Shown piece after piece: positions 1-64,000 of a DNA stretch of 64,000 nt. Source of the DNA: Saccostrea echinata (lineage: Eukaryota); assembly GCF_033153115.1 (NCBI RefSeq), contig NW_026889750.1, forward strand, positions 36,270,001 to 36,334,000, in the 5' to 3' direction. Both the position numbers and the translations under genes were made by a program. Numbering within the stretch: the first letter of the stretch is position 1; each line of letters begins with the position of its first letter. The notes beneath the pieces are model-generated. The model saw only the letters and a list, made by a program, of their open reading frames with translations. It was not told the origin of the DNA and ran no database searches.

Positions 1-150
1 GTCATGGGCAAATGGACCAGGCTTGGGAGGGGTAAGGTCATTGGCAAAGGGGTTAGGACTGGGAGGGACAAGGAATGGGTTAGGACTAGAAGGGGCAAGG
101 TCATGGTCAATACTAGGACTAGCATGAACAGACGGACTGGGTAATTCCTT
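1..150 (+). repeat. Degenerate G-rich tandem repeat (about 30-35 bp units), truncated by the window start
   Basis: Repeated GCAAGGTCATGG..GGGTTAGGACT(G/A)G units, ending in cagacggactgggtaattcc, which resembles the end of a satellite-bearing non-autonomous element. Confidence 0.45.
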
Positions 151-3100
151 TTTTAAGGATTCAGCATATTTCAAAACCCAGTTTTTAAATTCTTCAGGAG
201 TACTATATTCAGGCTTGATGTCTAATGCCTGAAATGTAGACGACAAATCAGACATTTCTGTCTCTGTAAGCTCTGCCATAATGGTAATAAATAATAAATA
301 CCAAATCATGCAGATATTTGACTAATCAATGCAAAAATTGCAATTGTATAACATGCAAGTAAAAAATGACAACTCAAAGAAACCGACGCGCATCTAACTG
401 ACAGATGAAACAAATAAACCGACGCGTTGATTGACTGTCAATAAACTCTTGTTTGATTTAAATTGTTTTAAACAATTTACATTTTGCAATAAACACACAA
501 AATGTTACACGATTTTAAACCATGTTTATATTTTTTTTTTTTTTAATGGAAAGTATCAGAAGCTAATGATGTTAGTAGCTTAACACTAAACTAAGTGGAC
601 ACCATGACAGACAAACTTCTGATCAGATTCTGTATTTCTAATGTTTGAGATTAATGTGAGAACAAATGTGGTTTTGTATTCACTATATAAACTCAAATTC
701 ACTGTATACCTAAACTCTCAACTGCACTAATGTATGACAATCACACCTACCCGAATTTCCTCTATACACTATCCAACACAACCTGCTAACTGTAACTGTG
801 TCAGTCCGTTTTCTCTTGTCTGAGTCAAAATATTTTAAATATTTGTTCTAAATAATTGTTATAATAATGAATGAATAATAATATGGAAAAAAATAAACAA
901 TGTGAAACGGCCGAAAAATCCGTCTTTGTTTTTAACAACACGTGTTTTCAAACTCTGAACTCTTTAACTGGCCAGGCAATATTGTATCAAAAGTAAATAT
1001 TCTCTGCACTTAATATAGTATCTTGTTGAATAAATAAGTAAACAACCACTAAATATAATGTTAATCAAATAAATTTACTTTAATCCAGCGTTGTTATGGT
1101 CTGTGGCCTCCACGTGAATGTCAATAGAGAAAATTCGAATGAATTACTCACAGTCACTGATCAGTGTCACAAAAGCGCTTGGTTGATCGGATATTTCCGG
1201 AATTAGGCCTACCAGTCTAGTTGCTCATCTATGGAATGGATTTTACGTTGGGCGCCATTTTGTAGCGGGTATTCCCGGCAATGATGGAAAACACACTTGT
1301 AACTTTTTTTAAATTTTACATTTTATTATGGTGACATGTCTAGTTGATGATAAATGGATAATGGAAAATGGACTAATGGAATATATGGAATAATGGAAAA
1401 TGGATAATGGATATGTCCTGCAATATACAAATTGCGTCATAAAAATATGTACAAACAATATATCAATTATCTAATATTCTGATCATAAAAATATAACAAA
1501 TTATCTGTCTTCCCTTTTAACAATTATTTATCATATTTATCAATTTCACTCGATATGATAAAATAGAGAAATTCTATATAAGGGAGTTAACTCTTACAAC
1601 ATAATTACTCTTAACAGTCTTGTGAAGAGTTATCTTTCTTTTATGTTTCTGTACAAATCATAAAAAATATATATACAGATAGACATACCAATTTATGGAA
1701 TTGAACTTTCTCCAAAGCAATAATTTAATTCTTTACTTATGGTGTTACCTATGTACAATAAATAAAATAATCAGGATTTGTTCTTTACAAATACCTTTCT
1801 CATAATCAATAGATATTCAAATTAGTTTGACTATCAAAATATTCACATCAAAATATTTCTAGGTATATATACAAATTAATTAATGAGAAAACTCCATCAG
1901 ATTTATCTACATCTGATTATACAGACAGATAATTCAATATGTTAACATTTAAAAGTAAAATATTCTGTTTTCCACCTATTTCACATAAGTTATGGAAAAC
2001 ATATCTTAAGGCATAAAAAAAAAGGTAAAACTTACATTTTCAGGAACTGTCTTAGGTCTTTGAATAAATAAAGTCAGCAGCTTATATAAATTATGTCTTA
2101 TCCATTTGAAATCTTGAGCTAATTCTGAATAAAACTCAGTACCCCACAAAGACTAAACTTTCAACCAATGAAATCTAACCATTTCAAAATCTGACCAATA
2201 GATATGTGTGTGGTCATGTAAAAGTATATGTACAGGTGTGGATCCAAAAGGGGTGTATATCTATGTCACTAAATACCCATGTTAGTACAGAATGAACAGA
2301 ATGAAACTTTAATAGAAAACTTATCATTTATGCATTTATAACATATTTAATAGTTTATTTAATTTATTTAATTTATATCTAATATTTATTTTATTTCATT
2401 TAAAATCATTTCAACTTTTATAATTCTTAATAAAAGTACCTCTACTACATATATATATTAAAAGCATAAAACTCTAGGAGAAAAGACGTACTAGAGTTTC
2501 AGACACACACACACAAACCCTTTCAACACATACTACGAAAAACCCCAAGCATTTCTATTTTTTTTAATATGTTTACATATGCTCTCATACCTTAAGATTA
2601 AAATCTATTAAAAGAATACATTTTGTAAACAAATTGAAAAAAGTACATGTATTCAAATAAAATATATTTACAATATATGTAGAAAGGTACTTATATAAAA
2701 TACAGATATCGCAGACCTGCAAAGTACAGTTCCGAGGAAATGCATACTTAACTCCAGCATCAAAAGGAGAGGCGTCTCGAAATTAAAACAATACTTGAAG
2801 TGCATTAAAAATCAATCGGACACTGACTTCTTTAAAATCTTCGTTTTAGGTACTTTTTGGTATGGAATGCATTTTCAAAACATAAAAACATACAAAGATA
2901 ATTTATAGAAAACCCTCTCAAATGACTGGAGTCTTTATCAAAGGAGGAGAGGAAGGGAATTTCCCAGGCACCTGTGATACAGATGCGGTAACATGTCATT
3001 GATCCATGGGGGTAATGAGCAGCGTTCGTAATTTTTTTTCGCTGCTTTTCTATAGCTGTATTGTTATCTTTTATAGAAATACCCAGGTCCTGATCAAATC

Positions 3101-4759
3101 AATAAATATAGAAGCACTTAAAACCTATCAAATTTCAACATGATGTGTCAATCATTCGTGATTCTAATTACGGTTCATTAAAACTGAATTATAAGAGGAA
3201 AATATGTCACTTTTCCGCTCTTTCGGTGGCTGCTTGTAATTCTGTAACCTTTACACTCCACAATCAATTAACCCTTCATTATCTAGCCTTATTCGTCGGA
3301 ATGTATAAAACCACTCTTCTTATTGATGAATAATGGTTTTCATTAAATTGTCAGGTGTGGACTTAAATAGAATTTCCTCGAAATCATGTGACTAATTCAT
3401 TCTACTAAAGCATATCATTTTTTTTACATTAGATCTAAATTATCAATGGCATCAGAGACAACTCTATCTCTATTTTGTTTATTTCAATAAATCGTTTTTT
3501 TTTGTAAAAGATTCTTCAACATTAAAATTTTAACGTTTATAAAAACTACCTTGTACATTATCATACTACTATTCTAGATACACCTATTTTGTAATTTTTC
3601 TGTTGAATTGATAATAAATATTTCTTAAGTAACCTTATCTATAATATTTTATAATTTTTTTTTTTCGGGGGGGGGGGGGGGGGGGTTAACTGCTTAGGAG
3701 GAAATATATATGTTTTCAAAACCCATCTTCTGAGTTTGATTCTTTTCGATCTACAACTGCACGTATTGCACATTATAATCAAAAAGGAACCTGATATTCA
3801 TTTTTCTGACGTACATTTAGGTTAAATATTAATAGGAAGTGAATGTGATTAATATTTAGAAAATCATAATTAGAAAATAAGAACAAATATGCCACAAAGT
3901 GAACAAAGCACAACCAAACTCATTGAAATAGCGGTGCCTGAGACGTGCATTCTTATTGTTAACCTGTGCACGTCATGTGTCTTACGGTGCTAACAATCGA
4001 TCATGTTTCGGTGTGGTTCATAAAAGGGACAGTTAAAGACGAGGATAATTAAAAGACACCGCAACTTATCATGGTGACGACCCAGACAGATAAACTGTTT
4101 AAAAATGATTTAGCTCATTCAGGAACATAAAATGTTGATAAGTTTTCCAGATCTATTAATCATCTTCAAGAAATATCATCTTGTAAAAAAGCAAAGTTTT
4201 TGACATATGAGAGAAAACGTGCAAAAAAAAAAATCTTTTTGGAAAAGACAATCTCGATTTGTAAAATCAAACTCCTAATTACATCCTGAAAGCATATTAA
4301 TTAAATGTCGAGATGTAAATTGTACAGCAATGTCTATTTGAACTCAACACGGATCAGCAAACTCTTGATTACTCATCAAATAATGCAGGTAGAAAATGAG
4401 AAACAGAATGGAATTTTCTTAAAGCTTTTTTCCCGCACAATAAAAATCTGCATTTATGATTTATAGTTCTGTTGATTTTTTACTCTGGAAAATAATATAT
4501 GTCAGAAAAAAAGTAGGGAAGGAATTTCCAACATTGATTCTTGTGTATATTCGATGATGATTGAACACATTTATCAAAAGTACAATACATGTTATAAATA
4601 GGTGAGAAAATTCCTAAAATCTATGATCTATATATTCAGCATTTCCCAAATTCAGTCGTAATAATGGCCTTGTTTGAAGTACAACTTATAGTTTTGTCGT
4701 ATTTTGACTGACGCATCCCATCAATTCTTAGGCAACTGCTTTTATACAATTTTGAATAC

Positions 4760-4940
4760 GGATTAATCCTTTTATCTGATTAATACAGAGGGCGGAGTAA
4801 CCGGTGTACAGGGGGCATGTATACTCCTCCTAGGTACCCGATCCCACCTCAGGTGTTAAAAGGGGGTCCAAGTTTATGCACCGGTTACGTTTCTTCAGTG
4901 CATTTATGAGATTGATCACTGTTCGTTATCTCCCCTTTTT
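4760..4940 (+). mobile_element. Short 3'-end fragment of the Penelope-like family
   Basis: ggcggagtaaccggtgtacagggg..tactcctcctaggtacccgatcccacct..gagattgatcactgttcgttatct matches the ends of the copies at 6950-7100, 46400-46530 and 62645-62800. Confidence 0.6.
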
Positions 4941-6294
4941 ACATTTTTAGGTTAGATTTTAGGTGCACATTAATTCAGATATACATGTACAAAAATATAC
5001 TAGTAAGTGGCAATATGATAATGTAGTGGCTTCCAAGTGTTAAGCCTTAAATAACTTTTAGTTGAAATTATCGGATGACAGTTGGGAACCCTTGGTTGGA
5101 ATGATGTGAAACTTTAGTCTGATTCAAGTGAAAAGACGAATAATACCCGCTATTGTGCAGGCTTTTGAAACTTTAGTATTTTTTTTCTTCTGCTTACTCA
5201 AGATTACTCAGAGTATGTGTCTTTATAATTTTCATATATATTACATGTACAACATAAATTTTCATAAATTTTCTCAATTTATTTATTATGACAATCATAT
5301 TGTATTCATTGTTTGTAGAACAAGGAGAAGATTTATTAAGTTGAAAGAACTTGTATCCAATCCTTTTGTATGTATTATTACAATAAAATATGTTCAAAAC
5401 AAACAAAACATGTGTCCAGATTTAATCAGGGTCATATCTCAAGATCAAGGCCATGTAATGATAGTCATGAGTAAAAAATAGGAAGGAATTTCCCCCCAAG
5501 AGCCATTCCATGCATTAGCAGGGGATATTGAATAAGAGAGGTAGTACCCAAACTCCCTTATCTAATTTTTTATTTATTATTATTACTTGCGTTATTTAAA
5601 AATAAATAGTCGGAAAATGAGTTATGTTATACGAGAATTGATCCTGCATAGGACATACCAATTTTTGTTTTTCGGCAGATACATATATATGTTTCTCTTC
5701 ATTCAATATACTCTTCTTCATAAATCTCTATCCAAATTTTCAATCTGAAAGTTTTTAGCTTTGTATTTTTATTTATTTTTTTTTTTTTTGACGATCCATC
5801 ATTCAAAAAATATTATAATGAATAATTCTATAAGGAAACAGAAAAAAAAACTAAGCTTACTAAAACTATATTTGTTAATAACCATTGGATGAAATGCAAT
5901 GAGGTTATTTTAAAATTATGAACTAGTGGACATGTTCGTAAAAGTATCTTAAGACATGTCTGAAGATATATTTTAGGACGCACTAAGATATATCTTAGAA
6001 TGTAAACCAAAGCAAACTTAGACTATTAAGTAACGACTTCTTATGTTGAGTTATTTATTTCCTTTTCCAAAAATAAGTTAAAAAATATATTCGAAAATGA
6101 AATTCTTATATCTTTTAACATAATCTTTTTAAAATGCACACTTAAATACACAATTACATGTCCAAATACGTGTACTGTGTTGATATTTCATTTAATTACT
6201 AGTATTTGATTCGCCAGTGATATGGCTTTTGATTCTATTCGCATGCATCGATAGAAACAGCACCGTTCCAATATTCTCTTAGGCAGATAAGCTT

Positions 6295-7100
6295 CAATAT
6301 CTATGTAGATTTTGGAGATCAAGTCTTCCAACAATGGGTTCCAAAATGCGCCCCTTTATAAGCAGATCCATTTTTATATTCATATGAAGCAGAATTTATT
6401 TTAAAAAAAACTTCTACATGAGAAGAAGAAAACACTTGCTGTCGCCTTCAACTCGATCGACATTAAGATATATCGACGACGTATTTATTTACCAATTAAC
6501 AATAGTTACTTCCATTCACATGTCGACTCGATATATTCCAGTGAACTTGAAATAAAAAAGAACACAGAATCTGTTTCATATTTGGATAGTTTAATTACTA
6601 GAAAAAGATTTTAATGGTAACCTTCCCTTATTTATGTAGCAATATACCATTATCACCAGCATATGGATTTTGTGTCTCCCAGTTGATTCGATACGCAAGA
6701 GCATGCTCTACGTACGGACATTTTTTAAAACGAGACAAGCTATTAACCAACAAGTTGATGAAACAAGGATATCAACAGTCTCGTTTGAAGTCAACATTTT
6801 CGCAAGTACTATGGTCGATACAATGACCTTGTCAGCAAATACAATCTATCATTAAGTTGAATGCTGACTGACGTTTTATTGTTAGACCATTATTTACACT
6901 CTGAATTGTCTACGGATTTTTCCGTTTGCTCGATCATGACAATGAGCACATGGTGGGAGAGACTGGTCGACAGGGGATGCTTACTCGTCCATGACACTGG
7001 CCCCACCTCTATAATGCTTTTAGAGGCCTTTGTTTGCTCTGCTCCCGACTTGTATTGTTTCAATGGACTTTTGAGCTTGATTACTGTTCGTTATCTCCAT
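6295..7100 (+). mobile_element. Decayed Penelope-like retroelement (RT C-terminal part plus 3' end)
   Basis: Frameshifted translation gives CAP..ADxFLYSYEAEF, RYIDD and FPYLCSNIPLSPAYG..VSQLIRYARACS..KLMKQGYQQSRLKS (ORF 6614-6826), typical of Penelope-type reverse transcriptase. Confidence 0.8.
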
Positions 7101-7670
7101 ACTTCCTTCAAACACTTCTAAAAGAAGTCGAAAGATGCAAAAGTGTATTTTTTTTCCAAACTCCTGCAATGTCTTAAAATCCTTGCATTATGTACGTATC
7201 AATTCGAAAAATTACCTAAAACAAACAAAAATTTCTATCCCATTCAATAATTGTAAAACAACTTATAATAACTTAAATGTAGAGCGAATAGGTCATCAAA
7301 TATAATTTATGAAAAAAGATAAAGACCCCGGGGTTTTAAGGTGGGTGTCCTCAGGCACTTGTGTTACTTGCAGATGATATCAATGTAATCTAACTATTCT
7401 TTGGGTTTATGTATATCCCAAATTACACGTTTGCGATATAGATATCGGTCTTCATCCAAGGCTCTGAAGTTAGGATAAGTGAGGTTATGGCATTTTTAAA
7501 AGATATATCGTAAGTTAGGACGACTTTGGGAGACAATCTCAGGACTAAGATGTTCGTAAGATACGTCTGAGACATACCAGTTTTAAAACATGAACATGCC
7601 TACAAAGTTAGAGATACACATGTTTTGCTGTTAAAAAAATTGAAGTTGCTCCCCCTGACTTCATTTAAGA

Positions 7671-7820
7671 AATAAATAACAAGTTTAAAAACTTCAATGG
7701 GAATTGAAGTGGGTCGGTCACGTGATCAAATCCTGTGAAGGCCGAAGGCCTTCTCAGAAGATTTGATCACGTACCGACCCACTTCAATTCCCATTGAAGT
7801 TTTTAAACTTGTTATTTATT
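7671..7820. repeat. 150-bp near-perfect palindrome (hairpin) at the end of a putative non-autonomous element extending to about 8800
   Basis: aataaataacaagtttaaaaacttcaatgggaattgaagtgggtcggt... is the reverse complement of ...accgacccacttcaattcccattgaagtttttaaacttgttatttatt, with a GAA loop at 7744-7746. Confidence 0.9.
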
Positions 7821-10779
7821 ACTTATATATACATTTGAGATGGACAATTGAATGTAATCGAATATAAATATTGCACTAACCGCACGTCGTAGATTTCGAC
7901 AAATTACGCTAGGTGTAAATCGGCTTGAAAAGCGGTTACGCTTCAAATTCATCTGGCAAAGGATTCTGTTTTGAAGGGAATATTCTGTGAAAGGCTACTT
8001 GCGATCAATTATAGTGAGCATATTGGTGTCTGGGAATTTTTGTATTTATGAGAACCCATATTCGATGTTAAAAAACACAAGAAACACGTCCGATGTTTGA
8101 TAATAAAAAGTTGGAGGAATTTCGGTAGGAAAGGGATGGATGGAGACACTTGTCCGGACCAGATAACTTGAAATCAAGTACAAAATTTGATCAAAACCAT
8201 AAAATCTACGATTTCAGTAAGGCATATTTACAATGTATATTAATTTATGATGTTGACATGGAGACACTGGTGACAGCTTACATTGTTAAGACAACGTCAC
8301 AACGATCTCGATGATGGAGGTGTGCCTACCGAACTTCCAAAGTGCAGTGTTTGTCAGCTGTTTGTGGCGTGATTGCATTACATTGATATTTTTCAACAGA
8401 TTTTCAAATTTATTGTGAGTAAAGTTTAACGAAAAAAAATTATAGCATTCAGAGGTCTGCGAGAAAAATAAGGGTAAACGTTGAGACTATGCAGCTCAGA
8501 CATGGAACTTATAACATGTAGTTTTCTATTCTCTATGTAAAACCGATCAAAAACTGTATTAAATACTCGTTTACATTGTAAATAAAATGATTATTATAAT
8601 TTACTAGAGTATTTTGTACATTTTTATGTATGAAAAACATGCTATATTGCTTAGTGGAGTAAGTCTTTTTATGTAGATATTACTGCGCTGTGTGATTGGG
8701 TCACGTTATGACCTATGACCTTCGAAAAACTTCATACAGTTATGAAGATATTTGCTCTCTGCATGTTTATATAATAGAGAGATACCACAAATGTATATAT
8801 TAACTGAAACAGGTGGGAATAGAGTTCTTTTTATATGTTGATAAAATACAGCGATATTTGACGTATTTCATTTTACAACAAATTATGATTAAATAGAATA
8901 CTGATTAATGACGCTGTATATATTGAATATTTTCATTATATCTCTCGCCAGAAAGTTGTCCCATAACTAAATGCACTAGTATATCTGAGCTCTATACCGA
9001 TTTTGAACAGCAGCAATAAGATGTCAAACGTGGCTAAAGATGGAGACGAGATCGGAAATACTCTCTGACCCTCTTCCATTTGAATTCTTATATATTATAA
9101 TATATAGCTGGTAAGATAATGTCCTGTTGTTTTTAATCTTAAGAAAATAATAACACTTCCCTTTAGCAATTTCCCTTCTACATAACTTAACATTTAAAAT
9201 GACAGTCTGCTGTCCAAAAAGAAAGGACACAGTTCCACAATAGTCGGAAAATCTGCTTGCTTTATAACCACAGAACTGTTACCTCTCATTATTTTTATTT
9301 TGTCATGTATGACCTTTAGCATTATTAATTTTCGACACGTATCATAATACACTCAGCTGAAAAAAGGCCACTAAAATATTCACAGTCATCAAATCATTGA
9401 GGGAATTCTCGCTCTGTGTAAATCAGGGGAGAAATGTACTTTGTATGCAGAATTATAAGTAGTCTAAATGTTGGAAGGGATTGAACAAAATGTGGACTGT
9501 TATGATTTTATCCTCGAAAGAATTCCTTTTTCTTGAGAGAAAGAAAACAAATCAAACAAACAAACAAACAAACAAACAAAAAAAAAAGAAGGACGATTTG
9601 ACAAATATCAATATCAATACTGTCTCGAATGAAAAGTTTTAATTATTGTATATATACTTATTACTCGCTAAAATTACATGTAAATAAATCAAGTCGTTTT
9701 TTCTTATAAATATCTCGGTGTATCCCCGAAATTTTCTAGATAATTACCTTTGTGAACAACGTTTATGATGCCTGGAAATCCACTTTATGAGAATATATAT
9801 GTCAAGTAAATTATGTAAATGTTTAATTCTTAGTCCGGGTCTGTATCTTTTATGATGAAAGCAGAAATTTATGCAAATATTAAAAAAGCATTGAAAGAAG
9901 ATGAATACACTTCAGTAGGGTGCAAAATATTTCATTTTATTGCAATTTTATTCAGAAATTTTAAATTTGGTTGTTTTGTCTATATTTATCTAATTTTGGG
10001 CATTGACTTCTACTGGATTATAAGCTTACATGTAAATCAGATTCTCAAATCTATTATATACATCATATGGTTTCCCCATATTTATTGATTGATTGTGTGT
10101 TTGCATCCATATTGTTCACTGTTATTTTAAGAGGATAACTTGATTTATTCATAAATTATTCCAGGAATATATAAATTGTTCTGTTTGAGAGGATAAAGAA
10201 GAAGCTGTTGTCTCTAAACATTGTTGTCCTTAATCTCGTGTAGCCGGGAAATAAACATCCACAACAGAGTCTGCATGTATAAAAATGCAGAACAGAATAA
10301 CTTGTAATTTTATGTCTCTCAACTAACATATTAAGATTAAAAAGATTTTTATTATGAAAATACAGTGAGATCATTGTACACAAAAACGAAAACAAAAGTA
10401 ACAAAAATAAATAAAACATATGTATAAAGAAAGGATAAGAACTTCGGGAGGGAATTAAACTTGAATTACATTCAAAATGGCTCAAAACTCGTTGACAGAA
10501 CACTCAATACTAGTTCAAATCCACGAAGCAATTTACAATTTTGTTCAACACCCAAAATGTAGCACCAAAAGTGTGTTTTCTTGTGGCTTTCATCGATAAT
10601 TTAGCGATAGATTGAACTCCTCCCCCCCCCCCCCACCTCCCCTTGATTTGCCAAAAGAAATATTTAAAACAATTTGTTCATACTCTCAAAGTCATACAGT
10701 TCTTTAAAATCAAAAAATAACAAAAGTACCATTTCCAAATAATTTACTTGTAAGATATAAGGATTTAGCATTGTTTCAT

Positions 10780-13700
10780 TTACTCCCATGGCCACTTATT
10801 TTGATGATCACAGACAAATGTTATAGGGTTATTACTAACCCGGTACATCGGGCCTTTGCCTTCTAAGTGGACGCTAAATGCTGCCGATACGGCACTGCCG
10901 TACGAGGAACTGTACATAAGCGGATACTCTGTGGTTACCTTGAAGCTACCTGAGCACGACTCGTATGCATTTCCGTTCGTGCCCGCGACAGGACAAGCAA
11001 CCCGACAAGATCGTCCACAAGTGTCGAAGGCTGTCAAAATGACTTTTGTTGGTTTTTCTGGAGTTGGTTTTCTAATAGCAATGTAACTGACTGATGAATA
11101 TATGGGTTGTCTTTCATCAACGATAGCATAATCTTTGTATCTTCCAGCATAGTTCAAACCGTCTGACTGAACATAAACCTTTGCGGCACCTGAACCAGAG
11201 GAACTACATTTCTTTTTATATTCGACTTGATTATGGATGCCGATTTGCTCGGCAATTTGCCGGAAGTTCTCTATATCGTACATATCTTTGGTGCCGTTCT
11301 GGCCAGGAAAAGTGGCATGGAAGTTGAATCCCTTTGGACGTTCAAAAAGAACTTTGATATTTAACCATACCCATTTGTTTAAATCCACTCGTCCATCTAT
11401 AATAAATGTATTTTGATAAGCCTGGTTCAGAGTAGAGAGGGCTGTCTCACTGGACTGCAGAACGTTCAATGTTTTATTATCGACATTTTCATCAGTTAAA
11501 GGTTGTGGACCAGTTGTAGTTTCCACTGGGCTTAATGCTGTTGGAGGAAGTTTTGGGCCGTAAACTGTGCCTTGTGGTTGCTGGCCGACACTTCGCTTTT
11601 TCCTCGACATCCAGAAAAAGTTCCTTGTCCTTGGGGCATTAGATCTAGAAACGCACACTTGACTTCGGCAAATCAGATATGGACTTCCATCACAGCTAGG
11701 ACATCTAGGCATTGGTCTATAGGTGACCATTCTATCATAGGTGTCTGACAGAGCTTCTAAGTTTGAAATGGGGCGGAGGAAGGGTCTGAAATCTGCTCTT
11801 TGATAAAATTCGTGGCCATTTGGCACACCATGGCCCATTGGATAATCCCTTTGCGGATCTACTCCCCTTGTTCTCTGAAGACCTTTAAATGCTATCCATA
11901 TAAGCGTAAAAAATGAATGAATGAAGTAGAAGAGAGGATCAAACCAAGCGGTATTAAGACGAGCCATATGTCCATCTATCCAGTTGTGGACGCCATTATG
12001 ATGAACCTCCACAGAATAGACAGATAGTCCTCTGACTGGCTCCGATATTTCAACTAGTCTCCTCCTGCTTAACATTGCACGGATTCCCTGTTTTCTTGCC
12101 AAAGATTCACCAGCTAAAACGAAACGATTATACTCAGAATATTCATGACTGAAAATTTTTCTTTTGATTTTTCAAAGAAAGAAATATAGGAGGATTAGAG
12201 TTCATTAAACAATCACGTTGAGAAACAGGATAATATTTATCCTTAAGGTAAAATATTAACTAAATCATACATTTACAAGTTTACATTCTTCTATTAAAGG
12301 TAAACTCATTGAACTCCTATTAAGTACCTGATCCGATATTTCTGATGATCGGAGTGCCGATTACTGTTCTCCAGTGTCCAAATGGGCCATCTCTGACAGC
12401 ACCATTACCGCTCCCAAAGAACAGAGGAGACCAGAGAATGGAGTTAGTGGGATCGTTCATATCGGCATCCATTGTCATATCCCAGTAAGCCATCGGGGTA
12501 CGACAGGCTGTTTCCATACTGAAAAAAGTTATAACTGACTCCTTAACAATATGATATATGGGAAGAGAAAATTTGGTTCTGCTAGTCTTGATCCGATTGC
12601 ATAGTTTGTTAAGGTATGATTTCAGCCAGAGTGGTGGGGTTCTCTTTGGATTTGGAAAAAGTATACTTACATTAACATCATAAGAGCATGTCTTGGAAAG
12701 AAACCAGGGCCACCGTGCATATTTCGGGCTGCTCTTCCGGAGTGTAATGAACCAATCAAATCGTAGGTACTCATACTTGAATCAATGGACTGAAAACAGA
12801 GAAAGCATAAACAATTAATGGAGAGAGAAAGGGGATTTTTCATGCTGCTGAATTTCTCATATGTGATAGGTGATGCCCTGCACAAGTTCCGTGTCAATGA
12901 TGTCGTTTTTATGATTGATTAATAAATTGTCAAAATGGGTTCTCCAGCCAAAAAAAAAAAATGATTATAGCTATAAACATTTATCTGATGAGCGATTACG
13001 TTTATCTGTTGACACCTGTGGTAAGGTAAAGATGAAATTGAAAATGACAGCTAAATGACTTTTTAAGAAGAACATTAAGTTCCTCATTTGACAATAGTTC
13101 AGGCGTTAATGATTGCTATACGATAAGCTATAACTACGATGTATTCTGGGCACTTTATGTCAAAGTGATCTTGACAATTAAAACGTTGATTATAGAGTGA
13201 CAATTAAAAACAAATTTAAGCTTCAAAAACATGATGTTACCTGGAAATAAAGTTATTGAAATGCGACCCATGTTTCTTTTCTTGAACATATTTTAATATG
13301 GGGAATTTGTTAAGTAAAGCTGACACAAAAATTACTTGCTCAATGTAGACAAAATTTGAAAAACTTCTCATTAAATTTGCCATTAAAATTTAGATAATGA
13401 AATTAAATTGACTTTGAAAAAAAAATTTACAAACAAAGTTGTGAAGAAGCAAGTTTAAGGAAAAAAACAAGTCTTTTGGTACTATTTTCTGTAACCCATT
13501 GTTCTTAGTAATTTAATACTACAGGTTTTACCTTAATCGCTGAACAATTAGTCATCAGAATTAATAACAAATTCCACGACAGAAAAGTTAATAACTTGGA
13601 TCGGTTTTCGAAGTCAAAATTTTTATTAAAATGACATAAAAAGTTCATCTTCACCCGTTTTGAAATTAAATCTAGAATACTGCTTGGAAGAAAATGAATT

Positions 13701-14283
13701 AGTTAACACTTCTCATTGTACAGCTGTAAAACTAGGTTTAACATATTCATTTTAAAGATGATTTCAATTGTTTTATTCAGCCACGGTAGATATAATCAGT
13801 ATGTTTCTATATAATTTTGAATGTAATGAAAAGTTCCTTTTTAGAAAAACTTACATAATCATTCTTAAGTCTATTGAAACAGCCGGTGAGTCTCTGATAC
13901 TGCGCCCTTGATAGTGTTCTGACTTCCTGTCGAATTCTCCATGTTTGGAAAGTCTGTCGTTTGCTCCTCGGTTGCTCATGGTTCTTCTTAATCTCGTGAA
14001 TTTCTCCATCCAGTTGTCTGAAAAGGGACTCCAGGTACCTGACGCCTTCTTTTGTGATGTTGTGTTGTAAGACAGGCTCATCCATGTTTAAGGCTAGTTT
14101 GGTAAAACAGTAGTTTTGGATGAACTGGCCTGGTGTATCGGACATGCTGACGTTACTGGACTTGTATAAGAAACACTCTTGTAATTCCTTTGGTGTTGGG
14201 ATCGGTGTAAGTAATCCTGGAACGGTCGGCAGGGCAACGAGTGCCAAAACCATACAAAGCATGGTTGCTCTTCCTCGATTCAT
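10780..14283 (-). CDS. Secreted tyrosinase-like protein (type-3 copper, molluscan shell/periostracum/byssus type), 690 aa, 4 coding exons
   Basis: Exons (minus): 14283-13855, 12789-12671, 12518-12328, 12113-10780. All introns are GT-AG with phases 0/2/1, and the total is 2073 nt. Signal peptide MNRGRATMLCMVLALVALPTVPG, furin-like RSKR, RIRQEVRTLS motif, CuA LHSG..MHGGPGFFPRH, YWD motif, CuB EVHHNGVHNWIDGHM...DPLFYFIH, Pro/Thr linker and a Cys-containing C-terminal domain ending KWPWE*. Confidence 0.93.
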
Positions 14284-14366
14284 CTGGGATTGAGAAGAAA
14301 AAAGGGAATAAAGGGAATGTATGTTTGGCATTAGCACGAAGATTAAAATTTTACAAAAAAAATGCA

Positions 14367-14370
<4 letters not shown>

Positions 14371-14452
<82 letters not shown>
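14371..14452. repeat. (TA)n microsatellite in tyrosinase intron 1
   Basis: About 40 perfect TA units. Confidence 0.97.
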
Positions 14453-14454
<2 letters not shown>

Positions 14455-15178
14455 CATATGTAAATAGAATAATAGAATGATCATCTTAAATAAAGAGACA
14501 TCACGTATAAAAAAGTATAGATCACTAAAAAAATGCATTGATTGAATTAGTTAATGGAAAATTCTTTTTGATCAAAGAAGCTCAAATAGCTAAATATGCT
14601 AATGTCCTGTTGTGATCGATAGGGAAAAAACTACATGCTTACATAGGAGAATTCGTGACATTCTCTTTTTTTTTTTTTTTAAAGTTCTACTAAAGCTAAA
14701 AAAAGAAATCTGATGTAAAACACATTTTCTATTGTTTCTTTAAAAAGCATGTCCGTTACTGCATTACGTTCAATATATTTTTATTAAATTTACTTTACTT
14801 GATTATTTAAATAAATAAATGAGAAATATTTACAAAAATCATTATGAAAAGAATTGAAATTTTGCTGCACTCTACGGCAAACGCAACAAAAGTTAACATC
14901 TTGACATGCTGAAAAATTGCCCTGAACATTTTTCAAGAGGCGAAAAGTTCAAAATCCAGTGAGGCTTGTATGAGACAATATCTTAATATCCTGTTATCAT
15001 TCCTTATAAAATGCATCACTTTTAATCTTGACCAAGAATAAGGACACAAAATAAAATCCAGAATGCAACATTCAGATAAAACAAACTTAATTTTAAAGTT
15101 TTCTGTTCAAGATCACCATCCATATCACCCTTCTCCAGAAATAAAGATGTAAAATAAAGGTAAGAAAGCAATACTTAC

Positions 15179-15280
15179 CTTCCCCACCGTTCCTTATTTC
15201 CAGGTAAAAGTCACGGTCCCTTTCAACTGTTACCTGTAAATATATATAGAATGCCAAGTGAAAATAATGAAATCTGATTG
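15179..15280 (-). promoter_or_regulatory. Putative non-coding first exon and core promoter of the tyrosinase-like gene
   Basis: The ATG exon is directly preceded by a polypyrimidine tract and AG (14285-14284), so a 5' UTR exon is expected. A strong donor AG|GTAAGTAT lies at 15179/15178 (minus), with a TATA-like TATATATA at about 15241-15248 and CCAATC at 15275-15280 (minus). Confidence 0.6.
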
Positions 15281-15538
15281 GATTAGGAGATTTGACAAAA
15301 AATTTGAATACGAGAATTTAAGAAACATACATTGAAGCTGTCAAAAATTAGAAGTTTAATAAAGTTATTAATAATGAAGGGCGTTTCGTTGTCCTCGCTT
15401 GTCGATTGTACAGTACATCTTCCAGGTTACAAACTGACATGCTATTGTTCCGTCATGATTTGATTGCATATTCATTTCATCTTGTATGTTGCAATGATTA
15501 GTTTAATTGGAATTCATAGTAATTTTTTTTTATTTTAT

Positions 15539-15544
<6 letters not shown>

Positions 15545-15626
<82 letters not shown>
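15545..15626. repeat. (TA)n microsatellite
   Basis: About 40 perfect TA units, immediately followed by a TAGGGATG transposon end. Confidence 0.97.
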
Positions 15627-15629
<3 letters not shown>

Positions 15630-16818
15630 GGATGTCAATTTTATTCGGACAGCTTAGTCGAATAGTCGGAGGCTTTAGTCGAACGATAGTCGAATATTCG
15701 TTGAAATTAAAATTAATTTTTCATGTCATTTTCACTATTTGTCTTTTATAGACTAGTTGTAAAATATTTAACCTACGCTATCACCATTATACAGCGAATT
15801 TCTGAATCGTAAACATTTACGTAGTACAATAAATACTGTACATCTACATTTATCCAATGTATTTGATTTCAAAAATTATTATAATATTCACCTCACATTA
15901 TATCTAAATGCAGGATATCAAACGCTCGCATTTGTCCTTTCATTTCATAACGATTAGTACCCGTAAATTGTAGCCATTTTCTACGTGTCGTTTCAGTGAC
16001 CTTTGACTGGTAAACAATTAAAGCGTGCCTCTTATAAAAACAGAGAGAGCTTGCGATAAATTTTAATTATGACATTTTGTGCAAATAATCAATACGATCT
16101 TTAAATTACTGCATGATATTAATATAAGAAAGAAACACCATTTAATTACGCTCATAACTGTCCCCCAGTTTACATGTATTTACAATTTTGTAACAGCTGT
16201 TTAATTATTCTTTATGAATAGTTGCACTACATCAGATCTTATGGAATTTCAGGTGAAACTTTATAATTTGAATCTACAAAACCAAACAATTCTTGAACGT
16301 CCTCTCCATTTACAACAATAAGTGGCAGACAATCCTTGATAATAATGTTTGTGATAGCAACATTTTTCTTTCCGGCTCTGCTTTTTTAGCATTTTTTGCG
16401 GATAACTTACTTTAGAAAAGTTTCACTTGAAGACTGTGTTTACTACATGTATGTTTGACGGATTCGGCATATGATATTTGATGTTCCACTGCAGAATACA
16501 AGTTCAGTTTCACATAACCTTGATAACGTGTTTTTAACTATTTTTCCATCCTGACATCTTTTAAAGTATACAACTGTAGATTTTGGAGGCATATTTGCCG
16601 AACATAAATCGTTATACAAATAATTTCCTTTGAACAGTTAAACCATACCCTGAGTTTTACTTACGAGAACACTGATCTGTAAATAGATGAAATGGGCGAA
16701 TCCAAGTTTATTAACTTGAATTTAAAATTACTTTTAGGTAACACATTTTTAATGAATAACCGACTAAAGAAATTTTAGTCGATAGCCGGTATGATCGAAC
16801 GATAGTCGAATACTCGAA
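15627..16818. mobile_element. Non-autonomous hAT-like DNA transposon (right end lost in the assembly gap)
   Basis: Starts TAGGGATGTC. Clustered subterminal motifs (tagtcgaa / cgaacgatagtcgaata) occur at 15655-15700 and again at 16757-16817, next to the N-gap. Confidence 0.6.
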
Positions 16819-16970
16819 NNNNNNNNNNNNNNNNNNNNNNNNNNNNNNNNNNNNNNNNNNNNNNNNNNNNNNNNNNNNNNNNNNNNNNNNNNNNNNNNNN
16901 NNNNNNNNNNNNNNNNNNNNNNNNNNNNNNNNNNNNNNNNNNNNNNNNNNNNNNNNNNNNNNNNNNNNNN
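16819..16970. other. Assembly gap (N run)
   Basis: Run of n. Confidence 1.
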
Positions 16971-18240
16971 TATTTAAATTTATAAATATTGCTTTCATGT
17001 TACGTACATGTATATTTGTTCTTATATATGATGTTACATAGTGTATAGTACTGTATCATGGAGAAGAAATATGATCAAATCTTCATTAAAAGGAGTCTAA
17101 ATTCTATTATAATCGTATATTGTGAAGTTTCTTTTCATACAATTGTTTCTGTTAATTTTTTAACGTTTTTAACGTTACTCTTTCAATATCAATTAGTGCA
17201 CAAAAATTGATTTGAACAACATTTAGCAGAATGAATTTAAATTAAAGGGAAGTGGTACAAACAATCTACTGTTTTTTTTTCTTTATAAATTCTCATATTA
17301 ATTGCACTTCGAAGTTTTTTGCCTGCATTCTTCATTAAATTAGTCATTGAATAAGTTACATGTATGATCGATCGTTTTCCAGATTAATCAAGAGTTCCAA
17401 AATATTTTGGTTTGACTAAACCCGTATAGCTTTCAGAAGATTTTTTAAGAAAGAAAAAAAAATCGACGTATATTGAATATATTTGGGTCGTATTATTCTT
17501 TGATCGGTAAAACATTATCTGAAAAAAAAAAAAAAAACAAAAACAAAAACACTTCTTATTTGAAGTTATTTATATCTACCAGCTTAATAGGGTCATACTG
17601 CAAAATCATTCGAAATTCAACAAAAAAGATTTCAGAGTAAGAGAATTGTAGAAAAAAAATCTAAATTTACAAAAGAAATTAACTGTTGGCCAAATCTGGT
17701 CAAATTCCCACAAAAATCCATGTAAAATGTTGCTGTATACAACAGTACAATTATTATACATTTAATAAAATCTCGAAATTTAATCCAAATTGTTACAAAA
17801 ATATGTTTTAAGAATTAAATGACTAAAATTTGGTAATTTATATATTCGAATTCCATTTCAAAAGAAGCAAAATTTTTCTCTGAAATTCTGCGATAAATTA
17901 TGATATATTAAGTTTGAATATTTCTCACTGTTTTTTAACACAATGTATTTTTAAAAGTCGATTTTAAATCGATACAGTATACAAATTCCTTCAAGTTTTT
18001 TTTCTTTTGAAATCCTGTGAAAACCAGTTTGACCTTGGAATCTTTCGTATACAGTTGAACCCTAAATCTCAATGCGGTAAAATTTCATAACAAAGTACTA
18101 AAATGCTGTAAAATTTTCAATAATCAAACCTTTTTATCGAAACTTTATTTACTGATACTCTATCTATTTTAACTTTTTCATAACATTTCATTCAGATACA
18201 TGTATACATGTATATGCAATACTATATAAAATATTAAAAT

Positions 18241-18566
18241 ATACATAACGTTAGATTTCGTCTATCGCCGCAGGGCAACAATGTACCGAAGTCGTTATGA
18301 CTTTTCTATTGGACACTAATTTTGAATCTGATGATACATAAGTTTTGCGGAAAATGGAATGAATTTAGAAATAACAATTGGAATAATTTTAAGATAACAG
18401 CTCAGAACAAGAAGGTTAATAGCATTGTGACAGTAAAGATTATTAAAAAGAAGCGCGAGAGAGATTAAAAAGATTTGCTGATGAACTGAAAATGAAAATG
18501 AGTACCGAAAAATAACGTCATAACGACGTCGGTAACATTCTTGCCGTGACCTAACGCTGTGTTTAT
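18241..18566. mobile_element. Degenerate MITE-like inverted repeat
   Basis: acataacgttag...gggcaacaatgtaccgaagtcgttatgac pairs with gtcataacgacgtcggtaacattcttgccgtgacctaacgctgtgt. Confidence 0.5.
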
Positions 18567-18710
18567 CTTATTATTTTACAAAGTATTTTATATTTTAAAT
18601 TTTAAGACAATCAGAAAAAAATTGATAGTGGTAATAGTATCTTTTAAATTTGATGATAACTTTCGATTATAAAGATTTTACAGCACTAGTGACACTAGTG
18701 GATTAACCCT

Positions 18711-18717
<7 letters not shown>

Positions 18718-18780
<63 letters not shown>
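18718..18780. repeat. (TA)n microsatellite preceded by short (GT)n
   Basis: Seen directly in the sequence. Confidence 0.95.
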
Positions 18781-18782
<2 letters not shown>

Positions 18783-20370
18783 CAACCTTCAGAATGCTTC
18801 ATGGTTATAGTTTAAAAGACTAATTTCATCTACATATTTTGTTTTGTTTTGTTTTTTTTTAAATTCGACAAGGACAATTTTTTGTAGAAGTCAATTCAGC
18901 ATTAAATTTTACAGATCGTTGCTTTAAACATAGCGTTGGGATTCCTTTCAACCAAAGTTACTTATACAGGTAACAGTTTTCTTTCCATTTTAGTATATAT
19001 TCCATATACCGCTTATTTTTAAAATGGAAATTAATCTAAAACAGATCTGATATATTTTTCTACAAAAGATTATTTGGAAAACCTTATCAAAATAAAACAA
19101 ATAAAATATTCTTCATTTTAAATAGTTTTATAATATGGCCTTTCAAAAAAAAAACAACATTTGCATATCGTACAGTAAGTTTGCTTTTCATTCGAAGTCA
19201 GTTGACGAATACATGAAGTACATCAAATTTGTAAATAGCAAGTACATGTATATAATTCGGATACTCATATACAAATCTTGATTTCATATAATTATTGCTT
19301 CAAGAAAAGGGTTAGGTCAATGTTGTAAAATAATTTAGCTTCATTCCAAATGCAAACATTAAATTAAGGGTACATTTATACATACTATGCTTTCATACTT
19401 ATCATCTAGTTCCATTCATACTACAGACTCGAAAACCACAATAACCATAGGAAATTATAATAAAATTTAAGGACATTCAAGTGATGTTTATTTTACCATA
19501 TTTTATTCAATACTATGAATATTATATTGAATATGTTTTATAATTATTTCAATATGGCTCTATATGAACAATTTTATTTATTGCCCTACAAAAAAGGAAA
19601 AAAAAAACAAAACATTTTTCTATGCATTTATCTTTCATTTATATTGATACGCTTGATAACATTCATGCTAATTTACTGATAGAATTAGGTCAAATTGGTT
19701 TCTGAGAATCCATGACTGAACAAAGCCAGACGAGCATTCAAAGCGATGACCAAAAATCTACAGGAAAGAGGAGGAAAACTCAAACAGTAATTATTTTCTT
19801 TCTATGTTAGCATTACTTTTTATCCAGTATCCAATATTTTATATCTGTTCTTCGCAAATGTGGTCTTTCTTATATAAAAAATAGTTGATTAAAAAAAATA
19901 CAATGCATTTAACCACAAAGGCAATCCTAGAAACCAGTAGTTGTGCATATCATTGGTACCTAGATGTTTTCTACGTAACTGCATCTATAAGCACATAACT
20001 CAAATGCAACTTAAACTGATTAATTTTACAAGGAACATCCACAAAATTTTCTTCAAAGGCCTTGCAAAATATGCTTAGTATAATTCCCTTTAAAAACATT
20101 TACACATTTTTTACCTTGCCAAAACCATGTCTTGACAAATGCTGAATTTCTTATAAGGAAATTTCAAATACTACATTGATGCTTATAAGCAAATATATCG
20201 AGGCTTGGAAATTTTACGACAATAATTCTGGACAAAAATATACCATTGAGTTGAATATAAAACCAAAGTTGGGTTGAACACTATTAATATATTCTGATTG
20301 ATGAAATAAAATAACATTATCCACAATCTACTAAGATAGGTCATGTGTTAATTCTTTGGGGGGGGGGGGG

Positions 20371-20931
20371 CATCGTCGCAAGCCACGGGTTTTGTGTCCA
20401 TTCTATTTCCACAAACCCGTGGCTGCCTTCTACCAAATTCTCTCGTTCTCGCGACTGCATCATTGAATATTTATTAAGTGACGCCAGATTTACCTTGACC
20501 AATGAAATCACTCTGTAGCAATTTTTGGTACGCTTAAATGGCGGCGCCCATAATGAAATCATGTTTGCTATGCGTGGCAGATTTATTGAAAAAAAATACG
20601 ATAGATCCTGAAGAACAGAGGTGAGTAACGTATATTCTAAAATACTTAAAAGGTTTTACATTAAAATACAGGGTTTCGAATGTAGACGTTGTGTGAGAAC
20701 GCTGAATAGCGTTACTCGTTAAGAAAGGAAATTCGAACCGAAGTTGATGTACAACTCGTGGTTATGGTTACATCCAAATACAAGATAGACTGATCATTTT
20801 CATTGGTTCTGACTTGATGCGTCAGATGTTATTCCATTGGTTGAATGTATGTTATTAATATTCATCAGAACGAGAGAAATTTGTCGGAGACAGCCACGGG
20901 TTGGGCACAAAACCCGTGGCTTGCGACGATG
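20371..20931. mobile_element. MITE with long, internally hairpinned TIRs inserted in a poly-G tract
   Basis: CATCGTCGCAAGCCACGGGTTTTGTG ... CACAAAACCCGTGGCTTGCGACGATG (26 bp perfect TIR, extending imperfectly to about 80 bp), with G-runs on both flanks. Confidence 0.85.
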
Positions 20932-21152
20932 GGGGGGGTATTTTTCTTTTCTTTTTTTTTTTTTGAATCTCTTTTGAGATAAAAGACCATCTCCGGAATT
21001 AAACTGATAAGCTCCATTCATTCAACCACAGGAATTAGCAAGAAATAATATGTTCGAATACAATTTAGAAAAGATGGATCTTAGTTTCTCTGTCAATGAG
21101 TTTGGCATGTATCCTTTTGTACAATAAAGATTGATTTATTTTCATGTCTGGG

Positions 21153-21515
21153 TACGAAAGCCCATTTAGGACCTATCAAAAATATTTCTGAATTCGATAT
21201 AACGAATTGTTGAATTTGTTATAACGAATTAAATTCGTTATAACAATTTTTCTGAATTCTTTTAACAAATTTAATAATTCGTTTCAACGAATTTAATTCG
21301 CTATAACAAATTTTATAATTCGTTAAAACGAGTTTAATTCCTTAAAACAATTTTTTGATTTCGTTATAATGAATTCAACAAATATAACAGATTTAAATCG
21401 TTATAATGAATTCAAAGACATTGCTATAGCGAATTAAATTCGTTATAACAAATTCGACAATTCGTTATATCGAATTCAGGAATATTTTTTGATGGGTCCT
21501 AAATAGGCTTCCGTA
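21153..21515. mobile_element. Non-autonomous IS3EU-like DNA transposon (MITE) with internal tandem repeats
   Basis: Termini TACGA...CCGTA, TIRs of about 80 bp, exact 6-bp TSD TCTGGG (21147-21152 and 21516-21521), interior made of TTCGTTATAACGAA-type units. TAYGG..CCRTA termini with a 6-bp TSD are the IS3EU signature. Confidence 0.8.
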
Positions 21516-21764
21516 TCTGGGCATTATTGTTTTACTTATTAAACAAAATGAATCCATGTATTGATAAATATCAGATTATAGGGCCATTTCCCAATACCCA
21601 AGTAACTCCTGGATTAAAAAAAAGATTCTCAGCTTATTCGATTTTGATTTTAAAAATACTTTTTTTCGGCTGACATGAGTTGTAGAAATATAATTTTTTC
21701 CACTAAGAGAGATATGCGGTGATATATTGAGGACACTCAAATATTTTTTACCTCTTATTTGGGA

Positions 21765-21905
21765 AAATATTATGTCGTTTGCACGAGAAATTATGTCTTT
21801 AACACGGCCTTACAATCTCGTTTGCACGACGTATTATCTCGTTCGCACGAACGAGATAATAAGTTCTGCGATCGAATGAGAATTATGTTGTGCGAACGAG
21901 ATGAT
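21765..21905. repeat. Degenerate short tandem repeat (tatctcgttcgcacgaga-type), MITE interior remnant
   Basis: Several units of tgtcgtttgcacgag / tctcgttcgcacga. Confidence 0.5.
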
Positions 21906-24900
21906 ACTTTTCGACATAGGAAGTAAAAAATAATTGAAAGTTCTAAAAAAACACCACCGTAGAGATGTCATATCTAAAACAAAATTGTTCAAGTACAGAC
22001 ATACAGACATTAGTTTAAATGAAGGTTTCTGTGGGCCTAGCTATTCGTTAGACACCCTTCTCCAAAAGATTGGGTGTATAGATGTGAATGAAATTTTCAT
22101 TTTTAACATTTTAAAATACCCCCACCCCCCCTCTTCCAAAGATTTAAAATACATAAGTCAAGTACTTACAAAACTTGCTAGCAAGGATATTTTCCCGTTG
22201 AGGTGAATAGAAGCAGTACTAAACTTATTACATTTTAAGAAAGTTATATACTAGATATACAGGTATAATTTCCATCTTTAAAAATAAACATGTGGAATTT
22301 TATTTGGGGAATTCGGAAATGAAATATCACTCGTCATAAATAAAAAGAATACACTTTTTTGAGAACGGAAACTCCATATTTTTATTAAATGCAAATGACA
22401 ATCACAAATTTCCTACTAAAAAATGTATGAAGATTAATGCATATAAATCAAAAATTAAAAATAGAAACATTATTGAGTTGAACTGAATACAATTAGAAAG
22501 AAATCGGTGCTTATATCAAATGATTTTATTGGTATTTTACACTCTACTGCTATACCACACATCCCAGATATCGGACAGCGGGAAAGGAGGAATATATGCC
22601 TACGTGCAAATATTAGCGTAATTCTTATTCCATGTGCAAATTTTCACGCATGGACAATTTAACATAATGATTAAAAGGATTTACTTTAATTGTCACATCT
22701 CACTTACAATTAAGGAAAAAAAAAGATGTTTAAAAAGCATTTAAAAAGCACCGGTTCTATCAGTACCTATTGATATGAGAAAGTCTCCCCCTCCCCCTAG
22801 TATAATAAACCTACGAAGACATGCGTGCAAAATTACTATCCTGTTTCTTTATTAATAAATTTCAATATCTACCTTTTGTATTTCCTGGATGCAGAGTCAT
22901 CGTATGTACAAAAATTAATTTAAATTACATGGCATAAATTTTCACATTTCTATTGTTGGTAAAAAGTAGTGATCGATCAATATTTGTAAATAGTTTGTTA
23001 TCCCCCATTAAAATTGAGTGTGATCCTCCTTTGAACCCCTTTTTTGATGTCTTGTAATGTTGCATTGAAACGACCCTTTGGCACTTGAGGAAGAATTTAC
23101 AAAAAGAAAACAACTATTATACTTTTAATTTTTAAAAGTAATAGTACAGAAATAGAAGGGTATAGCGCTCAATAAGCCAAAAAATATTGAAGGCTTCAGA
23201 GCAGAATGCAGAAGTTGACTTTCACAAAGTTCTTTCTCGTGTTGCAGAGAAAAGAGCATGTGTGAACGTAAAATATAAATATTTACTGCAAATAGATTTT
23301 AAGTCTACCTACGAACTGTCAAAAGTAAATATCAAAATAATTACTCATTCTTTATTGTGACATGAATAATTATGGGTTTTTGTTGTGAAAATACTTTATA
23401 AAAGGTTATAAACAGTGTTGAATATTGGAAAGGCCTACCATATACAAAATGTGAACAAACAGAAATGATATTCAGAAAAAACACATTTCCGTATACTTGT
23501 ATCTTTTATACATTAACTTTACATTTTGTTTAAAACATATTGATAAATATTTATCTACATTCATACTGTTTGTCGCTAAGGTGAACTCTATAAAAAGAAT
23601 TACTAATGAGCCAAAAACACCCATCGAGATGCTAAAGTTGCATATTCATGATTTATCTAGCCATGCCCTCTCAGCTGAACTGTATAAAACAGTGCAGGTT
23701 TATGTATATTAACATTAACTTTATTGAAAACAACAAACAACAACAACAACAAAAGTAATTTATTGCTTCTCTTTTTGGTTTCATGTGACGATCACTCGGT
23801 TTATATAGGAATCTTTATTACACTTCATATTATAAATATGACCAATAAAGTCACATGAAAGACAATCATTTAAATTTGCTGTCAAATAGTTCTATCGATT
23901 GTAAATTGTTGAATTGTCATGCAATTTCTTTGTCAAAAAATTAAGGGTTCCAATTTTAAATCTTTCCAGATTTGTAAATTTTCAATGTATAAATCAACCG
24001 CTTCTCAGTACAAAGTAGAAATGTTTTGGGACAGTGTGTTAGGACAGATTATGACAGTAATGTACATGTGCGTTTAACGTTTCGTAATGACTGCTGGGTA
24101 TGTATGGCGTATCCACTTATATATTATGCAAAAATTCATTATTTTATCAAATAAATAGTTCTGTTGTTGTTCGAAACAATATAAAAAATGTTATAAATAA
24201 ACTATATCGTGTGTAACACTTTTATTTATCCTTTAAAACTGATATTTAATAAATTCTTTATTATAGAAGACATGCTTTAGAAGCTATATTAGCCAGTATA
24301 TTCGAAAAAATCCAATTTTCATTTATTTCAGCATATTTACACGTTTCAAGGAAGAAAATTTGTTTGAAAGTCTTTAAATTAAAATCAAAAATTTGAATTT
24401 AAAATTTTAGTGGGTTTAAACGAAATCAACAAGAGGCAAACATTTTGCTACATGGACGATGTTTAGCTACATCTACTCACGGTCTGCAGAGAAATTTAAG
24501 ACATGGGATTTATCCATGAAAATTAACGTATACAGTGACAATCATAAAAGAGTCGAGTGTCTTCATAAACCTAATTAATATACCTTAGGTCAAGTTTTGA
24601 GTATTTTTGTAATCTATCACATCCTATAATTGTTATTGCTGTAATTACCTTATTTCTGACAAAATGTGATAACTATAAACTAAAAAAGAAACACGAAGTA
24701 AAAATAGATCGAACTATAACATGTAAAGAAAATGACATAAGAAAGAAAGAAGAGTAAAAATATTTACATAATTGACTATAAATGTAAGTTGAAAATTTTT
24801 AATTAAATAGACTACCAAGAAAGTTTGTCTCTCTGCACGAGAAGACTGTTAACACGCATAAAACCTGAGATTGGGTCATCATTTGTGTTTCTTTAATGCA

Positions 24901-27900
24901 TTCAAACAGTAAAGCCCCCCGACAGCGGTTGTTTCAGTATAAAACATATGTCCTTGCGCCAATTGTCACATGTTTTCGTTTCCTGGAATGTCCTTAACGC
25001 TGTAATGAACCTGGAATTTACAAGAAAACGTGATTGAAATAAAAAATATAATTTTCTTGCAGGTGAAATATAACACATTTCGAAAAGTAATAAAATATAC
25101 ACTATAAAACAAATACATATTGATGACATATGCATTACACTTAATTTTTCTTTTTAAAAAGTTATGAAAAGAAAATCAAATTAAGAATATAAACGTGAGA
25201 ACGATAGGGCACCTTGTCAATTACTCATAACACACCTTAATATGGTATTGTTCTGTGTTTTAAATTTTCATATAAAGATTTTTCACGTTTACCACTATTA
25301 TTAATTTTTACACGTGACTGACGCAGCAATATGCATTGAGTTATTTTCCAACATAATTAGAAAAAGAGACGATAACGTGTGTAAAATGAAAGTGTAATGA
25401 AGGAAGCCTGCATACATAATGTTTGACATTTACATCTATCAGTTAAAGTTAACGCAATTAATAAACAATTGTTTTCAAACCCGGAAGGTTGTACATCTGT
25501 AGAAATTACATTACGGTTGACATTAACTCAAACATTGTAACATCTAAGGAACAAAGTCACTATTTTAAGGTAAATATATACTCATACAATAAATCACTTA
25601 ATGTACTAGAATCCATCTTCATATAACTAAAATGCAAAAAAGCATTCAGATAATGTATTAATCGTTGAATTATTTTTCAAGAGTAGGGTGAATTCAAAAA
25701 TAATGACCACTAAATTGATCTTTTTTTAAAAACATTCAACTAACCATAACACTTTTTTCACTTCATCATATTGCACATGGATTCTAGTTAAAATTCCTGA
25801 ACTTGCAATAGAATAAACAACTGGATAAAAGAGTTTCAGAATTTTTATTAGTAAAACTTTATTTGAAAAAAAGAAAACATCACTACATCCTGAAAGACTT
25901 TGTAAAATACAAAATGAAAAGAAATTATAGTGTTTTATGCTTCAAAATGGTATCAGGTATATAAATGATTAGATCTAAATCTTGATTGGTTTCTTCTCTT
26001 GTATATGTGAAAAAATGGCTTTTTGATTTTTATTTTACACTATATTTTCAATTCTGGTTTGACAAGTTTTAATATGAAAGAAATACATGTATGAAACAAC
26101 ACCCCCCTCTTTATTTTGGTCCATTTAAGTCAATTCTTTAAATGTAAGTCAATAAAGAATTTCGATATATAATTTTTCCTACAAAAATACTAGATTTTGA
26201 AGTGACCCTATTTTACATTATTGTGTTGCACCTCTTGACATCTGATATGTATTTTATTTAACATTGTTTAAAAGATTACAACGCACAATAACCCAATTCT
26301 TAGTTTGTAAATCTGTTCGTCATTTTGATATTTCTTATCATTTATGGTAAGTTTTTCATATTTTCAAGACTTCAAAGCATGCTTATTTGTAATGTATAAC
26401 ATACATACTTTGTATTTAAAAATATGTGTTAAGTGATGAAAATTATTCTCTGAATTAACTGTAAAAAGTCTGTAATTAGTTAAAAGCCATGATAATGTTT
26501 TCAAATCAAATAGTTTCAAACAATTTTTTTTTTCAATTTATTTTTGAGTAGAGATAGATGAAGATCATTGATAATTATAAAACAGTTTTGTTGCACTCCT
26601 GACTGCAGTAAAATTAAAAAAAAATAAAACCATAGAACACAAGAACTCATAAAGTGTTGGCAACATCAAATGGTAACGAAATTGTGCAATATTTATAGTC
26701 CATTACTTCATAATTAAAACACATGAAAGTATTTAAACCTGGCTTTATATCTTGAATTATTCCCTATTTATGTCAAAATAATAGCTAAAATATATATTGA
26801 AGATAAAATATATTTTGTAGTATATTTTTCTTCACTGGACAAACACTGTACGCAACTGAGGTCAACCAGAAACATTCTACTCATCAATTTTTTTTTTATA
26901 TTCATTCATATTTGATCAGCAATAATAACAACATTTTTGTTGCACTCCTGACCAAGAGTATGGGGGGTCTTTAAAGTAGAATTGTGACGAGAAAATTAGA
27001 TCAGAACTTGTTCTGTTTTAGTAAAATTGAGGTGAATTACTTGAGTTAAATAACAATTTTTCAGTGTGTTTAATTATGAGATTCATAAAAAAAACCAAAG
27101 AAAAGATGAAAACAATCTAAATTGATAAAATTGAAAAAGAGGATATTTATAATAAAACTGTCAATAATTCAATACTAAATTATTCAAATAGATCAGTGTT
27201 TATTAAAGAATATTTCTTAGCATGAATAGAAGTCTTTTCATCATATAACTTGAATCTTAAACAAAAACGTGTTGCATTCCTGGCCATAGAAATATAGATC
27301 TGAAACACAGACAGACCCTTTAATTGACAGATCCATTTGGTAAATTTGGTAAATATGTTCTTTGTGTCTTTATTTTCCAAAATAAAAACCAGAAATTCAT
27401 ATATTAATAAACAATTTTTCATGCTGGGGAGCAAAACATCAAATGTTGCACTCCTGACATTATTGGGTATGCACAGATACTCAACTCTCATTAATGCTGC
27501 TTGTGATTTATATAACACTTATGAGTTTTAAATTGTATATCAGTTATTGTTTTACACTTTGAAAATTCTTTTTTAACCTAATTGTCTTTCAGTTTTTTTT
27601 TTTTAAATTGATGTTTTTTTGGCAACACTGCATTTTTTCTGTTGCACTCCTGACATGGTACAACATTTTTTTCAACATCAGCTATGACCACAACTTGGTA
27701 AAACAAAAGTTGCTACAGTCTACATTCAATACTTTGAATATTATTAGGAAAGTCTTTATTTCCAACATAAACCATTATTATTTATTTCACAGTTCTTCAA
27801 AAAAAAAAAAATGATCAAGACTTTCCAGCTTATTGACTTTATTTTGATATGATGTAAATATGATGTTAATTTAAGAACAACTGGAATATGAGTTGTTTCA

Positions 27901-28479
27901 CAATATGTACGTCGTATTTTACTTATTTCAGCAGATTGAAACAATTCAAAGAAAAAAATTGAGCTATTTACTGCACAAGCGACAAGCTTGACTTAATATT
28001 TGACGTTTTCTCTGAAATAACTAATGGCGTGAGAAATTTTTATGGCGTTTTCTTTAACATATCCATAAAAATAACTTGAAATAAAATAATCGTGAATTTA
28101 TTCAATTGATGCATATAATCTCCAAAGTGATTGTAGTTTTCCAGAAAGTGAGTACAACTGAAATTAATGACAAATCGATAAAAGATTCGATAAGGAGAAT
28201 CAATCAAAACCACATACAAAAGAAATTTCTAGCTTATTTGAAGTTCGTGTACCTTTTTTAAAAGGAGGTTTGATAACGTGATGTATTTACCATTCCTAAA
28301 AATAAGCTTAATGGCATGTAACGAATTTACTTTGCCCTTAATACTGAAGTTGATTTACTCGAAGAACTGTTTAAAATTATCCAAAAAGGAACACAGGAAT
28401 TGACATTAAAAGTTTGTACAGGCTTAATTTTTGCATAAACAAATATTCATCCCATAGGCTTTTTATTTCTATTACCATG

Positions 28480-42558: not shown

Positions 42559-43881
42559 CTAATAAGAACAAAGGCATGGTTTTCCCTGCAAAATAAAAAA
42601 TTTCCATTCAGTTAATAAAATATTAAAAATTGATTTTTTGTCAGTTCAATTCCAAGTATTTTCACGAGACTTACCAGTGGTCTCTCGCAGACGTAATTGT
42701 TAACCTGTCCACAGCTGTCAACGTGCCAGTGATATTTGTATGATCTCCAGAAGATACCGCAATTGTAGTCCCCATGTTCATGATAAATTGGTTCCTGACT
42801 GTACCAATCAAATTTGTGGCATGGCTTGACGGTGAATCCCCAGCACCACCTATGTTTGTTTGGTCTCAAAACGTCATTTAAAGCCAACCAGGCTCCTCTC
42901 CTGTCTGCATTGCATACGTGTAAATAATTATAGATTATTATAGATTTAATAAGTGATCATAGAGATTTCGTATTTGAAATATTCTATTTATGACGTAACG
43001 ACTTACATCCATAGATACTGCACATGTGTCTGACGTAGGTGTTTTCGTGGGATTGGTCAATGGATACCAGGTATCCTCCCATGGCAACACATCTCATCTG
43101 CGATAAAATAAACAAAACTTGAAACCGCCGGTTAGACTAAAATCTGTTAGATTGTGCATGATGTAAAATAAAAAGAATACGGTTTAAATATACATGATCT
43201 AGACTTTACATGTTATATGTGTCTTTGAAAAAGATTATTGAGATTCTCCATAGAACAATTGACAAGAATAAGGTACAATTTACTTACAGAAGCCCTGTAC
43301 CAGTTAAGTTTGTCCCTGCTGAACCAGTAACAACGTTTGTTGTACTGATGCCATCCATAAGGACAACCACCAGAAACAACTCTGGCTGCAGCGTACTTAA
43401 AGGCCCTATACCTTGGTGCATTGCCGTAACTGGCCTCAGATACTTTAAAAAGTGAAAAAATAATGTCACAAATAATAATGTTTTTGTAAATAATTGTATA
43501 GTAGGGTTTTAAGTAGAAATAATTGTTGTTACTCAAGCTGTAATTTTCATGTGTATTTTTTGAGTGACGTATGGTGAGAATTATCTAGTTTTTTAATTTT
43601 AAATAACCATTGCATTCTGAACCTTTGACTTTTTCCCAAAATCAGGATGATATAAAACTTTCAATGTTTTCTCTATTTATCTCTTTTTATTTAGACTGTA
43701 CATAAGAAAGGGATTTTGAAATAAATAAATAAAAAAAAAAAAGCACAATTCATTGTTTGATCATATTTTTTTCAACTTCGGCAATAATCGATTATGATAT
43801 TTTTTCAAGAAATCTGGCAGATGAATACATACCAGCTAGGAATGTGGAAACCAGCAAAAGCAAGGCGATAAGTGTGTTCAT
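42559..43881 (-). CDS. Secreted C-type lectin-domain protein, subfamily A copy 1 (perlucin-like), 183 aa
   Basis: Exons (minus): 43881-43833 (MNTLIALLLLVSTFLA), 43442-43288 (..GGCPYGWHQYNKRCYWFSRDKLNWYRAS), 43097-43007 (MRCVAMGGYLVSIDQSHENTYVR..), 42904-42675 (..GAWLALND..EPIYHEHGDYNCGIFW..WHVDSCGQVNNYVCERPL), 42585-42559 (GKPCLCSY*). Introns are GT-AG and in frame, AATAAA follows the stop, and the Cys pattern is long-form CTLD. Confidence 0.92.
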
Positions 43882-44263
43882 GATTGAAGCTTTTCTCAAT
43901 GTCCAATCACACTTCTCATCGTGTATATATACTGAATACAAAAAGAATCAATATCTCATCATTTATTCATACGAACAGTTGCTTAACACAGTGAGACGAA
44001 CGCCTCTTTCCAGCTTCTTCATTATGAACATTAGTTTCCATGTTTGCTTTTCTATACAGTCATCATACGTTTATAACATCTAATCGTCTTAAGATACAAA
44101 AAACAGATGTCAGAATTGTTTTATACATCAGTAATGCATAAAATACCCAAAATCGGACAACTAAAGGGTGTTCCAAAAATACTTAAGGAATGTGCTGAGC
44201 ATTCAGAAGAATTTTATATATAGGAAGGATTGTTGACTTTGTTTGGAGTACTCTCAAGTCACC
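43882..44263. promoter_or_regulatory. Bidirectional promoter of the A1/B1 lectin pair (382 bp between start codons)
   Basis: Divergent ATGs at 43881 and 44264. TATA-like TATATATA at about 43924-43931 (A1 side) and about 44215-44222 (B1 side). Confidence 0.7.
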
Positions 44264-45803
44264 ATGAACGCCTTCCTTGCACTCTGTCTTCTCGTTAGTG
44301 TAATTGCTGGTAAATTATTTCTCAAAATTGCTTCGTTCGATAGTTGAATACATTCAATAATTTTACCGTTTGCCCAAGCTTTATTTTAATTTCTTTTCAG
44401 TTGAAGGCAGCTATGACTATGCTCCCAAATACAGCAGTTTTGGATATGTTGCCGCCAAGATCGCTAAAGGGACCTGTCCTTATGGTTGGAGTTTGTATCA
44501 TGGGAGCTGTTATTATTTTAGCAGAGATAGACTGTCATGGTGGCAGGCTTCTGTAATTATAGCTGATCATTACTTACATTATTTTAAAACGATAGAATTG
44601 TTTTAATATTAATTAATACATAGGACTTGGGAGTATGCTGAACAGAGGATATATAACGTGAGATAATCAGCATTTGATAAGAATTCTTGATACGCTTTTT
44701 CCTTTTTTCTCTGAAATGTTTCAGATGAAATGTGCTTCTATGGGAGGATTTTTATGCAATGTTGACGAAGCCCATGAAAACACATATATCAGACATCACC
44801 TTGCTATGTACGGAGGTACGTTCACAATGACACACCAAAACGGTGTTTTACATTTTAAAAAAAAATGCTTATAATGAAGATAAAGTATTGAATTTTAACA
44901 GCAATGTGACAAATTTTGTACTTTTTATTTTCTAAAGGAAATCGATTTATTCTAAAATGCTGATATCTATTTCTCTCAATTTTTCAATAGTTCTGAAGAA
45001 ATTAGCATATTGTTTCCATGAATCCTAGAAAACGTTCTTATCTAGTGCATAAATAAGAACGATTAATATAACCTGTTTTGTTTTATTGTATCTATTTTGT
45101 TTCATAAACAAAACAATTTAGTCGCCCGCGTGGCGCAGTGGTTTGAGAGTTTGCTCTAGAGTCGCGGTGTAAAGAGTTGATCTTTACGTCGCAGGTTCGA
45201 ATCCCATTACGGGACGAGGAGACCGGTGGTTCTTCGGATGAGACCGTATAAACTGAGGTCCCAGAAGATGCTGACACGAAAAAGATCCCTCACTGCTCAA
45301 TGGCCCTGAGTGCCGAATATAGGTCTAAATTTGCTACCCTCCACCAGCAATTGGTGGCATCTCCACCAATTCTCGATAGGGACGTTAAACAACAAAGAAA
45401 CAATTGAGTAACTCGAGTATTTAAACTATTATATACTTACAGTAACTCCTGGAGCATGGATGGCCCTGAACGACTGTCTTTACCCCAACGCTCACAGATG
45501 GAGCTGGGGATTCACAAAGAGGCGATGTCACAAGTTTGATTGGTACGGTAACGAGCCCGTGTACCATAAAAAGGGAGACTGGAATTGTGGAGCTTTCTGG
45601 TCCAGTTACAAATATCACTGGCATGTCGATAGCTGTGCTCAGAGAAACTACTACGTCTGTGAAATGAAATTGGTAATTTCTTCATTATTTATAGAAGCCG
45701 GAGATGATTTAATAGTAATTGCATGAAGGATTCAATATTGAGTAACATCTATTTATACATTATTTTTTTTGTACAGGGAAAACCATGCAGATGCCAGTAT
45801 TAA
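44264..45803 (+). CDS. Secreted C-type lectin-domain protein, subfamily B copy 1 (perlucin-like), 181 aa
   Basis: Exons: 44264-44309 (MNAFLALCLLVSVIA), 44401-44552 (..GTCPYGWSLYHGSCYYFSRDRLSWWQAS), 44725-44815 (MKCASMGGFLCNVDEAHENTYIR..), 45443-45672 (..GAWMALNDC..EPVYHKKGDWNCGAFW..WHVDSCAQRNYYVCEMKL), 45777-45803 (GKPCRCQY*). AATAAA at 45821. Confidence 0.92.
45121..45400 (+). mobile_element. tRNA-derived SINE (Deu/Nin-like central domain) in lectin B1 intron 3
   Basis: A box TGGCGCAGTGG, B box GGTTCGAATCCC, core ttcggatgagaccgtataaactgaggtccc, tail gggacgttaaacaacaaagaaacaa. Confidence 0.85.
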
Positions 45804-46254
45804 TTCATTGTGGATTTCTTAATAAATGTTTAAACAAGAATTATTTCTCATTGTTAATTAATGCTGTGTTTATTTTACTGAGTCTTTTGACAAACAACCA
45901 TGAATATGTTAAAGAATATAGTTAATAAGAGAAGATTCATTTATTTCAATACAACTCAAATTCAATGATAAAGGAAATGCTGAGAACGTTCTTTATCAAG
46001 AGCTTGTTTCAAAATGCACCAGGCCAGTCTTGAATATTCCGATGGGAAAAAAAACATCAATGCATCAGACCAGTTGGGATATCTCAGTGGAAAACCATTA
46101 AGAATCTCCTTGTTTAAAATGGATCACAGACCAATAAGATTGGGATTGGTTTTAGTCTTTATAAAAAAAAGCTCATCGATATCATTTCTGGTCAATGAAT
46201 TTAGGTTGAATGTAATTCACTACTCATACTTAGATCATTTAATTTCTATTACAA

Positions 46255-46540
46255 TACAATGATCTTGTCAGCACATACAAGCTATCATTGAGTCAAATGC
46301 TGACTGACGTTTTTCATACTAATTGTTGAGCCATTCCATTATTTATGCACTGAACTGTCTACGGATTTTCCTGTTTTTTTCCCGATCATGACAAGGAGCA
46401 CACGGCGGGTGTGACCGGTCGGCAGGGGATGCTCACTCCTCCATGGCACCTGATCCCACCTCTAAATTTTGAGGTCCGTGTTTGCTCTACTCCAAATTTG
46501 TATCATTTCATTGGACTGTTCATTATCTTCATATTTCATT
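46255..46540 (+). mobile_element. 3'-end fragment of the Penelope-like family
   Basis: aaatgctgactgacgtttttcatactaattg..cacggcgggtgtgaccggtcggcaggggatgctcactcctccatggcacctgatcccacct. Confidence 0.75.
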
Positions 46541-48471
46541 CTAGTCAATGCATGTAGTATGTAAGAATGGGAATCTTTTCATAGACTTCAACAATGTAGC
46601 TTTATATTGTTAACGCATTTTGAGTTTATCTCGAAATTTTTTTTATATATTTTTCTTTATTTTTCATTGTAATGATAATGTCTATAGTATTAATTCTCTT
46701 CTTAATGCGCGAGTATATTACAACACACTTCCTAGGAAATGATAAAAAAAAATGTCATTGATGTATACCAATTATATACTGTAAACTAACTTTTATTCGC
46801 GTGCGAGAAGTATCCGCGAGTTCTGCGACCTTCTTTTACTCGGGAATAACACTAAATCCACTGAATTGATACAATTCTAAGGTATCAAATTAATCAAAAG
46901 TATATAAAACACAAATCCATCCCAGCTCATTGCAGACAAAAATACCTGTTTCGAGTAAAATAGAGGGAATAATTCTTGTCCTCGAAGAAAGTATGCTACA
47001 CTGAGGTATAGTTTCGCTTGACTGCGTTTTAGTTACAAAAAAATACGATTTGCCTTTTCTTTTGAATTAATGTCTTTATATAAAAAAATTAATATGCATC
47101 AAACAGAGTTAATTGAAGGAAAATACACAAATCCGATAAGAAAAAATTAAGCAATTAAAACAGATTTTGAAAGGCGAGAATTTAAAACTGGAAAAGTGTG
47201 ACACCAAGTGGATTCGAACCACGACTCTAAAAGTAACTTCGGCACCATGAGCCAGCGGTCTTTTATTTTTAACATCTTTTAAGAGCCAGCGGTCAAACTT
47301 TCTGAGCTAATCTGATCATATAACAAATGGTTACATATATAAATACGAACCAAGTTTCCTTATTTTTTATAGGTTTCTTTTCTTGTTATTTTCGACCCAA
47401 CGACAGGTGTGCCCTTTAGAAAAAAATCCATTTCAAATTATTTCTTACATCCTACCAAAATATCATAATTTTATTTGGGGACAGGCCTGCCTTAAGGATG
47501 CTCCTTATGGTCAATTCTTTTGAATTTCCGAATACATTCTTTCTGCAGTAGAAAACCAGGGATTAATGAACTAGAGGCTGTGTTGACATACATTTTGTAG
47601 ATCATACATAACTGTCTATTTTCATTTTAGTTCATTTATTTTCACTAAAAGTAAGTTTATTTAATGTCTTGTATATATAAGATAGATGTAAAATGGATCT
47701 GTAATATTATTTAAGAATAAGCATTTGAAACAATGTCCTTAATAAAAGATGTATGTATTGAATATTATTTTGTACAAATGTGCCTTGTTTACACTACATT
47801 CTGGACTCAATCTGTCAACTGTTAGAGCGACACAAACTGATAACACCTTCATATACAATTACATCAGAATAAATTGGAAGTAAACATGAAACGAAATTTC
47901 CTGTTATCAAATAGATACAAAATATTGAAAAGATTGAGTTCACACAATAGTCACTTCTAGTCAATTCTATTATAAGTATACAATGCGATAAGAAATTTTC
48001 TTTATGAATTAATATTGATAGTGGTCGATGGTCGGGGGAGGGGGTGTGGCTAGAATATGATAAATCTGTTGTTTTTCTGTACCACAGTGTAGGTATTAGT
48101 ATACTCTTGTATTAATTTCTTTCGTGTTAGAGTAGTTAAGTGTGTTCTTGAAAACTTCTATACTTCAATCACAGTCCAGATACTCCTATACCTTTTTCTT
48201 GTATTATCACCAAAACATAATAGGTGGTTATATCAATAGCAATCTAACTATAAAATTGATAAAAGTCTGAAAAGCTTATGGCAGTGTGTTAAAGTTAAAA
48301 AAATATTTTTCTGTCATCCTTGAGCATTGATTCATTTATTTTCCACACAATCACATCCATAACATGCGAAAGCCTGTAAGTATCAAACAAAAAAAAATAA
48401 ACGCCCATTATCTCGTAATAACGAGATAATTATCTCGTGACTACGAGGAAATTATCTCGTAATTTCGATAT

Positions 48472-48609
48472 CAGGTTCCGGGGCCATGAAACTTAGACGA
48501 GCTCATTTTTGATCTCAGTCTCACTTTTCCACTATTAATTAATTCCTTTGGTAAAAGTGAGACTGAGATCAAAAGTGAACTCGTCTAAGTTTTATGGCCC
48601 CGGAGCCTG
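48472..48609. mobile_element. 138-bp palindromic MITE nested in a 22-bp tandem-repeat element (about 48405-48665)
   Basis: CAGGTTCCGGGGCCATGAAACTTAGACGAG...CTCGTCTAAGTTTTATGGCCCCGGAGCCTG with AT on both sides, interrupting an attatctcgtaataacgagata array. Confidence 0.8.
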
Positions 48610-48719
48610 ATCTCGAAATTAAGAGAAAAGATCTCGTTATTATGAGAAAATTATCTCTTAGTTACAATGTACAGAAAAATATACACGTACGTAAGCTTTT
48701 CTCTTTCCGTCCTTCTTTT

Positions 48720-48724
<5 letters not shown>

Positions 48725-48771
<47 letters not shown>
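48725..48771. repeat. Poly-T tract (about 47 nt)
   Basis: Seen directly in the sequence. Confidence 0.9.
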
Positions 48772-48772
<1 letters not shown>

Positions 48773-51137
48773 ATAATTGCAGGTCGAGGAAATCAAGATT
48801 TATTGAAGCAATCTTTTCTACAATGACTTCCACTGGCAGATAAAACGGAATGTTGGAATGAGTGTCCTCCTAAAATAATTTTATATACTAAGAAAGGCAC
48901 GAGCAAGGACTTAATGCTTTAGGTGTAGGTAGATTAAATTCTAAATGAATTCCTCAGGGTAGGAATCTCTAACCTACCCAAGTAACCGTTTATCAAGTCG
49001 TAAAAAATAATTTAAAAGCCTTGATTTGCATGAGTGAGTACAAAAATACTGTTCTACTATACTACATTTTGCAATTAAAATACTTCTTAAAGAACGAAGA
49101 GAAAATACTTTTTAAAGAACCGGACGTTATTTTTATTTTTTTTTTTACTTGATACTAATACACATGTAGTTAATAATAACAGCTACATGTATATAACGAC
49201 GTCCATTTTGATAATAAAACTAAGAATCATTTTTAAGAATCTTCAGACAGGTCAAGTTTACCTTGCTGTGACAAAATATCATAAGATTATGGTCTAGTAA
49301 TATTTTGACTGAAATTAAACGTAACTTAATAATGTAACCGATAGAAGTAAATTAATAATTGCTGCAGAATATACAGTAAGTGGCACCTCCAATGTTTATT
49401 TCGCCTGCGTGCTCACTTATATGACAACAGTTTGATCAACAATGGCTTCTACAATTTATGCATTTTCACTATATGATCAGAGCCCCAACCTAACTCCAGA
49501 ACCCCTGACCCTGAGGCCTTAAATTTTCAACTAAATTTTATCAGCAGACCAGTGTTCAGAACTGTTCAACAGAAATACTGACAAATCTAATGTAACAATT
49601 TTCAGTAGAATCTCCCCTTGGATGGCATTTGGGGATCGAACATGTAAACCTACAAGTAGTATATCCTCGTGTGTAAAATTGTAAATATAACCACCTTTGT
49701 TTGATAAATAAAATTTTCATTCGTCTCTAGGAATGTTCATTTGAACAACTTCTCAAAAATTTATTGCAGTGAGCCCGTCCAGTAAAAGAAGACAAACCTA
49801 TCTTTTTAAAATTTCGTGTTGATACTTATATGTTGATATTTTATGTTCTATCCTCAAAGCTTTCTTTATAAATTAAAAACAAATTGTTCAGACAAAACTG
49901 AATAAATGATTACCTCCTATTATATAATAATATGATTATTTCGTTTCCTTTACGTCTGCTGTAATTAAAACAGCATTAGCATTTTGTCATTATTTCTTTT
50001 TCCTTTGCTTAGTTAACACCTGCTTTAAAAAGGTGAACGAAACATGCATTTTTCAAAAGTAGGAAACCATTTGACCTCCATAAAATTTTTAGGAATAGCT
50101 GTTCCACTAAAAACATTTCTTTTAAAAAATGACAGAAATTTGCTTTTTATCAATATACACTGTGTACTTGTGTACTGTAAAAGAAACAAATTGTAAGTAA
50201 TTAACCTATAAAATAAAAGAAGTTTTACGTGATTGCAGTCATGAGAAAAATTGTTTGTTGACGATATTTTTGTTTTAATCTCTACCTGGGACCTGTAATT
50301 CATTTTCTTTAAAATGATATTTCCAGATAATGTATCAAATGAAAACATCTGGCGAGTAAATTTTTATATTTTAAGTATATTATCAATTTTCTCCTTCAGT
50401 GTTATTAATCTTATTTGAAGAGAACTTTTTAAACAATATAGATACAAAAATTTAGTGACAAACGTATGGAAAATTATGAAGCCCATAAAATCACGTATGT
50501 GGGGCTTAGATAACATTACATTAATTCCACAAGATATGTTGAATAAAAAGTTACTATTATTCTGTATACCCTGATCAGGAAACACCAATGTACATGTACA
50601 TATATTTTCTTTCAATGTCAATAGACAAGAAAAAATAAGGAAACCCATGAAACATGCCCGAGAAATCAGACATTGCTAATTTTGCAGAGCAGATGTCACA
50701 CAAGTTCTTCATGCATCGTCACCATAATCAAAACTGAAGTCGAAATAATTATTAACTTTCACCTAATTTACAATGTTTCTTTAATGCTATAATTTGATAG
50801 ATAACGGCAAAAGATAGACATACCAACTCACAGTGCTCAACGATGATTTATTTAATATCATTAAAGAATTACAGGACAATTGTGATAACTACATGGTATT
50901 TAAACTGTGATTAACACTTCAAATCTGACCAATTACCCCGCGATCTCAATAAGGAGAGTCATAATTACCGCCAAATCAGCTTATATAGATATGTGAAAAA
51001 AACGTTACATTATCAACGTTTATGCAGAAGTTTCTTTTTTAAAATGAATTTATATATTATACATATATTTTATTTTTTCCGACTAACCGATTACAGATTT
51101 TCTAACCGATTTCTGTCCTTCCGACCAAGTAACCGGT

Positions 51138-51272
51138 NNNNNNNNNNNNNNNNNNNNNNNNNNNNNNNNNNNNNNNNNNNNNNNNNNNNNNNNNNNNNNN
51201 NNNNNNNNNNNNNNNNNNNNNNNNNNNNNNNNNNNNNNNNNNNNNNNNNNNNNNNNNNNNNNNNNNNNNNNN
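51138..51272. other. Assembly gap (N run), preceded by hAT-type subterminal motifs (taaccga)
   Basis: Run of n. ccgactaaccgattacagattttctaaccgattt..taaccggt lies at 51079-51137. Confidence 1.
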
Positions 51273-51424
51273 TGTATTTGATTGGACTCCGAAGAGTGTA
51301 GCAGTTATCTCGAATTTCACGTAAGTATTAAAAAATCCTGATTTTGGTAAATAGAAATGTATAAGCGTAAGCGTTAGTTAGCAAACATTTTTATTCAATA
51401 CCTACATTTATATATCTATAAAAA

Positions 51425-52674
51425 TCAGTACTGGCATTTACAAGGTTTTCCCTGAAACAAAAATTTAAAAAAATATTAACTTTCTTTATTCAATTAAAAG
51501 CCAATATCAATTCAGAATACTCAAGATAACTAAATACTCGAACAATGAAATTACCTTCAGTTTAAAGAAAGTCCTCTTTAAATCAAACACTGGTATTTAA
51601 CATATTAAATAAAAATTTACCAATTTCATTTCACAGACGTAGTAGTTTCTCTGAGCACAACTATCGACATGCCAGTGATATTTGTAACTGGACCAAAAAG
51701 CTCCACAATTCCAGTCTCCTGTTTTATGGTACACAGGCTCGTTTCCGTACCAATCAAACTTGTGACATCGCCTCTTTGTGAATCCCCAGCTCCATCTGTG
51801 AGCGTTAGGGTAGAGACAGTCGTTCAGAGCCATCCAAGCTCCAGGAGTTACTGTAATTATAATTAGTTAAAAGACTCGTATATGGTATCTGTAGAATGGC
51901 ATGCATATCAACAACATGAGGTTAAAGACAACAGCTTGAAACAATTCCCAGTTGCATTACATGAAAAGTTGAACAGAAATGTGAACTTTTGTTGGAGATC
52001 CAAATCTTTTGGTATTATTTGGAACAATGCGCCCTCGTAAAACAAATCCCTAATAGCTAATTTTGTCCTCGACCTACCTCCATACATAGCAAGGTGATGT
52101 CTGATATATGTGTTTTCATGGGCCTCGTCAACATTGCATAAAAATCCTCCCATAGAAGCACATTTCATCTGAAATGTTAAGTAAAATTCCGTGACTTGTA
52201 ATAACTGTAGAAAATCAACAAAACTCTTACGTAAATATAATTCACATATGACTTTTTGGGAATATATCAAGATGATCAAGATTAAACTTTAATAAGACTA
52301 GAAGGAAGAGGGTATATTTTTCTATTTCTAAGGCTTGATAATTGTGCTAGTATAATCAAGCTGATATTTACGGAGGCCTGCCACCATGACAGTCTATCTC
52401 TGCTAAAATAATAACAGCTCCCATGATACAAACTCCAGCCATAAGGACAAGTCCCTTTAGCGATCTTGGCAGCAACATATCCAAAACTGCTGTATTTGGG
52501 AGCATAGTCATAACTGCTTTCAACTGTAACTAAAAAATAATAATGAAAAAAAAATTAAAATAAAAAATAATTAAATTATTTGAATAAATAAAAACTCATT
52601 TTCTATTCCCCTTTGTCACTATTATTACCTATCGTTACAGAAACCACGAGTGTTAAGATAAGTAAACAATTCAT
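51425..52674 (-). CDS. Secreted C-type lectin-domain protein, subfamily B copy 2, 181 aa
   Basis: Exons (minus): 52674-52629 (MNCLLILTLVVSVTI), 52523-52372, 52168-52078, 51850-51621, 51451-51425 (GKPCKCQY*). Same exon sizes as B1 (46/152/91/230/27), GT-AG introns, intact frame. Confidence 0.92.
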
Positions 52675-53017
52675 GACTGTAGCTAGCAGCATATTGCTAA
52701 TTGTTCATATTATGTTCTTTTTATAAGTTTGTATCCTTTTCCTACATATGTGAAATGTAAATATTCACGCCTTTTTCGTGTCAAAAACATGCCAGAAAAC
52801 TGCATTTGTGCTGATCCAAGGGAAAGTAATCAAGCACATTGCATGTATTGAACTACGAACAGATATGTATGATATCAGGGCGGGAAATGATCCCTTGTTA
52901 ATGTGATATTATAACGTAGAACACAAATATTATTGTACTTGTTCAAATATGATTGTATAGAGTATATATACCGAGGACAGTTTTGGAAACCAGTAGATTA
53001 CTAAAATCAGCCCCAGC
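52675..53017. promoter_or_regulatory. Bidirectional promoter of the B2/A2 lectin pair (343 bp)
   Basis: Divergent ATGs at 52674 and 53018. TATAAAA (minus) at about 52719-52725, TATATATA at 52963-52970, GC-box CAGGGCGGGAA at 52876-52886, ATATTCACGCC at 52761. Confidence 0.72.
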
Positions 53018-54195
53018 ATGAATGCAGTGGTTTTTGCTTGTCTTTTGCTCTCAGCAACACTCGCTGGTAAGTTAAGCATCACATTAATTCCAGTATTTAC
53101 TTTAAAAGTTCATATTAGTTAATCAATACCAATGTGTGATATCATGACATTTTTATAAGAAAATGTATTAATTCAATGCTACTGAACTCGCTACAAAATA
53201 TTCCAAAATCTTAAGTTAGCTTAAATAACAAATAAAGAATTATTTTATTTTATAAATATTTCAAATAAAAATAATCTCTCAGTATATATATTTCAACAAA
53301 ATTTTCAACCTTGCAGTCTCACAAGCCAGCTATAATATAAGGCCAAGGTACAGGGCCTTTAAGTACGCTGCTGCCAGAGTTGTTGCTGGTGGTTGTCCTT
53401 ATGGATGGCATCAGTACAACAAACGTTGTTACTGGTTCAGCAGGGACAAACTTAACTGGTACAGGGCTTCTGTAAGTAAATTGTACCTAACTATTGCCCT
53501 TTGTTTAAACCGAGAATCCCCTTTAAAGACAACTTAAACAAGAAGAAAATAGAAATTGTATATTTAAACTTATTTTTTTGAATTAAATGCAATCCAGTAC
53601 CCCTCGGATTAACAAGCGAGTTTAAGTTTTGTTTACTTAATGTAGATGAGATGTGTTGCCATGGGAGGATACCTGGTATCCATTGACCAATCCCACGAAA
53701 ACACCTACGTAAGACACATGTGCAGTATCTATGGATGTAAGTCGTTACGTCATAAGAAGACTATTTCAAATACGAAATCTCTTTGATCACGATGAGTACT
53801 TATTAAATCTATAATAATCTATAATTATTTACACGTATGCAATGCAGACAGGAGAGGAGCCTGGTTGGCTTTAAATGACGTTCTGAGACCAAACAAACAT
53901 AGGTGGTGCTGGGGATTCACCGTCAAGCCATGCCACAAATTTGACTGGTACGGTCAGGAACCAATTTATCATGAACATGGGGACTACAATTGCGGTATCT
54001 TCTGGAGATCATACAAATACCACTGGCACGTTGACAGTTGTGGACAGGTTAACAATTACATCTGCGAGAGACCACTGGTAAGTTTCATGAATATACCTGG
54101 AATTAAACTGACAAAAAATATCAAATGTGAATATTTTATTTACTGAATGGAAATTTTCTATTTTGCAGGGAAAACCATGCCACTGTTCTTATTAG
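53018..54195 (+). CDS. Secreted C-type lectin-domain protein, subfamily A copy 2, 183 aa
   Basis: Exons: 53018-53066 (MNAVVFACLLLSATLA), 53317-53471, 53646-53736, 53848-54077, 54169-54195 (GKPCHCSY*). Same exon sizes as A1 (49/155/91/230/27). AATAAA follows the stop. Confidence 0.92.
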
Positions 54196-54639
54196 CAATA
54201 TTTCTAAAATAAAGATTTGTTCTACTTGATACCGTGTTCTGTGGATATGTCAGTCAGCAAATATGTCAATTATATATTTTCATCATAATAACAACGTGTA
54301 AAGAAAGATTTTTGGGGACATTACTTATGAAGTTACTTCAACTTCAAACTGTTTCTCTAGATTTAAAATTATTTCAAGAATACCAGCCCATATAAAGCCT
54401 ACTGATAGCGATTCAAGAAATTCTGTCGTAGTTATAACCTCACGGTGCTATAGAAATACTACAATTCTATTCTAGAAATTTATTGTTTATTTTTATATTT
54501 CCGTCTATTCCAAAGTTTGTTTGACATTATCTTTTATGTCCAGTAAAAAATATGTTGTCTCTCCCCCACCCCCCTTTCCCCGATGGGAAAAAAGTCTTAC
54601 TGGTATCAGCATTGATATACATGTACATGTATGTCATAA

Positions 54640-54755
54640 ATGAAATATGGAGATAACGAACAGTAATCAAGCTCAAAAGTCCACTGAAATAAAACAAATA
54701 GGGAGCAGAGCAAGCACGGACCTCTAAAAGCATCAGAGGTGAGATCAGGTGCCAA
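54640..54755 (-). mobile_element. Short 3'-end fragment of the Penelope-like family
   Basis: ggagataacgaacagtaatcaagctc..gggagcagagcaagcacggacctc..gtgagatcaggtgcc is the reverse complement of the family end. Confidence 0.65.
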
Positions 54756-55250
54756 TCGACATTTTTCGCTTTAATCAATGCGAAATAGATATTTTTTTTG
54801 CTCGAGATAATTAAGCTTTTTAATCTGAAGAGTTTTCTAACAAAGAGTCATAAAAACCAATTCTTCAATTCTATGGGTGTATTGAAATCATTTCTACTGA
54901 AAAAGAGTGGTTTTTCGAATAATTGTATTTTAATTGAATTGAATCTACAAATATTTTTGTATTTGATTGGTATATAGTATGTCAATGTTGCACCATTAAT
55001 TTACGATAGTTTGTCTTTTTTTCTTGCATTTACAGAGTATTCAAAAATAAATAAATAAAAAAAAATGAAAGAAAGAAAGAGCTGGCTATGACTTTACGAT
55101 GAAATGCATCGGTCGAAAAGGAAGAAACAGTTTTATTTTGATTTAGACCTGCTAGTATTTTTTCACAGCAGATTCAGCACGAACGAAGAGAGATAAGTCA
55201 AGTGTGCAAACCTATTTTAAAATAGAAATTAAATGACGAATTCTATGGAA

Positions 55251-55589
55251 TGGTTGTTTCTATGTTGTTTAACGTCCCATTCGAGGATCTTTCACTCATA
55301 TAGAGACGTTACCTGTTTGCCGGTGAAGAGCTTCATATTTAGACTTATACTCGGCACTGTACACGGGCCATTGAACAGTGAGGGAGCTTTATCATGCCAA
55401 TGCCCACCGTGAAACGGGACCTCGGGTTTTAAGGTCTCATCCGAACGACCCGTGACTTTCATTTCTAGTGCCGAGCGCTTGGCGAAGGAACTATCTATGT
55501 TTACGTCTTAGGTTTGACGCGAACGAGAATCGAACTCGGGTCTCCCAATCACGAAGCGAGCGCCCTACCACTAGGCTACCGTGAACGGT
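55251..55589 (-). mobile_element. tRNA-derived SINE (same family as 45121-45400)
   Basis: Minus strand: GGTAGCCTAGTGG A box, GAGTTCGATTC B box, cggatgagaccttaaaacccgaggtcccg core, gggacgttaaacaaca tail. Confidence 0.85.
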
Positions 55590-56010
55590 GCAAATTCTAT
55601 GGAAGAAGCAGACAGACCTTGGGCGACAACCGGTATTCTCAAGTATCGTACAGGCAAACCTCCATCCCGATATCTTGTTATTGTCATATAAAAGCAAGAA
55701 GATCATGATGGTGAAACTTACTGTTAACTCGGAAGAAAGATGTGAGGATGCCTACGAGAGAAAGAAAACAAATACATGTACTGGGATCTGACAGATGAAA
55801 TACACAGAAAAGGATGGAGCGCATGGGTATTTCTCTATGGGGATTGGCTGTAGAGGATTCCCAGCACAACCAATCTAGAGAGCCATTACAGTCCTGGGAA
55901 TCACAGGAAGGGACAAAAGATGAGGAATACAAAGACCAACAAACACAGCATAGAAGCCATCATACTGGCTGTGGAGAAAAAGAGCAGACTAGAACTGGAA
56001 ACCATTCATA
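55590..56010 (+). mobile_element. Decayed C-terminal restriction-like endonuclease of a non-LTR retrotransposon (HERO/NeSL/R2-group)
   Basis: ORF 55588-55791 DLGRQPVFSSIVQANLHPDILLLS..K..MVKLTVNSEERCEDAYERKK, then frameshifted GW..GIGCRGFPAQ..LGITG. This matches the LRPD...ELTVPWE....A.ERK..KY...VGCRGF RLE signature. Confidence 0.7.
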
Positions 56011-56119
56011 GATGGACAGTAATTTAGCCAATCACAGGTTATAGATCGAAGCAACCGATGACGAGTGGAGCTGAGGTTTTTTCTGTCTTTCTCTCTGAAA
56101 GCTCAATTTGAAATAGGTA

Positions 56120-56310
56120 GCACCTGTTCCTTCGCCAAGCACTCGCACTTTGAAGTGAAATTGCAGGTCTTTCGGATGAGGTCTAAAAAAACCAAGGCAA
56201 CGTGTCATGGCAATCTAAAGAACCCTCACTCCTCAAATGCTACATGTGCCAAGTAAAAGCCTAAACATAATCCCTTTAACAGTATTTGGTGACGTCTTAT
56301 ACGAGTGAAA
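56120..56310 (+). mobile_element. 5'-truncated SINE fragment
   Basis: tgttccttcgccaagcactcgcac..ggtctttcggatgag..aagaaccctcactcctcaa matches the SINE core. Confidence 0.6.
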
Positions 56311-56313
56311 TAA

Positions 56314-56316
<3 letters not shown>

Positions 56317-56400
<84 letters not shown>
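56317..56400. repeat. (TA)n microsatellite
   Basis: About 42 TA units. Confidence 0.97.
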
Positions 56401-56403
<3 letters not shown>

Positions 56404-56771
56404 AGAATAAGTTCAGGTTTGGAGCAAAACCAAAACTAAAGGCTGTTGAAATTTAAAAAAAAAACTTTTTAAAACAAGGAATTACATGTAACACTTAAGG
56501 GACAGGACAGCTTGAGGAGGGGGGGGGGGGTTAGTACCCTCATTTCTTGGTAGTTGTACCAGATATAATCGCAATGTTTCAAATTCACAAAATAAATGCT
56601 ACAAAATAAACATACATTTTTCCCAGTACAATTATATTCTAATTAGTTTTGTAGTAGTTTTAAAGTAAAATATAATTGGTTTACCTGATTTTTTTTCTAA
56701 ATATACTCAAGTATTTTTCTGGAAGAAAAATAATTAGTATTACGTATGATTGCGTATATCTATTATTTTAT

Positions 56772-57276
56772 TGGACTTTTGCGAGAAGCACTGACTTTTA
56801 CACTCGACGGCTTACTTTGACATTTAAACATGTGTCATGTACGGAGGTACGGACTTGATATTAGATCAGAAAACCTTAGTAGTAGTCATAGGTATGGTGT
56901 TAGGGGCACTTACATGATTTACTTGTATGCAATCAACACAAGAGATGATGGGAGGAAGAATAACATAACTTAAAATACCTTATTCGTGAGGGATAGTATT
57001 TCCTTTCAATCTCATTTTATGAAAGAATCAAATAAGGAAAAAATACAATCGAAATGAAAACTTGGCAGTAGTTGGTCAAATGGGGAAGGAGGGGGGTTAG
57101 TATAGGGTGTTTCTCTTTCCCCTCCCTAGAAAAACGTAGTATGTTCTTTGAAATGAATTATTATCGTTTAATTATTTGATAAGCTAAATATTTATATCGA
57201 AAAGAGTTGCTGTATATTGTCCCAGTGTAAAAGTAAGCCGTCGAATGTAAAAGTCAGCGCTTCTCGCAGAAGTCCA
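56772..57276. mobile_element. MITE with TIRs of about 50 bp
   Basis: tggacttttgcgagaagcactgacttttacactcgacggcttactttgaca pairs with tgtaaaagtaagccgtcgaatgtaaaagtcagcgcttctcgcagaagtcca. Confidence 0.8.
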
Positions 57277-58744
57277 TTATGAAATTAAAGTGTGGATAGA
57301 GATATGATAATTACATGCAGTTTCGAAATTGGAATTATTGAAATCTCATGTAGTTAAATTGAATGGTTATAGAAAATATATCGATAGAAACTATCCCGGA
57401 CAATGTAGACGTGTAATTTCTTTTAGTTCCCATTCTCGCCTTTGCATGTTACTTCTTATTTTGAAACTATGAGTGGATAAGGCACAATGTTTTATGCGAA
57501 ATATAAGCGTTCAATAATGGAAAAGGAATACCTGGTATATTTTGTTTTGAAAATTTGCTTTTCAATGAAAATTTTCCAAATTATATCCTAATTATAACGA
57601 AGCATTGTTTTTATTGTTTACTTTAAAGATAATATTTATCAGAGAATGATATGATGTGCAAATATATTTGGCACGACACAAATTTGCCTCTCTTTGAGAA
57701 ATGTTTCTTTATAGTTTACAGGATTTATCCATTGTCATTTGCTATCTTTACATTTGGCAGATTGTTATCGATAACATTAATATTAATATATTCAGATGTG
57801 TTTGACAATGTGCTTTAAATTCGAATACTTTATAGAAATAACATGTGCAAATTCCCAGAGTAATTACTAATACTTAGAGAACCTTTTTAAAATTTTAATA
57901 GAGGAATACTTTGAAGACTGAAAGCACAGTTGATTAGAGGACATTTTAAATCCGGAATGACATTTAAAAAATACAGAAAAATTCATATTTATCTTTTGTT
58001 TTATTTCATAAGGATCAAAGAAGACACGTGTAAATATTTCTCTTACGGTTATAATGAAGCACTGAATTCATATTTTTCGAGATGCATTGTTTCATAACAT
58101 GCTAAGACACATTATTCAATTTTTCAGGACAGTCGTCCAAGTTATGAAGCAAAGCATGTTAAAAATTTTAATTTAATGCTTATATTTATATTATCTGATC
58201 ACATTTTAATGGATAAAATTTACCTTTATTTTTTTTAATTACATTAAACAGCCAATCTGTTTTGTATGCAAATAGTATAGAATCGTGAGGAATGGTGTTT
58301 TAAATCTCCCACTCATATGACATTGTTTTTTAACAAATGTTTCTCGACGAATTAGATTCAACTTATTTATATGAAAGTATGATATAATAAAATATGACCT
58401 CAAGGCACTGCGAACTTGAGCTTGTACAGGAACATATAGTACAATTTTTAATTTAAAATAGAGGAAAAATTTAATTTTTTTTTATTTCACATTTACCATA
58501 GTGATAAGAAAGAAAAAACAAATTTGGATGAAAGCTTAAAAACTGAAAAATTCCATCAATTGGGATTTATTAAAGATAACTCCAACATGGTTAATATTTT
58601 GTTCACTGATTGCTTTATAATGATTCTTTTTTTTTTACATTAATAACAAATACTTCCTATGTAGCTGAATAGTAAACTTCAAAACCAAATGAAATCGAGA
58701 ATAAAATATTGATGCAAAAGTTTATTTAAAATAGTTAGTGATGA

Positions 58745-61179
58745 TTAATATTGGCACCTGCAAGGTTTTCCCTGAAAAATAAAGAGAAAATGCAGTTACT
58801 CTTTGTAAACAATTTCAGTTTGATATTTAAAAGGTTTTTACATTTAAATTTCAATAAGCGGAAAAAGAATTCTCTTCCTGTTGATTTTGAGATGTTAGAT
58901 AATTGTTTGTGTTTCAAATAAAAAAAAAGCATTAAGATGCATTTTACCAATTTCATTTCACAGACGTAGTAGTTTCTCTGAGCACAGCTATCGACATGCC
59001 AGTGATATTTGTAACTGGACCAGAAAGCTCCGCAATTCCAGTCTCCCTTTTTATGGTACACGGGCTCGTTACCGTACCAATCAAACTTGTGGCATCGCCT
59101 CTTTGTGAATCCCCAGCTCCATCTGTGAGCATTAGGGTAAAGGCAGTCGTTCAGGGCCATCCAAGCTCCAGGGGTGACTACCATTGGAATGATATACAAT
59201 TTAAGTAAAACAAAAAGAATTCCAATGCTTGGTAAATATAACATTTCAATTGCTTCTTCACACTCTAAAAAGATAGATATATGCATTCTCTTTCAAATAA
59301 AAAAAAGATACAATAAAAGGAAAATTTGCTAATTACATTTTTTTGTTTCGCTTATCATTTGTGAAAGGTTATCTTACTTTTAAAATTGTGAGTAATTTGT
59401 TATCTTACCTCCATACATAGCAAGGTGGTGCCTGATATATGTGTTTTCGTGAGCCTCGTCAACATTGCATAAAAATCCTCCCATAGAAGCACATTTCATC
59501 TGAAAGAATACATGGCTCCGATATTTACAAATCAAATACTTTCTCTAATTGCAATGCAAAAAAAGAATACAGTGAACTGTTATGATATAAAATTACACTA
59601 CGGTAATTTTCAAAACAATAAAATCTCGACATGTAATTTCGAAACCTGTGCTACTACTGATATAATTATATGACAAATTCATCTCTTTATTCATAACAAA
59701 TTGCTGATCCAATTACTGCAGGTAAACATCAAATATAGTATATCCTCTGATAAAACATAAACTAAAACAAGTTTTCTACCACTTGACCAATAATTTAGCT
59801 AAAATAACATAATTATTTACCGACGCTTGCCACCATGACAGTCTATCTCTGCTGAAATAATAACAGCTCCCATGATACAAACTCCAGCCGTATGGACAGG
59901 TCCCTTTAGCGATCTTGGCGGCAACATATCCAAAACTGCTGTACTTAGGAGCATAGTCATAGCTGCCTTCAACTGTAATTGAAAAAAAAAATAAAATTAT
60001 ACCTTTATATATTCAAATGCTACTGAATACTAGTATAGTACCGGAAACTATCTCCGAGTACGAAAATAAGCATCAGTATTAAAGTAGATGTTTTGGAGGA
60101 AAAAATTCTTCCTCTTTCCCTAATTATGACTCAAACGACAGACGACCAATATTATATAAATGCTATGCCATGATTAAAAATATCAGGAACTGAATATTCT
60201 TAGTAATGTTAAAGATTTGTATCTTTATTACAAAGATCCTCGCCTACTGACTTAGGCTATTGAGATATAAGTAGACTCAAGGGTACAAATACTTTAAGCT
60301 TTAATTGATGGAAAACTGCAAAATAATGTTTAAATCTCGTACTTATAAGAAATCAAGAAACGATATATCGTAATTTGAATCAAGGTTATATTCTTTCAAA
60401 AGTCAAAGTCAGTGGGCGATGAGATAATGAAGGTATAAAGTAATTCATTCTCAAATTTTGGGGTTTATATGATTTTGATAACGATGATGATGATTGAATA
60501 ATTAATTGTATGTTGTTTAACGTCCCATTCGAGAATTTTTCACTCATATAGAGACGTCACCATATACCGGTGAAGGGCTTCAAATTTTGACCTTTACTCG
60601 GCACTTAGGGCCATTGAGCAGTGAGAGATCTTTAGCGTGCCAACGCCTGCCGTGACATGGGGCCTCGGTTTTTAAGGTCTCATCCGAAGGACCCGCAACA
60701 CTTTCACTTCAAAGCGGCGAGCGCATGGCGAGGGAACAGTTGCTACCCATTTTTTATCGACTTAGGTCAGTCGCGGCCGAACTCACGACCTCCCGATCAA
60801 GACGATGATAATGAAAGTATAATGCAATAATTCTTTATTCAATCTTTTTACTTTAATAATTCTGTTACTAATGATTAAAATGCTAATGAAAATATTCCGT
60901 CTCTTATATGCAGGAAACTATTGAATTTATCATATTTTAGATTTATTTTAGGACTGGTAGAATACGGCATTGAATAACAAAGTTAATTGGTAACATAACA
61001 ATCACTTGTTCTTATTACTTGTTTTTAATATGGAAATCTAAATTCTAAATTCAGTCTAAAGTCTAAATTTGAATTATGAAGAGTTCGAATCAGAGATAGA
61101 CAGGTCCTTATCCTGTATTTTCTTTTTTCTTACCTGATGCTACAGCCACCAACACTGATATAGCAAGGAAGCAGTTCAT
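58745..61179 (-). CDS. Secreted C-type lectin-domain protein, subfamily B copy 3, 181 aa
   Basis: Exons (minus): 61179-61134 (MNCFLAISVLVAVAS), 59972-59821, 59499-59409, 59177-58948, 58771-58745 (GKPCRCQY*). Exon sizes are identical to B1/B2. Intron 1 is enlarged and contains a SINE. Confidence 0.91.
60495..60801 (-). mobile_element. tRNA-derived SINE in lectin B3 intron 1
   Basis: Same core and tail as the other SINEs (tgttgtttaacgtcccattcgagaa...aaggtctcatccgaagg). Flanked by near-identical acgatgat(g/a)atga at 60481 and 60802 (possible TSD). Confidence 0.85.
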
Positions 61180-61507
61180 GATTGATTCCTACGGTATATA
61201 TTAAATGAATGCAAAGTCATCCCTTATATAAAGTCTTATTTGGATTTGTACGTGAATATACGAGAAGATATTCACGCCCTTTTCATTTCAAAAAGAAAAA
61301 CATGTATGCTTTCGCAAACAACATATTTGCTGATAAAGATGTATGCAAAGCCCTAATAATAATCGAAATGGGAGGTAACAGGGCGGGAATTAAGCTCTTG
61401 TTAAGTTGAAAATTTATTGTAGTACATGACATTTCTTACAAGGGGTGAGAAGTATATATACATCATCAAAGTTCGAAATACCTGTGAGTTACCACGATAA
61501 ATTTAAA
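61180..61507. promoter_or_regulatory. Bidirectional promoter of the B3/A3 lectin pair (328 bp)
   Basis: Divergent ATGs at 61179 and 61508. TTATATAA at about 61224-61231, TATATATA at 61453-61460, CAGGGCGGGAA at 61379-61389 and ATATTCACGCC at 61268. The last two motifs are shared with the B2/A2 spacer. Confidence 0.72.
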
Positions 61508-63388
61508 ATGAACTCAATCGTTCTACTATGTCTTCTGGTCTCATCTATCCTTGCTGGTGGGTAAAGTGTGAGAACGTATTCAAAATCTTTTTTTTCTGTT
61601 AATAATTTCAATCGTTTAAATGTTTATTCTTATTTAGCTCTAGGAACAAGTCTCAAAAGTGTATTAGGGTCAGGAATTGCAGGGGAAATGTTTAAAACAT
61701 TTTACTTATAATACCAATAAAAACAGTTGATTTAAATGAAATAATAAATACACTCTTTTGCAGTCTCACAAGCCAGCTATAACATAAAGCCAAGGTACAG
61801 TGCCTTTAAGTACGCTGCTGCCAGAGTTGTTTCTGGTGGTTGTCCTTACGGATGGCATCAGTACAACAAACGTTGTTACTGGTTCAGCAGGGACCGGTTG
61901 ACTTGGTATAGAGCTTCTGTAAGTGTACTTTCACGTGCTTTAAAATACATCGTCACTGATTAATGCTTGCAAAAGAGTGTCCCTGCTCAAGCTAAAGTAT
62001 ACCAACATTAGGATAAAATGCTTAAAAATAAACACATTTTAGATGAGATGTGCTGCCATGGGAGGATACCTCGTCTCAATTGACCAGTCCCACGAAAACA
62101 CATATGTCAGACACATGTTGAGCGTCTATGGATGTAAGTTTTCCTTTATTTTTTGTTTGATATAACCCAGTGAAATCGAAATAAAAGAAACCACAGAGTC
62201 TGCCACATCTGTTTCATGTTTGTATGTTTAACTGACAAAAGACGATAAGGAACAACTAACAACTTTTTGCATTACAAGCGAGATGACTTCACATTTTCCT
62301 CCGTCAACTTTCCTTATCCTGTGGTAATATCCCGCTATCACCTGCATATGGTGTTTACATCTCCCAACTTATTCGATACACAAGGGCATGCTCTGAGTAC
62401 GATCAATTTTTAAACCGAGGCAGGCTACTTACAGATAAGTTGATGTTACAGGGATTTCAGCAACCTTGTTCAAAGTCAGCATTTCTTAAATTCCATTTTC
62501 TTTATAATGGCCTTGTTAGCAAATATAACCTAACAGTGGGAGGTATTTTGTATTATGTGTTTCATACCAATTGTTAGGCCTCTGTTTTTATACTGAATTT
62601 GACTACGGATTGTTCCGTCGACCTCATCAATACATAGGGCTTATGGTGGCTATGACCGGTCGACAGGGGATTCTTACTCCTTCTTGGCACCCTGATCCCA
62701 ATTCTGGAATTCTGGAAATCTGGGGTCCGTGTTTTATGGCCTGTTCACAGATTTGTATTGTTTTTAGATTTTTTTGAGATCGATCACTGTTCGTTATCTT
62801 CATTTCCTTTGATATACAATAGCAATTCCAACTTTAAAATGTGCTAAAAAGCAGCTTAAATCTAAGTTTTAAAATCGAGAAAAAATTATTTCTGAGATCT
62901 TCTTTAGACAGAAGAGGAGCATGGCTGGCTTTAAATGATATTCTGCGACCAAACAAACATAGATGGTGCTGGGGATTCATTGCAAAACCATGTCACAAAT
63001 TTGACTGGTACGGCCAGGAACCAGTTTACCATACTACTGGTGACTATAATTGTGGTGCATTTTGGAGATCATACAAATACCACTGGCATGTTGATAGCTG
63101 TCAACAGAAAAACTATTACGTATGCGAGAAATCTTTGGTAAGTAATTTAATGGAGTTTAAGACAGTTGATTAAAAGCAAAAGTATATTTAGCTTAATCAG
63201 GATATATTGTGTTGTTCAAATAAAACTAATATTGATACACCTTTAAAACATTTGTTTACTACTATAATTATGTAAATTAACATGATTTTCTAATATATAA
63301 ATGCCTAATATACACGTTATTTACTGATAAATTAAAGAAGATTTTCATCTACTTTTTGCAGGGAAAACCATGTCGTTGTGCATACTAA
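61508..63388 (+). CDS. Secreted C-type lectin-domain protein, subfamily A copy 3, 183 aa
   Basis: Exons: 61508-61556 (MNSIVLLCLLVSSILA), 61764-61918, 62043-62133, 62908-63137, 63362-63388 (GKPCRCAY*). Exon sizes are identical to A1/A2. Intron 3 is enlarged by a Penelope-like fragment. Confidence 0.91.
62160..62805 (+). mobile_element. Penelope-like retroelement 3' fragment in lectin A3 intron 3
   Basis: YPSEIEIKETTESATSVS..KRDDF..VNFPY..NIPLSPAYGVYISQLIRYTRACSEYDQFLNRGRLLTDKLMLQGFQQ, followed by the family 3' end. Confidence 0.85.
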
Positions 63389-63665
63389 ATATTTAATAAA
63401 TAAATTTTGAAGCAAAATGCAAATTATTGTTTTGTCTTTAAATGATTAGTTGGTCATTTGTACAAAACGTATATAAAACTCCCTCTTGTATTTGAGACAT
63501 TTAAAACTGATTTAATTACGCACTTGAAACATTTCTTTTGATAACCTAATTATACATTATACATTATAATTTTGCAAATTAACAGGATATTTTATAATAT
63601 CTGTGTTTAACACACATGTTATTTTCTGATAACCCAAAACAAGATTTTAATCCACTTTTTTTCAG

Positions 63666-63692
63666 GGAAAATCTTGCCATTGTGCCTACTGA
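63666..63692 (+). CDS. Duplicated alternative terminal micro-exon of lectin A3 (GKSCHCAY*)
   Basis: ttttttcag|GGA AAA TCT TGC CAT TGT GCC TAC TGA, followed by ATTAAA at 63701. The 3' UTR (aattttgaagcaaaatgcaaa...tttgtacaaaacgtata) duplicates the one after exon 63362-63388. Confidence 0.6.
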   Translation, partial: GKSCHCAY

Positions 63693-64000
63693 ATACCGGT
63701 ATTAAAAAAAAATTTTGAAGCAAAATGCAAACTTTAATTTTGCCGTTTTCATGATAAGATGACTATTTGTACAAAACGTATAAAAAAAATTAAGACTGAT
63801 TTAAATACGTACTCGAAACATTTCTAATTCAGGTATTACATGTATATTTTATTCATTTTGATTGGTTTGGAAATACTATGTTTCGTGTGGTTTATTTTTT
63901 GGGTTCTTCTTGTACATGAATTTATATTGAATTTATAAAATCAATAAATATTGATATATTTGCGAATTCTTTCAAATTAAGACATTCGTCCACGGAATAA

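Follow-up and report, generated by a model that had tools for sequence, protein, structure and literature searches.

Two types of lectin-like (CTL) chain, A and B, are encoded by neighbouring genes in the oyster Saccostrea echinata, and both carry cysteines beyond those that a lectin fold needs. The question raised by this locus is whether the extra cysteines join the two chains to one another. An earlier note, made from the window analysed here (a stretch of 64,000 nucleotides of contig NW_026889750.1, positions 36,270,001 to 36,334,000), had proposed that they direct covalent A–B pairing and that a shared CxC tail links the pairs into multimers or fibres. The make-up of the oyster larval adhesive is poorly known because the material resists extraction (PMC6193008, PMC6337334). 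Two 19-kDa chains, A and B, whose cysteines can be mapped would make the question directly testable, with a bearing on wet adhesives, antifouling and settlement in hatcheries. We lean slightly towards a physical assembly of A with B. The reading that we prefer, and hold tentatively, is that the larval byssus or glue contains A and B chains that are produced together and bonded to one another by disulfides, chiefly via the CxC tail. If true, a lectin fold has been reused as a structural polymer with its stoichiometry set by gene layout.

Gene models and head-to-head layout

Gene models built within the window comprise six five-exon genes with GT/AG sites throughout and no internal stop. These genes, the divergent regions between them and a stray tail exon are as follows.

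42559..43881, minus strand: gene A1; exons 43881-43833, 43442-43288, 43097-43007, 42904-42675, 42585-42559; 183 aa; extra cysteines at 94, 119, 127, 179 and 181
43882..44263, no strand: divergent region between A1 and B1; 383 bp from one start codon to the other; a TATA-like box on each side, 50 and 49 nt ahead of the ATGs
44264..45803, plus strand: gene B1; exons 44264-44309, 44401-44552, 44725-44815, 45443-45672, 45777-45803; 181 aa; extra cysteines at 77, 108, 125, 177 and 179
51425..52674, minus strand: gene B2; exons 52674-52629, 52523-52372, 52168-52078, 51850-51621, 51451-51425; 181 aa
52675..53017, no strand: divergent region between B2 and A2; 344 bp from one start codon to the other; a TATA-like box on each side, 51 and 55 nt ahead of the ATGs
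53018..54195, plus strand: gene A2; exons 53018-53066, 53317-53471, 53646-53736, 53848-54077, 54169-54195; 183 aa; Cys94 present
58745..61179, minus strand: gene B3; exons 61179-61134, 59972-59821, 59499-59409, 59177-58948, 58771-58745; 181 aa
61180..61507, no strand: divergent region between B3 and A3; 329 bp from one start codon to the other; a TATA-like box on each side, 51 and 55 nt ahead of the ATGs
61508..63388, plus strand: gene A3; exons 61508-61556, 61764-61918, 62043-62133, 62908-63137, 63362-63388; 183 aa; Leu at 94, 10 mature cysteines
63666..63692, plus strand: duplicate of the CxC tail exon, 3' of A3, with an acceptor AG and a similar 3' flank

The models of A1, B1 and B3 match exactly the database proteins P0001, P0059 and P0057 (S. 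echinata, labelled perlucin-like). The public A2 model (P0024) is the same as ours through exon 4 and then takes a different tail, and the public A3 model (P0063) is fused with a downstream B gene, in conflict with our A3 model. All six oyster species in our alignment have the tail exon in their A and B proteins; its second copy at 63666..63692 is either an orphan or an alternative last exon. In contigs from four public runs of two studies, whose RNA nature is guessed, A1 exons 1-4 and B1 exons 2-4 are spliced at the modelled sites, which supports three introns of A1 and introns 2 and 3 of B1, the last intron not being among the joints listed; none of the matching public runs listed is on record as RNA. 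The encoded chains are secreted, basic and rich in Tyr, His and Cys (11% Tyr, 5-6% His and pI 8.8-9.5), and only about 22 residues, a short stretch containing Y, K and P, precede the CTL domain in A and B.

All five A genes of the locus face a B gene head to head (5/5 pairs), three of these pairs being in the window and the other two A and two B genes, all intact, just outside it. This arrangement, which the earlier note did not mention, lends indirect support to an A–B partnership. Start codons in the five pairs are separated by 383, 344, 329, 316 and 310 bp, and a TATAWAW motif starts 49-59 nt before 10/10 ATGs, against a background of 0.043 per 21-nt window in the first 40 kb. Columns of the intergenic promoter alignment are only 53% identical, yet the spacing is retained. 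All five pairs go back to a single unit, so that they are not independent, and random labels give 5/5 mixed pairs at 32/252; that unit has, however, come through duplication and inversion intact, over a synonymous divergence that reaches a dS of 1.8. Inferred from the DNA, a shared bidirectional promoter with roughly 1:1 output of A and B is probable. Haplotype mis-assembly, considered as a source of the repeats, was ruled out by their inverted orientation, unlike first exons and promoters, and dS reaching values above 1. There is also a tyrosinase gene at a distance of 28 kb.

Selection within each type is strongly purifying, with dN/dS of 0-0.105 in 20/20 within-type comparisons (five A and five B genes); B1 and B3 differ at a dS of 0.42 and at no amino acid over 141 codons. 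Combined with the head-to-head pairing, this supports the co-production of A and B, and the near-zero dN across the whole surface suggests that the chains may make fixed protein–protein contacts. The pair layout is established in this genome. A metagenome scan returned one locus (L013) among 106 candidates, in which an A exon and a B tail are placed tail to tail without a promoter. Fused gene models of the B+B and A+A kind (P0069, P0079, P0030 and P0031) in Magallana and Ostrea, together with blockwise accession order, hint at other layouts there, in blocks of one type.

Kinship with byssal proteins and larval settlement

By the kinship of their CTL domains, judged on a published apfp-1 peptide and on the Pinctada protein P0171, we place A and B as oyster members of the apfp-1/Pmfp1 byssal CTL family. 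The published 22-residue loop peptide of apfp-1 aligns without gaps at 11/22 identical positions in A1, 10/22 in B1 and 18/22 in the Pinctada protein P0171; it reaches 10-12/22 across the A, B and long-type rows, whereas none of 138 other CTL rows exceeds 8. P0171, which matches A1 at an E value of 1.2e-31, was the only close relative beyond oysters in database protein searches, and the ESM Atlas returned generic Lectin_C clusters only. Pmfp1 is named as a byssal homologue in the review PMC12817120. According to PMC4912638, apfp-1 of the pen shell Atrina bears DOPA, and the native protein was extracted with acetic acid, with no reductant listed there, and had monomer mass by MALDI. The long N-terminal Pro/Tyr/Lys repeat region that bears DOPA in apfp-1 is absent from A and B.

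Expression is documented in the Pacific oyster, in which six C. gigas CTL genes, five of them in tandem, are pediveliger-specific and 44-48% identical to apfp-1 (PMC6337334); by the filter of that study, adult organs including mantle remain below 20% of the pediveliger level. Four of the six proteins are high at settlement and then fall (bioRxiv 2020.06.05.137059; supplement rows of PMC7574277). The pediveliger-specific perlucin-like genes CGI_10006917-22 and CGI_10010615 of PMC6337334, published as candidates for the adhesive, are probably orthologous to A, B and the long type, a tie made through names that match our M. gigas hits K1REI9 and K1QBI0, tandem number and apfp-1 likeness. Carried over from these relatives, a larval-foot adhesive role for A and B is likely. 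The larval adhesive contains sulfur, and its fibres withstand urea, guanidine, NaOH and EDTA (PMC6193008). None of the six C. gigas proteins appears in the larval footprint proteome table available from PMC6193008, an absence to be weighed against the fact that the fibres in that study could not be dissolved. The family and its settlement-stage expression are already published; the A/B subtypes, the cysteine code and the head-to-head pairing were not found there or elsewhere in a literature search that covered few subscription papers.

Cysteine pattern of A and B

We aligned 55 rows (43 distinct), comprising 49 database rows and the six window models, selected from 250 fetched proteins after removal of unrelated CTLs and of rows that were truncated, fused, duplicated or exon-only. 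The A rows form one clade (21 rows, six species, support 98/98), and B with the long type forms a weaker group (29 rows, support 92/88). Columns are given in A1 numbering, in which C77, C108 and C125 of B correspond to C79, C110 and C127. The six canonical cysteines and C127 are present in 55/55 rows and the CxC tail in 54/55, the exception being a partial Pinctada model. C119 occurs in 21/21 A rows, in 0/23 B rows and nowhere else; C79 is found in 23/23 B rows only (0/21 A); and C110 is found in 23/23 B and 6/6 long-type rows and in 0/21 A rows, such that exactly one of C110 and C119 is present in 50/50 A, B and long-type rows. C127 stands without either in 5/55 rows and in the apfp-1 peptides, and the paralogue L008 lacks C127, C110 and C119 and retains the tail. 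A and B are both multi-copy in six oyster species, with a fixed cysteine pattern per type.

Against this alignment, the earlier note is borne out in part. Its counts are reproduced, with 11 mature cysteines in A1, A2 and B1-B3, 10 in A3, and GKPCxCxY at the end of all six chains, and a six-frame search recovers every motif that it named (HMCS, RWCW, KPCH, FLCN, NDCL and RRCH). Its claim of subfamily-specific extra cysteines stands for C119 of A and C77 of B; C108 marks all B chains but also 6/6 long paralogues, and KPCH (A127) and RRCH (B125) are one alignment column with Cys in 55/55 rows. Nor is the HMCS cysteine a mark of A: C94 is confined to 3/21 A rows, all Saccostrea, plus the Pinctada row, with Leu in the others. 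Cys94 in A1 and A2 probably reflects a single event, as the 3' halves of these genes were recently homogenised (99% identity in exon 3 and 96% in intron 3, versus 58-68% in the 5' part). The total is even in 18/21 A rows (normally 10) and odd in 23/23 B rows (11). We therefore rejected the odd count as evidence for A pairing, since it is seen in 3/21 A rows through a Saccostrea-only Leu-to-Cys change; by count, a normally even-numbered A chain needs no partner.

These counts also bear on the alternative that fares best, namely that A and B are the same larval-foot proteins without regular inter-chain disulfides. The extra cysteines would then be intrachain, buried, metal-binding or a thiol reserve for oxidised DOPA, and curing would proceed via tyrosinase tanning and His–metal bonds; cysteinyl-DOPA links are known from mussel mfp-6. 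The even count of A in 18/21 rows suits such proteins, as do C77 of B and C94 of A, at positions where other rows have V/A and L, respectively. The composition (11% Tyr, 5-6% His, pI 8.8-9.5) and the tyrosinase gene 28 kb away point the same way, but the odd count of B in 23/23 rows does not, and a CxC bond between residues i and i+2 is strained, and the tail is kept in 54/55 rows. The fixed contacts suggested by a near-zero dN over the surface likewise argue against it. Although apfp-1 was found at monomer mass and bearing DOPA (PMC4912638), we consider this alternative rather unlikely.

Fold and loss of the canonical sugar-site motifs

The chains are long-form CTLDs, scoring 41.6 and 34.9 bits with PF00059 against a cut-off of 22.6. 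Their monomer models are weak (pLDDT 58.9 and 54.8, with loop pLDDT <50). They match the CTLD fold of DC-SIGN, with Z 13.0 and an rmsd of 3.4 over 96 aligned residues (model residues 40-178 versus DC-SIGN 253-384), and the long loop, from the WIGL-like motif to E-P, aligns to that of DC-SIGN without gaps, with W..E-P retained. Non-swapped lectins top both fold searches, in which snaclecs occupy tied lower rows, a ranking obtained with weak models. The EPN region to which the earlier note referred contains no EPN: EPI, EPV or EPA takes its place and the WND position reads WHVD in 50/50 A, B and long-type rows, leaving only the first Glu. With EPN and WND lost, canonical Ca-dependent sugar binding by A and B is unlikely. 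E86 and E172 are invariant and may keep the structural Ca site.

The earlier note had drawn on snaclecs, in which the long loop is domain-swapped and carries the inter-chain disulfide. Applied to A and B, this would give a heterodimer with swapped long loops tied from C119 of A to C108 of B, with tails linking dimers into rings or fibres. The two cysteines are complementary, both lie in the long-loop region and the genes are paired; they sit nine columns apart (110 versus 119), and two registers are possible against the snaclec loop position. In one case, the HMMER alignment with botrocetin alpha stops at A1 117, equivalent to chain position 78 and near the loop Cys of botrocetin. Although snaclecs do assemble in this manner (PMC6468738), the gapless loop match to DC-SIGN and the retained Trp and Pro of a folded-back loop leave the swap unsupported for A and B, as far as sequence and weak models can tell. 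Non-swapped lectins lead the fold searches, long paralogues have C108 without a neighbouring A gene, and the published apfp-1 peptides (PMC4912638) have neither cysteine, so that we regard a snaclec-like heterodimer as quite improbable. Least probable of all, we would place ordinary perlucin-like shell-matrix or immune lectins with an incidental cysteine pattern, for which the database label 'perlucin-like', a transcript peak shortly ahead of metamorphosis, a time at which new shell forms as well, and the absence from footprints (PMC6193008) can be cited, but against which stand the automatic nature of that label, adult organs including mantle at <20% of the pediveliger level (PMC6337334), a strong constraint that seems unlike fast-evolving immune lectins, byssal nearest characterised relatives and the loss of EPN and WND.

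Proposed assembly

In the disulfide-joined reading that we prefer, A and B would be made together in the larval foot, and the byssus or glue used at settlement would contain A–B oligomers with disulfide cross-links. Three canonical bonds would form within each chain, and C127 would find its intrachain partner in C119 (A chains) or C108 (B chains), two cysteines that do not occur together. The mutual exclusion of C110 and C119 fits these as alternative intrachain partners of C127 or as complementary A–B partners. L008, by losing C127, C110 and C119 together while keeping CxC, favours the intrachain wiring, and the rows and apfp-1 peptides with C127 alone indicate that such wiring is not general. 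C77 of B and C94 of A1 and A2, which replace small or hydrophobic core residues, would likely be buried and not act as linkers.

The tail is a better candidate. In DC-SIGN, an N-terminal and a C-terminal cysteine are bonded together; A and B chains have no Cys ahead of C43, so the CxC tail at the N/C pole is without an intrachain N-terminal partner, a situation that fits inter-chain bonds as in convulxin or the clam lectin SPL-1. In convulxin and flavocetin, dimers are joined through terminal cysteines located at this pole (PMC6468738). Inter-chain disulfides are thus plausible from the residues present, and the tail would bond between chains, probably during or after secretion; the monomer mass of apfp-1 after acid extraction likewise implies that any polymer would arise no earlier than secretion. 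An extended form of this assembly is unlikely as a whole: a two-subunit glue fibre, in which bidirectional promoters give A and B at 1:1, heterodimers form, CxC tails polymerise by disulfide exchange on secretion, and long, cysteine-rich or Lys/Arg/Tyr-rich paralogues with the same domain and tail co-polymerise as branch or surface units.

Comparison with known systems

The snaclecs convulxin, botrocetin and IX/X-bp resemble A and B in having two related CTL chains, lost EPN and WND motifs, extra loop cysteines and terminal cysteines at the N/C pole. Their identity to A and B is 22-25%, they are unrelated in origin and role, and A and B give no sign of a swapped index-finger loop. SPL-1 of Saxidomus purpuratus offers a bivalve example of an A/B CTL heterodimer, with inter-chain bonds from the terminal Cys2 and Cys4 and a non-canonical sugar site (PMC12842671, PMC10377782); however, it is a soluble lectin of 16% identity, and its cysteine pair is N-terminal, while that of A and B is C-terminal. 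For the C. gigas genes, PMC6337334 proposes sugar binding to the periostracum, but A and B have lost the canonical site-2 motifs; the A/B subtypes, cysteine pattern, CxC tail and gene pairing are not noted in its available text. Closest is apfp-1, which, in its published peptides and description, shares the CTL subfamily, a gapless long-loop match including the invariant C127, a secreted, basic, Tyr-rich character and a short stretch containing Y, K and P before the domain. In contrast to apfp-1, A and B lack the long DOPA repeat region, and its peptides lack C110 and C119. It has been studied as a single chain, whereas A and B constitute two fixed subtypes encoded in head-to-head gene pairs.

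Gene-conversion-like tracts in A lectin genes and motifs in A/B promoters

A1 and A2 (window 42559-43097 vs 53646-54195) share 89-99% identity from exon 3 to exon 5, introns included, and the A genes A4 and A5 beyond the window (L001 6818-6026 vs L002 6172-5375) share 92-99% from exon 2 to exon 4. Promoters and first exons are unlike within each pair, and both stretches appear gene-conversion-like. Two boxes, CAGGGCGGGAA and TATTCACGCC, are common to the B2/A2 and B3/A3 promoters only (window 52760-52885 and 61270-61395) and are candidate regulatory sites.

Intron 3 of B1 contains a high-copy, SINE-like repeat (window 45120-45404) that is covered by very many contigs. By eye, elements resembling it lie near window 55280-55590 and 60510-60800.

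Duplicated and decayed copies

Window 63666-63692, + strand: copy of the exon encoding the C-terminal cysteine pair (CxC tail), acceptor and 3' flank included, 300 bp behind A3
L001 4687-4823, + strand: decayed exon 4 remnant with a stop, between A3 and A4
G000:C16:11950192-11950413 (L011/L012): family member whose exon 4 carries an in-frame TGA; one of its introns is 5 kb long

The duplicate CxC exon could supply an alternative tail, and the L011/L012 member is probably a pseudogene.

Paralogues and a tyrosinase gene

Five paralogues at L004-L010 (G000:C12:13.34-13.37 Mb and 16.40 Mb) combine a domain as in A/B and a CxC tail with differing N-terminal parts:

Two (P0006, P0048): long Cys-rich, Gly-rich region
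One (P0248): short acidic/Gly leader
One: S. cucullata counterpart (P0131) with a long Lys/Arg/Tyr-rich region

The fifth lacks C127, the extra cysteine otherwise found family-wide (A1 numbering).

Window about 14290-10783, - strand: secreted-type tyrosinase gene (PF00264, E 7e-10)

This gene lies 28 kb from A1 and is the only one of 27 tyrosinase matches in the genome on this contig; it is a candidate DOPA-forming partner.

Fused public gene models

A public S. echinata model joins the 5' half of A3 to the 3' half of B4, and a C. virginica model is a fusion of the same kind, with its 5' half from A and its 3' half from B (models P0063, P0061). These fusions are probably annotation errors, and the C. 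virginica model hints at a similar gene order.

Follow-up and report, generated by a model that had tools for sequence, protein, structure and literature searches.

Related genes that lie head to head over a short shared promoter region are known from collagen IV (COL4A1/A2, A3/A4, A5/A6) and from histones H2A/H2B. The oyster lectin cassette described here is like them in this layout and also in its history, the pair having been duplicated as a unit with one member per class kept. The products of the collagen IV and H2A/H2B pairs have been proven to assemble into one complex, and their shared promoter elements have been mapped, whereas the oyster spacers share only TATA-like elements and the oyster pair is known from its genes.

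At the protein level, the snaclecs (for example botrocetin, 1fvu) are the classic precedent for obligate alpha/beta heterodimers of CTLD proteins, and like the oyster proteins they fall into two subfamilies. Their sequences are only distantly related to ours, the botrocetin and mucrocetin chains matching at E ~1e-6 and several of them over part of the domain. CTLDs of the mannose-receptor family match at E 1e-26 to 1e-17; the snaclecs, which the earlier note named as a precedent for heterodimers, are not close kin. We know of no snaclec with the N-terminal extension of ~25 residues or the C-terminal CxC tail that the oyster proteins have. CD94/NKG2 and other CTLDs of the NK complex are disulfide-linked heterodimers made from clustered paralogues, and the oyster genes are clustered too; however, those proteins are type II membrane receptors whose genes are not head to head, while the oyster proteins are secreted and have no anchor. 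The bivalve 'perlucin-like' lectins (for example codakine, 2vuv, a solved bivalve CTLD) share with the oyster proteins the Lectin_C domain, the small secreted form and tandem amplification, but the canonical motifs for calcium and sugar, EPN/QPD and WND, are replaced in the oyster A and B proteins by EPI/EPV and WHVD. C-type lectin genes number in the hundreds in bivalves, where the usual view takes each as a single, exchangeable unit of an expanded immune or shell-matrix repertoire. Neither this family nor strict A/B head-to-head pairing was found in the searchable literature under the accessions, perlucin-like, bivalve CTLD heterodimers or the S. echinata genome.

The window studied is a stretch of 64,000 nucleotides from the rock oyster Saccostrea echinata (C1:36270001-36334000); positions are counted from its first letter unless the contig is named. 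Gene models give six intact five-exon CTLD genes that form three divergent A/B pairs. All six genes of the earlier note are present, with canonical GT-AG at every junction:

42559-43881, minus strand: A1, exons 43881-43833, 43442-43288, 43097-43007, 42904-42675 and 42585-42559 (GT-AG model, equal to RefSeq P0001)
44264-45803, plus strand: B1, exons 44264-44309, 44401-44552, 44725-44815, 45443-45672 and 45777-45803 (model, equal to RefSeq P0073)
51425-52674, minus strand: B2, exons 52674-52629, 52523-52372, 52168-52078, 51850-51621 and 51451-51425 (model)
53018-54195, plus strand: A2, exons 53018-53066, 53317-53471, 53646-53736, 53848-54077 and 54169-54195 (model)
58745-61179, minus strand: B3, exons 61179-61134, 59972-59821, 59499-59409, 59177-58948 and 58771-58745 (model, equal to RefSeq P0071)
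61508-63388, plus strand: A3, exons 61508-61556, 61764-61918, 62043-62133, 62908-63137 and 63362-63388 (model)
63666-63692, plus strand: second copy of the A3 terminal mini-exon (GKSCHCAY, then a stop)

The two subfamilies are clear, with ~61% protein identity between A and B and 81-100% within a subfamily. Exon lengths are 49/155/91/230/27 nt in A and 46/152/91/230/27 nt in B, and the ten genes of the full array are all intact, with identical exon and phase structure. Exons were joined from their coordinates for translation, dN/dS and trees, while the search queries were single exons, open frames or database proteins identical to the models. The A1, A2 and A3 products have 183 aa (A1 being a secreted CTLD protein with the C-terminus GKPCLCSY) and the B1, B2 and B3 products 181 aa (C-terminus GKPCRCQY in B1). 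RefSeq matches five of our models, four exactly and B5 save one residue; P0001, P0073 and P0071 are identical to A1, B1 and B3. Its P0025 has exons 1-4 of A2 with another last exon. Spliced RNA contigs reproduce introns 1-3 of A1 exactly and one contains the intron 3 junction of B1; the exon 4-5 junction is a loose end for B2 in RNA runs X1 and X3 and for B3 in run X4. One coordinate had to be changed: the end previously given for A3, 63692, is that of the duplicated mini-exon, and the better of the poly(A) signals, an AATAAA, comes directly after the first copy (63362-63388). The 'perlucin-like' label that had been expected of automated annotation is indeed the name RefSeq gives these genes. 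That name rests on automatic annotation only and conceals the A/B structure, and the RefSeq models for A3-B4 and for A2 are mis-joined.

The A and B products are small, basic, cysteine-rich secreted CTLD proteins with signal peptides and no membrane anchor, ~166 residues long when mature (P0001 17-183 for A1, P0073 16-181 for B1) and beginning with the extension of ~25 residues mentioned above. Pfam PF00059 (Lectin_C, cut-off 22.6 bits) scores 41.6 bits for A1 (P0001), 34.9 for B1 (P0073) and 38.9 for the relative P0011. The six positions of the long-form cysteine framework (C0-C0', C1-C4, C2-C3) occur in all ten proteins and align with solved CTLDs. Calcium site 2 is non-canonical, reading EPI or EPV in A and EPV in B, with WHVD replacing WND in both; the combination of EPN or QPD with WND that marks calcium-dependent sugar-binding lectins was not found in either subfamily. 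A look-alike search of the ESM Atlas returned generic CTLD clusters only.

The three cassettes of the earlier note all stand, although as a count for the array three is too low, since two more cassettes lie beyond the end of the window:

C1:36339761-36351924: A4/B4 and A5/B5 cassettes, with spacers of 315 and 309 bp

The five cassettes span 39 kb on C1 and alternate strictly between A and B. One more pair from this family, the sixth in head-to-head arrangement, is found on contig C12, where g3 (P0081) and g4 (P0243) are separated by a 361 bp spacer; throughout the genome, an A-side member is joined to a B-side member in six of six such pairs. By layout, all six pairs, on C1 and on C12 alike, are bidirectional (opposite strands, ATG-to-ATG distance <1 kb, no gene between) and, with one A-side and one B-side member each, are paired paralogues of the collagen IV type. 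Computed naively, the probability that 10 genes fall into five divergent hetero-pairs, all adjacent, is ~1e-4, but such a null is inappropriate, since all copies go back to a single ancestral pair. Moreover, unequal crossing-over maintains a 1:1 ratio mechanically, and the five copies are therefore not five independent proofs.

One could object that the repeated cassettes are produced by mis-assembly or haplotype duplication around a gap, and there is a gap between cassettes 1 and 2:

51138-51272, no strand: assembly gap (N run), intergenic, between cassettes 1 and 2

The N run begins 152 nt past the B2 stop codon (51425), and the B2 AATAAA lies 30 nt past the stop, before the gap, so no coding sequence is touched. 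No CTLD exons were found bordering the gap, and no exon or reading frame crosses it; the B1-B2 intergenic distance is 5621 bp as assembled, gap included. We consider an artefact extremely improbable: dS between copies ranges from 0.09 to >1, their introns, inserted repeats and spacers are not alike, A1, B1, B2 and B3 are distinguishable as separate paralogues among the RNA contigs, and the RefSeq models and the proteins of a congener match individual copies.

The ATG-to-ATG distances of 382, 343 and 328 bp were exact when read directly from the sequence:

43882-44263, no strand: spacer 1, 382 bp, TATA-like elements upstream of the ATG at 50 bp (A1 side) and 49 bp (B1 side)
52675-53017, no strand: spacer 2, 343 bp, opposed TATA-like elements upstream of the ATG at 55 bp (A2 side) and 51 bp (B2 side)
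61180-61507, no strand: spacer 3, 328 bp, opposed TATA-like elements upstream of the ATG at 55 bp (A3 side) and 51 bp (B3 side)

The explanation that we consider probable is an ancient head-to-head pair of paralogues that selection has maintained and that was duplicated whole, with a compact spacer that couples expression of A and B. A and B are transcribed away from each other over a unique, repeat-free spacer with two opposed putative TATA-type core promoters, one for each gene and ~50 bp from its ATG. A spacer this compact would most likely couple both genes, such that A and B are made together. The array would have grown by duplication of whole cassettes, with one inversion over cassettes 2-3, and later local gene conversion would have homogenised some copies.

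The competing explanation is historical accident. An old inverted duplication would have left a divergent pair, unequal crossing-over would have copied the A+B period, and the products would be separate lectins with different ligands, acting singly or as homo-oligomers, each gene under its own TATA promoter. We regard this as possible, though on balance unlikely. The spacers bear on it in both directions. Across the five C1 cassettes they measure 309-382 bp, and their length is far steadier than that of any intron (the coefficient of variation is 0.08 in the spacers and 0.20-1.14 in the eight introns), a point against accident, as is their lack of the repeats that fill the neighbouring DNA. 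As the earlier note had it, insertions occur in introns of B1, B3 and A3 and not in the spacers; spacers 1-3 each match themselves alone in the whole genome. The inter-cassette DNA and the introns hold SINEs and other repeats, among them:

45124-45420, plus strand: tRNA-Ser-derived SINE in B1 intron 3, with an ARAGORN tRNA-like head at 45124-45215

This SINE has 6313 candidate genome copies and a word depth of ~4000 in the RNA contigs; by homology, B3 intron 1 (1161 bp) carries the same family. A3 intron 3 (774 bp) contains a ~550 bp dispersed repeat at 62250-62850 with >9200 candidate copies. In favour of accident, the sole motif common to the five spacers is a TATA-like element on each side, 49-59 bp from each ATG and far above shuffles, and spacer 1 aligns with no other spacer. 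A comparison of the A-side and B-side halves of the spacers gave no mirror similarity, which would have been a relic of inverted duplication. This same spacer picture, TATA-like elements only and no mirror similarity, would also arise from two independent promoters placed side by side.

Spacers 2 and 3 are homologous (z = 11 against shuffles), as are 4 and 5 (z = 40), and together with the A/B alternation in five of five cassettes this bears out the cassette as a unit of duplication. The flipped orientation of cassette 1 relative to 2 and 3 had been put down to an inversion, and one inversion of cassettes 2-3 does account for the orientations. The later history is less simple, as the A and B gene trees are congruent only in part and A1-A2 dS is 0.17 although spacers 1 and 2 do not align. 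Cassettes 1 and 2, compared by blastn, share a tract:

53343-54291, plus strand: gene-conversion or recent-exchange tract in A2, shared with A1 (42462-43416)

The tract is one continuous alignment at 87.5% identity over introns 2-4 and the 3' flank, ending inside exon 2. The putative conversion tracts measure 967 bp for A1/A2 and 808 bp for A4/A5. On these alignments, gene conversion appears to have overwritten part of the array's history. That conversion and partial exchange have hit single genes rather than cassettes suits historical accident, as do the intact state of the solo member g2 (P0011), an unpaired long-form relative on C12, and the fact that tandem CTLD arrays are commonplace in bivalves.

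Against accident stand the age of the pair and its upkeep. Synonymous divergence between A and B is saturated, and yet the hetero-pair, with its ~300-380 bp spacer, persists on two contigs and none of the ten C1 array genes has decayed. All ten are under strong purifying selection (dN/dS 0-0.15), and the mature B1 and B3 proteins are identical despite a dS of 0.36. In the tree, the A and B clades each hold Ostrea, Crassostrea, Magallana and Saccostrea, and the split between them has support of 90/85 with g4 included. The A/B pairing thus appears old, its basis in other genera being clade membership; a neighbouring pair there, an A-type and a B-type gene on a Crassostrea-like metagenome contig, is tail to tail, 3.6 kb apart. 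RefSeq accession order, which alternates A and B in O. edulis and S. cucullata and reads AAAABBB in C. angulata, was rejected as a proxy for gene order: the S. echinata B3 and B5 numbers are far away despite the known order of those genes.

The co-expression of A and B that the earlier note proposed is supported as far as co-occurrence goes: spliced A1 contigs and B contigs co-occur in all four RNA libraries, a result that concerns presence and not correlation. The RNA data are unstranded contigs from four libraries, two samples and one study, with no tissue or quantitative content. The A1 contigs extend 50 nt upstream of the ATG. Some A1 transcripts begin further upstream, within B1 but on the other strand, and use a splice acceptor at 43931, making the promoter picture more complex. 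The spacer as a single regulatory unit, and a joint function of A and B, are what we infer; the layout itself is real, and co-activation of the two genes is probable.

A stronger proposal makes A and B the obligate subunits of a secreted hetero-oligomer with 1:1 composition, probably disulfide-linked, for which the cassette supplies equal doses. We regard it as possible but less likely than not. Five A genes equal five B genes here, in the protein listings of five other oysters the A-type and B-type counts are roughly equal, spliced A and B contigs share libraries, and there is the analogy with the head-to-head alpha1-like and alpha2-like pairs of collagen IV. The C-terminal GKPCxCxY tail, encoded on its own 27-nt exon, brings a CxC to every A and B member and is a plausible site for an inter-chain disulfide, but the tail occurs likewise in long-form relatives, one of them unpaired, and would suit homo-oligomers equally. 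The B proteins have 11 cysteines, an odd count conserved in four genera, whereas most A proteins have an even 10, leaving no unpaired partner cysteine evident. The A and B chains show no acid/base charge complementarity, both being basic, which fits unconnected lectins. The snaclecs cited as a model are distant, and A/B binding is predicted from the layout. Physical A-B assembly, for example via the CxC tails, is the weakest step of the account; we think it doubtful, and it stands apart from the confidence placed in coupled expression.

What the locus offers is two lectin subfamilies tied together, one gene of each, in a conserved cassette whose promoter region is compact. The cassette yields a concrete, testable idea, that of co-regulated and possibly heteromeric lectins, and its ~330 bp spacer is a candidate natural bidirectional promoter from a mollusc, suitable for reporter work. 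Without coupling, the locus would still illustrate clearly how cassettes duplicate and then undergo gene conversion while purifying selection is strong. It is conceivable, if less than likely, that oysters make a heteromeric secreted lectin in which an A and a B chain are joined by their C-terminal CxC tails. The head-to-head cassette encoding it would predate the divergence of the oyster genera, would have stayed intact since then, and would have been multiplied whole so that dosage remains 1:1. If true, this previously unrecognised lectin would parallel the alpha/beta CTLD heterodimers, outside venom and in an invertebrate.

The A/B array is real, precise and more extensive than first claimed. 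ORF listing and tblastn with exon peptides located six sets of three CTLD exons at 42.6-63.2 kb of the window and none in its first 42 kb. Each gene also has a short upstream exon encoding a signal peptide, and a fifth exon of 27 nt that codes G-K-P/S-C-x-C-x-Y and a stop, with a good acceptor before it and a poly(A) signal 7-30 nt after it; codon-level reading found phase-consistent GT-AG junctions in all six. Every joined model is open (183 aa for subfamily A, 181 aa for B, with exon lengths equal inside each subfamily), and the A1, B1 and B3 models are identical to RefSeq proteins P0001, P0073 and P0071, respectively. The six intact CTLD genes described in the earlier note are thus upheld by six open five-exon models, and its ATG-to-ATG distances of 382, 343 and 328 bp agree with those read from the models. 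Its forecast of a 'perlucin-like' label was also right: the A1 product (XP_061189043) is named 'perlucin-like protein [Saccostrea echinata]'.

When the complete assembly was searched in six frames with A1 exon 4 and the flanks were then modelled, there proved to be two further A-like and two further B-like copies beyond the window end. These form the intact pairs A4(-)/B4(+) and A5(-)/B5(+), with spacers of 315 and 309 bp; RefSeq P0027 is the A5 model, and P0065 is the B5 model apart from one extra residue. The three head-to-head A/B pairs noted earlier stand, but the array has five cassettes, 4.5-6.4 kb apart, whose orientations are accounted for by a single inversion spanning cassettes 2 and 3. 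The window corresponds to S. echinata contig C1:36270001-36334000. The features are as follows, in window numbering.

10783-12102, minus strand: 440-aa open frame matching the tyrosinase central domain (PF00264, E = 1e-9), indicating a tyrosinase gene upstream of the lectin array, at a distance of about 30 kb
16819-16970: first of the two N runs in the window (152 N), outside the lectin array
42559-81924 (numbering continued; C1:36312559-36351924): lectin array, gene order <A1 B1> <B2 A2> <B3 A3> <A4 B4> <A5 B5>
51138-51272: second N run, 3' of minus-strand B2
51451-51425, minus strand: last B2 exon
61764-62133: A3 exons 2-3
63362-63388: A3 terminal 27-nt exon, first copy, coding GKPCRCAY, with AATAAA directly after it
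63666-63692: A3 terminal exon, second copy, 304 bp from the first, coding GKSCHCAY

No exon or frame depends on the gap beside B2: the B2 stop is followed by AATAAA at 30 nt and by the N run only at 152 nt, and neither ORF listing nor tblastn found a CTLD exon adjoining the gap. The B1-B2 distance, 5621 bp as assembled, spans it, so the true distance is uncertain.

Transcript data came from four libraries (two samples, one study) whose RNA label was a guess; their spliced contigs show that they are RNA. Logan contigs from the four contain A1 introns 1-3 exactly removed (joints 42904/43007, 43097/43288 and 43442/43833), and likewise B1 intron 3; loose contig ends past 45673 are exon-5 sequence of B2 (runs X1 and X3) and B3 (run X4). 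Four of four libraries hold A1 exons (0-3 differences) as well as exons of B1, B2 and B3, so both types are transcribed in the same samples; the contigs carry no strand, tissue or reliable level.

Some transcript and annotation structures depart from the simple models. In an X2/X3 contig, matched by eye, a stretch of B2 intron 3 (51962-51993, ending just before GTAATG) abuts exon 4, pointing to either an additional B2 exon or an alternative donor. RefSeq P0045 ('hepatic lectin-like', 251 aa) fuses A3 exons 2-3 to B4 exons 2-5 (C1:36342150-36343581), skipping the opposite-strand A4, and the last A2 exon in P0025 (232 aa) differs from that in our model; both are either read-through transcripts or annotation mis-joins.

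The spacers themselves are repeat-free, as had been proposed: each of spacers 1-3 matches itself alone in the 923-Mb assembly. Introns and inter-cassette DNA, by contrast, contain a 550-bp repeat and a SINE derived from tRNA-Ser, both present in thousands of candidate copies. The spacers differ in length by 1.2-fold (coefficient of variation 0.08), against 1.8- to 12.8-fold for the eight introns (0.20-1.14). The only words common to five of five spacers are TATA-like and enriched far above shuffles, one on each side, at 50-55 bp (A side) and 49-59 bp (B side) from the respective ATG; no mirror similarity was found between the A-side and B-side halves. Given these shared words, constant length, single-copy sequence and lack of mirror similarity, the spacer is best described, from its sequence, as two putative core promoters of TATA type, opposed and separated by about 205-283 bp, that would be constrained against insertion.

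The A1 ATG exon also has a splice acceptor at 43932/43931, at A1's own TATA-like element. RNA contigs join this exon to 44367-44423 (X3) and 45441-45474 (X2) with minus-strand GT..AG (region 43931-45474). As these upstream joins lie within B1, some A1 transcripts appear to begin within B1 in antisense, although coverage is low and chimeric contigs can occur.

That the cassette is the unit of duplication, as the earlier note held, is supported with qualifications. In its favor, there is clear homology between spacers 4 and 5 (local score z = 40, 71% identity across 213 bp), spacers 2 and 3 are homologous too (z = 11), and dS separates cassettes (1,2,3) from (4,5) in A and in B alike. One complication is that spacer 1 aligns to no other spacer, though the A1-A2 and B1-B2 dS values are lowest or near-lowest. 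Tracts of single genes are another: A1 and A2 share one continuous 967-bp tract of 87.5% identity, introns included, ending within exon 2, and A4 and A5 share 808 bp at 96%; B genes align among themselves in exons only. Trees with outgroups are only partly congruent as well, A3 joining Ostrea A types and B3 remaining with B1 and B2. In our reading, whole cassettes were duplicated, and single genes then underwent gene conversion. Each unequal crossing-over in such a periodic array automatically duplicates an A along with a B, which makes the array's 1:1 count a weak argument for a dosage requirement.

A further pair lies outside the array, on contig C12, which has four family relatives. Two are long forms, P0011 (g2, 320 aa) and P0081 (g3, 321 aa), at C12:13353648-13369449 (L024-L026), which combine a B-like CTLD and the family CxC tail with a glycine-rich linker and a cysteine-rich N-terminal region. 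The minus-strand g3 is head to head with the plus-strand g4, their starts 361 bp apart; the g4 model, identical to RefSeq P0243, has the family exon phases, a Lys/Thr-rich insert and a K-E-S-C-S-C-T-F tail. A maximum-likelihood tree places g4 with the A clade, versus all B types plus long forms (support 90/85), an assignment to the A side that is provisional given its long branch. With the five C1 cassettes, the S. echinata genome thus has six head-to-head pairs in the family, six of six joining an A-side with a B-side gene. The partnerless g2, whose homology to the g3 upstream region is limited to the g2 first exon, indicates that unpaired copies can persist.

Mature A and B are about 61% identical, with saturated dS. 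Within A, dS runs from 0.09 (A4-A5) to 1.4, and within B from 0.26 (B1-B2) to 2.4, with dN/dS of 0-0.15; the mature B1 and B3 proteins are identical at dS 0.36, and their signal peptides differ. Database clusters hold both types in Ostrea edulis, Crassostrea virginica, Magallana gigas, M. angulata and S. cucullata, at roughly four to six A and four to six B per species. All four genera are represented both in the A clade (support 100) and among the B types, so the A/B split is older than the divergence of these oyster genera; relatives in Pinctada are further removed, at about 47% identity.

A scan of metagenome contigs with the exon-4 alignment returned one, the 3961-bp Crassostrea-like L030, with L030:71-301 and L030:3920-3961 as the intervals of note. 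Its A-type exon 4 shares about 90% identity with the A proteins of C. virginica. At its far end, in reverse orientation, it carries the last part of a B-type exon 4, which matches the corresponding segment of C. virginica P0008, and the exon 5 that goes with it; A and B are thus tail-to-tail neighbors, 3.6 kb apart, in a Crassostrea-like genome. This is the junction expected between same-orientation cassettes, as at A2-B3, and speaks for adjacency rather than proving head-to-head pairing. The A-type exon 4 has an odd H-H-R-W-C-C, with one residue extra and Trp changed to Cys, and the 900 bp downstream yielded no CxC exon; the gene may be a decaying copy.

Both proteins match Pfam Lectin_C. Their nearest solved relatives are mannose-receptor family CTLDs (FcRY, PLA2R, MRC2) and DC-SIGN; snaclecs, in contrast, match far more weakly than the mannose-receptor family. 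EPI or EPV, and WHVD, stand in place of canonical calcium-sugar motifs; the mature chains are basic (pI 8.5-9.5), about 20% aromatic and His-rich; B5 alone has an N-glycosylation motif. In addition to the framework six, A carries two cysteines in the beta3-beta4 region (R-W-C and K-P-C contexts); the pair in B is placed elsewhere (N-D-C and R-R-C), and B has one more Cys, in strand beta2, conserved across all genera. With the C-terminal CxC that ends every family member, this gives 10 cysteines in A (11 in A1 and A2) and 11 in B. The CxC tail is plausible as an inter-chain disulfide site, equally fit for homo- or hetero-oligomers. The 1:1 hetero-oligomer of A and B envisaged earlier is an attractive and testable idea, albeit a speculative one that we consider rather unlikely.

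Our literature search found no published description of an A/B head-to-head lectin arrangement. Divergent paralogue pairs are a known kind; the setting here is a tandem lectin array, an arrangement apparently undescribed in the papers found. Its unit, a two-gene cassette, is old and conserved and has been amplified five-fold; the A and B of a cassette are probably co-regulated.
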